Assembly: GCA_051362555.1 (NCBI GenBank) | Contig: CM120647.1 | Location: 19,816,651 to 19,880,650, forward strand | Length of the DNA: 64,000 nt | Direction of reading: 5' to 3' | Source of the DNA: Lingula anatina | Taxonomy: Eukaryota > Animalia > Brachiopoda | The notes under the pieces: generated by a model | What the model saw: the letters and a program-made list of their open reading frames with translations, nothing else | The model's database searches: none | What the model was told of the DNA's origin: nothing | In this document: one piece after another, positions 1 through 64,000 of the stretch | Layout: each line of letters begins with the position of its first letter | Numbering within the stretch: the first letter of the stretch is position 1 | Program-made: the position numbers and the translations under genes

Positions 1-290
1 TTTATCACTTCCAAGAAGTGCAATAACAGTGCCCTTAATACAGTGCCTCATTCAAGACGGGGTTTTCAAAAGAAGAATTGTTGACCAATTTGTTCATTAC
101 AGTGACAAAATCGTTTTTATTTATCTCAATAAAAACGCCTGCAGTGCGATCTCTGTGATAATTAAAGCATGTAGACTACTGATGCACTTATTACAACCGC
201 TTTTTAATCACTTTAAAAATAAGACTAGATTTTCATACAAAGATACAGTTTAGAACCGCCGATTCAAAAATTACACGGCAAAGCAGGTAA
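1..290 (-). promoter_or_regulatory. Upstream region of a further C/D-like paralog lying left of the window
   Basis: tcacttccaagaagtgc..gtgcctcattcaagacggggttttcaaaagaa..gtttagaaccg matches 17804-18085 and 23123-23360, which lie ~105-390 bp upstream of the C and D start codons. Confidence 0.7.
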
Positions 291-2264
291 ATCCAGAATA
301 TAATGACAATAATAATAATTTATTGATCATAACAAGCTCTCTAAACTACAGTTTTACATGTACATAAGTTCGCACATAAGCTTAAATAAGTATAACTTCT
401 TTAGATCATTATAACATCAAAATGCATATAAGCTAACTACGTGAGACATATATCTCACAATAGTTAGGCACAATCTTATAATACTGGATATAGTATTATT
501 TGCAATATGCATTTGTTACTTTGACATAACTGACAGACTGTAGGCCCTATAAACTTGGTCACTACTGATGCACTTGCATGACACGAGAATTTGTATTATT
601 TTGCTATCATCACCAGTGCCTGATAGTCCAGAGAATCCTGACAGGGAATATATACACCACCCAGCAAACGATAATACTGATGATAATAATAATGCACTGA
701 GACATTATAATAACACAAAGAACTTAGGCCTACTAGAGAGCTTTCAGCTTCTTACAAAGACAGAAGAGGAGAGAAGAGAGCGATTTTTTTTAGTATAAGC
801 CCTTTTATACCGGTACAAGTTTGGCTAGTAGGCCTACACGTTCGCCAATCAAAGTAAATTATACAATGAACCGTCCTACCTGTAAGAGAGTGGTATCACG
901 CAACGTTACAGGAAGAGGTTCCAACTAGCACACCGGACTGTACTTTACTTACAGAGGCATCTGCCGGTAACAATACAAAACAATCTCAACTAACACAACA
1001 CAGGTACTGTATAGGTGCACTTAGAAAGCTTTTTATTCTGAGTCAGGAGAGATGGTACTGGCCCCATTCTTCCTTGCAATTTTCGCCATCACACCCTATC
1101 TATCTACACGGACCCTCTTTGTCATTGCATCCTCTACACAGAAATTATTGTTGTTGTCACCCTTACCCTGGTGTCCCATTACTATTGTGCTTCACGTAAC
1201 TTTACATGTACTGTATATGGCCTGTATGACGTATGTGACAGACACTTAACTTTGTCTTAGCAATGGAACAAATACACATGTTAATCAGAAATGTTTTCGT
1301 GTAGTTTTGTTTGTTGCGGTGGGTCTAAAGATCGCATTGGCATGGAGGTGGGGGACTGGAGGCCATATCTGACCTTCAGATGACCTGCTCAAAAGTTTAA
1401 AGGACCGATACAGATGGCTATATTGCATAACGTTAAATGGATTTTCTCTGAAACTTTGCCTATTTTCTCCTGAACCCCAAGGCAAAGTAAGTACCTCACA
1501 CAAAACAGTGGAGAAAATAACGATCAAATGATAAGTTTTTAAAATCACTTAAGGAAAAAAAGCGCAGCATTTTTTTGTCTCAACTTTTGACAAATTTTAC
1601 GTAAAATACAGAAATAAATAGATATTTAAAAGTATTTTTTTTAAATTTGATACCGAGGTATGAAGGTTAAATGATTATTTACTGTAATAAAAAAGATAAT
1701 AGTTATAAATGCTTTTATATCAAATTTGGTTTCACCATTTCATTACATGAGGTTTTATAAAAAATAAGCAATACAGACACTACTCTGGGATACTTTACGC
1801 ATTACAGGAAGTCAACCTCTTATTTATTTATTATTTATTTATTTATTTATTTATTTATATTTTGTAATTCTAAATTGACTCTGATTAATAATTTCACTTT
1901 ATTCTCACAAAATAGTGCTCTCCTATGTAGATAAGAATAGGAGATAAACTGATAATCATAAATATTAATAGGAATTACATGAACTGCATCATTCTAACAA
2001 TGAAGGTTAAGAGCAGTAATTGCAGATGTAATTTCAAGACTCCCCTTCGATGATGTGTGGGGACTAATGCTATATCAACCATAACGTACGGTTTTTACTT
2101 TTTTAACTTTTCAACTTTTTAACACGATTTAAAATTTTCTATTGACTCGGGAGTCTGGGCGCAGGAGGTCGATTTTGTTTCACGTGTTTGTGAAACTCAC
2201 ATTGTCTTTAACACTCTGGCTCTGCATTTTCAGCACCGACTTTTCAATCTTGCTGGGCATTATT

Positions 2265-4003
2265 TTATAGTAATCCCACCCTTTCTTCATTCTGTTGGTA
2301 GTTTCCCCTCTTCACTTTAGGCAAGCACAACCTAATTTTTACCAGGAGTTCATCTAGATATTTTTCCATTTCATTTCGAGCAAGTGCGTTCCTTTCTGCG
2401 GGCCACCTGAGTTTTACGGTAGGCTTACAAAACGTGCCGTCCATTAAGTCAAGGATCAATTTATTTGTTTCATCCTTTTTAAATTTATCTCGTTTAATTT
2501 TCTGGAGGATGATTGCAACGATTTTCAACTTTCCAGCATTTACCTGGGTTTGTGCCACTGCCAAAATGTCTTTGTGTTTCGGTGTAAAATAATTCTCGGA
2601 GACGAGCATGATGAACAGTCTACTTTGCCTTACTATTTTATCTAAGCTGTCTAAAATTGAACCTGAAGTAAGAAAAAAGAAATTATGCTAATTTAGTTAT
2701 GTTTACTAATTAACACCGATTAAGGTGGTTGGAGGTCTGCACATTTTCATCCATGTAAGTAGGACTGTGTGAAATCAGATCATTATTTGTTTAAAGCTCA
2801 TCGAAAAAAGTTAAACTTTTGTGTTAAGTAGGAAATGTTTACAGTGCGTTTACGATGGCAACGACATAAGTACAATGTAAAACACCAGCAAATTACCTGA
2901 AGACCACAATGAACTTTTTAGTATAATTAAAATAATTTAATCGAAGAAAAAATATAATGTGTTAACACAGATGTAACTACATCTCTTTACCCCCAACGTT
3001 ATCAGTCTGCTGTACCACTTTGTAATCATCTTTTAGGCGTTGAACAAGCTCCTGTACGCATTCTTTTGCATCTTCCTCTGGCCTTTCGTCCTCAGTCTCA
3101 CAAAAAGAAATGACCACGTCATTCACATATGAATCTGTCGAAATAAATAAGGAAAACAATAGTAACAAATAATCATCATTTTCCATTTGTCTAATTTTGA
3201 ATTTTTTTAAAAAATAAAACTAATTTTCTAAATATATATATTTTAGAAAAGGGTCCTTCTCCAAGTAAAAGTGAAATAAGTATTTCGATTCTTTACTATT
3301 CCAATATTAACTTAAATAAATCCGTGAATAGTCTTAGTAATACATGTAGTATACGCGAACATCAAATATCACTATTGCAGTTTTTTTGGGTAAAGAGGCA
3401 AACTGCTGTAAAATAACATAACAAACAACATTGCCTTTTGCTTCTGCAGCTTCCGTGAATTGGTTCCACTTCAGAACGTAGAGGTTGTTAGGGCGCTTCA
3501 GACACAACACTCGAAGACCGGTTGCAGTCAGAATAACCAGTGTCAAGGTTATAACAGGTACTATGATGACCCACGGGAGGTACAACTTGACAATAGCTGC
3601 AATGGTAGATGACATTAAACGAATGATACATGATGACAAACGTAACATAATGTGCTTTATCCAATGACTGAAAAAAAATAATACAGCTGATTCATCAATT
3701 ATAATACGAACAGATTGTTATAACATATAATTCCACATTTTACAATTATAGTCTAACAATTATAAAATACATTAGTGACATATTCAGTCCGATACTGAAG
3801 GTACGTACTCATGCATAAAACAGCTAGTAGTCGACATCTGAATATTGGAACCATGCGACATTGAATCTGTTTTGCCGAACACTTATAATATACATGTATT
3901 TGCTCGAACAATTGCATTTGCATTCAGTGTTTTGGCAGTTAGTATACATAAGTAGATCACTTTGTTTATTTCTCTTATCAGTGAATTGCAGGTGATCCTC
4001 TCT

Positions 4004-4044
<41 letters not shown>

Positions 4045-4379
4045 CGTGTGTGTGTGTTTGAGTGTGTGTGTGTGTCACCACCTACCAGTCGGCAACGGGT
4101 TAACATTCTTCACTTCAGCATTACACCTGTCTTCATCACTACAGTAGCATTCAACACCTTGAAAATCTTCAAACTTTCCACTTCTAAAGTAACTAAAAAA
4201 CCTCTCGAATCCTATCATTCTCAAATCCGTCGAGCCCTTTCTCGCGTGATCCCCAGTCATGTACCGACATCCGTCCCCCTCCGGCCGCTTGGCGGCACAG
4301 AACCGTAAGCTATAGGCTACCGTATGGCTCTGCAATCATTCAAATGATACATTTAACATAATAATAGAAAGAAGAACAA

Positions 4380-4425
<46 letters not shown>

Positions 4426-6204
4426 TATATTGAGTCTAAAACCAAAATTTGTTCCCGAAGATGACCAATGCAAATGCAACGTGATATATACATAATAAAA
4501 AGGCTAGTAAAAGAAATATAGGGTATACCTACGTGATATTTGTCACGTTTTGAGATTGTGTCATTCAACATGTCCAGTTATGTTTTTTACATACAAAAAG
4601 GACAAAATGTCAAAACCCCTAACCCTACCCTTGTTTACGGTATTTCTTAAGAGAAAGTAATTTGAATATCTCGTGATTAACCCACCTCCTGTTTATTTAT
4701 ATGTCGAAAAGAAAATCCCATCTGTACACAGCCTTCACTGCACTCGTTATTGTTATTGTTGTTGTTGTTGTTGTTATTTTGAGGTCTAAATTCTACATTT
4801 TTCCAGTAGACTTAACCAGAACAATGCAACATGAATAAATAAAAATAAAAAAATAGTAAAAGAAATATAGTTTATAGCTACATGACATATATCACCTCAT
4901 TTAAAAGGTATATGTACACTGTATATGCTTTACCTGCAAAAGAGACAAAATGTCAAGACCCCCTTAACCCCACCCCACCCACCTCCTTGGTTACAGTTTG
5001 TTCATAATCGTTTGCAATTCCAGTATTTCGTGTTAAAGGACCCGTTCACATAATAACCATCAGTCAATGTAGATCGATCTAATTCTGCGTGTACTCTTGC
5101 TTAGAGCAATCGGCTAAACTGATGACAAACCTCTTGGTTCTAGAGTGCTCATGTAATCATCGGCTTTTGTGTTTTTTACCCAACACCATTAGGAGGCATA
5201 GGGCCTATGTCATTCAGTGCAGCTGATTGCGCTCAACAAGTCTCCGCAGAGTTGAATCGAACTAGTTAGACCGACGGTGGCTATGGGGTTGGGGCCTATC
5301 TCACCTCCTGTTTATTTATATGTCGAAAAGAAAACCCCATCTGTACACAGCCTTCACTGCACTCGGCGGTCGTGTTCACGGTCGTGTGGCTGCCATTACA
5401 GCGCACGTCTCCTAGTGGGCCCAACACACTAACGCCATCTATCTCAAGGTATTTGCAGTCGATGCACAGAATGCCGAGAACTGAAATTAAGTGTTGTGTT
5501 GATAGCTAATCTCCAAAGCATTTGTGGTATTGATTTGTTTATAATTCTTTTTTTTCTTCTCTCTGCCTGTCAGTCTGTCTGCCTTATCATTAGCAACTAC
5601 AAAATTAGCAATTAATCCACTCATTTCCAAGACCAAAAACCAATATGATAAAAAAATAAATAAAAAGGAAAAATAGACGATATAGAATCAAATGTGTTTG
5701 TTTAGTCTATAAGTCCTCTTTATGGGACAAAAATATTATATAGGACTTCTTTGTTTTTAAAGAATTACAATATGTGCAAAAGACCAGGACAATTACCAGG
5801 ACAATATACATATGTGTGTGTATGTGTGTGTGTATGTTTGTGTGTGTATGTGTGTGTGCGTGTGTGTGTGCGTGTGCCCCCTTTCCACAGCCCACAGCAA
5901 AAAACTAGCTCCTGGGCAGTACTTTTTGGTAGCTTAAAATCTAACATTTTATTTGTGTTTCACTCCTTCGTTTACTAGTTACTAAAAGACAAAAATAATG
6001 GACTTAATACCGATACGTTTTTGTTCCAGATAGACTGAATTTTTTTACATATAAAGGTATCTTTGCTACAATTTCACATGTTTAAGACATGATCAGATGT
6101 TAACGAGACGTGACCGTTTTGTTTGTGACCACATTAGAGATAACCTTACCTCTGCGGTTCAATGTGACGAGAAGAAATACTGCAACCGAACACAGCTGCC
6201 GCAT
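2265..6204 (-). CDS. Receptor A: signal peptide + Ly6/uPAR (LU) domain + TM + TIR, ~392 aa, 6 exons (6150-6204, 5305-5480, 4086-4329, 3435-3596, 2991-3134, 2265-2662)
   Basis: Exons join in frame (1179 nt). Signal MRQLCSVAVFLLVTLN. LU domain with 10 Cys (CIDC..C..CSEGC..C..C..CYC..CN). TM PWVIIVPVITLTLVILTATGL. TIR motifs YVNDVVISF, RQSRLFIMLVSENYF, KIVAIIL, LRWP. One inferred GC donor at 3433-3434. Confidence 0.85.
4433..4746 (-). repeat. Intronic duplication in receptor A, including a partial copy of exon 2 (4685-4746)
   Basis: 4685-4746 is nearly identical to 5305-5366; 4433-4640 resembles 4781-4995. Confidence 0.8.
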
Positions 6205-6818
6205 GCTGGATATTTTCAGGTGCCTTTAGCTGAACAAGCCTCAGAATGAATAAAGTAGGACACATTTTTACACCGCATCAATGCGCCTGTAAAACCCGCT
6301 TTTGTAGGACAGTGGTTTACATGACAAATAAACTTGAGGGTCTTTCAAACGCGACCCCGTGTGATGTTATTGTGTTTTTTAGCGATGTGAAAAGATCTAA
6401 ATATTCTCCTTTGTTGATTTTGGCTATTATTTATGCTTGACGAGGTGTATTTACATAAGATTACGGCATGCCGCGTCTATATTGAACATTTGAACTGGGT
6501 CGGGTATCATGCCACTACCCATGCTGCAGACTGCTGGTTGAGAACAATGGTTTTGACTTTAAGAGTCCGGAAAATAAATACAAAGCTTCACACAATATTT
6601 CGCCATACCATATGATGCTTATTCATTGAAATCTATTCCAATAACGTACATATATAAGGTATACTTCTTACGTAAGTGATACATGTATATGTCAATGGCA
6701 GTAATATAGGAAATGTTTTTCTGCACGATTTTATGCAACCTCGATTTTTAGTTCCACATACAGCCAGTTTGGTGCAGACGTAGACAAAGATACATCAATA
6801 TCGCTCGTTGCCATGAAT

Positions 6819-8268
6819 CTAGACATCTAATTCAATTTGTTCTTGGTGCAGACCGTCTCCGCCAGCTCTTTCAGCTTGGTTTTCAAGATTTGGCATGAAG
6901 TCCGCGATGTCATTAAAAAACTTATCCATAGCGTCTTCATTAGGTTTTTCAAAACACGGCTGTTTCATCAGTTTTCTTACAGAGGCAAAGTCTTTATTTA
7001 GTTTCAAATTGCGATCAAAATCTTTCAAAATTATTGGAATTATTCTGATTTTGTTGTCGTTTAGCTTTTTCCTGACTCTTCCACATAGGTCATTCACGCC
7101 ATCCATATCAAAATACTCCGGCGAAACGATCATGATGAATCGACTGCTGGTTTCAATGGCAATGTCTTCCTTTTCTGGAAATACAACATATAGATTTCAT
7201 GGTCTACTCTGATATTCACTACACATATACAGTGTCTGTAGATAAAGAATAATGGAATAATGTTTTAAAACTGCTCGTTTAAACCGAAAAAATGGAAGAT
7301 TTTCAACAATAAAAACACAGCGTACATAAGGACTTTTCACCTTATGGCCCCAAATAGTTAAATCTGTTAACTACACAAGTTCAGAATTTATATCTAAGCC
7401 TATACTATTGGAGCTACTTTTGAATATGAAATGGCACATACGTCTTGCAATATCCCCGACCCTTTCGTCAGGTTTATATATTCTAAAACCGCGGCGCTCC
7501 AACTCTGGTATAAGTCTTCTTTTTACAAACGCTCTGTCCTCTGGTACGGACTCATTGTACGAAATAAAGGCATGGAAGTAGAATCCTAGAAAATAGAGAA
7601 GCTTGTTATAATGCATGACGGAACTTAATCACAAAGTTGCTACTATATACAGCAGCTTAATCGCATCACCCAGACGGAAGTTGAGTACTTCTTGCAGTCT
7701 GGAATGGTCTGTAAGCAGTTCACCATCTTTACTATCTCCTTTTCAGTCTTGACAACAATATTTTAACTTCCATAAATGTTCGGAAAAAGAGGCGACATAT
7801 GAAAAGCGTATATGACTCTATTTCTCCACTGAGAAATTCAACACGTTGGGGTAGCATACATTACCACATTTTTTTTTTTTTTGTATTGTAGAATGCATGC
7901 CTCGTGGCTGGATCTCGAATTGCCTTAACCGTTACACTCGTTGATTCTTACCTTTTATTTCACCGGTTTCTTTCCATTCATCTGAAAGAGTTGAGGCAAC
8001 GAACATGAACATACATGTACATATATAAGGCTTCTGAACATGGATATTGGACGATAATTTTTTTTATTAAAAATACCATTATGGATACGAAACATATGAC
8101 GATGCCAGATGTTTTATCCAGACAACATTGTTTTTGTTGAAAAATAGAAAATAAATAATCTGAAAACAGTTGTTCATCTTATTAATTAAGTTTTGTTCAG
8201 TTTTAACTTCAATAATTCGACTTAACGACTTTGATGAAATCTAAATGAGAATAATGTTTATTTCTTTA

Positions 8269-8304
<36 letters not shown>

Positions 8305-11253
8305 CTGATTCACCCAACTGCTGGGAAAGCATTCGTTACAATACAAAATGCAAGTCACGATGGTCTTAAGGCGAGGGGTTTACTGTTAATGGATGCCAGT
8401 CATTACCTTTGGGGTCTCCTTCCTTCAAAACATCTGGAACAAATCAAGCAGAGATTATTGTACATAATAATAATAATAATAATAAATTCAGTAACGGCAT
8501 ATTCCTTTTAACATATCAATAAGCCTTGCAGGATATTTAATTTTATTGAAAAATCTGAAGTTAAACAATCTTATAAAAGAACAAACAATACATATTGAAC
8601 ATTTACTGAAACCTCGATTGAATTAATCGTTGTAATCGTCCAAATTGAAAACTTCTAGAATACATTTTAGATACAGATGGTGGAAATGACAACGAGACAT
8701 TCGCGCTGTTTTCTTGAAATCGTAATGATTATACACATGCATAGTTAGAAAATAAAATAACCGAACAACAACAGTCAAACGCTAATTTCTCACTCACATT
8801 GAAATCATAGGTTGCAAATCTTGTAGTTGGCCTGGCCTTAGGGTGATAAAATCGTAATAAACTTACTATCGCCTTCAAAATGTCTCGATCTTGCATCCAG
8901 ATTTGCTGTAAGAATTTTGCCTTTCCGTAGTGCCCAGATAAAAACTATTGCTGCTGAAACTATGATTACGATGCCCACGGAAACACAAGGAATGATGATA
9001 TTCCACGGAGGTCGCTCCCTGGGGATGGCTGCAATTAATGGTCAATAAATATTGATTTACAAAGTAAATTGAAGTCATACATATTAACGTGTGATCACAA
9101 ACCATATCATTGTAATATGTGTTATTATGTAGGATCATTTGTTAAATTAACCATTTTGCAAAGGAGTTTCTGCATCAACATACAGTACATACGTGTGAAA
9201 ATACCAACAATTTAGTATATTTCGCTATTTAATTTCATTACATTTCATAAAGACGGTAGTTAAAATAATTTGATGGCAGTGAATGATTAGCATACGTGGT
9301 ACCGCAAGGTTCCTTTGACAAAGATTTCAAACAAATGTGATGTTGTGTTTTTTTTTTCGTCTCATCTTCCTTTCATTTCTTTCATTATTGCCTGTACTTA
9401 AAAAAATACTGAAATTATACAGAAACTATAGCCGATAGTAACTGTCAACTGTGATCAAATAAAACCAAAAAAATACCCGCTTTGGAAAAACACGCAATGC
9501 CTACCCGTTGGGAGTGGGCCCAAATTACTGATATCTTTATTACACATATCACCGTCATTGCAGAAGCATTCTTTTCCCTCGATGTCCACGACAGTGAAAA
9601 ACGGAAAAATAGGTAGCAGTTGATGTACGTCCGAAACAGCCTTGTGACTCAGTTCCTGAAACAACGAACTCTGCGCATCATTCGACATGTCCCGGCATCC
9701 GGGGGTCACCAGGAGCTCTACTGCGCAGGACCGGAAGTGAATTGTCATGTTCACAGCTTTGTTTACCTAAAAAAACGGCAATGTATTACAATTACATTTT
9801 TAATTCTTTTCTCTCTTTACTGCCTTAGCTAAAATTGGGTGTTTCTTCAAATATCAGTGTTACATTAAGGATATCCTTAACCTTTGCCAATAACTCCGTA
9901 TTTACTGCCTTTTATACTTTCTTTTGTGTAAAAGATAAAAAGTCAGTGTTCAGTGATTAAATTAATTAACATTCTCACACGTTTCACCTTAAGGGGGACG
10001 TCATAATTGCGATTTTGAAAACACAGTTAAATATGAAATACTTTCATAATAAAGAGAGCCATTCCGACTTTCTGTCCTCGCTAGCTTTCATCATAACAGG
10101 CCTAAATATAGAATAGATATATTTACCGATTTGTATACAGTTATCATAGTAACTTGGAACTGGATGCATGCTTCGCTGCAATTTCTGGTCACATTTATAG
10201 CGGTCGGGCTGTCCATGCAGCGGGGATCAGCTTGTAAAGCTCGGTTCATAAGGGCTATGGCACTCGTCTCATTACCCTCCAGATACATACAATCTACGCA
10301 CTGTAGTGCTCCTTGAAATACAAGATAATGAAGTAATATTTTAACCAATTAATTAAATGAGAAAACCGGCATAATGTGTAAAATCATAGCTTGTGGATAA
10401 TATAACAAATCTTACACGTGCTGGCTTTAACAGAAAAAGCTTCATCATGGTCACCGCCTTGATCTTGTATAAGTAAATAAATAAATTACGCTGAAAACGC
10501 AACTATAAAGATCAGTACGGCTGTACATGTAGGCCTATGCTACTGTAGATAAGTGCCCGAACTTTTGGCTTGTGTGTTTTCTTCAGGGACTTCTTCGGGG
10601 ATTATTCTGATTTTAGTCTCTGAAAAACGCACACAAGTCGACAACTTGGGCTTTAGCAGAAGTACGTAACAGCAATATCATTTCAGATTCTCTCAGTAGG
10701 CCTACTACATGTAACTTGGTTTCTTATGACATTAACAGCGGTCCTTTAATACGATTCGTCTTATTCGCCCAGGGAAATATCAAAATAGCCGTAATTTAAA
10801 ATAATCAGTATATCCGTTGCATGACTATGAGTGTCATAACTTACATGACTGTGTGGCAAACAATGCACTGATACATTTTCTACAGGCAGCACTCACACAC
10901 ACTAGGCTTACACCCCTTTCCCCGAGATAAGATCGACCTACTTTAGATCGACCTAACTCCCTGGGGGTTCACTCTAAATAGCTGTCAGCCGGGCGGACAC
11001 GAAAGTTAATTACCCCCTTACAGCTTGTAGTAGGCGGGACGGACATTTAAGTCGGATTATCTGAAAGTAATCTAGTGAGACTCCCGCGGGGATAGATCGA
11101 TCTAAAATCTATGGGAATAGAGCCTTAGTATCAAAACTGCTAGTTTTCAATTTAAGTAGTTTCGTGAAGAAGTTCCTCACGTTTTTACCAGTACTTACCA
11201 ACATTCGGAATAACTACAAAGGATAAAAAAGCAAAGACCTGCCATAAGTTCAT
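6819..11253 (-). CDS. Receptor B: signal peptide + LU domain + TM + TIR, ~406 aa, 8 exons (11199-11253, 10127-10311, 9505-9766, 8867-9028, 8407-8433, 7952-7981, 7442-7585, 6819-7174)
   Basis: All introns GT-AG and in frame (1221 nt). Signal MNLWQVFAFLSFVVIP. LU CVDC..C..CSEAC..C..C..CFC..CN. TM PWNIIIPCVSVGIVIIVSAAIVFIWAL followed by RK. TIR FHAFISY..FVKRRLIPELERRGFRIY..AIETSSRFIMIVSPEYF..IIPIIL. Exon sizes 55/162/144 equal those of receptor A. The two micro-exons are less certain. Confidence 0.88.
10911..11124. mobile_element. MITE, PIF/Harbinger-like, copy 1 (intron 1 of receptor B)
   Basis: Homologous to 30305-30522; terminal agatcga(c/t)cta inverted motifs; TTA on both sides. Confidence 0.65.
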
Positions 11254-11399
11254 TGCTGATTCTTAGTTCTTACACTTAGAGTACTGTCACTACAGCAGAT
11301 TTCTTCTTGGACGTGTTTACAGAGCGCATGCGCATACCGCAACGTGATAACATTGGCCTATGTAAAGCGAAACAATTGAGCACAGTTTAAAAAAAAGTT

Positions 11400-12355
11400 T
11401 CTCTAATTCAAACTTAGCCGGGAGGTTTGCAATTGTTCAATCAATTGAATATATTAAAACCCTGGGACAAAGTTGGTCGGCTTTCACATTAGCACTTAGG
11501 TAAACATATACTAGTATGTACCTGTAATTGTTAACGCTGTTTACGAAAAAACTTGAACGTCTGGTTTCGACAAAAGATGATTGATACTTGTCATCTTTCG
11601 GATTTCATTTGAACGTTCAGAAAATAATTACAGCACGACCCACGGGTCTTGGTATCTTATACGTTCAAAGCGCTGAGGGTTTTATTTCGGTGTTAATTCT
11701 ATTCGCAGACAGATGGCATAAACACACGTATATAGGGTTGCTTTTCAGTTGAGTTATTCTTTACATCAAAACCGATCGCGGCATTTTTCAGTGTGCTCGA
11801 TGTAATTCAAAACCACATTATAAACGTGCCTGGGGACTCTCGTGAGTTATCCAAGAGATTTTTTATGTAAGAGCTAAAGCCACTGAAATAAATCTATCTA
11901 TTCGGTTTATAAGACTTATCTCATTCAAACTTAACCGGCAGGTTTCAGTTGTGCAATCAATTGAAAAAAAAAGACCGTGGGACAAAGTTGACCCGCTTTC
12001 ACGTTGGGACTTACATAAACATGCACAGAGTTCCAGTACCTACACGTAATTGTTAAAGCTGTTTGCGAAAGAACTAGAACTTTGCAGTCTGAATGCATTC
12101 TCGTTTCGACAAAAGGTGATCTGTTTACTTCTCCGTCGTGCAGGGTTGTATTTGATCGTTAAAATTCAGACAACAATTACAGTACGACCCATGGGACATG
12201 TCATCTTATACGTTCAGAGCGCTGAAGGTTTTATTTCGGTTTTAATCCCATTGGTAGACAGACTGCAAAAAACTTGATTTTCGGTTGAATTAATCTTCGC
12301 GTCAAAACCAACACTTTTCAGTGTGCACATTTGCTATTCAAAACCAAATCATAAA
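11400..12355. repeat. Diverged tandem duplication (~11400-11830 vs ~11920-12355) upstream of receptor B
   Basis: Collinear shared blocks: attcaaactta, caatcaattgaa, gggacaaagttg, tcttatacgttca, gttttatttcggt, attcaaaacca. Confidence 0.75.
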
Positions 12356-12432
12356 TATCTGCACGTCCACGATACTGGGTAATAACAACTGGACATGGGC
12401 ATCAAACTTTCAACATGGCGCCGATCTTGTGA

Positions 12433-12782
12433 GCACGCTTTCCGCTTACATGTAGAATATGCATCGTATTTTGCTTTATATTCATAAATTGTGGAAATTG
12501 TAACATCAAACGCATACAAAAATTATCAGGAAATAGTTCACCTAAGTTCACAGAGTTGGGAAAGCACGCTGCAATCCTGAATCGGCGGTTAAACAGCGAT
12601 GACATGAAATCGTCTTTCGTGCGCACGCTTTCCGCTTAGAATATGCATCGTATTATGCTTTATATTCATAAATATTAGAAAATGTAACATTAAAAACATA
12701 AAATTTATCACCTAACTTCACAGAGTTGGGAAAGCACACTGCAATACTGAATCGGCAATGACGTGAAATCGTTTTTTCGTGA
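12433..12782. repeat. ~190 bp tandem duplication
   Basis: gcacgctttccgctta..agaatatgcatcgtatt..ttcacagagttgggaaagcac occurs twice. Confidence 0.8.
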
Positions 12783-13034
12783 GTTACACACCAAAAAGTG
12801 GGAACCGAATATAGCTAATTTAATTAAACTCATTTAATATTCATGTGACCGGGTCATTACGTCAATAATGGAAATCTTTACAATTTACGCCGAGCCCCTC
12901 GTACGAATCTGAATGGGAAAACAAAATGTGGTTTCCCTGTCGTGCGTGACTGAAGAAAACGTAACAGGACTGGGTCATAACATCTGTGATTACACTTTCC
13001 GATGAGAGGATTTACTTACAGATTGATGTTTTAA

Positions 13035-13413
13035 AGGTACATACGAACCGAGCATCGGTGGAGCGTGGATTCCCAGTATTAAACACATGTAAACCACTTC
13101 TACTAGTTTCTTATACGACTCTAATAAATTCGACATGCCCAGGGATAAACTGAATAAATCACCCGATCAGCCATAAAAGAGCTTTAGAGTGCTCCTTTCT
13201 TTAAATTTTTGGTTGTCAATTTAACCTACTTTCGTAACCTACTTTTCTGCCCCATTGACATACAGCATAGAATGCTAGCAAAAAAAAATCTGTTCAAACA
13301 TCACTTTCGGGTAAAATTAAACAATGCCTTTTAGTAATTCTTTTATACTACTTGAAACTGTATGCTGGGATTTGGTTGGTTTTTGTGACAAAAAATTGAC
13401 TTTGTATGTATCT
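13035..13413. mobile_element. TTAA-flanked MITE (Kolobok-like termini)
   Basis: TTAA|AGGTACATAC ... GTATGTATCT|TTAA; 9 of 10 TIR bases match. Confidence 0.55.
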
Positions 13414-13819
13414 TTAAAAAGAGAAGAGTGTATTTTAGGTATTTAAATCCCGAAATTGAACGATTTGTATAGTTCACGTGTATGAGAGATAACACTTTTT
13501 AGTAAAGTTGAAAACGGAAGCGATGGTAATGCACTACAATTCGTTTTCTTCACCTATCAAGTTTTGGCGAAGAGCAATTTTTGTTTTACTCTAGCGTGTG
13601 TGGGTACACGATCCCTGTGATGACCAAAACATGACAATACTATTCTGAGACCTTTCTTTTCCCTATTGTACTGCAAAACAGGCTGGCATGTCTGTGCCCA
13701 GATTTTAACCCTGATTTAGTGTCTTTTTTCTGCTAAGAATAATAAAGTTTAAAATACACAGAAATGTTTGGAAACAAAAAAAAAATTGTTCAAAAATGTT
13801 CATTAGCTTGGTTGTTGGA

Positions 13820-14009
13820 TATACATGAAATTCTCAAACACAAACCTCATTTTTTTTTCATACCGTTAGCTTACCACGCTATACCACCTAGCGGTCAGTG
13901 AGTATGAACAACTTCTCACGTCAGTCTGATGAAGGCCTTCGACCAGGTTGGCCGTAAGCTAACGGTATGAAAAAAAATTGAGGCTTGTGTTTGAGAATTT
14001 CATGTATAT
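13820..14009. repeat. ~55 bp inverted repeat with a hammerhead-like motif; possible Penelope-like element remnant
   Basis: catgaaattctcaaacacaa..taccgttagctta is mirrored at 13955-14009. Spacer contains CTGATGA-aGGCC..GGCC-GtAA-GC-TA. Confidence 0.5.
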
Positions 14010-14766
14010 AAAGAAATTGTTGTAAAAAGACAAAACCACCCCCTTTCATATGAACGCACCCCATCGAAATCCAACACATAGGAATATTTTGACAGATTTT
14101 CAAAGATGATAACCCATTCTTTTTGTCCAGTAAAGATATGCTTGGAGACCCTCACGAATCATCCAAGGTACTTTTATATAAGATCCAAAGACCTTGAAAT
14201 GAATTTATCCATTCGTTCATCCATTTTTAAAATCTATTTGGCGGGTTCCAGATTTAATCTACCAACAAAGCAATATTTTAATTGATAATCGTGTTGTTTA
14301 TAATTTAAAATATTTTATACTGAATCCAAATCAACTCAGTTTTTAGCAACAACACAAAACGCCATGAGACGGAATAGTGACAATTAAATTATTCACATTT
14401 GTTAAGTTAAGAACCATTCCAGCATCAGTTACATGAAACTAATACAGCGCATGTTACACAATCTATACGGACTCTGTCTTATAAAATACTGACATATTTG
14501 AATGCAAATAACTTTGTTTAAGCTGTTGCTTTAAAAAGCATATAATTGTTACAAGCTTATTTACACAGAATATTATAAAACAATTTATCAGTGTAAGATA
14601 TGTGCATATATATGTGACCAAAGCAAGAACCCCAGCATTCACACATACAGTGTAAGTGCACAGCAGTCACAGATACTGGTAAGTGTATATGTACCCCTGT
14701 ATATGTATATGTTATGTATATGTATATGCGTATGTATATGTTATGTACTTGTGACCGATCGTCATC

Positions 14767-16401
14767 TTAATACAAATACCATAACACGCAGTACGTGGCA
14801 GCCATTAGGGTAGTTAGCAACAGTTCTAGATTGCACACTCCGCGGCCGCTTGAAGTTTGAGGCTTTTTTGTAGAATGGGGCGTGGTCGACGTGGTGGACA
14901 CGTGGTTGTTTTGCGAATGCGTCACACTTGTTGATGTGATGCCATTTGGAGTGGTTTTAGTGGGCGTGGTCGTAGATGCACCGGAAACTGTTGTCATTGC
15001 TCTGGTACATCCATCCTGGTTACATGTGCAGACCTCGGCTGATGTGGTGCTAATTTGTTGATCGTTTGAACCAAAAGAAAACAACCCAGTCAAGGCTGCG
15101 TCACTGTTTGTCAATCTTGAACATCCGTCAGCTGATTTACTCGCCGAGCACATCCTCTCCGTCATAGCCAAGGTGAAGCTCACGAATAACTAAGTAAAAT
15201 GAAAGGACTTTGTAAAAATGTAAAGAACCGTATCTGAGAACAAACAAGTGTTATTCATTTTGTTGTTGTTGTTGTTGTTGTTTGCATTCTTTAGGAGGAT
15301 AAATGAGAATCAATATGGACTTAAACTGGCGACAGTACAGACAGTTGTCATTTGTGTGTTTATAACTGTATTTTTGTTAATGTACTTCTAGAAATAAATG
15401 TATGTTACTACAACTGCCAATATTCAAACATTCTATTTCATCAGAAATTAGGACAACTGAAACATCATTTATTTACTAACTTATTTGTTCGATCGTTCGT
15501 TTATTTATTTATTTATTTTATTCATTCATTTATTTTTTAATAGTTTGTTTGCTATTCCCTACCACTGACATCCTCCCTTCGCCCACAACGCTCAGACACG
15601 ACCCGCGGCAGCTGACAGTCTTTGTCTGGGATGGATTGGACACACACTTTTGGTCTGTTTCCCCCAGAAACAAGCCGCCAACAGTATGCAGAATTGACTG
15701 TGTCCAAGAGTCGTCTGAGCTGTATTGCATGTACTCACATCTGGGGCACTGCACTGCTGGAACTGTAAGGATTTGCATAAATAATGGATGGATACCAGTA
15801 AATAACCACCTAAATGAAATTATTAATTCAAAAGAAGACAAAATATCATCTTTTTTGCAGTCTAACAAACATGACATGTGTATATGTACATGTGTATATT
15901 CATCTCTCTGCTGTCCACTCTACAATAATTGCATTTGGCTGCGGAATCTTAATTCTGGGCTAGGTTCAAGCCCAAGCCGGGATAATTAACCGACGCCAAA
16001 GACTTTGTTACATGTTTATTATCTTTGTCAGGTATTGTAACAAAACGAGATGTTTTTTAATGCATATAAACCATGCAGCGGAGAAGGTCAGAGGTGGTGG
16101 AGTGAGTTGACTAGAAGGTCCATTAACTAAAATCATTAACCTGACTTGACCGCCTCTCGTCCAATCGGGAAGCGTCAAAATTCATGATCATGTAACACTC
16201 TTTGTAGCTTAATCGAAGGGACATGAAAATTTTGTTAAGTCTCGCTGAGGGTCTGCTTTTAATAATTTTAAAGTGGATTGTGAAATGTGAAAAAAAAACA
16301 TAAAACCTCTCTAAATATTACTAGTAAGTTACTAGTTTACTATTGAGTGAGACTAAATAAAGTATGATAATTTTTTCCAAAAAAGCAAGATGATGATATT
16401 A

Positions 16402-16440
<39 letters not shown>

Positions 16441-17697
16441 TACCCCTACCTTGTGGTAATGTCGCAAGACTCGTGGTATCCACATTACATCGGTCTGAGT
16501 TACACACACACAGGCGTCCCTCCATGGCGGTCACAATGGACACGTTCGAGAGGATGTTCTGAATGTCCTCCAGATTAGCCAAGGTCAGATTCATGCACCC
16601 TTCCTCGACACTGGTCGTTGCTAAGCAACCGCGTACCCAGTCACGTGTGTTAACAGCGGAGTTGGCGTCCTAGAGAGATTCATATTTTTTTTTCACATCT
16701 TTTAACACAACAAGTGGTGTCCACAAGCAGTACGCAGATAAATATAACATGTAAAACTTACACATTCTTATACCCCGTTTTCTCTGTTATTATTTTTAAT
16801 CTAATTATTTTTTTACTTGTCATTTCACAGGGAATTTAACATGAGTCAAGTCAGTGACGCAAAGTTTTTTTTATATAATATTTGCACAATTTTGACTTGT
16901 CCCATTTTTCACTGTTTATTTCCATGGTACCTATCATTATGGCAATGAAAAATTGATATGGAACAGTTATGTAAATATTACACAAAATGTCTACCTGTAT
17001 ATTTTTTTCTGCAATGAAACTTGTCAATTTTTATTTTGAATAATTGGAAATACAGCACATCTCCTAGCTGCAGAGAGGAGAGAGAGAGAGCAAATTCAAA
17101 ACAGACTGACTTCCCGTCGTCGGCTCTTCCCCAGAAACCTACTACAACACCAGATACTTACCGTTTTTGTTAAAGACTGGGTGACCCTCAGATAGTAACA
17201 GGACCCACTACACTCGGCAAAGCTTGTCGCCGCAGAGGGGTTGTCTTCGCATCGCTGGTCGTAGTTGTGGTAAAAGTATTCTAAGAGGGAACTTGCCTTA
17301 TTTCCAAATGACTGGCAGTCAAGGCACTGAATAGCTGTTCCTAGTTTCCAAAAATTGATAAAGTTAGATAACAAGAAAGAACCTCGCTCTCACCCTTCGC
17401 CCTCAATTTAAGTTTGAGAGAAGGGGGGGGGGGGGGTCAAATAATAAACAACACTTCTTTAAGCAGTCTTGAAATGTAAAATAAAACTGGTTGGTTGTGC
17501 AAAACAACCATGGATCAGTCGCGCCTCTTCACCTCATCTTTCTATCATGTAGGCCCCTACTGTATGTACGATTTATAGACAACACCATTACGCCTATATT
17601 AATATGTATATGTAGCATGAATGTGCGCAAATACATGTCATTTACCTGACTGCACAAAACACAGGAGGACAACCAAGCTTTGATAAAAAGAAGCCAT
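14767..17697 (-). CDS. Gene C: secreted/GPI-type protein with two LU domains and a Ser/Thr stalk, ~355 aa (exons 17646-17697, 17162-17340, 16450-16669, 15563-15756, 14767-15189)
   Basis: Signal MASFYQSLVVLLCFVQSG. LU1 CLDC..CVCNSDRCN. LU2 CPRC..CTCNQDGCT. Thr-rich stalk, then SSG and hydrophobic tail LELLLTTLMAATYCVLWYLY-stop. In-frame GT-AG splicing. Confidence 0.88.
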
Positions 17698-17873
17698 GTT
17701 GAGACGTGAGCGCTTTCTGCAGTCAGCACAGAAAAATACACCTGGTGTCATTTCATTTGTCTCGTTTTTTAAAACAGAAAAAAAAAACGCATGCGCATTT
17801 TCGTCACTTCCAAGAAGTGCTAAAAGTAGTACTCTCAGTGGAGTGCCTCATTCAAGACGGGATTTTCAAAAGA

Positions 17874-17928
<55 letters not shown>

Positions 17929-19153
17929 CGTTAAAGTGGAAAACCGTTTTTGTTGATCTCAGGTATAACGTCTGAAGTGAGATTTCGTTTACAAAATGTA
18001 TACACTACTGGTACACTTATAGGCACAAAATAACCGATTTTAATCACTTTTGCCGTTTAGAACCGACGGTTCAAATCTAGGCAGCAAAGTGACCAAGTAC
18101 AAAATACATACACCAACCAACAAATGATAATGATGATGATGATGATAAAACACCGATGCAAATTTATAGGAAAGGAACTAAAGCCTGTAAATGAACAGAC
18201 ATACATGTCAAAACTTATAGAATTAACCTTGAGACAACACAGTATATGAACGCTCTTCAGTCACACCTGGAAAATGTCAATTTGTGAAAAATGACAAAAA
18301 TTCACAAACGCACACCCACACACTAAGAGACAAAAAAGCCATCGGTTGATGTTCGATTTCCCAACAGTTTTTAATCTTCTGAATCAATAAAACGTGTTTT
18401 AGTATAATTAACACTGTTGATCGTGTTTGATTGCATTAACAGATCAAAAAATCCAGAAGAGCACATGTTGACGACTGGGACCGTGATTTTCCGTAATAGA
18501 CATGGAAATGCAATGGCGGAGGGGGAAGGGGGGGGGGGATGCTGTGACGTATCCGATTTAAGTAACAAAAATAGCACAGTTTTGCACCGGTGCCACTGGG
18601 CAGTGAGGTAAGCGTTTTAGGACACCAACATTTTCTTGCGTCCATCATTAACCGGATCAATGAAATGCATGTACCCTAGCAAAGTGATTACTTTATTACT
18701 GTACATTATTCCACGTGCGTGCAGTGGATATTGTTACAATTTATTAACTTTATAGTAGGATGGCCAATTTAAGTCCAATAACTTGATGAGACGGAACAGA
18801 GACAATTAAATTATTCACATTTGTTAAGTTAAGAACCATCCCAGCATCAGTTACATGTAGGCCTACTGGCACTGTGTATGTTACACAATCTATACTGAAT
18901 CTGTCTTATAAGATACTGAAATATTTGAATGCAAATAACTTTGATTAAGCTGTTGTTTTGAAAAGCATGTAACAAGCTTATTTACACAGAATATTATAAA
19001 ACAATTTATCAGTGTAAGATATGTGCAAATGACCAAAGTAATAGTTCCAGCACTATAAGGGACACATTCACACATACAATGTGGAGTGCACAGCAGTCAC
19101 AGATACTGGTAAGTGCATATGTATATGTTATGTACTTGTGACCGATCGTCATC

Positions 19154-21491
19154 TTAACACAAACACCATAACATGCAGTACGTGGCAGCCATTATTGTGG
19201 TTAGCAACAGTTCCAGATTGCACACGCCGCAGCTACTTGAAGTTTGAGGCTTGTGTGAAGGATTTACAGTACTTGAACTGTTATCTTTAATTCCTGTGGT
19301 ATATCTCAAAGACAAAGTCGTCGTGGAATGCGTGAATTTTGTTGACCTTGGTGTGATACTAGAGGGCGTGGTTTTTGTGGGCGTGGTCCAAGTGGCAGAT
19401 GATTTTGTGGGCGAGGCCGTCGTCAAATATGATTTTGTAGGCGTGGCCGTGGTCGTAGATGACTTTGTGGGCGTGGTCGTAGATGACTCTGTGGGCGTTT
19501 TCGTGGTCGTAGATGACTTTGTGGGCGTGGTCGTGGTCGTGGTCGTAGATGACTCTGAGGGCGTGGTCGTGGTCGTAGATGACTCTGTGGGCGTTTTGGT
19601 GGTCGTAGATGACTTTGTGGGCGTGGTCGTGGTTGTAGATACAGCGGAAAGTGTTGTCATTGGTCTGGTACATCCATTTTGGTTACATGTGCAGACTTCG
19701 GCTGATGTGGTGTGACTTTGCAGGCCGGTGCCAGTCAAGGAATCCAATGAAAACAACCCAGTCATGGCTGCGTCACTGTCTGTCAATCGTGAACATCCGT
19801 CAGCAGATTTACTCGCAGAGCATAACCGCTCCGTCAGCTTCATAGTGACTGTCACCAATGACTTAGTTAAAGAAAGAAATTATAGTGTAAATAAAAGAGC
19901 CACTTTAGAACAAACAACTGCTTATCATTTTAGTTAGTTTGTCTGCTTTCTGTAGGAGAAATGGATCAATATGGACTTTGATTGGTGGCAGTACAGTTTA
20001 TTGTCATTTTTTCGTTTACATTACTGTGTTCCGCTTAATGTACTTCTGAAAATTTATGTTACTGCACCTGCTACATATTCTATATCATAAGAGTCTCAGG
20101 CAATGGAATACAAAGCAAAACATATCTATTTATTAATGTGCTTGAAATTTCTTGTTTGTTTGCTGGCTCGTTATTTTGTTAGTTTTTTTTAGTTTGTTTG
20201 TTTGTTTATTTTTTTTTTCTTACCATAGACATCGTCCCATCGCCTACAGAGCTCAGACATGACCCGCGGCAGTTGACCGTCTTTGTCTGGGATGGATTCG
20301 AAACACAATTTTGGTCCATTTCCCCCAGAAACCAGTTCCCAATAAGTCCTAGGAGTAACTGTACCATGAAGTCGCTGGAGGTATACTCCATGTACTCACA
20401 TTTGGGACATTCCACTGCTGGAACTTTTGCATAAATAATGGATTAATACCAGTAAATAGATAAATGAAATAATTAATTCAAATTTTTTGTAAACCAATAA
20501 TAATTAGTTGCCCACACCTTAGCAAAATGAAAGTTTTCAGCAATATTGCACCAAATTTAATGTTTGCGGCAACGAGTTTGCAAGAAAATTTATTGCTGCT
20601 TACATTCAGATATATTGCAGCAAATATGCCGTTAATTTGCAAGAAGGAATTGCAGTTTGCAGCAACAGTAGAGCAAATTCGCTGCAAATTTGCAACAGGG
20701 CTGATATTTTGCTAAAAAGTATTATAAACAGTTTTTAACTTTGCCTGAGATCTCCCCATGGCTTGGTTCAACCCTAAACTGGTTAACCCTAACCCTAAAC
20801 CCTAAACTAAATAGGTCCTAATTGAAAGACACCGGAAAATTTGTTACATGTTCAAGATGTTTTCACATATTCATTGTAATTTATTAAGACGCACCGATAA
20901 GTTATTGGTGATGCACCTAAACCATGCGGTGGGCATCGAAATCCAAGATGGCGGAGCGAACTGACTGGGGGGTTCACTTACAAAAAAAAAATGACCTCAC
21001 GTGACTGCCTCTCGACCAATCGGGAAGCGTCAAAATTTATGATCATGCAACACTACTTGCAGCTTGATTGGATTTTAGGGATATGAAATTTCCGTTTACA
21101 GTTGATGAGGGGTCCCCTTCATTACATCAATACGTGAATGAGAACATGTGAAAGAACATAAAGCCTCTGTAAATGTTGCTTGTAAATATTACTAATGGGG
21201 AAGACCTATAACAGTATGATTAAACAGTTCTAAATGTAATAATAATAAAGATAAAAACCCTACCTTGTGGTAATGTCGCAAGACTCGTGGTATCCACATT
21301 ACATCGGTCTGAGTTACACACACACAGGCGTCCCTCCATGGCGGTCACAGTTGACACACTGTTCGGGAGGATGTTCTGAATGTCCTCCAGATTAGCCAAG
21401 GTCAGATTCATACACCCTTCCTCGACACTGGTCGTTGCTAAGCAACCACGTACCCAGTCACGTGAGTTAACAGAGGAGTTGGTGTCCTAGA

Positions 21492-21552
<61 letters not shown>

Positions 21553-23022
21553 CAACATGGGTGGTCCACAAGGGGATAAACAGGTAGGTATTACGTGCAA
21601 AGCTTCGAGTAATTACCAATTTTCACATCCCCTATTTAATGTTTTTTTAAATCAAATTATTTCTTTACATGTCATTACACAGGGAATTTTACAAGTCAGT
21701 GTCACAAACATTTTTTTTTCTGAAACGACCCTTATCTATTAATATTTTGAATAATTAGAAATATAGCACAACTCCTAGCTGCCGAGAAGAGAGAGAGAGC
21801 AGGGCCGTAGCCTGAGCAAAATGCCGGGGGGGTGGGGGGTGGGGGCAGTAAGCGGACAGGAGGGGGCGAAGCCCCCGAGGGGGGGGTGTGGGTTGGGATG
21901 TCCCCCTCCCATGGTGTGGAAACTGTTTTAAAACTGTATGTATAATACTGCATTCTGGTGCCTTTTAACTGTTATTTATTGCTCAATCAGAAGTCAGAAA
22001 TTGTAGGTTTATTTTGCCATAAGTACAGTCATTTTTTCAACACAACACGCCAATTGGACTTCATTTCGTAGATTGTCTCAGGATCAGGAATAACGTTTCA
22101 AAACAGCCCTCCCAGCTTTGTTGGGCAAACAGTCAGGGTAAACAATAACCTGATAACAGCCTGGGGGATCGCTCCCTAAGGGAGGGTGAGCTTTTTGACA
22201 TGAACTGAGTTGGCTAAAAACAGTACACCTTTGTAAACATATATATTGAATGATTGTCTAGTGGCCATGAGTGCATTTTCTTACAGAATTGATACCAACT
22301 TTGCAATTATTTTTTTTTTACCTTTGCGATTATTATTATTATTATTATTAATTTTTTTGCACCTCAAATCTCAGGGGGGGCAGCTGCCCCTCCCCCTGCC
22401 CCCCGGAGGCTACGGCCCTTGAGAGAGAGCAAAACCAGAACGGACTGACTTCACCTCCTCAGCTCTTCCCCAGAAACCCACTGCCACACCAGAGACACTC
22501 AGACTTACTGTCTTTGTTAGAGACTGGGAGACCCTCAGATAGTAGCAGGATCCATGGCACTCTCCCCAGCTTGTCGCCGCAGAGGGGTTATCCTCGCACC
22601 GCCGGTCGTAATTCCGGTAAAGGTTTTGTGAAAAGGAGTCCAAGTTGTAACCAAATGACTGGCAGATAAGGCACTGAATGGCTGTTCCTAGTTTCGAAAA
22701 CTTGATAAAGTTAGATAACATGAAAGACTCTCGCTCTTACGCTTCGCCCTCAAGTTTAAGTTTGAGAAAAGGAGGATCAAATAATAGACAACGCTTCTTA
22801 AATACTCTTGAAATGTAAATACAACTGGTTGGTTGTGCAAAACATCCATGGATCAGTTGCGCCTCTTCAATTCAACTTTCTATCATATATGTACGATTTA
22901 AAGACAAAATCATTACGCCTACATACATACGTACACGTAGCATGAATGTTCGCAAACACATGTAATTTACCTGACTGCACAAAACACAGGAGGACAAACA
23001 AGCTTTGACCAATAGAAGCCAT
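19154..23022 (-). CDS. Gene D: paralog of C with expanded mucin stalk, ~451 aa (exons 22971-23022, 22509-22687, 21264-21486, 20224-20417, 19154-19861)
   Basis: Same exon layout as C (52/179/223/194 nt). Signal MASIGQSLFVLLCFVQSG, two LU domains, TTTTPTKSS repeats, hydrophobic GPI-like tail. Confidence 0.88.
19370..19640 (-). repeat. Coding minisatellite encoding the TTT(T)P(T/S)(K/E)SS mucin repeats of gene D
   Basis: Repeated gtgggcgtggtcgtggtcgtagatgac units of ~24-36 bp on the + strand. Confidence 0.9.
20517..20717. mobile_element. Small MITE-like insertion in gene D intron 3
   Basis: ttagcaaaat..attttgctaa inverted termini; internal tgcagcaa repeats; not seen in the equivalent intron of C. 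Confidence 0.45.
21800..22420. mobile_element. hAT-like non-autonomous element in gene D intron 2
   Basis: TIRs AGGGCCGTAGCC / GGCTACGGCCCT, inserted in a GA run that is duplicated on both sides. Empty site visible in gene C at ~17080-17095. Confidence 0.8.
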
Positions 23023-23773
23023 GTTGAGACGACTGCACTTTCTACAGTCAACACATAATAATACACCCGGTGTCATTTCATTTGTACGTTTTTGAAAACA
23101 GAAAAACGCATGCGCATTTTCGTTACTTCCGCGAAGTGCAATAGTGCAGTGCCTCATTCAAGACGGGGTTTTCAAAAGAAAAAAATGTTTATATATTTGT
23201 TCGCTAAAGTGGAAAACCGTTTTTGTTGATCTCAGGTAAAACGTCTGAAGTGAGATTTCGTTGATAAAACGGGTAGACTACTGGTACACTTATAGGTACA
23301 AAATAACCGGTTTTTATCACTTTTACAGTTTAGAACCGATGGTTCAAATCTAGACAGCAAAGCGGCTAAATACAAAATACATACACCAACCAACAAATGA
23401 TAATGATGATGATGATAAAACACAGAGACAAATTTTATAGGCAAGGGACCAAAGCCTTCAAATGCACGAACATACATGTCAAAACTTATAGAAGTAACCT
23501 TGAGACAACACAATATATTAACGCACTTCAGTCACACCTGAAAAATGTCAATTTGTGAACATTGGCAAAAATTTACAAACGCACACCCACACACTAAGAG
23601 ACAACAAGCCATCGGTTGATGTTCGATTTCCCAACAGTTTTTAATCTTCTGAATCGAAAAAACGTGTTTTAGTATAATTAATACTGTTGATCGTGTTTGA
23701 TTGCATTAGCAGTTTAAAAAATCCAGGAGAGCACATGTTGACGACTGGGACAGTGTTTGTCCGTAATAGACAT

Positions 23774-25425
23774 AATAATAATAATAATTTATTTTTCTAT
23801 GGCGCATTCCATTAAAAATCTCAATGCGCCTTACAACATTCACTTAAAAGAGCTAAATAACACAATACTAATATAAGAACACATTACAATTTTAAAGGAC
23901 TAAGAACTAATTTAAAGAACCAATTATTCATATTCTAAAATGATAAGAACCTAAAGTGACAACATTTAAAATTAATCATAAAATTACAGTACACCTTATT
24001 AAAAACTAAAATGAACTATATGATATTTACTGATAGGCTATTCTAAAAATATGAGTTTTCAAAAGCTTTTTAAAAGTATTTATGTCACCTGCTGCTCGTA
24101 TTTCAGAGGGTAAGGTGTTCCAAACTTTGGGTGCATATATCATAAATGCCCTTTCACCGTAAAATTTACCAGCTTTTTTCTCTAAGACACTGTGTTCTAA
24201 AAGTAAATGGCTAAAAGTTGAAGACCTGGTAACTCTTCCATGCTGATGTTGCTTCATAAGTTCTGAGATATAAAGTGGTTTATTCTCAGTGACTGCTTTA
24301 AAAATGACACATAAAATTTTAAATAAAATTCTCTCTCTTACTGGAAGCCAGTGAAGTTCCATCAAAACAGGTGTTATATGCTCTCGGCTGTTCCATCCCA
24401 TTTTAGTTACCAGCCTAGCTGCAGAATTTTGAATTAATTGAAGTTTGTTCAGATGATTTTTGCCTAAACCATATAAGAGACTGTTGCAATAATCAAGCTT
24501 AGAAGTAATGAAAGCATGGACTAGTTTTTCAGTTGAAGTTTTGTCCAGTAAGTCACGTATCTTACTAATTCGCCAAAGTGAGTATGATGCCGATTTGCAA
24601 ATTTCAGAGATCCGTCTATCCATAGTTGCATACTGATCAAAGGTGACACCTAAATCTTTCACATAGCTAGATGGATTGATGTTGACACCACCGATACAAA
24701 GATCAGATTTCATTGCATTTCCCCTGTCTGGCTTAGACCTTGATGTAAACCATATTAGTTCAGTTTTTCCATCATTTAGTGCTAGCATGTTTGTTTTCAT
24801 CCAATTTCGGATCTCAACTAGACAAGTTTCTATTGAGGTGATAGCCATGGAGCGATTACTTTCACTTGTGACATAAATTTGAGTGTCATCAGCAAAAATG
24901 ACAGTGTTGAGACCATGTTTAACTATAATGTCTTCTACTGGTAGCATATACAATGAAAAGAGCAATGGACCTAGCACAGACCCCTGAGGGACACCATACT
25001 CTACAATAGTGGGCTCTGATAGCAACGACTCAATTGACACCTTTTGTGTTCAATCTTTTAGATATGAGGTTAACCAATTAAGTGCTAAATCATTTACTCC
25101 AAATCGGTACTGTAGTCTGTGCAGAAGTATGTTGTGGTCAATGGTGTCGAATGCAGCAGACAGATCTAAAAGGACTAAAATAACATCTTTTTGTTTGTCT
25201 AAAGAAAGCATGATGTCATTATGAACCCTTAGGGGAGCTGTTTCTGTGCTATGTCCTTCTCTATAAGCTGATTGAAACTTGCCATATAGACTGTTTTGAG
25301 CTAGATAGTTATTCAGTTGTATACATGCCATTTTCTCAAGAAACTTCCCTAAGAAGGGCAAGTTTGATATTGGTCGATAATTTTTAAACACTTGTTTGCA
25401 CAGGCCTTGTTTTTTTTTAACAAGG
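23774..25425 (-). mobile_element. 5'-truncated LINE (L2/CR1 group) with reverse transcriptase remnant
   Basis: NYRPISNL, LDLSAAFDTIDH, GVPQGSVLGPLLF, FADD, LHWLPV motifs. One in-frame TGA at 25050-25052 splits the ORF. 3' hairpin GGCGCATT..AATGCGCC (23801-23830) and (TTA)n tail. GACAT on both flanks. Confidence 0.93.
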
Positions 25426-26509
25426 GACATGGAAATTCAAGGGTGGAGGGGGGGGGGGGGGTGATGCTGTGACGTATCGATTAAAGTAACAAAAATAGCA
25501 CAGCTTTGCATCGGTGCTAATGGACGGTGAGGTAAGCGTTTTAGGATACCAAAATGTTCTTGCGTCCATCATTAACCGGACCAATGAAATGCATGTACCC
25601 TAGCAAACTGATTACTTTATTACTGTACATGGTTCCACGTGCGTGCAGTGAATATTGTTATAATTTTTCTTTTTTACTTAATTTGTAGGATGGACAATTT
25701 CAGTCCTATAACTTGATGAATCTCTTTTTTGTCAGAATTTGATACCCCCTACTCCTACTAGAAACATTGCTAAAATAATCGTTTTTTTTTTTTCTTGAAT
25801 TCACGTTCTCTTCGGTTCCTTACCCCGAGTTTGTATTGAGTGGTAGATTGCTTGCGCCCTTCACACGGAACTCACATACCCTACCTGGTATCCCTCCAAA
25901 GATATAATATAGGAGCATTAATTTTGAAAAGGTAGATGATAGGCATTAAAAATCGATTTCTGAAAATAATTTCAAAAAGGAAGACAATGGAGCACACATG
26001 GTTTCGTACTAATAGGGTGAACAACGCCAACATAAAAAATTTAATAAATGAAAATACTTTTGTTAATAATAATAATAAAAATAATAATTTTTGTTTAAAA
26101 AAATCCCATTATGCTCACTTCTAAAATTTTAACCAAGTTAAAAAACAAAGTTACGTAGTAAATTCAAAGTAGTACTCTCAGTTTGGCAGTAATAGGGACT
26201 GATGTGTTGAACGGCAACTACACGGACAGACACGGTACCTGTGCATGAATTTGTTTGCAGACACTATTAGATAGGTATTCATTAAATTCCTTCTATTTAT
26301 TATTATTTTTTGGCTTAGTAAGTATCAGTATTACAATAAAAGAGCAGTATTCATTCCATACATGTACTACGCAAAATAAATATAAAAACCATGTGTCTTT
26401 ACTACAGTAGCAAGTGTTCTTGCTATTGATTCAGTAGTTTACACGTAGATATATAAAAAAATACATAAAAATATTAAGAAAACAAATAACTAAACATTTC
26501 TTCCCAAAG

Positions 26510-27693
26510 TTAAAGATCATCATCGCCCATATCCATCCTCCCGGGCTCCGCCGTTTCCTCGTCCCGACATTTAGCGTTCTGAAGTTCTCTCCGTATCTCC
26601 GGCGTTATCTGGTGGTGTACATGTACACGCAACAGTTCAAATAGTCCCTCTTTCTGTTCGCTAGAAACATCCTGTTTGTATCTCTGTACAAATGTCAAGA
26701 AACACTGGTGCCAGAGGACCGGAAGTTCTCGCTGATCTGTCTTGAACCTGGTGTAGAAATTAAAGAACGTGTACTTATTTAAGAAAGTTGCTTCTTGGGC
26801 TGCAAGTTCAGGGCAATGGGTAGCCACCATGATAGCTTAAAATGAGGCTGACGGCACTGCGTCGTTTGAAAACAAGACTGAATTTAAAAAACGTGCGTGA
26901 ACTTCCATTCCTGATTAAAACCCCCTTTTACGTGAAAATTGCAATTACTAAATTATGTATCATTGGTTCAAAATATCAATCTTGCACCTCTTTTTCTTCT
27001 TTTTAACACCATTTATTTTCTCATATAAAACCTCTTACATTACCTTAAGAAATGAAAAACCATCGCATCCACCACTCTGTAAGGCAGGGCGTACTTCTTA
27101 TCAAGAAGAGTCCTTAGAAAAATACTGTTGGCGCCATTGTAGTCCATTTCGGCAATTTTCAAGATGGCGGCGGCGGAGTGAAGCATAGGGATAGAGTGCT
27201 TTCCCAACACACTGGACAGAATTATAGCTTCACGAAGAGTGCAGTTACCAGCCTTTATGTAACACAAAATAATAAATTCTACTATCTTACATACATATGT
27301 TTCTTTATATAATCATTTTCATTAATTTATATGCCTTCTAATATGTCTATAACAAATGTAAAATCCAAACCTTGTTTTAGAATTGATTAAAATCATTATT
27401 TAATATTATAATAAGTGTGTTTTTTTTCTTTTCAATACAGGAAACGTGGGCAGTTTGAGATCTTCAGTCGAAATCTTCATGTAAATCTTTTAATAAAAGC
27501 TAATATAGGCTCTTGCAAAAAAAGTTGGAAATATTAAGTAAAATTTCATCTTCACCTCGCACAATGGTAATAAGATCCCCTTGAAAAATGCTGCTGGCTT
27601 GAAAAGAGCTTTCTTCAATGCCTGGTAATAAAGCAATTATATCAAGTAACACTTCTCTGGTTTTAAATGTATTCTTCATTCACAATAAAAAAG

Positions 27694-27740
<47 letters not shown>

Positions 27741-29694
27741 ATTCACATAAATCCTACTAAATCTGATATTTCATCTTAAGTGTGAAACAATAATGAGCTT
27801 ACATCTCCACTTTTGGTTATAATGAAAATTGGTAAAACAGGCTTTTCTTGTCACTAGCATAACGGTGGTAAAAAAAGTTAATAATTTCTTTAGACATTAA
27901 CATGACTATTTTCACCTGAGGCACATAAACGAGTCAGTCACAAGTTGTAGGTTATGATGAAAGGTTGCACCATTAGATTCAGGGACACAAAAAATTGTTT
28001 TGTCTCTTTGAAAACAATTTACTTTTTTATAACACAGAAATCATTTCACATTCTGTCATATTCTTCAACTTGCATTTCAATATGACATCATTCCCAAGTC
28101 CTACCATATAAAGATGGAAATTCAGCCGCTTGTACTCTGCAATATCGTCCCGTATCCTTGGCAACAGGACCAGATTGAAGAACCTCTGAGCCATCTTAGC
28201 GTTGAGATTGGAGGCAAAGATTCTGGTGGCCTGGTACATGGCAGCTGCAGACCACGTCTCTGGCTCAGTGACATATAGGATCTGTTTGGAGAAGAAATTA
28301 TCATAATATGAGAAAATGTCACACACTTGATTTTGGGATGTGAGAAGAAAATGTAAATCCAAATGGATCAGTAGCCTTACAAGTAGGGGTTTAAGGATGC
28401 TTAAATCTGGGAACTGCCATAAAGTAGATTTAAATCAGAATAAAATGTCTGATATTACCGATGGTAAGGTAAATGGTGAATTTAAATGATGAATTGGCAA
28501 ACTGTTAATAAGTGCCAGAAAAACTATTTTTTTCTTGATTTCTTTTTCTAGACAGTTATTTTTTTTCATACAACCTACAACCTCAGTTGTTTTTTTTTCG
28601 CTTAGCCAAATCACCGTTTTTTGTCAATTTGTTATCCAAATGGTATCAATTTGACTAAAATGAGTCAAATCAAGCCCTTATTGTTTAGCCAAGTTAAGTC
28701 ATTTTTAGCATTTGGCTAAATTGGCGAGTGTTAGCGCTACCCCAGCTACATCATTTAATTGTGTTAGGTGTGCTTGTGATCAGTAAAAGGTGATTGTGTT
28801 TGTTGTGATGATGTCACAGTCACATCACATTACCTGCTCCCAGTTAGCCAGTGCTGGGACAATCTTGAAAGCTTTGGGCAGTTTACCACTCCTGTATCTC
28901 TGTAACACCTGTTTGATTTGTTTGTACATGTTCACCACTCTCTCATCTAGCTCTTGTAAATTAACGCTGGCATTATCTGGAAAATATGAAAAAAAAAACA
29001 ATGTTTTATAATTCACCAAGGGCCCTTGATGCACACATATTGGCTTTACTATGCTTTCAAAAGATTTTTTTATGTGGAAGTTACTGGATGTTTATTTATT
29101 GGCTACACTGCAGTTTGTTTCTTCTACTTGAAATTTTATAAGCATTTTATTTATTTATTTTATTGGGTATAAAATACTGAAATGAAGTGGATCACATTAG
29201 AGCTATTAGACCTGCTGTAGCCTGGCCTGCTCCATTAGACCTGCAGAGGTCTAGCAATAAAACCAGAGCTGTGAACTAATCCATTTAATGGCAAGTGCTG
29301 TAGCAGGGACACCATCAGCAGATTAGTTGGCTCTGCTTTCATGTAGGGTCCCCCATATTTGATCCGTAGATCAGTAAATTGGAGGATCATCTGTTGTGAA
29401 TGCCCCCAGACAGTGTCAACATGCATGTTCCACATGCTAGTATAATATAAAATATCATAATCCATAAATGCATATTGTGCTAGGTAGTATTGTTATAATA
29501 TTAGACAAAACTGTGTTGAATGAAACCAGAAAATCCATAGCTCTATTTACCTGACATCTTGGACTGGACTTCTGTCTTTTTCTCAGTGATCTTCTCCTGA
29601 ATTATGTCTGCCAGAGTTCTCTTCACTGGAGGGTTACTGGACATAAACATCTCTAGAGCTCTCTCATCTTCCTGGTCAACTTCCTACCAATTGC

Positions 29695-29752
<58 letters not shown>

Positions 29753-31263
29753 TATTACTACTACTACTACTACTAATAATAATAATATTTATCTATAGTC
29801 TAAAATCCATATATAAAATGTTCAATAGACTTAACATGGGTAAAATGAACAGAATCAGATGACTAAAATAAATTTTAGGTGGTTAAAATATAAGTTATGA
29901 ACTAAAGATGTGAACTAAAATGTAATTGAATTGATATTGATTTACTGCATATGTAAAATTAATTTAAAATGTTCAGTAGACTTTACCTAAAAAAGAGACA
30001 AGTACTAAAAAAGTCAGGCCCCGGTTTCACCTTAAGTTAGGTTCCCTGGCTAAAAACTTTATTACTAACATGACAAGTCACATGAACACAGTACAATGAC
30101 TTACCACGTGTTCATACTCTGCCTCATTCCCAGACAAACTGTCGTCATCATCTTCAGAATCAGAGTCTGCCTTTGATGGCCCTGAACCCAGTGATACGCT
30201 TTTAGGCTTCTCTTTCTTTCGTCTAATTTGAGGGACCAGACATTACAAATACACATATCAAATTGATATAAAGAAGAGTAAGAATATAGCATATAGTTAA
30301 CTTAGGGTGCTTTCCCAGAGATTTAGATCGATCTAAAGATTAAGTTTTAGATCGACCTAACTCCCTGGGGGTTAACGCAGTCAGCCGAGCGGGCACCATA
30401 GTTAATTACCCCCTTACAGCTTTTAGTAGGCGGGACAGACGCTTAAGCCGGCCAAGCTGACAGTAATCTAGTGAGACTTCCCACTGGGATAGATCGATCT
30501 AAAAATCTATGGAAATGGGGTGTTAGACTTTATCCCAATAAATTAGCAGGCACAGACCAAACAATTTCTTACAGAACATTGTCTCAATGGTAATACAAGT
30601 ACTTTACTCTGAAGTTGGCTGTACTTTGAGAAACTACTAAGGCATTGTTTTTTTTTTTTTTTTTTTTTTTTTTGTTATTATTTAATATAATATTTGTTTT
30701 AATGTATAATAATAACTATTATTATTATAATTTAAGAAATAGGAATGTTAAGGGCAGAAAATATTACCTGACTCCATATTCCTCCTCCATTTCCTCCTGC
30801 TGTAGCCTGGCCTGCTCCAAAATCTTCTTAGATAATTTGTCATCTACAAACTAAACGAAATGCCCCTAAATTGTCTGTTCATTCGTAATTAAATATCTTC
30901 AGACGTTCTGCGCTGTCTTAACTGTCACGAGAAACAAATACGGCTATGACTATATCACATATAATATCAACTTTAACTCACTGTGCTAGAGCTAGAATTA
31001 GTCCCAATTACTATACAACTAAGTAACAAAATACAGATCACATGTAGTCTATGTGTACAAGCATTTAACTTAGATTTTACATGTGTGTACTTAGCACTGG
31101 TCTCACATTACATTACACGGGTTACCTCGTCATCTTTGTCTTTTCTGTCGCGTTTCTTCTCTCGTCCTGGCTCTCTAACCGACTTATCCTCCGTCATTTG
31201 ATCACCGAGAGGAGCATTTCGCCCTTCTGCTCTGCCAAATCTGGCTTTTTTGCTCTTCCCCAT
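26510..31263 (-). CDS. BYSL: Bystin (Enp1 homolog, 40S biogenesis factor), ~434 aa, 9 exons (31126-31263, 30768-30850, 30105-30222, 29551-29683, 28834-28976, 28105-28281, 27556-27621, 27044-27252, 26510-26747)
   Basis: [63 protein letters not shown] motifs; in-frame splicing (1305 nt). Confidence 0.96.
30305..30522. mobile_element. MITE, PIF/Harbinger-like, copy 2 (BYSL intron 2)
   Basis: Homologous to 10911-11124; TTA flanks; ttagatcgatcta inverted ends. Confidence 0.65.
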
Positions 31264-31784
31264 CTTCTCCAACACGTGTGCTCTCTATGAAATGGAGGTA
31301 AGATATGCAGGAAGAGAGGAAACTGGCTGCATTACATGGTCGTACCTCCACAAACCACTACATTCCAACTTGGGTCATCTCACTTGGATCGGGTATACTT
31401 CAGTGAGAATAGGGGCCTATGTTTTAAAAATAAACCCAAAACAATCTTATCCTCTGGGTTTTGAATACTCAAGGCACTGGATAATCTGAAAAAGAACAAT
31501 TAATAAATAAGCACTTGCACGCAAACACGCAAAAAATTCTTAGCGGTCTCATCGAGTTTGTTTTTTGTTTGGATTTCATAGCTTTTATTGGATACATACA
31601 TAAAGTGTTAAGGTGCGCGTAGTGTAATGTAAAAGATGTATTGAAAGATGGAAGTTTAGTACACGTAAACTAATTATCCTGTGACCCATTTAAAACTAGG
31701 TCAATGGCAACAGCCTGGTACCACATCAGGCGTTCTCGATCTGCTGATTAACGGGGACTTTAAATTCCTACGATCTGCTGCAAG
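31264..31784. promoter_or_regulatory. Probable bidirectional promoter between BYSL and the SDR gene
   Basis: Divergent start codons are only ~520 bp apart. Confidence 0.6.
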
Positions 31785-33928
31785 ATGGATGCCCCGAGCT
31801 TTAAGGAAGTCGTCACCCTCTTACTGAAAGTGATCTGGGAGTTCATCCACGCCGGGTTCCGCCTTATTGTCCCGTATCCAAAGAAGAATATCAGCGGGGA
31901 GATCGTCTTGGTGACGGGATCTGCTCACGGCATAGGGAGAGAACTAGCCTTGAGCTTCGCCCGCTACGGGGCCACCTTGGTGCTGTGGGACGTAAACAAG
32001 GTACATATTTAACTTGGTTTAATAGTTTGCCGTATAGTGTATTGTATGGAACTTTCTGGGGTGTGTAGCATAGTACATCAATCATGGGCATATAACTTTA
32101 TTAGTGTGTATGTGGGTGTGTGTAGATGTGGGGGGGGGGGGGGGGGGCGCAGGGGGAGAACTGGAGACACGTGCAGTGAGTAGAAGCTGGACTTATAAAT
32201 AGTAGCAGTGCATGTACGTGATAGGCTACTGACTGAGCAATGTTATAAAACTGTAATCATGTTTTTGTATGAGAATAAAAATACCGGTCATTTCATGCAC
32301 ATTAATTGTGCCCTGGATAATTAAACTGCGGTTGCTACATCCTGGTTATGCAATTAAGCGATTTAAACTTTTTGAAAAAAAAAACTTGTAGGAAAAAACG
32401 ACAATCACACAGACCTATTAATGTTATAAATTAATTTGCACCAATTAATTATTATCAGGATGGAAATGAGGCTACAGCTGATGAGGTGCGTAAACAAGGA
32501 GGCACGGCTCACGCGTATCTGTGTGACGTCAGCAACACTGATGACGTAAAGCGTGTTGCTGAGAGGGTGAGGAGGGACGTGGGAGACGTCACAATACTGG
32601 TGAACAATGCAGGTATATCAGTAGACTTACTACTTCATATTCTAATAAATATTATATAATCAGGCTTCATTCAAGAAGAACATTTTATTACTATTTTTTA
32701 CAAAAATTATTTTGAACAGCATTGCATCAGTTCAAAATGTTTTAATTATTAAATGAGTTTTCTCACTAAGAATACGTTTATGGTGATTAAGGTGCAATGG
32801 TTTCATTTTATTTTGCTTCATTGTATTTTGTGTGTGTGATTTAAAAGAGGTTACTGTGAATGTTTGAAAACCTAACAATTCACTATAAAATGTCAGACAT
32901 ACACTGTATTTCTATTACATTCTAATTGCACCTTTTTATTTATTTATTTATTTATTTATTTTTTACACAAGACAATAAATTTACAGAAGAGCTATCTTTG
33001 ACTGATGAGAAAATTAAAATGCATGTACTGTGGAATGTCAGAAAAATAATACAGTTTAGCATAAAAGTTCTTATATATATCTACATTTCAGGAATACTGC
33101 ATGGGTTAGATCTCCTCCAACTAACTGATCAACAAATTAGAAAGACTATAGAGATTAACACTATGGCACATTTTTGGGTTGGTGATAGCCTCTCTTTTGT
33201 AAAAACTTAAATTTCTGCTCTCTCTTTTCAGCCTGATTTTTCTGTGTTTGCTCTAGAATTTTGTTTTCTTTTAACAGAAAAAAATGTATTTTTATTAAAG
33301 TGAATAGTGGACTGGCTATTTTTATATTTTGTATTTCTTTTGTATTTGCTTGAGACTGAGTTATTCAATTAAAATTTTTATGAAAAAAATTTGAAATTTT
33401 AAAGGTTTCCTTGTTCTGTTATTTTCCTTTGAAAAACGGCTTTATATTTTTTTACAATGTCTCATGTTGCTTGCAGTCTATGGTGGTGAAGTTTTAAGTT
33501 GATTTTGCTGAAAACAAAAACTTTTAACTTTGTTTTATTTTAATTTATTTGTACCACTAGGCATGTCAGTTTGACTTTTCACTGATTTGTTACAAAACAA
33601 TTTGTTTTTTTGAAGTTACCTGGTTTACATTGTCTTATGATAATTAATTATGTTTTAACAAAGCAACATTGAATATTTTTGTATTTTTCAGACTGTGAGG
33701 GAATTTCTACCAAAAATGCTTGAATTTGACCATGGTCACATAGTGACTATATCATCAATGTCTGGGTTTTATGGGGCGTCTTACTTAGTGGATTACAGGT
33801 GGGTCCAGTTGGGTTTTTTTCTTTCTTTCTTTCTTTCTTTCTTTATTTATTTATTCTGGAAACACCTGGATATGGTAACACTTGCCAGTTTCTTTCTTTC
33901 CACCTCTCTCAAACACACAAAAATACAC

Positions 33929-33963
<35 letters not shown>

Positions 33964-35454
33964 CTCTTTCTTTACCTAGAGGGAGATGAAGAAAGGGTTA
34001 TAAAAGCTGAAACCAAAAAACTCTGCATATCTTCTTGGTGTCACTAATACTGCTAATAATTTCTGCATTGCTTTTCCTTCACTGTAGCACCTCAAAGTAT
34101 GCCGTCCGAGGTTTCACAGAGGCCTTGGCGGAGGAGATCAGAAGATTGGGGAAGACTCAAATAAAAACAACGACAGTGTTCCCCATGTTTGTGGACACAG
34201 GACTCGTAACAGGAATTGATCAGAGGTGAGTACATATAGTATATTAATAAATATAAAATGAACAGAGAAATGGATAGGTGGATAATAGATTTCTAAATCA
34301 GCAGGTGACTAAACAAATTAATTAATAAAAGATGAATTATTTTATCTGTAAAATAAATTGATAGATCAGCTTGATTGAACAATAAATTGTAAATAAAAAG
34401 ATAAATAGATGAGTAGATGAGTAAAAGTTGAATACTAGGAAAGAGGGCAAAATGTTTTTCTCCTTGAAATATTCTAAATCTGTAAGAGAAAGAGAAAGTT
34501 GAGTATTTTGCTGCATTTTACATTTGACTAAAAGGGTGGTTTTTGTATTCATGGGTCAAGAACTACACCAGTATGTATTAACTTTCATATACAGTATAAG
34601 TATGTATGTATATATATAGGTATGTATGTATATATAACTTGTTATAAATTGTTCTTTAATTCAGGTTTGAAAAACAATTAACCCCACAGCAAGTGGCTAA
34701 AGCCACAGTCAGCGGAGTTCTGAGAAACAGATTACACGTCTTTGTGCCTAGAAAATGTGACTTCACTGCAAGATTAAAAATGTAAGTATTGTGTTGTTAT
34801 AATAATATATATTATAATTATATTTTTATTGTTATTATCTACCAAATAGATTATTTTTCTGTCAGTTGGTTTGTTAGGAACTGACCTTACTCAAAACATT
34901 CTGGACTGATTCTCATACAAGTGTCTGGATGGGTCAGAAATAGGGTAACTTTAAATAAAAATATTTTTATGATCCCCTTATTAATAAATTAGTTAAGTAA
35001 TCAAAATTGAGTTGCCTTGTTGGAGCTTTGTGCTCGCTGTTTTTTATTATTGTTCATTTTATTGCTTTTTAAAATATTTTTCATTAGTTTGTCCTTGGAA
35101 GGCACGTGTAGCTCACTTGAGTTAAAATTGTGATAGATGTCAGCCTTCTTGATCTGTAAAGAAGTTAAAGATAAGGCCAAGTTAGGTGGTATTTTAGACA
35201 AAAAAAAAGAAAAAACAATTCTGAGACAAGTGGATGAACTTATTTTCTCATGAAAAAGTGTAGAATTTTAGAAACCCACATTCTCAGTGTCAGTTTTTTC
35301 TTTGTCAAAATTTGACTTTTAAATTTAAAAAATGTACTTGTACACATTTAACATATTTGTTTTTTATTCCAGGTTCTTACCTACAAAAGTTATTAATTTA
35401 CTCATTGATTTTGGAAACAGCAAAATTCAGCTGCAAGAAAAAAAGTCAAAATGA
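31785..35454 (+). CDS. Short-chain dehydrogenase/reductase, SDR16C type (RDH10/SDR16C5/HSD17B11-like), ~299 aa, 7 exons (31785-32000, 32459-32612, 33092-33177, 33692-33798, 34088-34225, 34665-34781, 35373-35454)
   Basis: N-terminal hydrophobic anchor, TGSAHGIG, NNAG, AHFWT..FLPKM, catalytic YSTSK; C-terminal KKSK; in frame (900 nt). Confidence 0.93.
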
Positions 35455-36108
35455 CATCACTAGCGGAGGTCGCAATCAAGAAAAACGAAAAATAACTGAG
35501 GGTTAATGGAAGATGAAAGCGAATCTTTAATGCGATTTTTGTTATCTGGAATTGCCCATTTACTTTTCAATGTCATGCTAGATTCTTTACATATAACCTT
35601 TTATTCTGATTTTTTAAAGTAACTGCCCACTGAACTTATTTAATTGTTATATCGCTTCATATCTAAGACATTATGTATTTTAATTTACCTTCATGATCAA
35701 CGATCTCCTTTTGTACAAATTAATCCAATTAGGAAAAAAAGAAAATTAATTATTTAAACGTGTTTTCGTAGGCAATCAAAGTCATTTTATAGTACAAGTT
35801 ACAGCGCTTATATAACTAAATTGGAAAAAAAAACATCTGTGCAATAACTAGTATGCATGTAACGGTATTTTTAATTGATTTAGTGACGGTACATAAAAGT
35901 TTATACTGATCTACAAACTGTCACAAACTTATTTTATGATTTAAACATTTGTATATTATTTATATTATAAAGCTGACATATGTATATTCACAATAAAGAA
36001 TTTTGTATTCAGAAGGTGTTCAGGGTAATTGTGTATGCTTAGTGATCCAGACTTGAGCTTTTACCACAATTTACGTAAGGTGTTTGGTTCTACAATAAAT
36101 CTTCAGAG

Positions 36109-36141
<33 letters not shown>

Positions 36142-36966
36142 CCCCGGGCCCATGTCTGTGATCCCTTTTAAACAGCATTACCAAAGCAAGCTACATTGTA
36201 CGTTATGTGTTTGTGTTGCGCACGCGGCGATGCTCGCGTTCGCGCATCACATATGTGTAACTGTATTGATAAGTAATCCATAGATCACGTGATAGAGTGA
36301 AAATCAAGAGAGCATGGGCTCTCCATTGGTCAATGAGTTCAGTACTGTTTGGGGTACTTTTCTATATATTCTCTTATCTGAGGTGCCTTATCAGAAGTCG
36401 TAACCTTATTGAACTAGATCGTCTGGGGCATGTGGAGCGGTATATCAAGGACCTGAAGTCAAGGACGGGACAATACGGGGCTGCATTGTATATTTGTCTG
36501 TTTTTAAAAAAGGTTAGACACCACCAATTTAAAGGGGGGGGAGGGGGTGCTGGAAAAAGTGCATCTTTTACCATGAAACTTTCGTGTACATTGATTAAAA
36601 TTCTAATTTAATTACATTTTCATCAGAGGGGTCTTTTTCTCAACATAAGTGGTGATTCGTTTGAAGCCTCCCCCCCTCCGGTTCCGGGCCGTGAGCTCCC
36701 CTTGAAAGAGATTATTTGACACCAAGGCGATAGTGGACGCAACTAACATTTGCGCGTGTCACGAAAACCACATAGCTCACTGACTAAAAAAAAATTAGTG
36801 AACCATTAACTGTACTGAGTAGTGAACCATTAATTGTACTGATAGTCTTCGAAATTTGCATATATGAGATATGCATAAATGTAAATCAAGATATAATTTC
36901 AATGCATCTACAATTAAGTTAATGTATATAGGCATGGCATGTTGCATGTCAGTAAGGAAGTTCATT

Positions 36967-37347
36967 TGTAATAACCTACCGGTTTGGTTATTCAGGTTTT
37001 TTTATTCTTTTTCACCAATAAGACAACTGAAACAGGCAGGTATAGTTTCTGCTATATGATTTATTCAATTGACTGTACAACTCGGGTCTCTGCTCTCTTC
37101 CTCCATCTCTCTACAGGTATCTATAACTATATCTCTATCTTACTATGTCCATCTATAAGTCTATTATATGGCTCTCTATATCGCTCCCTGTAACTCAGTC
37201 GCTACTTTTAAACTCTATCATAATTTACATTTCAAATGAACTTTCATGAATAACTCATGTAGCAGAAACCATACCTGCCTGTCTCAGTTGTTTTATTGGT
37301 GAAAAAGAATCAAAGAACCTGAATAACAGAACCGGCAGGTTATTACA
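36967..37347. repeat. Foldback/MITE with ~90 bp inverted arms
   Basis: 36967-37056 is the approximate reverse complement of 37258-37347. Confidence 0.75.
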
Positions 37348-37842
37348 ACGTTGCAGGGTTTGAAATAAATTAATACCGTTAGACCTTAACATCGGATGAG
37401 ACCAGCCACTCTCAAAATGACCAGCGTCCAACTCAACTCCCGACCCAACTTTCATTCCGCCAATTTTCAAAGGAGATGCTGCCAGCTGCGAGGAATGCAA
37501 TGTCACCACAAACTTCCCCCCCCCCCCATCCATCCACCCACCCACCCCATGCAAAGAAACAGCGTGCACCAGTAGCTACCAGCGATAACGGGGGACTCCA
37601 TATACATAAAAAGGTGAGATTTTGCTACTGACCAATGACGGTGTGCCACGTTTAGGACGTTGACCTCGGTGAATGTCCGCTTTGCATTCCTTGTCTTGAA
37701 ATGCTCTCCATATCAGCCGCACTTGATGCCTACGTGACTGTTATAACATCCGCCGGTTGCTGAGGGATTCACCGCCACTCCGATTTCCAAAATTATTTCC
37801 TGGTACAATTATCCTTACGTTTGATGTGACCCCTCCTTAAAA

Positions 37843-38243
37843 ATGACGACTTTTAATAGGATTTTCGTGTTGGCCAGACAGTACTTTCTTTTATTTCTTG
37901 ATTGGTTTTGCCAGACTTTCTTAGGCAGGCGACTCATCCCGCTTACCGAGGAGAGTCTGTTAAAAAAATTCCCTCCAGAAGACCGTCGTCTCTTGCTGTC
38001 GGAAACTCTAACTCGTCGCTGGTGGTACGAAGGATTCACCATACTTTTGAAATGTTTTCGTGAAGATGAGACGTGTACCTTGGCCGGGAGGCAGGTTATT
38101 GAAACAAGATGGACAGAGATTCTCCGAAATCGCTTGGCAATATCAAAGCACTTGGCATCTGTTGACTTGACCAAGGTACGTGTGCATGTGACGTACTGTT
38201 ATATGTTTATATATATTGATCGTTTACGTGTGTGAAACGGTAT

Positions 38244-38282
<39 letters not shown>

Positions 38283-40846
38283 TTGTAAAACGAGAAATAA
38301 CACTGGATGATGAACAGATAGGGTAGAAATTCGACACACGAGTTCTGCATGGATAAAACACAAAGAGAGACACTTCGTCTTGTGGCGTGAAATTTGAAAA
38401 AGGTAGAAAAAATGAGACACGTAGATGTCCAAATAACTTCATCAGGTTTTTTGTTATAAAAGGTTTCATTTTGTTAAGGGTCATAATGCTAGTACTTATG
38501 CATGTGCAAGTATACTCAGCAGCTAGTAGCGTCACGAAGCAATAAAACAAATATTTCTTCTCTTGTATTTCAGAGAATTGACAGGTACATGTGGATATGA
38601 AAATGAAGTAACTTTCTTTTAACCCCCCTGTACACTGGACGGCGTCCTTTCTGCGTCCTTTGTGCGATCATGAAACTGGCATCGCTGTGGTCGTAAAAAG
38701 GAGGCACAAGCACCTCTATGGTCGCAGACTGAATACTCAATGACCGGCCAGTAACTGTTGTCGGCACGTGAAGTTTTATTTATTTTTTGTTGTTTTTTTT
38801 TAACTCTCAAACGGGACCGTACTAAGGGAGGCAGAAAGGACGCCGTCCAGTGTAAAGGGGGCTTTAGCAACTGTTGCACTTGGTTAATTGAAATCATAAT
38901 ATCACATTTGTCTTTTTTTTAACAATTCCACAGTGCCCAATCACAAAACCAATCTTCATCATTGGATCAGCACGAACTGGTTCCACATATTTGCAAGCCC
39001 TTCTGAACCAGGACCCACAAAATACCTCTCCGTACTACTATGAAGTGATGTGCCCCGTTATAGAGGGCAGCACCAGTAAGCTAGGACACGAGGATCTACG
39101 TACTCGAACATACGAACGCCAACTAGGTATTGCGATTTTCAACTAGTACTAATCGAAAGAGAAAAAATGGGGTTAAGTGTAGTGTTGAGGTTATCAGTCA
39201 GTCCCGTAGATATCAGTTTTAACTGGGGGTCTTTATCAGAAAATGTCGACCTTTTTATCCTCTTTATTGACCCACCTTGAGCAATGGCACAAAACATAAA
39301 ACAAATTTTGATTTTGAACTCAAAAGTGGCGTTTTTTTCTGAACCCCTTGGATCCCTGCCTGCGACCCTTTGGTCACTTAATAATGCAAGTGGCTTCAAT
39401 TAACGTAATTTATTATATTATAATATATTATAATATATTATAATATTCATAAACAATATTGTTATCTCCTCTCTCCAGCCTCCGTGTACCGGAACCTCCC
39501 CTCTCTGAAGGCAGCACACAACATCAACCTCCAGGGACCATATGAATGCTTTCGTTTGCTTGACAACACGGGCATTTTCAAATCATACTTCGTTTTTACC
39601 AGAAATAACAGCGGTTACTTGGACTGGGTCTTGACAAGGACCAAAGACGAAATGGCGGAGATGTATCAACTGCACAAGAAACAGCTTCAGTTGATATTTC
39701 TCAGCAGGGATTCAGGTGAGACTATGGGGTGTTTTAGAACCTTTTCACATAGATGATATACCTGTTTTTACCTAAGCGATGCAGTCTGTGCCGGTGCAAT
39801 GTCAGGGGATGATTGATTATTCGAGGGATTTTTCATTCTTTTAAATCAGCACAAAGGTACTAGTAGATGCATTATTGAATTATTAGATGCAGGATAAAAG
39901 TCATTATCGTTTTCTGGATGATAATAAGGGTTACAGTGTCCTTAACGGTATTTTGATCGTTAAAGGGATAATAACTCTTCGTCTTGGCCAAAAAATGAAT
40001 TTTCCTGGAGTTAACAACAATTTTCCCATACTAACCAATGGTTAATGAATCCATTTTTACATGCTAATAAAGTTAGTCCCTGTTTTTTTTTTTTTTTTTT
40101 TGTTTTTTTTTTTTTTTTTTGTCTAAAAAGTTTTATATATATATAATCTCTTAAGAGATTATAACAGAGTATAGCCTTCAATGGAGGCCACGAGGCCTAA
40201 ACACAAGCTCAGATATCAGAATAATAGCTATAACTTATGTTTTTGTCGTAAAACAGAATATATTATATTTCTGTGAGTTGTTCACAATGTTTTTTATTGT
40301 GAAATTTAGATCTCATACGAAGAGTTATTATCCCTTTAATTATCATTCTAGATACCGAAAATGAGATTTTTCCTTCGTGTATTTATTCAATGATGCATCT
40401 TTTTTTTTTTTTTTTTTTTTGCTGTTTTAAAACAATAAAAATCCTCTCGAAAATATAAAATATCGGCGTTTATATTTCTCGCTGCTGAAAATAAGGTCGT
40501 GTGTATAGTTGTAATTACATCACAGACATTTTTTTATTTAATAGATTATTTAATAAGTATATTTATCTGTCGTTGTCTATGTCTCTGTCATAGACTCAAC
40601 CCCCGAAAACCGCCGCGTGATTCTGAAAGATTCCCTTCACAGCGTATACCTAGAGGCCATATTGGATGCTTACCCTGATGCTGTCTTCATCCACACGTAC
40701 CGAGATCCGGTGGCAGTCATGGCGTCCAGCTGCTCTGTCGTTGAAGCTTTCAGAGAGAGTTACGGTTATGGTTCTACTGCAATTGACAGGAAAGCGTTGG
40801 GGAAGGTATTTTTATTTTGAGCCATTTGTTTACATTTTTGATGCGT

Positions 40847-40900
<54 letters not shown>

Positions 40901-42194
40901 AGTGAGGGGGGGGGGGGGGGGACAAGAGAAAGAGAGGCCAGGGTAGAGAACAAAAGGAGAGATAGATAGAGACGTTTCGTCTCATCCTCCACACGGCCCT
41001 TTTTTCTCAGATATCCGACTTAAATGCTATGTGTGAATAAATGAATGTTATAAAGGAAAAGTCTAAATAGACCTAGTGATTTGAAAAGTTCTCCTCCTGT
41101 TTGTATTATTATTTCAGTGATCTATAGACCTAACATGCTGCATTGTATAGCCTACATTACATTTGCCATGTGATGACCGTGCAGTGCTGGCAAACTGCAT
41201 GTAAATGCCTTTAGTGCTTTGTCTGTGCGGAGGCAGGCGTTGGACGTACGAAATCGTATAAAATCGTACAGAGTCATGGCCTGCCTAGCCTCTACGCTTT
41301 TTTTCGAGCTAAAACTTTTCACAAATTTTTGAAACCGTAGACCGTAGCTTCATCATAGATTGCTTTGCACAGTTCCCCGTTGTGCAGTGGACTTGCGATG
41401 ATGGTGATAATGGTTGAACCTGTTTTTGGTCTCTCTTCTTTCCTTCTATGGTGGTTTAGGAGGCAACATAACGATAGTAAAGATGTTTGCAACTTTGTGT
41501 AATTCACTTGCATAAATTTGAAATTGTGAGTTTTGACCAAGTGGATGAAAAAACCGCATGCTGCTGACTCTTCAAAGAAACCACACGGAAGACGTGCGTC
41601 AGCAGCACTAATATAATACTGAAAAGGCTCCGTACGATCACTTTTCAGCCGAAAACCGACTTTTCCCCTTGTGACATCAAGGTCATGTTGGAAAAACGGC
41701 ACAGCGCCGGCAGATAATGTAAACGCCGTAGTCCTTACGGTGTCAAAAATCGTACAGAAATTCGTATATGTTTTCTTCGTGCGGCGCCCAGGGCAAATGT
41801 AAACTAGGTTTAAATATCAGTTTATTGATTCAATTTTTGATTTAGTACAATTGAAAAAACTTCATTCCAGGAGTTACTCTACTTCCCTTGGGGCCACGGC
41901 GGAAAAGAAATATTGAAGTTCAGAAAGGATCATCCCGAGGAAGAGCACCGGTTTATTGACATAGCCTATGCCGAACTGGTAGCGTCACCAATGGATATTG
42001 TAAAGCGGATATACGGGCACTTTGGCCTGAATTTAACCAATTACGGGAGAGAGAGAATGGAGAGATACGTCCAGGAAAACCCGCAAAACAAACATGGCCG
42101 CCACAAATATGATTTAAGTAAATATGGCCTTACGAAAGATGAAGTATACGAGCATTTTAAAGAATACATTCAGTATTTTAACATACAGTGTTGA
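37843..42194 (+). CDS. PAPS-dependent sulfotransferase (Sulfotransfer_3-like, bacterial-type), ~432 aa, 5 exons (37843-38175, 38934-39126, 39479-39715, 40594-40805, 41871-42194)
   Basis: 5'-PSB motif PIFIIGSARTGSTYLQALL. LK..H..YL..ILDAYPDAVFIHTYRDP 3'-PB region. C-terminal HGRHKYDLSKYGL. In frame (1299 nt). Confidence 0.9.
38622..38863. mobile_element. MITE with ~30 bp TIRs (Harbinger-like)
   Basis: CCCCCTGTACACTGGACGGCGTCCTTTCTGC ... GCAGAAAGGACGCCGTCCAGTGTAAAGGGGG; TAA/TTA flanks. Confidence 0.8.
39964..40335. mobile_element. TTAA-flanked MITE (Kolobok-like)
   Basis: Perfect 19 bp TIR AGGGATAATAACTCTTCGT with TTAA on both sides. Confidence 0.85.
41151..41810. mobile_element. Non-autonomous TIR element in sulfotransferase intron 4
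   Basis: cctacattacatttgcc ... ggcaaatgtaaactagg; subterminal aaatcgta repeats. Confidence 0.55.
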
Positions 42195-45100
42195 TTTTGG
42201 ACATTTTAATGAAATATTTGCATATATGTACAAGGGACTGAGTACACGGCATTATCTTGAGGGGCAATGTTAAAGGTTTCGGTTAAAACGGTTGAGCACG
42301 TAAGTTCATCATAAAAAAACATAAATTTAAATAAATAAACATGAATAAAAAACATTCAAATGTGTAATTACTGGTGCGATTTTCATTTAAGAAATAAATT
42401 GGGAATTTTGAGTAAAATATGATTGCTAAATAATTCCGCCGAGATGATATCGTTTTTCCGCTGAACACGGTAAACAGGTGGTATGCATGACGTGCTGTTA
42501 TACCGGAAAAGCTACTCAATCAATTCAAGATCGATCGCTTTTATTGATAGGCCTGCTCGGAACGTTCCTAGTTAGATGACTTCAGATGCTTTTATTTTCA
42601 TTTTGTTTTGCACTGAGATAATGTTTGGTTTCACCTTTGACGTTATAGAGCACGATGAAGTCCACGGCTGTTCACAACTGGGCGGTTTTAGAATTGAGTA
42701 ATGTTTACTCTTTCAAATGTCGACTTCGGACTTGCCCCGGATATTGTATGATGATATGAACAATCTTGAGCAACAAGGGCCCAAGACAGGAAAGGAGGGG
42801 CATGAAAAGAGGAAATATATGCCTGTTTAAAGCAATAGAGGCGACGCCACTTTTGTAAAAAATGAATATTTAAAAGATTCTCTCTGATAATCCCACAAAG
42901 AAAAGAAAACCCAGTTTGATGAAATGGTGTACACACGGAGCTTGTAATAAAGGACGAAGGTCAATGACAATTTCCAAATCAGCACCAACAGAAGAAATGT
43001 TATTGATCTCTCAGACTTTATGCTAATGGCGTTTTAAATCGATCACTTCATGGTAACTTTCAGTAGCATACCGTATTAGCCTTTTTCATCTTTTCCGGAA
43101 ATTGAAATTGCATTGTGGGTAGGGGAGCCCTGCTACGTCGAAACACTTACAGCGGTGCTAAAAACCATGGCTGGGTTTACGTGCTTTTTGTCCCGCTACT
43201 ACAATAACAGTAAGCGAGATCGACACATGAGGTTTAATAAGTTCCCAACAAACCCGTTAGAATGAAAAATATGGTAGAAAGAAAGGAAAATATAGCAGGT
43301 TTGGATCAAAAGCAGGGCACCGCGTTTGCGCTGAACATTTCGGGAAGAAAAACTATAATATTAGGAGATCAACGGTGCTTTAATAAAATACAGAAATGCT
43401 TAGTTAAACAACGGATATAACGAACTATCGGCAAATAGAACTCGGGGGTAAAAAATGCGAGAAAAAAAAACATTATAAAGATTTGAAGAAAAAATTGAAG
43501 AATAGGCCGGGGCCTAAAAATTAAGAAAAGACTTCAAGCATGAGATTATGGAAAAAGAAAGTAAAAGCTGTGAAGTTTTACACGGGGATTCTACTTACAA
43601 AAAATTCAAGAACTTTCACGACTTTTTGTGTAACAACAAAGAGAAGGTTTGAAAAGTTTTGTATGTAATATCCTTTTTGTGTGTGTTTTATTGATAAGTG
43701 ATCATTTTAAATGTTGTAGGCCCATCACAGGTTTTAGTCTCTCATAACCCTTAGCAGGGTGGGTTCTATTTTTTTTTTACCTGAGACGTTAATAAAATTT
43801 TTATTATTATGTATTCAGTCCCGTATACGTATTACTGATTTGTACAAACGGGGCTCATATATCAAGATCAACAGAGACATACGAAGAAGAAAGTAAATCG
43901 GCTCTTGTTGAACGCGTTATTGGCGAAATAAAAAGTTATTTATTTCTGAACTCAATGACAAGAGAATTGGAAAATACAAAAAATGCAGAAAAGCCTTTCT
44001 GTAAGCTACGCGTACATAATACATGTATGGTAAAGACAAAATGGATAAAAAACATAATCCAACAACGTATTTGTAAAGTAATACAAATATGCTTAGTATT
44101 AAAGTAGGCCTACCTATATTTAACTGTCTTAGATAGTGGAAAAGTATGAAATGTGTGGGAAACACTTTATTTGAATGATTTAATTGTCTGTGATTGAAAA
44201 CGATGAAAATACGCATGAAAACACTTAAAAGTCAAATAATTTGGCCTCTTGCCATAATTTTGTTTTTGTTTCAGTTTGACAAAATTTTCATACTTGTCAG
44301 ACCGAAAGGCTGACATTTTTTACCTGTCGTAAATTTTGTACATATACTAGAGTAAGACACGGTAAACTTTAATTATCGTCTGGGAAAGAGTTGAGAATTC
44401 CTGTCTCACCTATTTAACACTTAAAAGGTTTTAATTACAGAGGAAAGGTCGTAGTTGTTGTCTGTGTGAAATAGGGGCATTACCGAACAATTGAACAAGT
44501 AACACCTGATGCCTTATCAGGTACCAAACGATTTAATCAGTTCACCGACGAACGATCTGCGTGTCAGTTTTACCTGTATACACAGTAGCTACGAGTCAAA
44601 CAATGCAGGAAATCTTTTCATTTTATCACTTTAAAAATCTCTTAAGATATCCTTCAAACAAGACATAAAAATCGTAATGAATTGACACTGCCGGTACATG
44701 AGGTGATATCGCCACAGCTTGCATATATACATGTACAAAATTGTGAAGACGTAGGCCTGCGCACCTGTCCACACTCTTGAAAGCTGTGTACGAGTCTACT
44801 GGCTATTTTGATTTTATATATAAAAAAATAACGAGTCTCTTTCGCAAATCTTTATTATCGGAAGCATTAAAAGAACTCCAAAGCTTTAGTTCGTCATCAC
44901 TATGGAAAGTACAGCCAAGGCTCGGACGCTTAGGTGAAGTCTAGTTGTAAAGCGCATCGTATTTAAACTGAGAAAGAAAATATTTAATTGCTTGATTCTC
45001 CGTCCAAATAGCTGTTTCTTGCCTACAGTTTACGCGTTTCTGTGCTTCAGCCACCTTTTTAGTTTGACAGAAAGCAATGCACGCTTCATACGACCTTTTT

Positions 45101-45344
45101 ATATGCGCACCTTGTACATCATCTACACCTAGCATTGCCATGCTGGAAACAGCAGAGGACCACTATGACCCCTGTGGCGCGCGGTTCCTGTCATGCGCAC
45201 TTCGTATTTCCGCAAAAGATGAAAAAGGTTAATTTTTATGCAAAAGGTAATTTGCTAGGACCCACGAGAGCCCACATTCGTTCTCGCTCATTCTCGCGAC
45301 ATCCCGAATCAAGGGCCCGGTCGTTGTCGTTGTGGACTACTGAC

Positions 45345-45450
45345 GTGCCTCATTCGGGACTCGAACTCGTGACTTTGTGTTACCATGGTTGATGACGCTT
45401 TGGTTTCTTCATTTGCATCCAAGCACGCTACCGACTGCGCCGTGACTGAC
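45345..45450 (-). pseudogene. tRNA-like element (A-box/B-box); second copy at 46145-46250
   Basis: Minus strand GGCGCAGTCGGTAGCG ... GAGTTCGA(G/A)TCCC..TGAGGCA; no intact acceptor stem. Confidence 0.45.
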
Positions 45451-46339
45451 CCACCCACCCTCCCCACGTACAAGTTTCCTCTTATAGTAACCAATCGCAA
45501 TTTTTAAAATTGAATTCTGGCAAAAAAATGAGATTTCATCAACTAGGGCTCGAACTAGCGCACAAGTTACTGCCTGTGTCCTAGGCAGCAGAGTTACCAC
45601 GGAGCCACGGCAGCTACGTTGACATGAGATGATCAGATGGAAACTTTCAACCTTGTCATGGAGACGACCAGATTGGATGTATATGTATATATCTGCTATC
45701 CCTATCGATAATCCGGGTGCCGTATTTCATCCCACGCAACCCCAGTCCACGACCATGGTTTATCATGAACGGGAAAGTTTATGATGTACAGGTGACCGTC
45801 TTTGAAAACCCGACACGGAGCTCGGAGATTCCTTTATATTAGATTGATTTTGGCTTTACCTATGATATTAAAGAGTACAACGGGATCAAAAGCGGTTAAG
45901 AACAGGCGTGATTCACTTTTAGCTAGTCCTTTAGAAGAGGGTATAATAAAAAAAATACAACTGTGTAATTACTGGTGCGATTTTCATTTAAGAAATAAAT
46001 TGGGAATTTTGAGTAAAACATGATTGGTAAATAATTTCGCCGAGATGATATCGTTTTTCCGCTGAACACGGTAAACAGGTGGTATGCATGACGTGATGTT
46101 ATACCGTATCAGGGGCCCGGTGGTTGTCGTTGTGGACTACTGACGTGCCTCATCCGGGATTCGAACTCGTGACTTTGTGTTACCATGGTTGATGACGCTT
46201 TGGTTTCTTCATTTGCATCCAAGCACGCTACCGACTGCGCCGTGACTGACCAGCCCACCCTCCCTACGTACAAGTTTCCTCTTAAATTAACCAATCGCAA
46301 TTTTTAAAATTGAATTCTGGCAAAAAAAAAAATGACATT

Positions 46340-46424
46340 TCATCGACTGGGGCTCGAACCAGCGCACAAGTTACAGCCTGAGCCTGTGTCCTAGGCAGCA
46401 GAGTTACCACGGAGCCACGGCAGC
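46340..46424 (-). pseudogene. Degenerate tRNA-like element with long variable region and downstream poly-T; other copy at ~45537-45614
   Basis: Minus strand GTGGCTCCGTGGTAA ... CTGGTTCGAGCCCCAG followed by a T run. Confidence 0.4.
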
Positions 46425-47614
46425 TACGTTGACATGATGTGATCAGATGGAAACTTCCAACCTTGTCACGAGACGGCCAGATTGGATGTATATGTATATA
46501 TCTGCTATCCCTATCGATAATCGGGGTGCCGTATTTCATCCCACGCAACCCCAGTCCACGACCATGGTTTATCATGAACGGGAAAGTTTATGATGTACAG
46601 GTGACCGTCTTTGAAAACCCGACACGGAGCTCGGAGATTCTTTTATATTAGATTAATTTTGGCTTTACCTATGATATTAAAGAGTACAACGGGATCAAAA
46701 GCGGTTAAGAACAGGCGTGATTTAATTTTAGCTAGTCCTTTAGAAGAGGGAATAAAAAAAACTGCAAATGTGTAATTACTGGTGCGATTTTCATTTAAGA
46801 AATAAATTGGGAATTTTGAGTAAAACATGATTGGTAAATAATTCGGCCGAGATGATATCGTTTTTTCCGCTGAACACGGTAAACAGGTGGTATGACGTGC
46901 TGTTATACCGGAAAAGCTACTGAATCAATTCAAGTTCGATCACTTTCATTGATAGGCCTGCTCGAAACGCTCCTAGTTAGATGTCTTATCTCATTTCTAA
47001 GATCCTTAGTGAAGTTTTGACAATCAATTACTGGACAGAAGAGATTTTTTGACATCTTAAAATTATTTAAATGAACTAGCACAATAAAAATAAACTAATA
47101 TCCGGGAATGATTTATTTCATATGTAGATATTCATATGACATGAAATCATATAAAATAAAACGAGAGTTATAAGTTACTGGATCGGTAAAGGTGCGAAAT
47201 TATGGTAGTTTAGGGCATGATTATCTTTGCACAGTGTATGCTGTCTTAGTAAAGAATAAAGAAGTGGCACGCAAAACGTATTGAATCCGTACTGCTGTGC
47301 TATAAACTCTAACTAGTCAGAACTGAAGAGGAAATGACCACAGAAATATCCGTGGTTGAACATGCCCCAAATGTTAGCTTACACATGCATCTGTTGTTGC
47401 ACCGGGCTCACTAACTCGCTCATCTACATTTTATGACTCGGCACACTCTCCTTCAAATCCTGCTGAACCTCACTAGATGTTATGCTCGTGAGTCGTGAGA
47501 CTTTGTTGCCATCTCGGATGGTTGTCATTGATAACAGGGTGGAGACGCTAGCAACATCTCACCAGGTATGTCACACACACACACATACACACACGCTCAC
47601 ACACACACACATAC

Positions 47615-47691
<77 letters not shown>

Positions 47692-48721
47692 ATTGGACAA
47701 ACTGGAGTTCCCAATAGTGCTATCCTACCGCCATCTGTTGACCCAAACCAACACTCCTTATATTAGATAGGGTCTACTCCTTTCAGTTCTTCACTAGGGG
47801 CAGCTTTTTTATAGATATGCATACATATCTGTGAATTAAATTTCAACCACATTTATTAAACAAATAAATAAATGAATGAATGAATGAATGAATGATAATA
47901 ATAGAAGAGGAAAATGAAATAAAAACCAGGTTGTCTTTTGACCAAAAGAGAGAGAGAGAGAGAGAGCGTGAGAGAGAAAGGTTCTTTGTAGCATAGCGCC
48001 ATCTAGCGCCTGTAGACAAAACTTCCATCCACGGGGATTCCGTATCAATTCCTAGCCCAGGGCGTCGTTAAGATGACTTCATAAGCGTAACAGTGGTAGC
48101 TCGTTTGTCAACGTTTATTGCTGCTCAGCCCTCTCCTATCTCTGGCGTGAGAGCAATTTCTCAAATGTCGGAACCCTTTAGAAATTTTATCAAACGCACT
48201 GTCGCATGGTGGTGTGAGTTGCTCGAGGCTCTCGCGGACGTTGATGACGGAGGGTGACTTTTTGTCATGGTTTTGTATAGTACACAGGCTTTGTTAGCAA
48301 CAGGCACGAGATCGGTGTTGAAAAAAGTAATTTTCTAAATGTTATACTCCTAAAATGCACTGAAATGTAATACCGCCGTTTTTGTGTGTCTTGAGAAGAT
48401 TCTTGAGGTGCCTTTAGCAAAAATGATGCGCCTCTAGAGCGTACCTCTACAGTTAAAATATTAAAGATACAAGAGGCTAACTTAATATATTTCGACACCA
48501 AAAACGATTATTTTAATGTTTTAAAAATACGTTGGCTTTGTAATTTTAAATGAAACAAATAGGCCATTTGAGTAAAGGAAAGGAAAGAAATTAGATTAAA
48601 TCCAAAGCATTGACAGAGCGCACAACGTGAAACATGTTTCAAATGCTAACATTGTCGAACATTGTATTCTAAGTGACATAATTTACAGGATGTCAGGACC
48701 GCTGTTTCTTCAAAATCACGG

Positions 48722-48767
<46 letters not shown>

Positions 48768-48775
48768 ATTTTAAG

Positions 48776-48806
<31 letters not shown>

Positions 48807-49000
48807 GAAGTACAGACGCCGTCTCGCTGTTCTTTCTGGAGTCAGTGACGTTAAATGGCGTAATTTTGTCCGTCAGCGTTGTAACTTAGATCTGTGCAGC
48901 AACGTGTACATATAAGCCCTACGCAACGTGTGGGCAACATTTGCTTTTTGGGTTAACCCATTTCTTATTCATATTTCCCCCCTGTGTCTACGTTCACTGC

Positions 49001-49055
49001 TATAAATACCGCCACACACCGTCATAGCCTTAGAACGCCACACTTCGCGCGTGCC
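49001..49055 (+). promoter_or_regulatory. Candidate TATA box and class-C bHLH-O site upstream of the HES gene
   Basis: TATAAATA at 49001; CGCGTGCC (reverse complement GGCACGCG) at 49048-49055; CpG-richer context. Confidence 0.4.
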
Positions 49056-49797
49056 GCAGTCACTGATACGCGCCCTGCCCCTCTCGGGTGTCAAAGAGTG
49101 ACACTTTCGATCCTCACACGCAGGTATTGGTTGATCACTTCACCTACAAAGACACCTTCGAATGTCAGTCAAGAGTATTATTGGTCGGTCTCACCAGTGG
49201 AAAGTGACACTAGACCTGACTGGAGTGGAGTGAAGTAGTATTCGACTAGAGCACTTTTAAAAGCTAAACATTGCTGTTTCCGACCCCTTCTAGGTGTGTA
49301 TTTTGTGTCACGCGAGATACACCATCGCTGTTGTCGCAGGTCTCACGTATAAAGCTGTTATCATCGAGGAAGTAGCTACTGCGACGCCAGCAGAAAAGAA
49401 GCGGTATTTAGTGTTGTTACATGTAGAAAGCCACGTTTAGCAATTCCAACCGTCGTTTTCGAATAACCGTATTTTTGTTAGACATTTTCGCATCGGTTGG
49501 TTTATCTACAAAGAATACCTTTGCCTTGAAAGAAGAGCTTGAAAAAAAGTGATTTTTTTAGTATTTTGGGGCACTTCTTTCAGGCTGCAGGACCTAAAAG
49601 GCGTTTGACAGTAGGAAAACGAACGCTGCACTGTTGTTGTTGCAACCACTGTAACCAAACTGCACTGCAATTGATCCTGTTGTGCCCTCCCTGACACTGA
49701 GAAACTGCTGTAACATTGTTGACGCTATTGCATTGTCATTGTTGCCGCTGTCTTGTTGTCAACACCGCTGCATTGTATCGTCATTGTCATTACTGTC

Positions 49798-49891
49798 ATG
49801 CCACCAAGAACTCGGACTATGCACGCTGAACCTGCCTTACATAGGAAGGTACGTATTTCTTCTATCAGTTGTTAAACATCTGATATCTTTT

Positions 49892-49934
<43 letters not shown>

Positions 49935-52470
49935 TTATTATTATTCGTTTCTTTCTTTCTTTATTTTTTGTTATTATTATTTGTAAAATTTTACGTTTTT
50001 GTTAATCAACCCTCAATAGGCTGATTTGTAAATATTTGGTTTACTTCACATTTATCCTTTATCATATTTATATCGTATCAAAAAAGATTGCACATGTTAG
50101 GAAACGATTTTGTTTATTTAATAAAATAATTTCAGATAAAAACCTTTACTTCTACAGATTAACAAGCCAATAGCAGAGAAGAAGAGAAGGGCTCGTATCA
50201 ACAGCAGTCTCCTGGAGCTGAAATCTCTGCTGTTAGAAGTCGTGAGAGACGATGTAAGTTAATCTTGTTATCACCCCCCATCCACTCAATCCCAGTCACA
50301 TCCATCCACAACCACCCTCCTGCTACCCTCAAATTTGACTGCTGTCTTTAATATTCATATCAGTAAAATGTTTGTCCTTTTTAATCATATTTTGAAACAC
50401 ACCCACCAACTCACCCACCTACCCACCCAATGGCACCCATCCACCCACCAACACACCCTCCTACCAACCCATCCACCCACCAACACACCCACCTACCAAC
50501 CCATCCACCCACCAGCACACCCACCTACCAACCCATCCACCCACCTACCCACACAATGGCACCCATCCACCCACCAACACACCCTCCTACCCACCCATCC
50601 ACCCACCTACCCACACAATGGCACCCATCCACCCACCAACACACCCTCCTACCCACCCATCCACCCACCAACACACCCACCTACCCACCCATCCACCCAC
50701 CAACACACCCTCCTACCCACCCATCCACCCACCAACACACCCTCCTACCCACCCATCCACCCACCAACACACCCTCCTACCCACCCATCCACCCACCAAC
50801 ACACCCAACTACCAACCCATCCACCCACCAACACACCCACCTACCCACCCATCCACCCACCAACACACCCACCTACCAACCCATCCACCCACCAACACAC
50901 CCTCCTACCCACCCATCCACCCACCAACACACCCACCTACCAACCCATCCACCCACCAGCACACCCACCTACCCACCCATCCACCCACCTACCCACACAA
51001 TGGCACCCATCCACCCACCTACCCAGTAATTTCCACCAAAGGCCCCTTCTAACTGCTACAATTTCGGATGAAGTCTTTAATTCTCCTATTCTGTGACTGC
51101 TACAATAGCTAGAAAGGGCTCTGTTAGTCCGTAAATTTTGAAAACAGAAATTTTGCATCCTCCACTGTCTTACACAGTGCCAGCAGTTGACATTAGAAGA
51201 TTTGTATAGCACTAAGAACCGTTATAGGGGCTACCTGGACTTGTTTCAAGAAATAGCTTTAGCCCAAAGATCTGTCTAAACTTTTAGATAAAGGTCTTAG
51301 TCTTTTTTGATCAGAAATAAATGAGAAGTAGCATACATAAATACATTATTTTGCCTGTTTTTTAAACAATTTTAAAAAGACAATTGCTAACGTTTAAAAC
51401 GAATATTTACTTTTATTTAAGTGGACAATTATGGCTTTGTCTTGAAATGAAGTAGACCAATGTTTTTTAAAGGTTAGACCTATTTTTGGGCTAAAATCCT
51501 CTTGTGGAATCGGGCCGTATATGATGGCGATTTCGACGTAGTCTTTACATCAGTTGTCTGCCTGTCTAATCTGAAATACAAACTTTTTTCGACAATTTTG
51601 TTGGTAATACAGATGAGAGGAATTGTTTGCCAAGATTTTGCACTTCAATAGTCAACAAGTTCTGTTTTCATTTATTATCCCAGCTGTTGAATCTTTTTTT
51701 TTAAAGTAGTTTTGAGTCATGTGACTTATAATTTCAAATTGAACGCCGCTCCTAGTTTGATAAAGAAAAAGATTAAAAAATGATAAAATCACCGATTTTT
51801 ATCAAGTATGGTGAAAGATGTAGTGCCACCTTAGATTAAAATGTTTCAGTTGAAAAATGCCTTGGTTTATAGCATCTTCTCTACGGTCGAGACCCCCCTC
51901 CCCCCTCCCCCCCCCAGCTCCCATCTCGGGGGGGGGTGGGGGGTCCAAGGGGCGCAGTCTTGGGAAAGCAAAATATTCTACGTCGATAAAATAAGAGGAG
52001 AAAAAGGAAACTTAAATCGAATGAAAGACGGTAGCAATTTCCATTCGGCAATCGTGAATATGTTTTTTTCTTTAAAAAATGAAGGGTGTGCAAATAAAAG
52101 TAAATAGCGGCAATGTAAAGGTTGCTGAACCCGTTCCAAAATAAACATTTTACTTGGTGAACGCAAAGAGCGGAGCAAAGAGTGCATTTTGAGGTCAGTC
52201 TTAGAGAACAAATTCGAGAATGGGTGCCCATCTGTACCAAGTCTGCCCCCACCCCACTTCTCCAGCTCTGCCGTGAAAATTTCCCGCGGTATTTTATGTG
52301 TATCTATATCGCTAGAGAGCCAGAGCCTATACCGTATCCCTCGTATTCATCGCAATCAGTGGTGATTAGGCTTCAACTACAGTTATCTAGCTAGTATGGT
52401 TTTCCAAGGGGAAAATCACGGCCTGTCATTTGACCATTAGGAAACAGAACCGTGGAAAATGTTTTTTTTT

Positions 52471-52509
<39 letters not shown>

Positions 52510-55500
52510 TCACTGTTTCCCTATACATATAAAATATATTTTTACTGATCCATTTTTCGAATGTTTTCGTAACGGCTCTTTTTACATCTTTAACAACCCG
52601 GAAATCATATTAATCAACTTCGTGTTCATTATTTTATTTATTTTTTTTCACAGTTTTCACGCATGTGTTAAAACCAACAGACTGTCTTATTTCATTGTAT
52701 GGTTTGGCGCCGCTTGACACAAAGACGTCACGCCGGTAGAAATTTACAACAATAATTCATGAAAATAAAATTGGTAAAATCAACTTTTTTTCAAGAATAA
52801 GTCTGGTCGGGTCATCTGGGTCTGAAAACACAACTCTCTTTCAGATACACATCGCCGTTTCTTTCCAACAATTTCCTGGCTGGAATTCCAGTTTATGAAG
52901 ACCTTGTGAACCAACCACCCTTTTAAAATTTCACAGTCTATAAAACTCTTTTTCAAAATAGTCTGGCAGGTTATAATGTTTACCAACACTTTTTATTTTT
53001 TGTCAATTTTATTCTACATGAATTGTTTTCTATTGTGCTTAGGGTTTGCGCAACTCTCGCCTGGAGAAAGCTGACATCTTGGAAATGGCTGTCGCGCATT
53101 TGAAGAAAACGAGCAGACGTGAGAATGCGGGTAGGTATGCTTTTCATTAGTAAACATTATTTTTGGAGAAAAAGATGCGGGCATCCATTAGTGAACTTGA
53201 ACACATTGTCTACACAACACTTCGTGTCGACATTCAATCTGCCAAAGGGATCATTTTCTCGTAGGGTCATATTTTATACCAACGCCAGTCTCCGTTTCAG
53301 TGCAAATTTAACTGCGGGGTGTGGCGTAGACAACGTTTGAAAAATGAAGACGCGTTGATTCTGTTAAGGGGGCTGGAGGTGGGGGTGGGGGTGGGTGGGG
53401 GGGGGGCAAAGATAGATGTTGTTTGCCTTTCGTCGATCTCACAGTAAACTGTAGGAGAGAACAGTATGAGAACTGTATGTGAACAACAGGGTTGGGGGGG
53501 ATAGCTCGAAATTGTTTCGTTTAGCTCCTTAAACTTGATTTATTAGTACATCATGCAGAGGGGGGAGGGGGGGGGGGGGAGAACGGTCATCAGTTAATTT
53601 GTTTCAGATATGTAGAGGGGCTAATCCGACAAGGTTTAGTTATACGTGTTTAAGAAAAAGTAGACGAGGAGATGGTAAATATATTATATAGGGCACAGAG
53701 AAGAAAATGCTTCTTGATTTTGTCCTGTTTCGCTTGCAATGCTGTTATTTGGGGGATCCCTGAGGGTAAATGGTGGTGTGTGTGTGTGGGGGGGGGGGGG
53801 GGGGTCGGTGGGGAGGGGGGGGGGAGTCTATGCCCTCTGGGCCCGCCATTAGACAAGGTTTTATATTTAAAGTTAATGATATTCAACGTTGTCGGCTGAC
53901 GTAAGATGAAATTTGGCACAATCATGCTAATTGGTTCAAGAAGCTTATCAATCACCCGTCTGACACATCTCAAATTATGAATCTCTTTTTGGACTAATAA
54001 TTTCCAGTCAGTTGTTATTTAAATTTTATGTATAGAAATGCATTCATACTGTACAAAAAAAGATAATTGTGGGAATGGTCATCAAGAACATTTCTTTGTG
54101 CTTCCATCTATCGTTATTTTCCTTTCAGACTCCAACAAATAACAGTTGTATTGAGAGATAAGGGTCTATAATTAAATGATTCATAAAGTACCCGCATATG
54201 CGAGTTTTATAGTGGTACACTACCATATTATACTATTATGAATTTGTACTCAGTAACTTCAGGAAAAATTTATATCTATGCTGGCATACTACTATATATT
54301 TTGTGTGTAAGAGTTTCATAAGGGTATACTATATTGGTATCAAAATTATTTAAATTTGATGTTTTTAAAATCTTCTTTAAAAATTGATTGATCAATTTCA
54401 TGTGTGTACAATTTAAAAGAAAACGTTATATTGATCAAAAAATTAAACTTAAATTTAATTTCAATGTTGGCAATACTATTGCATTGGGCTCTGACGGGTA
54501 GCATGACAATTACAATGTGCGGAATATGTCATTTAGCAGAGAGAGTCCAGATATTCATTAGCTTGGCTTAGACAGACATTGCATTTTTTTCGGCAGACAA
54601 TTCTTCGTTTAATCTACGTTTTATCTCTTTTGTCACAGTCAGTAAAAAATAAATAATTCCCATATCCTTTACATCCCTAAGAAAAGAAAAGGGGGAGGGG
54701 GGAAAATAATAAAACTGCCTTACCACTACCTTGCTTACATAAGCACACATGTTCACACGCGGGCGCGCGCGCACTCGCTCACATATACTCTGACACTCTT
54801 GCCTTAACTCTGAGAGATGCCCTGAATTCTTAAGCCCCCCACCCCGCCATTTCGATCCTCTTTCTCTTTTGACTCTGCCCGTTAAGCTAACAACCCATAT
54901 CGTGATCGGGCTCGTTCCAATAAAACAGGGACATTATTTAAGTCCGTTTTGCTATTTCTACAGTCCAAATTGACCCGCATGGTAATATCAAATGTCCGAC
55001 ACAAGAAATGCCGGGGTGTAGTTTCACGGATCACTCTATCCGCCAAGTGCACTGTGCGGTTCAGTGAACAGGTTAAGATGTCTAAACAGCCTGTTTCTTT
55101 GCATTTTTTTTTTTGAAACGAGAAGTCATTGGACTTTCTTGAGGAGGATGAGGTTTAAAGCTAAGATAATGAAAAGACGCGGAAAAGTTATGTTCATCCA
55201 CCTCCCCTCTCCGATACGAATTTCAGTTTGGACAAATGCAAGATGTCTCTCGGGTCGTCTTCAGGCTCTTAAGGAGAGTGGGGTGTCGGGGGGGGGGGGG
55301 GGGGGGGGGGGGGCGTAAGAACTCTTTTGTCCGTTAAAGATGTATTTTGATTCACTGTATGATCGAAGTTCTCTGCCATTTCTCAAGTTGGAATAACTAA
55401 AAAGGAGGGGGGGGATTCCACTTATTTTTCAGAAAAAAACCCTCTTTAAAATTGCTGGCCACATGTCTGTCTACATATTAATTGTTCAATTGAAGAGTTC

Positions 55501-56394
55501 ACGTATTGCTTTGTTGAACCCAAAAACTTTGTGTATTTCAGCACAGGGTTTTTCAATTTTTGAAGAAACTTACTTTGGTAAATCACTCGCTATTTTAATA
55601 ATCTGTGAGCGTTAAAGTTAACCTTTTATAGATACATATTCGGCCCCGTCTCGATTGTAATCATAAAACCGCTGGGTTAAGCAGGTGTGCATTTTTGTGT
55701 GGTGTTGTTCGCCCACAAAAGAATAATTTACCCTCTGACAAATGAGCGTGCGACCAAGGGATCGAGTTAGCTTAGATCTCTGTTAAATAATTGCTCGGGC
55801 CGTTTATTTGCTGAAACGATCTGTTTGTCAGTAATTTTGCCGTATCCGCACGCACGCTTTAACGTGAAAATGAGGAGAGCGAAAATTGTACGTTGTCGAA
55901 ATGTAATTTGCCTTCTGATTTTATAAAGACTTAATTCGCGTTGTCTGTGTGAAAGCACCACGCTGTAGGCGTGCTACGAATACAGGAAGACCATTGTTAA
56001 GATTTTAATAACTCAAATTTAAATTTTCACACGAACTTCTTTAGTGTCAAATGTCTTAGTGTGAAATGCATCTGTGCTTTATAATAACAATAATAATAAT
56101 AATAATAATAATAATAATTATAATAATCATAATCATAATAATAATAATAATAATATTTTATACTCTGTTGTTTGTCTTAAAAGCCAATAAAATTAGCTAA
56201 AATCAGCGAAGAAATATATCTGTAGCCGGGTAGCTACTCCATCTAATGCACAAAAGAAATGAGTAGGCTATAAAATGCTTTATAACATAAGAACCTGCAA
56301 CACTTAACCGCCCCCGCTCCCCCTCCCCCCCCCCCAAAAAAAAAGGATTATTAAAATTTAAAAAAAAATCAAAGTAAAGCGTGGGAAGTTTCTT

Positions 56395-56451
<57 letters not shown>

Positions 56452-57142
56452 GAAAAGAAAAAAAAAAAATCTGTGCATGAAATTATTATTACGCGTTTAT
56501 CGATTTATTCATTTGTTTTGAACGTAAACTCTCAGTATATCTAAGAAATATCTCTTCATTTTTCCAGGCGGTATTACCCAGCCTACGGATAGCAGCGACC
56601 AGTTCCGGGCAGGCTACGTGGACTGTACAGCAGAGATCACACGCTTCCTCAGTACCACTAAGGACTCCGGGGGAGGACTGCGCGAGGCGTTGTTCCAGCA
56701 CCTTGCCAAGTCCATAGCGACGCTACCGAGAAATCCCACGAGAAACAACGAGAACATTAACTACAGGCTGGGAGAGCGTTTTCAACACGAAACGCCAAAT
56801 TATGGACCCATGATGGTGGGCACTTCCCAAAATGGTTGCAACCCCGTGGGCGTCAACTGTCCGTGCCTGTGTGCGCATGCGCAGTTTCAAAATGTTGGAA
56901 CATATGCGTGTTTCGACAACCACAGCGCTATCCCAATGCAAGTGCAAAGACGATCTTACCCAATCCCCCGCCATCAGTTTCCTCTTTTATCAGGAATCGC
57001 TTCTGACGGCTTGGAAAGTGGCATTGAATGTCACGTTAAAAGGGACGCCTCAAACGAGAACTTTAATTTTCATAACGAGGCTGTGTCTCCGAGAGGAAAT
57101 TGTATTGGCAGAAACCACACAAGGCACTGGCGGCCATGGTAA
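49798..57142 (+). CDS. Hairy/Enhancer-of-split (HES) bHLH-Orange-WRPW repressor, ~269 aa (exons 49798-49848, 50158-50253, 53043-53130, 56568-57142)
   Basis: HRK|INKPIAEKKRRARINSSLLELKSLL, LEKADILEMAVAHLK, Orange domain FRAGYVDCTAEITRFL, C-terminal WRPW. Internal exons of 96 and 88 nt, as I recall for HES1-type genes. Confidence 0.95.
50398..51025. repeat. C/A-rich minisatellite (~32 bp unit) in HES intron 2
   Basis: Repeated cacccatccacccaccaacacaccc(t/a)cctac. Confidence 0.92.
51235..51517. mobile_element. Degenerate MITE in HES intron 2
   Basis: tttagcccaaa..gtctaa mirrored by ttagacc..tttgggctaaa. Confidence 0.45.
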
Positions 57143-59212
57143 AAATTGCGCGTGCGCAAGGCTTTTATTGATCGTTTGAAATACACGTGCGGGGAATTAT
57201 TATGCGCGTTGGTTTTCGCACTGATATTCTTCTTCGTCACTCTTAAATTGAGAGAGAGAGGAATGAAAGACATTTCTAATCTGAAAAGTCTGTGTAGGCT
57301 AATGTACAGGCGTAGATCTAGGTCTTTTTTTTTTTTTGTATTTAAGAGACTCTTTGCATCTCTGACATGATGCAAAACTTTACATTTATGGGATATACAC
57401 GGAATACGCCATTGTAAATCTCAATTCAAAATATATTAACCTGCAGATATGAAAACAAATGCATATATTATACAATAATGGATTAATGCACCTACATCGC
57501 TTTCGATACACGTGAAATAACATTATCAGTATATTATCATATATTGCTTGAATTGACAATAAATAAGTTTTGAAACATGTTTTTCGCTTTGATTACTTTA
57601 AATGTCTAAATGGATAATATAAGAAATTAACTTAGAATAACTGTACAGCAAACCGAATAACATGCGCCACTTAAAGTGAAAAAAGTTTTGATTAAGAAGA
57701 ACGACACTTAAAATAACTATGAGTCTATGGTGATCAAAAAATTTGTATAGATTTAAAAAAATGTGTAATACAAGGCCCGTATGTTTGAGTTTAAAAAATT
57801 TCTTACTATTGACCAAAGGCATTTCTAGAGCGAAGTAAAACAAAAACTGAAAAGCCGCAACAGATCTCATTCAAAGAAAGCATCAGTACTGAATTTCCAG
57901 AAACATAACTGATTAAAAAAGATATTTTCACTGTCATAAAACTCATTGTTATGGTTTAGATGTGATTTAACATTTCTTTTACCTTTTTCTTCCTCTTTAT
58001 GATTTAAGGAGCTTTAACATTAATGAAAAGACACTTTACGAAATATTGCCACATTCTATGCAAAGTACGACTCAAAATACGGCGATAATCTAGCAGAGTC
58101 TCAAAGATCCAAAACATTTTAAAGCGCCAAGAAATATTCCATTATCATCCCCACCTGTCCCTGGGACAGTGACGAATCTCTCGTGACTTCAAATTAATTA
58201 TGTCAACCGCTGGTGGTTGGGAAGCGTCCCACTGGGTCTCGACATCTCTCCAATAGCGGTTAATAAGGCCTCGGAACACACTTTAATAAAGTTGGCGCTT
58301 TAATATACAGACGCGGAGTTGATCTTTGAAATGTAGGAATTCAACGGGAGCTAATCACGCGTGCACTGGACATCAAGTGTGGGTTGAGAGAGGGTTATAA
58401 TATGTTTGATTAATCTTTTTTGTTTTCTGATCGAGTTCCCACGTGAAGAAAAGTATGGGGGCAGCCTTTAGTTTTTTTAGGATTGTGTATGTGTGTGTGT
58501 GGGGGGGGGGGGGGAGTTTTAGAAGGTCTGGCACATCATAGAAAATTGTCTAAAATGATACCGTGAAACACATTTCCTAATGTGGTTATTTATTTATTCA
58601 TTTTACTTTGTTTGTTCATTTTGTTTCATTTCTTGATATCTTAATTCCTATTTTAAATGTTCACATTTATCTATCTATCTCTTATGTAAGCTGAATCCTT
58701 TCTTTATAAAATTGTTTGCACAATTATTTATTGATCACAGTTGTCACAAACTACAAAGGCTAAAGAAACTCTTTTCTAGTGAGATTATGCGACCAAAATT
58801 CCTTTGACTGCGTCCCTCTTCCCGTCTTTATACAGCTGCTCATGATGTCTCAGTGAAAACGTACATTTGAATCAATTATTAACGTATCAATTTGTATTAG
58901 AATAAATCACAGAGGTCAATTGTGTGTGTGCGACGAACAAATTTCAATGGGTGACATTTTCTTTCATTTCTACTTTTAATTCTTTTGCACCTGGGGATAA
59001 GACTTACATTTCAAATAATGAAAAGGAATAGCTTTTTTTTTAAGAATTGAATTTTGTTTTTCATTTCTACTGATCTTATTAGACATCTATAACCTATTAA
59101 TCATACTTTGGTATCAAGGGCTTTCTTCTAGAGCCTTCAATGAAAATATCTAGCACTGTGGCCATTGCTCTTTGTATATTACTGGGCGAGTTCTCAGTGC
59201 TGTGTGTGTGTG

Positions 59213-59263
<51 letters not shown>

Positions 59264-59267
59264 AGAT

Positions 59268-59309
<42 letters not shown>

Positions 59310-60517
59310 AGATAATTGATATGGTCACTATTTCTTGTAAATACCTTTAAAGAGCAGATGAAACTTTTGTTAAATATTAATCAATATTCGAAAACCTGTA
59401 CTCTGAGCAATGGCACATTTTTTAAAGAAAAAAATGCTACAAAACAAGATTTAATAACCTAATAAATGTATAGAATAAGTCCCCTCTTTTTCAAAATTAA
59501 ATCTCGTCACACACATTTCAACGCGAGTATTACGTTACACAAACCAAGCTCAGAGAGTGAAAAAAAAAGTCCACCCCTGCGTCGGGTCCGTTGAAACCCA
59601 ACCCGCCAAGCGACGCGTTTGCGTCCTATAGGTGACAACAATAATTGTCCCTGCCACCGCGTTCCATTACGCGGCCATTGTGTTCCTTTCCCCCGTCAGA
59701 CAGATGGGACGAGAAGTAATAAATTCCGACAAACAGACACAATTTCTCGTGAAATAGTTGTAAGCAATATCATGGCGTCGTTGCTCGAGGGTTGTAATGT
59801 ATACTACACATTACTGAGCGATCTGCTATAATAAAGATGTTACGTTTTTAATAGCAGCGAGAGAGGCCTTGTTTAGCGGTGTCTGCTTTCGGAAAGAGGA
59901 TATTTGATCTGTTGATTTCAGCTGTGATATGAGAGGCTTTTTCCCCCACAATTTTTGATTAAACTGGTTTATTGAATGTCGTTTCTTTTTATTAAAATAA
60001 TATCAAAAAATACATTTTTTTATGGATGCGACCCCTTATTTATTAATTTTATGAATGAATAATTTTTACTTTTTATTTATTAATTATTATATTTTTAAAA
60101 TTCTTATTAATTTTTATGATTTTAATGATAATAATCACTTACTTTGGAGAAAAAAAATTACGTGAGACGGCTACGTTTCGCTCTGCTTATTTCTTTATTA
60201 TAAAATGCTTATTTGTTTGCTATAAATGCCAATTTTAATACTGCAGAGAGACAACATAAAGCATCTATCTAGTCTTTATAATAGTTAGGCGTGAAACTGG
60301 TGATAGATTTATTCAATATGAAGAACTTAATTCAAATTTGTTAAATTTATGAAAATTACTACGAGTGTTATTGAGTGCCACGTTCTAGTTTTAACTGAAA
60401 ACATTTGTTGCAAATTCTTTGCATAGGAAATTGGTTGTACATTCGAATACGTAAACTTGTTACACAGACCTTGTACATTAACCTATAACTGTTCTGAAGA
60501 GGGCTTGTTTGAGACTC

Positions 60518-60757
60518 TTATTACCTCCGCCAAGGAGGTTATGTTTTCACCCCTGTCTGTCTGTTTGTTTGTCATCAACATAAATCCAAAAGTTATGGAC
60601 CAATTTTGATGAAATTTTCAGGGTAGGTCGAACATGGGTTAACTTAGAAGTGATAAGTTTTTGGTGGTGATCCGGATCAATAATAAAAAAATAATCAATA
60701 TTAATCAAAAATCGCTGCCTTGGCGAAGGTCTGCGCTCTCGGAGTGCTTTTCTAGTT
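60518..60757 (+). mobile_element. Non-autonomous Helentron/HINE-type element, copy 1
   Basis: TTATTACCTCCGCCAAGG 5' subTIR, GTCT microsatellite, CCTTGG 3' subTIR, hairpin GCGCTCTCGGAGTGC, CTAGTT end. Confidence 0.8.
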
Positions 60758-60911
60758 ATACTTTTTTTTAAATATATTTTGTTAATTTATCGTTTAAATT
60801 CATAACAGCAAACTGTGGGTGTGTGTCTGAAAACGAAACGAGTATTGTGAGTGATAACTACAACATGGTGTCGATAGGTAGTATTAAAATGTTAATTTAG
60901 AATGGCAAAAA

Positions 60912-60970
<59 letters not shown>

Positions 60971-62030
60971 ATTAATGAATTAATTAAATAATTAAGCAGG
61001 CCATGCCTACTTGTTTCTTCAAAACAACTGATGTGATCAGCGTTAATTGTCCACCACTGTTTCCTTGTCTATCTATCAGGCAGACTCCCTGATGAATGTG
61101 ACTTGATCTACACTGAGATACAATTCTGATCTTAGTTGATTAAAAAAAAAAAAAAAAAAAACAAGTACAGTAACTATTTTGATAAAACAGATGATCTTTT
61201 AGGTCCTACAGTTTTAACTTAAGTCTTTAAGAATTCCGAGCTCAAGGAAACCTATGGTACAGAGAAAAAAGTAATAAAACAGTTGTAGGATAGAAGACAA
61301 CCCGGTAAAATTTTGCAATTCTATTCACCTGTGGTACAAACAGTTTATTCACCTAACCGATTATTTGTAAAATGCATGTACTTGATTGCACTATGAAAGA
61401 CTACATAGCTAAGATAGCACACCTAGCACAATGGGCGCAATTTAGCCGTCACAACCCAACACATTTCCCAGGTGGCAGCACATTCCAAGACACGAGTGCC
61501 GTCATTGGCGTTTGATATCAACAAAACTGTCATGATGAAAACAGTTCTCTGCAAAAAAGATTATAAGAACTCTTGTCCCTTTACTTACTGGAGTTTGTAA
61601 GTAACGGTAAGTATACATAGTGTAGATAATCAGAGAGACCCACCGTATGTTTTAAAGTTATTATGTATTTATTTATTATTTATTATTATCATTATTTTTA
61701 TTATTTTACAAATTTATTAAACGCTAAAGCTCAACCGGAAAAGTGCAACAACAACAAAGCGCAACTGTTTTACACGGATAAATGACCAATAATGTTTTAA
61801 AGGTCGTTAGTCCCCGTATTTTCATGTTAATGTGAAGTTGGTAGGAAAGTAAGTGTGTAAGCTGCTAATTGTAGTAAAGTTGGAGCGTTTTGGTGGATTT
61901 CACATGGTTTATTACATGTTAACGATGCTGATACATGTAAATTTTATTTTTAGTGTCCAAGATAGGTAGACTCTACTGCCCGAGTGGCGTAAACTGCCAA
62001 AACGATAAAGTTTCCATCGTGCACATCGTT

Positions 62031-62068
<38 letters not shown>

Positions 62069-62444
62069 CGAAAGAATCACCCCTTTTGCTGGGAAAAGGT
62101 CCACTCTGAGTAAAATTTGATCTAGGTACATGAAGTTTTTATGGAAAAAGGTCCACTTTTTCAGAAAACGAACCCCCCTTTTGAAATTGCTGGCTACGGG
62201 CCTGGTGCATCAGGCATATATCAGACAGACAAATGGATGCTTTATACTTGTTTGCACGATAAGAAAGTGGTTATACTCCTTCTTGATGTGTGCCACATTT
62301 AACTTATTTTTACAGCAAGAGCAAGACGTAGAAAGTGTCATATCTTGTCCAAAATTGACCCCATTATGCTATTTTTTTGTCATTTTTAACACCAAAACCT
62401 AAAGCTGAACTGCTGAACCAATCTTGTAAATGTTATATCTATCT

Positions 62445-62752
62445 TTATTACTGCCGCCAAAGAGGTCATGTTTTTGGTTCTGTTAGTTTGTCTGTCTGTC
62501 TATCTGTCTGTCTGTCTGTCTGTTAGCAACATGACAGAAAAAGTTATGGAACGAATTTGATAAAAGCAACTGTCAGAAGTGGACCAAGGAACAGATGATT
62601 AGTTTTTGGTGGTGACCCGGATCAATAATCAATCATCATCAAAAATAAAAAAACTAAATCATTATAGAATGAAAATTTAGCGTTAAAACAGCATTGGGTG
62701 GAGACTTTGCAGCCTTGGTGGAGGTCTGCCCTCTCGGAGTGCTTTTCTAGTT
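62445..62752 (+). mobile_element. Non-autonomous Helentron/HINE-type element, copy 2
   Basis: Same layout as 60518-60757: ttattactgccgccaa..(gtct)n..ccttggtggaggtctgccctctcggagtgcttttctagtt. Confidence 0.8.
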
Positions 62753-64000
62753 TATATATTACTTCTATCACAATCAGCAAGGCAAAGGTTAATTTACTTG
62801 ATGTCTTTCTGTTTTCTTCTCTGCTTGCAATTAAAAAATCTGACCTTATTGCATCACACATTCTATGAAGATTCAGAAATTTCAGAATGAATTCCTGTTG
62901 CCTTTAAATTAAAGTACATAAGTATATTTCAGTAACATATTAGAAAAAAAAATGCCTATTTTGAGTACTGCAATTTTGGCAGCCTTAGTGAAATGCTAGA
63001 TCTCCAGTGCAAATCAGTTCAAATAGATTAAGCAGCACTCCATTTATTTTCAATACACCTCCTTTTCATAAGGAGCAGTGCTATAAACACATTAACGTTT
63101 TATGTATGTCCCATTTGAAATCTGAAGTGAATACAAATAACCCGTAACAACCCCGGATTGTTTTACACCTCACCCTTCTGTTACCCCCCTCTTAAACTTT
63201 GGACTAATGTTTCAGTTGAAATGAACTCTCACACTTAGCTCTTGCTGCTTTTTTTCTTCAGGGGGAAGGGGGGGGGGGGCTGAAACTGCTGAGAGAAAAG
63301 TCCAAACACAGGTGCAGTATGGTGGTATGATTTACTGAAAGGCGGTCTTGAATTACTGTGCTCTGAACTTTAATCCCGTTTCATTTGAAGTTCTATTGTC
63401 GCAGTGTTATAATTCTAAATACGAGTAATTCACCCCGCACACAATGGCACACGACGGCCATGTTTACTAACACAACACCATCTTAGGCTCTCAGTTGAAG
63501 ATTATTACTGTGCCCCACATCATGTTTTATTGTATTTGCCTGGCAACTCTCGAGTTTATCACTGTTTGTGACTGATATTCCAGGAAGTGCTAGTTGTCAA
63601 ATTTAAGGACACTCCACTTAACGCCCTGTCTAGACCCTTAGCTGAAGAGGAGTACCTTTTTTATTGAACAGAGTTAAAGGTGAGAAGTAGAATGGCACTT
63701 GTGGAATAGACCTAAGTTATTTACACTCCACTGGTAAGTTGGAATGAATGAATGAATGAATGAATTTGGTGATAGATGTATGTATAGGTTCTACTACGAA
63801 CTTGTGTTAATCTTTTTCTTTTCTTTTTATTATTTATTTATTATATTTTATTTTATTTTTTTGGAAAAGTAGTGTTAACCATGGAGTAGTTTTTTTGAAG
63901 TCAGTATAAAATTTTACCAGGCCATGATTATCCTAGATCAAGCAGCTCCACCTGGCTATAGACGCTCGTCCTTTAAATAGATAAAAGATCAAGAAGTCTT

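What the first reader, a model, noticed from the sequence alone, without database searches (positions are those of the whole stretch)
1..23022. Signalling LU-TIR receptors clustered with GPI-anchored double-LU paralogs: possible receptor plus co-receptor/decoy system
Seen: at least four co-oriented genes share the same LU exon plan (phase-1 signal exon, phase-0 split inside the LU domain, phase-1 exit after LPTG/LPQG). Two end in TM-TIR and two in LU2-mucin-GPI tail. Known: CD14 is a GPI co-receptor for TLR4, and IL-1R2 is a TIR-less decoy clustered with IL-1R genes. Inference: C/D may capture ligand for, or compete with, A/B, and A/B might heterodimerise.
Basis: inference. Interest (0 to 1): 0.8.

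Follow-up and report, generated by a model that had tools for sequence, protein, structure and literature searches.

The report
Three-finger TIR receptors in Lingula
In the lamp shell Lingula, two genes join a predicted three-finger (Ly6-type) outer domain to a membrane span and a Toll-like TIR domain and likely act as signalling receptors of a design not found in my searches, while the related neighbours predicted to be lipid-anchored are untested as their co-receptors or decoys.

Summary
The anatomy is real. Four minus-strand genes have open spliced frames and one shared 10-cysteine LU exon plan. A and B end in TM-TIR; C and D have a second LU, a Ser/Thr stalk and a GPI-type tail. They match RefSeq Lingula anatina proteins at 94-99%. 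RNA supports 4 of 7 B introns and 3 of 4 D-type introns; A's TM-to-TIR splice is unconfirmed.

The co-receptor/decoy reading is unproven. C/D belong to a wider Lingula double-LU family: six more TIR-less clusters on four other scaffolds. Receptor LUs are LU1-type but not shown to be sisters of C/D. Descent and block duplication of a C/D-B-A unit can explain the clustering.

Among copies the LU is conserved (91-96%) while the TIR diverges (58-84%), and all carry Asp where enzymatic TIRs have Glu. Best reading: scaffold-type receptors for a fixed ligand, possibly A:B pairs. No LU-TIR protein outside Lingula was found, but the two main surveys of Lingula TIR proteins could not be read.

The parts
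2265..6204 (-). Gene A: signal peptide, LU, TM, TIR; 392 aa. Exons 6204-6150, 5480-5305, 4329-4086, 3596-3435 (GC donor), 3134-2991, 2662-2265
   Evidence: Open frame; LU 137/139 identical to RefSeq P0007, TIR 93/160 to P0012; low exonic RNA depth on exons 2, 3, 4 and 6, none on exon 5, no junction rows
6819..11253 (-). Gene B: signal peptide, LU, TM, two mini-exons, TIR; 406 aa. Exons 11253-11199, 10311-10127, 9766-9505, 9028-8867, 8433-8407, 7981-7952, 7585-7442, 7174-6819
   Evidence: Open frame; 96.6% identical over 406 aa to XP_013418738; TIR_2 E 7e-10 for that protein; introns 1-4 supported by reads
14767..17697 (-). Gene D: signal peptide, LU1, LU2, 46-aa Ser/Thr stalk, GPI-type tail; 357 aa. 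Exons 17697-17646, 17340-17162, 16669-16450, 15762-15563, 15189-14767
   Evidence: 98.6% identical to XP_013418758; QVR E 1.8e-4 over the whole model, below cut-off; D-type introns 2-4 seen in X7
19154..23022 (-). Gene C: signal peptide, LU1, LU2, 138-aa Thr/Ser stalk, GPI-type tail; 453 aa. Exons 23022-22971, 22687-22509, 21486-21264, 20423-20224, 19861-19154
   Evidence: 98.9% identical over 351 aa to XP_013418760; little RNA depth in the 4 runs laid
5..704 (-). 5' flank of a further C/D-type gene whose start would lie near position -102, outside the window
   Evidence: 70-84% identical to the flanks of C and D, E down to 1e-31

Best explanation
A and B are likely single-pass signalling receptors whose predicted three-finger (Quiver/Ly6-like) ectodomain is joined to a TIR domain that probably works as a non-enzymatic scaffold. 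Shown: the LU-TM-TIR layout, the LU1-type exon plan, Asp at the catalytic-Glu position, and conserved LU with divergent TIR among copies. Inferred: a signal-plus-LU1 exon block with its phase-1 exit was joined to a TM and two-exon TIR module, then duplicated into A and B. A fixed ligand (conserved or self-made) would cluster them, most likely as A:B pairs, and the TIRs would recruit a TIR adaptor such as MyD88. C and D are predicted GPI-anchored members of the wider double-LU family; they lie here mainly through shared descent and block duplication of a C/D-B-A unit, and any modulation of A/B by them is untested.
For: Open frames and shared exon phases. TIR hits: Pfam; best solved relatives TLR10/6/1, E about 4e-4. 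Three-finger fold: Atlas structure match of D LU1 to a QVR/Ly-6_related cluster, TM 0.61, meeting the naming bar; for the B-LU model, the whole-domain rows are mostly three-finger proteins (AMHR2 Z 5.2, rmsd 3.8, 93 aligned; CD177 and TEX101 Z 4.7). Six further double-LU, TIR-less Lingula clusters on 4 other scaffolds, 5 of 6 with hydrophobic tails. The A/B LUs form a clade (99/98) on the LU1 side of a 100/100 LU1/LU2 split. Asp for Glu in 8 of 8 TIR rows; TIR catalysis depended on that Glu in passages of 10.64898/2026.04.20.719644. LU versus TIR identity: A/P0012 96% versus 58%; B/P0002 91% versus 68%; B/P0003 92% versus 84%. Order A, C/D, B recurs in fused old gene models P0005 and P0013. 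A and B reads occur together in X7, X8 and X9.
Against: No ligand, adaptor or signalling output was tested. A's TIR is below Pfam cut-off, and its exon 4-5 splice has no read support. Window A and B lack the BB-loop Pro that MyD88-using TLRs have (recalled; sequences). Fold Z-scores are under 8, unrelated folds score up to 4.7, and Foldseek found nothing; the model has pLDDT 64. The direction of origin is unsettled: a tree with the receptor LU branching before the LU1/LU2 duplication is not rejected (p-AU 0.12), and a long-branch LU-TM protein without TIR (P0023) groups with A/B. High LU identity among copies may come from gene conversion, as C/D exon 3 suggests (dS 0.06 against 0.35-0.6). Some copies may be haplotypes (1.6% heterozygosity, PMC4595640). 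No NF-kB consensus site lies upstream of any of the 4 genes, but only 0.2-0.5 per gene is expected by chance.
Confidence: 0.5

Rival explanations
1. One reading: C/D are dedicated partners of A/B. They would capture and present the ligand (CD14-like) or compete for it after shedding (IL-1R2-like), and the C/D-B-A unit would be kept together for co-regulation.
For: Interleaved, co-oriented order C, D, B, A, then another C/D flank, and the same order in P0005/P0013. A-, B- and D-type reads in X7, near zero in X1, X2 and X4 at similar letters read. Homologous LU1. The stalk could lift the LU pair off the membrane (inference). A/B plus C/D LU1 as one clade is not rejected (p-AU 0.31). IL-1R2 is also only distantly similar to IL-1R1 (recalled), so 22-30% identity does not exclude a shared ligand.
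Against: Six other double-LU clusters lie on other scaffolds, and one of them (P0014) scores higher against A and B than C/D do (113 and 169 against 76 and 154). Tandem block duplication gives the same order without selection. Co-expression rests on one bulk library with low depth, and C itself is barely covered.
Confidence: 0.27
2. The proteins act like Quiver/Sleepless or Lynx: surface modulators of channels, receptors or adhesion in cis. The TIR of A/B would be a degenerate or non-immune docking tail.
For: Closest families are QVR and Ly-6_related. The TIRs are divergent, with Asp for Glu and no BB-loop Pro in the window copies. No NF-kB sites were found. No dN/dS above 1 in any C/D region.
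Against: TIR frames are open in both genes and in the paralogs P0002, P0003 and P0012, and B-type TIRs pass the Pfam cut-off. The QVR match itself is below cut-off.
Confidence: 0.13
3. B is the signalling receptor, and the real decoy or brake is A: read-through of the weak GC donor gives a membrane-anchored, TIR-less A, and its fast-changing TIR acts as an inhibitor (SIGIRR-like).
For: 2 of 3 RefSeq A-type models lack the TIR (P0007, P0011). The donor is GC or weak GT. A exon 5 has no read depth.
Against: Exon 6 of A has depth in X7 and X8, and 6 reads in X8 join it to a divergent upstream exon, so TIR-bearing A-type transcripts exist. The lack of exon-5 depth may only reflect divergence beyond the 88% cut-off.
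Confidence: 0.1

Closest known systems
Toll-like receptors and IL-1 receptor family
   Same: Type I single-pass layout with a cytosolic TIR; the best solved relatives of the TIR are TLR10, TLR6 and TLR1.
   Different: The ectodomain is one 10-Cys three-finger-type domain, not LRRs or Ig domains; Asp at the catalytic Glu position; BB loop variable among copies.
TGF-beta family type I/II receptors (AMHR2, ActRII, ALK1)
   Same: A single three-finger ectodomain before one TM helix; weak whole-domain fold matches, Z 3.6-5.2; they work as two-type pairs (established knowledge).
   Different: A TIR replaces the Ser/Thr kinase; the LU is about 125-135 aa with helical inserts; no sequence match in the PDB.
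Quiver/Sleepless and Ly-6-related LU proteins (PF17064, PF06579); multi-LU GPI proteins such as CD177 and TEX101
   Same: 10-Cys pattern with CxC..CN end in LU1, signal peptide, GPI-type tail in C/D; structure matches.
   Different: Pfam scores are below cut-off; LU2 of C/D ends in CT; A/B carry TM-TIR instead of a GPI tail.
CD14 / IL-1R2; Hydra bipartite LRR-only plus TIR-only receptors
   Same: TIR-less surface proteins beside TIR receptors (Hydra case from passages of PMC6321704 and PMC8609888).
   Different: No shared ligand or contact is shown; C/D belong to a larger dispersed family and are not cut-down receptors; A/B have an ectodomain of their own.

Membership tests
TIR-domain proteins (PF13676/PF01582) | Pfam TIR score above cut-off, gene B | tested here: met
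   P0001 (96.6% identical to B): 39.9 bits against 28
TIR-domain proteins (PF13676/PF01582) | Pfam TIR score above cut-off, gene A | tested here: inconclusive
   Exon 6 alone 20.4 bits against 21.3, E 5e-4; P0012 E 0.011; aligns with the B TIR at 25%
Toll-like receptors | LRR ectodomain | tested here: not met
   No LRR family hit; the 150-aa Cys-rich domain fills the whole ectodomain
IL-1 receptor family | Ig-like ectodomain | tested here: not met
   No Ig family hit; whole-domain fold rows are mostly three-finger proteins
Ly6/uPAR (LU), Quiver-like | 10-Cys pattern ending in Cys-Asn | tested here: met
   A, B and LU1 of C/D have 10 Cys and end CN; LU2 of C/D has 10 Cys but ends CT
Ly6/uPAR (LU), Quiver-like | Pfam QVR/UPAR_LY6 cut-off | tested here: inconclusive
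   D 22.9 bits against 27.3, E 1.8e-4, model positions 1-86 of 86; no hit for A or B
Ly6/uPAR (LU), Quiver-like | Three-finger fold | tested here: inconclusive
   Atlas TM 0.61 to a QVR-named cluster for D LU1; VIA Z at most 5.2 for the B-LU model; Foldseek no match; all on predicted models
TGF-beta receptor family | Cytosolic Ser/Thr kinase | tested here: not met
   The cytosolic part is a TIR
Enzymatic (NADase) TIR | Catalytic Glu in helix C | tested here: not met
   Asp, with a one-residue shortening, in 8 of 8 A- and B-type rows; activity itself not assayed
GPI-anchored proteins (C, D) | Small-residue omega site, polar spacer, terminal hydrophobic stretch, no cytosolic tail | tested here: met
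   Read by eye: SSG/SSS, about 7-residue spacer, 18 terminal residues with mean hydropathy 1.56 in P0008; no GPI predictor was available
GPI-anchored proteins (C, D) | PI-PLC release from cells | not testable with these tools
   Needs an experiment
Decoy or co-receptor (IL-1R2 / CD14 type) | Binds the receptor's ligand or the receptor and changes its signalling | not testable with these tools
   Ligand unknown; needs binding and reporter assays

The most novel reading that the evidence does not exclude
Lingula built a receptor system of its own from three-finger parts: an A:B heterodimer with a TGF-beta-receptor-like ectodomain fold wired to Toll/IL-1-type TIR signalling, and a GPI-anchored double-LU protein that works as a single-chain trap or presenter for the same cytokine-like ligand. 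The three genes are copied as one cassette whose copies keep the ligand site and vary the adaptor-binding BB loop.
Probability: 0.18. Interest if true: 0.8.

Novelty: new variant of a known kind. Interest (0 to 1): 0.52.

Why it matters
Vertebrate TIR receptors are TLRs or IL-1 receptors (passage of PMC8662601), and invertebrates add shuffled forms. A three-finger ectodomain on a TIR receptor is a further input type, and one whose likely source family survives next door and elsewhere in the same genome, so the birth of a receptor by exon shuffling can be traced. Conserved ectodomains with diverging TIRs are the reverse of a diversifying pathogen sensor and point to a cytokine-like ligand in a brachiopod. 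The appeal is limited because it was found only in Lingula, TIR shuffling in invertebrates is expected, and no function is shown.

Tried and rejected
No whole genome is held for the window, so flanks could not be read; synteny rests on RefSeq scaffold lengths and fused gene models.

Complex prediction of B LU (P0001 20-168) with D LU1-LU2 (P0008 19-284): no verdict, score 0.11 against a mark of 0.34, alignments not used, controls not folded. A:B and TIR:TIR pairs were not tested.

Single-sequence folding of P0008 failed (pLDDT 34). Foldseek on the B-LU model gave no match at E 0.001. The LU profile found 0 PDB sequences at E 10. P0012 gave no TIR hit in the PDB.

A word-based search with B's TM-TIR found only 3 Lingula proteins among 481 candidates, so the donor TIR family is unknown.

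No RNA holder was listed by the index; 7 of the 9 same-species raw-read runs were laid, X3 and X6 were not.

Positive selection in C versus D was not seen (dN below dS in all LU regions). NF-kB site scan: 0 sites at 4 genes, uninformative.

My recollection that the TIR intron position resembles that of IL-1 receptors could not be checked and is not used.

Four look-ups of earlier findings returned nothing. Gerdol et al. 2017 and 2018 are not held.

Rejected: an echinoderm host (my first guess); an artefact or pseudogene cluster; C/D as truncated receptors.
Full report
1. What is in the sequence. I built four minus-strand gene models from the window. All translate without internal stops: A 6204-2265 (392 aa), B 11253-6819 (406 aa), D 17697-14767 (357 aa) and C 23022-19154 (453 aa). 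A and B continue with a TM exon (19-residue hydropathy peaks 2.5 and 2.9) and a TIR in two exons. C and D continue with a second 10-Cys domain, a Ser/Thr stalk (138 and 46 aa; 62% and 52% S+T) and a hydrophobic end. LU similarities beat Cys-fixed shuffles: z 24.6 for A-B, 13.3 for B-D LU1, 7.0 for A-D LU1, and 2.1-5.3 for A/B against LU2.

2. Host and wider cluster. B exon 3 found 3 proteins among 15 candidates, all RefSeq Lingula anatina 'uncharacterized'. A profile of four exon-3 sequences found 7 among 5049 candidates, all Lingula. B is 96.6% identical to XP_013418738 over the same 406 aa, D 98.6% to XP_013418758, and C 98.9% to XP_013418760. One RefSeq scaffold (242,668 bases) carries two B-types, three C/D-types and one A-type. 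Bases 5-700 of the window match the C/D 5' flank, which places another C/D-type start near -102. Two fused old gene models run A-TIR, C/D, B (P0005) and A, C/D (P0013). So a C/D-B-A unit appears to repeat. Copies on other scaffolds may be haplotypes, given 1.6% heterozygosity (PMC4595640, passages).

3. Expression. Seven of nine same-species raw-read runs were laid, at 6-30% of each run. B introns 1-4 of 7 are supported: three joint rows, plus loose ends at 10312 that match exon 1. D-type introns 2, 3 and 4 of 4 are supported in X7; intron 3 was mapped onto C's identical exon-3 end (24 joint rows were not shown). A has low depth on exons 2, 3, 4 and 6, none on exon 5, and no joint row. Six X8 reads join exon 6 to a divergent upstream exon, which by my hand translation ends with a Pro-Gly BB loop. 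A- and B-type reads occur in X7, X8 and X9; D-type in X7, the only one of these three laid on C/D. X1, X2 and X4 show almost nothing on any of the genes, and X5 almost nothing on A/B. C is barely covered. Nearly all reads are under 99% alike (0 at 99+), so they come from other alleles or paralogs. Co-expression is at bulk-library level and confounded with study.

4. Domains. B-type TIRs pass the Pfam cut-off; A's is sub-threshold. A profile of nine rows finds TLR10/6/1 best in the PDB, E about 4e-4. The catalytic Glu is Asp, with a one-residue shortening, in 8 of 8 TIR rows. A 2026 preprint shows that animal TIRs, a Lingula TLR among them, make cADPR and need that Glu (10.64898/2026.04.20.719644, passages), so these TIRs are more likely scaffolds. 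D LU1 matches QVR over the full model but below cut-off. The Atlas model of D LU1 matches a QVR/Ly-6_related cluster at TM 0.61; B's ectodomain matches an unnamed mollusc cluster at TM 0.62 and LU or activin-receptor clusters at 0.43-0.52. An AlphaFold2 model of B's LU (4 sequences, pLDDT 64) had no Foldseek match. In the wide search its whole-domain rows were mostly three-finger proteins: AMHR2 (Z 5.2), CD177, TEX101, ALK1, ActRII and GPIHBP1; unrelated folds reached Z 4.7 over part of the model. The three-finger assignment is likely, and the tools cannot separate LU from TGF-beta-receptor ectodomains by fold.

5. The family context changes the reading. An HMMER search of the LU profile over 1.84 billion representatives gave 14 hits at E 0.001. 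Ten are Lingula: the four seed types and six further double-LU proteins with no TIR, on scaffolds of 915,667 (three), 593,247, 1,058,944 and 888,225 bases; five of the six have hydrophobic tails. The other four are weak (E 3e-5 to 6e-4): two Diadema proteins, a bacterial-type repeat protein (dropped as spurious), and an unnamed LU-TM protein with a Cys-rich tail (P0023). None of these four has a TIR. In a 22-row tree, A/B LUs form a clade (99/98) on the LU1 side of a 100/100 LU1/LU2 split, in a polytomy with C/D LU1 and unlinked members. A/B plus C/D LU1 is neither shown nor rejected (p-AU 0.31). With distant LUs added (27 rows; one identical row removed), the receptors stay among the LU1s (83/90), P0023 joins them on a long branch, and an earlier split of the receptor LU is not rejected (p-AU 0.12). 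So C/D are not cut-down receptors, and origin of the receptors from an LU1 exon block is favoured but not proven.

6. Pattern among copies. LU identity exceeds TIR identity: A/P0012 134/139 against 93/160, B/P0002 129/141 against 98/145, B/P0003 130/141 against 122/145. The first TIR exon, with the BB loop, varies most among A-types. This fits a fixed ligand with varied outputs better than a diversifying pathogen sensor. Gene conversion could also cause it: C/D exon 3 has dS 0.06 against 0.35-0.6 in the other LU exons. C versus D shows dN below dS in every LU region.

7. Mechanism. Most likely (0.5): A and B are LU-TIR receptors that a fixed ligand clusters, probably as A:B pairs by analogy with IL-1R1/IL-1RAcP and type I/II TGF-beta receptors (established knowledge, not tested), and they recruit a TIR adaptor; C/D sit beside them by descent and block duplication. 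Rivals: a dedicated co-receptor/decoy triad (0.27), Quiver-like non-immune modulators (0.13), and A itself as a TIR-less or inhibitory brake (0.1). For the last, 2 of 3 RefSeq A-type models lack the TIR, and window A depends on a GC or weak GT donor.

8. Prior knowledge. Ten full-text searches listed no paper describing an LU-TM-TIR receptor; three that combined LU/three-finger terms with TIR and an invertebrate term returned 0 papers. I saw passages of PMC8662601 (and a supplement search with no QVR/UPAR term), PMC6321704, PMC8609888, PMC4595640, PMC7144542, PMC13409769 and the preprint above; other papers only as listings. Gerdol et al. 2017 and 2018, the surveys of TIR proteins that cover Lingula, are not held; they or their supplements may already list these genes as orphan TIR receptors. 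CD14, IL-1R2, SIGIRR and the BB-loop proline rule are recalled, not from a call.

9. Verdict. Observation confirmed; interpretation partly supported; new variant of a known kind; interest 0.52.

Noticed in passing
window 4683-4746: A 64-bp, 98% copy of the 3' end of A exon 2, with its donor, lies inside A intron 2.
   Followed up: no
window 7587-8867: B-type reads (X8, X9) join exon 4 to exon 7 through a single short insert of 25 letters, suggesting a paralog or isoform with only one of the two mini-exons.
   Followed up: no
window 16450-16669 and 21264-21486: Exon 3 of C and D is nearly identical (dS 0.06) while the other LU exons differ (dS 0.35-0.6): likely gene conversion.
   Followed up: partly
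P0012 and P0023: An A-type RefSeq model has a Cys-rich juxtamembrane stretch before its TIR, absent from window A; an unnamed LU-TM protein (P0023) has a similar Cys string and a PPAY-type tail and groups with A/B on a long branch.
   Followed up: partly
window 10900-11120, 13000-13430, 21800-22400: Interspersed repeats with high RNA depth from elsewhere in the genome; the first, in B intron 1, has a copy at 30310-30516, and an inverted repeat lies at 13819-14009.
   Followed up: no
window 24027-25436 (-): LINE-type reverse transcriptase fragment just upstream of gene C (RVT_1); 25426-25719 is 88% identical to 18499-18789 between C and D.
   Followed up: partly
window 26510-29091 (-), 31764-33979 (+), 37825-42194 (+), 56528-57142 (+): Ordinary neighbours: bystin, a short-chain dehydrogenase, a sulfotransferase, and a hairy/HES gene ending in WRPW.
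   Followed up: partly
window 45301-46910 and 50263-51096: An 800-bp tandem duplication at 94% identity, and a C/A-rich tandem array that gives long open frames.
   Followed up: no
P0014-P0019: An unnamed Lingula family of at least six further double-LU proteins, three on one scaffold; five have GPI-type tails and one a Pro/Gly-rich tail.
   Followed up: partly
P0020, P0022: Diadema sea-urchin proteins with similar long LU-like domains, one fused to fn3 and CUB repeats.
   Followed up: no

What the first reader, a model, noticed from the sequence alone, without database searches (positions are those of the whole stretch)
2265..11253. Two tandem receptors joining a Ly6/three-finger ectodomain to a TM segment and a TIR domain
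Seen: both genes splice in frame as signal peptide - 10-Cys LU domain - TM - TIR, and share identical 55, 162 and 144 nt exons although their proteins are very divergent. Known: canonical animal TIR receptors use LRR (TLR) or Ig (IL-1R) ectodomains; Ly6/uPAR proteins are typically GPI-anchored or secreted; three-finger ectodomains that signal are best known on TGF-beta receptor kinases. Inference: this is a distinct class of TIR receptor that I do not recognise as described. Invertebrates do have many shuffled TIR architectures, so novelty needs a search.
Basis: partly seen in the sequence, partly recalled or inferred. Interest (0 to 1): 0.93.

Follow-up and report, generated by a model that had tools for sequence, protein, structure and literature searches.

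The report
Three-finger receptors with TIR signalling tails
The lamp shell Lingula has a small family of membrane receptors that join a predicted three-finger (Ly6/uPAR-type) outer domain to a Toll-type TIR inner domain, a pairing we found in no searched paper, which likely arose by exon shuffling from neighbouring Ly6-like genes and would give immune signalling a third kind of sensor.

Summary
Confirmed for gene A, partly for gene B. The window is Lingula anatina DNA. Gene A (11253-6819, minus, 8 exons, 406 aa) matches RefSeq 'uncharacterized' XP_013418738.1 at 96.6% with no gaps. RNA reads from A-type genes (alleles or paralogs) join LU to TM exons (10 reads) and TM to TIR exons (4 reads). 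Its TIR passes Pfam's cut-off and is closest to TLR TIRs. Gene B (392 aa, 27% to A) needs a GC donor that no read confirmed; RefSeq reads through it to a TIR-less protein, though a B-type paralog is modelled with TIR. The ectodomain hits no Pfam family but has the LU Cys pattern and LU exon layout, and its predicted fold is three-finger. It derives from the first domain of a Lingula two-LU, GPI-type family; two such genes lie next door with matching intron phases. No LU-TM-TIR protein was found outside Lingula. A 2026 survey of LU architectures that included this species lists no TIR fusion, but two key Gerdol papers could not be read. Most likely a ligand-clustered scaffold receptor, not an NADase; ligand and adaptor are untested.

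The parts
11199..11253 (-). Gene A exon 1, 55 nt, signal peptide, phase-1 intron follows
   Evidence: joint to exon 2 in 3 reads; exon-1 letters on loose ends at 10312 in 10+3 reads
10127..10311 (-). Gene A exon 2, 185 nt, first half of LU domain (Cys 1-5)
   Evidence: joint to exon 3 in 14 reads over 3 of 4 runs
9505..9766 (-). Gene A exon 3, 262 nt, second half of LU domain (Cys 6-10, then Asn), ends phase 1
   Evidence: joint to TM exon in 10 reads over 3 of 4 runs
8867..9028 (-). Gene A exon 4, 162 nt, transmembrane helix and basic stop-transfer stretch
8407..8433 (-). Gene A micro-exon 5, 27 nt, cytoplasmic linker
   Evidence: restores gap-free match to RefSeq; joint 8433/8867 in 3 reads
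7952..7981 (-). Gene A micro-exon 6, 30 nt, cytoplasmic linker; absent from the 4 reads that span TM to TIR
7442..7585 (-). Gene A exon 7, 144 nt, TIR box 1 to BB loop
   Evidence: spanned from the TM exon by 4 reads in 2 of 4 runs
6819..7174 (-). Gene A exon 8, 356 nt, rest of TIR and tail to stop
   Evidence: exon has read depth, but the joint from exon 7 was not listed
6150..6204 (-). Gene B exon 1, 55 nt, signal peptide
   Evidence: matches RefSeq P0007-P0009
5305..5480 (-). Gene B exon 2, 176 nt, first half of LU domain
4086..4329 (-). Gene B exon 3, 244 nt, second half of LU domain
   Evidence: model of the RefSeq counterpart is three-finger
3435..3596 (-). Gene B exon 4, 162 nt, transmembrane helix; ends at a GC donor (inferred)
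   Evidence: RefSeq P0007 reads through this site
2991..3134 (-). Gene B exon 5, 144 nt, degenerate TIR box 1 to BB loop
   Evidence: z 3.1 against A exon 7; no Pfam hit alone
2265..2662 (-). Gene B exon 6, 398 nt, rest of TIR to stop
   Evidence: Pfam TIR E 5e-4, 20.4 bits, under the 21.3 cut-off; B TIR region scores 27 bits on an A-type TIR profile, shuffle maximum 8.9
14767..17697 (-). Gene C: signal, two LU domains, Ser/Thr stalk, hydrophobic C-terminus (GPI-type, predicted); 5 exons, 357 aa; likely donor family of the receptor ectodomain
   Evidence: 98.6% to RefSeq XP_013418758.1
19153..23022 (-). Gene D: tandem copy of gene C with a longer Thr-rich stalk; 5 exons, 453 aa
   Evidence: 98.9% to RefSeq XP_013418760.1 over 351 aa

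Best explanation
Genes A and B belong to a Lingula family of single-pass membrane receptors whose outer domain is a predicted three-finger (LU) fold and whose inner domain is a TIR; they likely arose when the first LU module of a neighbouring two-LU gene was spliced onto a TM-TIR module, and they would signal when a ligand clusters them so that their TIRs recruit a TIR adaptor. Shown: the exon chain for the A type, the Cys pattern, the TM helix, the TIR, the intron phases that make the swap possible, and the kinship of the ectodomain to the first LU domain of the two-LU family. Inferred: surface location; binding of an extracellular protein through the finger loops; pairing of A-type and B-type chains as receptor and co-receptor, as IL-1R family members do; a scaffold rather than enzyme role for the TIR; output to NF-kB or MAP kinases through MyD88 or a lineage-specific adaptor. 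Because the ectodomain is nearly constant among paralogs while the TIR varies, the ligand is more likely one fixed, probably host-made, protein than varied microbial patterns.
For: A = XP_013418738.1, 96.6%, 0 gaps. RNA joints: LU-LU 14 reads, LU-TM 10 reads, TM-micro-exon 3 reads, TM through micro-exon into TIR 4 reads. 13 of 26 listed RNA differences in A exons are synonymous against 21% expected (p 0.001; p 0.054 if 33% is assumed). Pfam TIR_2 39.9, 50.8, 37.2 bits for 3 of 3 A-type proteins, cut-off 28; best solved relatives TLR15, TLR6, TLR1, TLR10 TIRs, E 5e-8 to 1e-5. Ectodomain model pLDDT 70-87 over most of the domain, first 29 structure matches all LU/three-finger, best Z 7.0; 7 of 10 ESM Atlas structure rows carry an LU-clan family. 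Signal exon, two LU exons and phases 1-0-1 are shared by A, B, C, D and fit the LU gene plan in PMC6600238. A and B ectodomains fall in the first-domain clade of the two-LU family, 98/100. Paralog identity: LU 129-132 of 137-141 residues (91-96%), second TIR exon 64-83%. The catalytic Glu position aligns to Gln or Leu in the A type. A and B types share contigs of three lengths in RefSeq.
Against: No function was tested. The box-2 motif (RDxxPG in TLR, IL-1R and MyD88 per PMC7075850) is not kept in A or in this copy of B, so canonical MyD88 recruitment is doubtful. No RNA joint of gene B was listed, and none of the reads laid was 99% or more alike, so RNA supports the family, not this exact copy. 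The joint between the two TIR exons was not listed for either gene. RefSeq models 2 of 3 B-type genes without a TIR, and the third scores under Pfam's cut-off (TIR_2 E 0.011). A and B ectodomains hit no LU profile in Pfam, are 128-138 aa rather than 60-90, and Foldseek gave no match at E 0.001 or better. A+B as sister ectodomains has 93/89 and 94/86 support, not starred. Gene conversion in a tandem array could also explain the constant ectodomains. Expression is low: next to none in 4 of the 7 runs laid.
Confidence: 0.55

Rival explanations
1. The receptors are real but dampen signalling: degenerate TIRs would trap adaptors or partner receptors (SIGIRR-like), and gene B would be made mostly as a TIR-less membrane decoy by reading through its GC donor (IL-1R2- or BAMBI-like).
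For: Box 2 and the BB-loop proline are missing in A and B; the B TIR is under Pfam cut-offs; RefSeq gives LU-TM-short-tail proteins for 2 of 3 B-type genes; the B donor is GC.
Against: B's two TIR exons are open, with good splice sites; 3 of 4 listed RNA differences in its last exon are synonymous; the read-through stretch differs in frame between the window and RefSeq, as an intron would; reads show a B-type paralog that keeps Pro-Gly in the BB loop.
Confidence: 0.22
2. They are pattern-recognition receptors in the TLR sense: the three-finger domain would bind microbial molecules directly.
For: TIR closest to TLR TIRs; tandem, lineage-restricted expansion typical of immune genes; TLRs are expanded in Lingula (25 listed in PMC8609888).
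Against: Ectodomains are 91-96% identical among paralogs while TIRs diverge, the reverse of the TLR pattern stated in PMC10279657; LU surfaces generally bind proteins (PMC6600238).
Confidence: 0.13
3. They work outside immunity, as developmental or neural receptors, for example binding TGF-beta-family ligands or ion channels as other LU proteins do, with the TIR as a generic scaffold.
For: The three-finger fold is shared with TGF-beta receptor ectodomains and Quiver-type proteins; relatives give weak QVR hits.
Against: The nearest sequence relatives are Lingula two-LU proteins, not receptor kinases; the top structural matches are TEX101, CD177 and C4.4A; no kinase domain.
Confidence: 0.08
4. 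The fusion is a gene-model artefact: separate LU and TIR genes read as one.
For: One older model (P0005) does wrongly chain neighbouring genes of this cluster.
Against: Single reads cross LU-TM and TM-TIR joints at GT-AG sites; four RefSeq models and the exon phases agree.
Confidence: 0.02

Closest known systems
Toll-like receptors (LRR-TM-TIR)
   Same: Single pass, cytoplasmic TIR; the A-type TIR's best solved relatives are TLR15, TLR6, TLR1, TLR10; box 1 kept.
   Different: No LRR; 130-140 aa three-finger ectodomain; box 2 degenerate; ectodomain more conserved than TIR among paralogs.
IL-1 receptor family (Ig-TM-TIR)
   Same: Small disulfide-bonded ectodomain, TM, TIR; two divergent chain types side by side, as expected of receptor and co-receptor; possible TIR-less decoy form.
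   Different: No Ig domain; IL-1R-family TIRs score far lower (SIGIRR E 0.05, IL18RAP E 0.17); PMC7075850 confines IL-1R-type TIRs to jawed vertebrates.
TGF-beta/activin/BMP receptors and BAMBI (LU-TM-kinase, LU-TM)
   Same: One three-finger ectodomain on a single-pass protein.
   Different: TIR in place of the Ser/Thr kinase; ectodomain descends from two-LU GPI-type proteins.
Ly6/uPAR and Quiver-type proteins, especially multi-LU TEX101, CD177, C4.4A and the Lingula two-LU family
   Same: 10 Cys plus Asn, signal exon plus two LU exons between phase-1 introns, clustered genes, predicted fold.
   Different: Longer loops with a helical insert; true TM helix and signalling domain instead of a GPI-type end.
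TIR-only transmembrane proteins of Hydra and other invertebrates
   Same: TM plus TIR without LRR or Ig (PMC6043800; PMC8609888). With no Pfam hit on the ectodomain, surveys would file these genes here.
   Different: They carry a folded 10-Cys ectodomain of their own.

Membership tests
LU (Ly6/uPAR, three-finger) domain | Ten cysteines with Asn after the tenth (PMC6600238) | tested here: met
   A: Cys 23, 26, 50, 63, 67, 94, 104, 147, 149, 155, Asn 156; B: ten Cys 24-146, Asn 147
LU (Ly6/uPAR, three-finger) domain | Signal exon plus two LU exons flanked by phase-1 introns | tested here: met
   phases 1, 0, 1 in A, B and in the first domain of C and D
LU (Ly6/uPAR, three-finger) domain | Inner intron at the tip of loop 2 | tested here: met
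   intron falls at residue 87/88 of P0007, at the turn between predicted strands 73-84 and 87-98; rests on a model
LU (Ly6/uPAR, three-finger) domain | Three-finger fold | tested here: met
   predicted only: first 29 VIA-align rows are LU/three-finger, best Z 7.0, rmsd 3.8, 88 aligned; 7 of 10 Atlas rows; Foldseek best E 0.14
LU (Ly6/uPAR, three-finger) domain | Typical length 60-90 residues | tested here: not met
   128-138 residues; extra length is in loops 1 and 3; erodes the 'typical' label, not the fold
LU (Ly6/uPAR, three-finger) domain | Pfam LU-clan profile above cut-off | tested here: inconclusive
   no hit for A or B; 7 of 11 relatives list QVR under the cut-off, best E 1.8e-4
LU (Ly6/uPAR, three-finger) domain | Disulfide pairing 1-5, 2-3, 4-6, 7-8, 9-10 | not tested
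TIR domain (A type) | Pfam TIR/TIR_2 above cut-off; box 1 | tested here: met
   TIR_2 39.9, 50.8, 37.2 bits against 28; box 1 aligns with TLR6 and TLR1
TIR domain (B type) | Pfam TIR/TIR_2 above cut-off | tested here: inconclusive
   20.4 against 21.3 for the last exon alone; P0009 16.6 against 28; no PDB TIR hit; homologous to the A-type TIR, 27-28 bits against shuffle maxima 8-9
TLR/IL-1R/MyD88-type TIR | Box 2 RDxxPG in the BB loop | tested here: not met
   not kept in A-type alignments or in gene B; Pro-Gly kept in one B-type paralog seen in 6 reads
NADase TIRs (SARM1, plant, bacterial) | Catalytic Glu after strand C | tested here: not met
   position aligns to Gln or Leu in the A type; no Glu in the matching stretch of B by pairwise alignment
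Toll-like receptors | At least one LRR (PMC8609888) | tested here: not met
   no LRR in Pfam scans
IL-1 receptor family | Ig ectodomain | tested here: not met
   no Ig hit; fold search gives three-finger
TGF-beta receptor family | Cytoplasmic Ser/Thr kinase | tested here: not met
   cytoplasmic part is TIR
Signalling TIR receptor | Ligand-induced adaptor recruitment and NF-kB output | not testable with these tools
   needs cell assays

The most novel reading that the evidence does not exclude
A third class of animal TIR receptor, beside LRR and Ig types: A and B chains form a heterodimeric receptor for a brachiopod cytokine-like protein, the neighbouring two-LU genes act as anchored co-receptors or decoys, and phase-1 LU cassettes are still being swapped onto different TIR tails within the tandem array (a C-type LU is seen spliced to a B-type TM exon).
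Probability: 0.3. Interest if true: 0.82.

Novelty: new variant of a known kind. Interest (0 to 1): 0.64.

Why it matters
Animal TIR receptors are defined by LRR or Ig ectodomains, and signalling LU ectodomains are known on receptor kinases and some GPCRs. A 2026 survey of 387 invertebrate genomes lists only LU-only and kinase forms for Lingula, and a 2019 review doubts that LU is a true mobile module. This locus shows an LU module joined to a TIR with the likely donor genes next door and the intron phases intact, so it is a traceable case of a receptor class being built. Because the ectodomain escapes Pfam, other 'TIR-only' invertebrate receptors may hide folded ectodomains too. The limit is reach: it was found only in one brachiopod, and no ligand or output is known.

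Tried and rejected
No whole genome is held for the window, so copy number was not counted. No RNA holder was listed by index; 7 of 9 same-species raw runs were laid (X1-X4, X7-X9; X5 and X6 not). A full-length AlphaFold model from an 8-row alignment failed (pLDDT 36) and was not used. PDB sequence search with the ectodomain profile found nothing; B-type TIR found no TIR structure. Atlas feature scores (0.78, 0.82) are under its 0.9 bar and were not counted. Candidate micro-exons in gene B intron 4 (5 listed) have weak donors and were not adopted. NADase role rejected on the missing Glu; SEFIR gave no Pfam hit. An IL-1R-like origin of the TM-TIR module, suggested by a phase-1 intron at the BB loop (vertebrate IL-1R gene layout recalled, not checked; one search did not settle it), is left open; sequence favours TLR-type TIRs. 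Three look-ups of earlier scan findings returned nothing. Gerdol 2017 and 2018 are not held; the supplements of PMC13719153, which list the Lingula LU proteins, could not be read.
Full report
What is there. The window is Lingula anatina DNA: gene A's last exon is 97% identical to RefSeq XP_013418738.1. On the minus strand, in the direction of transcription, lie genes D (23022-19153), C (17697-14767), A (11253-6819) and B (6204-2265). The first 300 bases of the window resemble the upstream regions of C and D (76-84%), so a further C-like gene probably follows B. An older chimeric model, P0005, shows the order B-TIR, C, A at another place. The locus is thus a tandem array of C-like, A-like and B-like genes.

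Gene A. Eight exons (55, 185, 262, 162, 27, 30, 144, 356 nt), all introns GT-AG, give 406 aa, 96.6% identical to the RefSeq protein with no gaps. Two further A-type proteins are 86% and 77% identical, so they are paralogs. All three pass Pfam TIR_2. RNA: seven of nine listed runs were laid. Three runs of one study carry the signal; the other four show next to none. Joints at the predicted sites were exon 1-2 (3 reads), 2-3 (14), 3-4, which is LU to TM (10), and 4-5 (3). Four reads run from the TM exon through a 27-nt micro-exon into the first TIR exon, without exon 6. The joint between the two TIR exons was not listed. In one search no read was 99% alike or better, so these are alleles or paralogs: they prove the architecture for the A type, not for this copy. 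Of the 26 listed differences that fall in A exons (tables were cut to the best supported), 13 are synonymous against 21% expected.

It is in phase and the best of 21 candidates, scoring 4.2 where 19 GT donors of these genes score 1.4-8.3 with the +1/+2 positions ignored. No B joint reached the three-read threshold. RefSeq's counterpart P0007 reads through to a stop and lacks TIR, as does P0008; P0009 is a full B-type LU-TM-TIR of 454 aa with a Cys-rich juxtamembrane stretch. The read-through region differs in frame between the window and RefSeq, which fits an intron. The B TIR is degenerate: under Pfam cut-offs, but homologous to the A TIR (27-28 bits, shuffle maxima 8-9). Loose read ends show two more B-type paralogs splicing into the last exon, one keeping Pro-Gly in the BB loop.

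The ectodomain. It hits no Pfam family and no PDB sequence, which may be why RefSeq calls these proteins uncharacterized. It has ten Cys and the terminal Asn, and the LU gene plan described in PMC6600238 (section 2 read): signal exon, two domain exons, phase-1 flanks, inner intron at the tip of loop 2. An AlphaFold model of the B type from a 14-row alignment has pLDDT 70-87 over most of the domain, lower in the loop-3 insert. Against 48,161 solved chains its first 29 matches are all three-finger proteins, led by TEX101 and CD177 (Z 7.0), then C4.4A and GPIHBP1; the first unrelated row has Z 3.4. Z 7 alone is under the tool's caution line of 8, and Foldseek gave nothing at E 0.001; the case rests on the uniform list. 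The ESM Atlas model of the A type agrees: 7 of 10 rows carry QVR, Ly-6, UPAR_LY6 or Activin_recp families, TM 0.45-0.53; the best row (0.63) is unnamed and two are unrelated.

Origin. An ectodomain profile run over 1.84 billion representatives found 13 proteins: ten from Lingula, one each from Mytilus and Diadema, one not looked up. Eight of the Lingula ones are two-LU proteins, seven with a hydrophobic C-terminus. Only the A-type hit has a TIR; the B-type hit's cluster holds P0009. A word-index search with the receptor alignment found 4 of 4,676 candidates, all Lingula. In trees of 25 and 19 LU domains the A and B ectodomains group together (93/89, 94/86, not starred) inside the first-domain clade of the two-LU family (98/100) (the second tree left out the longest branch and five near-duplicates). 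Genes C and D have the same 1-0-1 phases, so their first three exons can be joined to the TM exon without a frameshift. Four reads in one run show exactly that: a C-type LU exon end, 4 mismatches in 30 to C and D, spliced in frame to a B-type TM exon. Exon shuffling is therefore the likely origin; its direction is inferred, not rooted by an outgroup.

How it likely works. The A-type TIR is closest to TLR TIRs (TLR15 E 5e-8; SIGIRR 0.05). It keeps box 1 but not box 2, and the Glu that PMC7075850 ties to NADase activity (passages) aligns to Gln or Leu. It is most likely a scaffold. Among paralogs the LU domain is 91-96% identical while the second TIR exon is 64-83%, the reverse of the TLR pattern (PMC10279657, passages). 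That points to one fixed ligand and varied outputs, though gene conversion could give the same picture. A and B types share contigs of three lengths in RefSeq (two of these may be haplotypes), which suggests paired chains as in the IL-1R family; this could not be tested. Best reading: ligand-driven clustering and adaptor recruitment, 0.55. Rivals: inhibitor or decoy 0.22, microbial pattern receptor 0.13, non-immune receptor 0.08, artefact 0.02.

Novelty. Ten literature searches found no LU-plus-TIR description; four direct pairings returned zero papers, and none of the 40 listed of 73 contains 'TIR domain'. PMC13719153 (2026; main text read, parts 1-3 of 4) surveyed 387 genomes, counted 101 three-finger proteins in Lingula, lists only LU-only and kinase forms for it, and never mentions TIR; its supplements could not be seen. 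[quoted passage not shown] Passages only were seen of PMC8662601, PMC8609888, PMC6043800, PMC4595640 and PMC8195603; none described this. Gerdol 2017 and 2018, the two papers most likely to list these genes as TIR proteins, were seen only as references. The library lacks most subscription journals.

Verdict. A real, apparently undescribed architecture: not a TLR, IL-1R or TGF-beta receptor by their defining domains, but working most likely like a TIR scaffold receptor. It is lineage-restricted as far as these searches reach and has no tested function. New variant of a known kind, interest 0.64.

Noticed in passing
window 3596 joined to 16450/21264-like sequence (run X2): Four reads splice a C-type LU exon end in frame onto a B-type TM exon: a third receptor type, or long-range splicing that skips gene A.
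   Followed up: partly
window 4686-4745: Exact copy of the last 60 nt (20 codons) of gene B exon 2, with a GT after it, inside intron 2; part of a 240-nt local duplication.
   Followed up: no
window 7952-7981: The 30-nt micro-exon is missing from all 4 reads that span TM to TIR: skipped, or absent in that paralog.
   Followed up: partly
P0008, P0009 (RefSeq B-type paralogs): Cys-rich cytoplasmic stretch just after the TM helix, absent from gene B; may be a palmitoylation site (inference).
   Followed up: no
window 10907-11130 and 30310-30516: Short interspersed repeat in gene A intron 1, very abundant in RNA (depth in the hundreds), with a second copy 80% alike.
   Followed up: no
window 1-300: Resembles the upstream regions of genes C and D, so another two-LU gene probably lies just left of the window.
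   Followed up: partly
window 24027-25436 (-): LINE-type reverse transcriptase fragment (Pfam RVT_1), interrupted by a stop, upstream of the cluster.
   Followed up: partly
window 26510-31250 (-), 31785-35405 (+), 37896-42194 (+), 49798-57142 (+): Ordinary neighbours by Pfam: bystin, a short-chain dehydrogenase, a sulfotransferase and a Hairy/Orange gene; outer coordinates are read by eye.
   Followed up: partly
window 45301-46910: Tandem duplication of about 810 nt at 94% identity, with parts repeated at 42343-42582.
   Followed up: no
P0011, P0012, P0014-P0017: An unnamed Lingula family of long two-LU proteins (315-397 aa) that stay under all Pfam LU cut-offs.
   Followed up: partly
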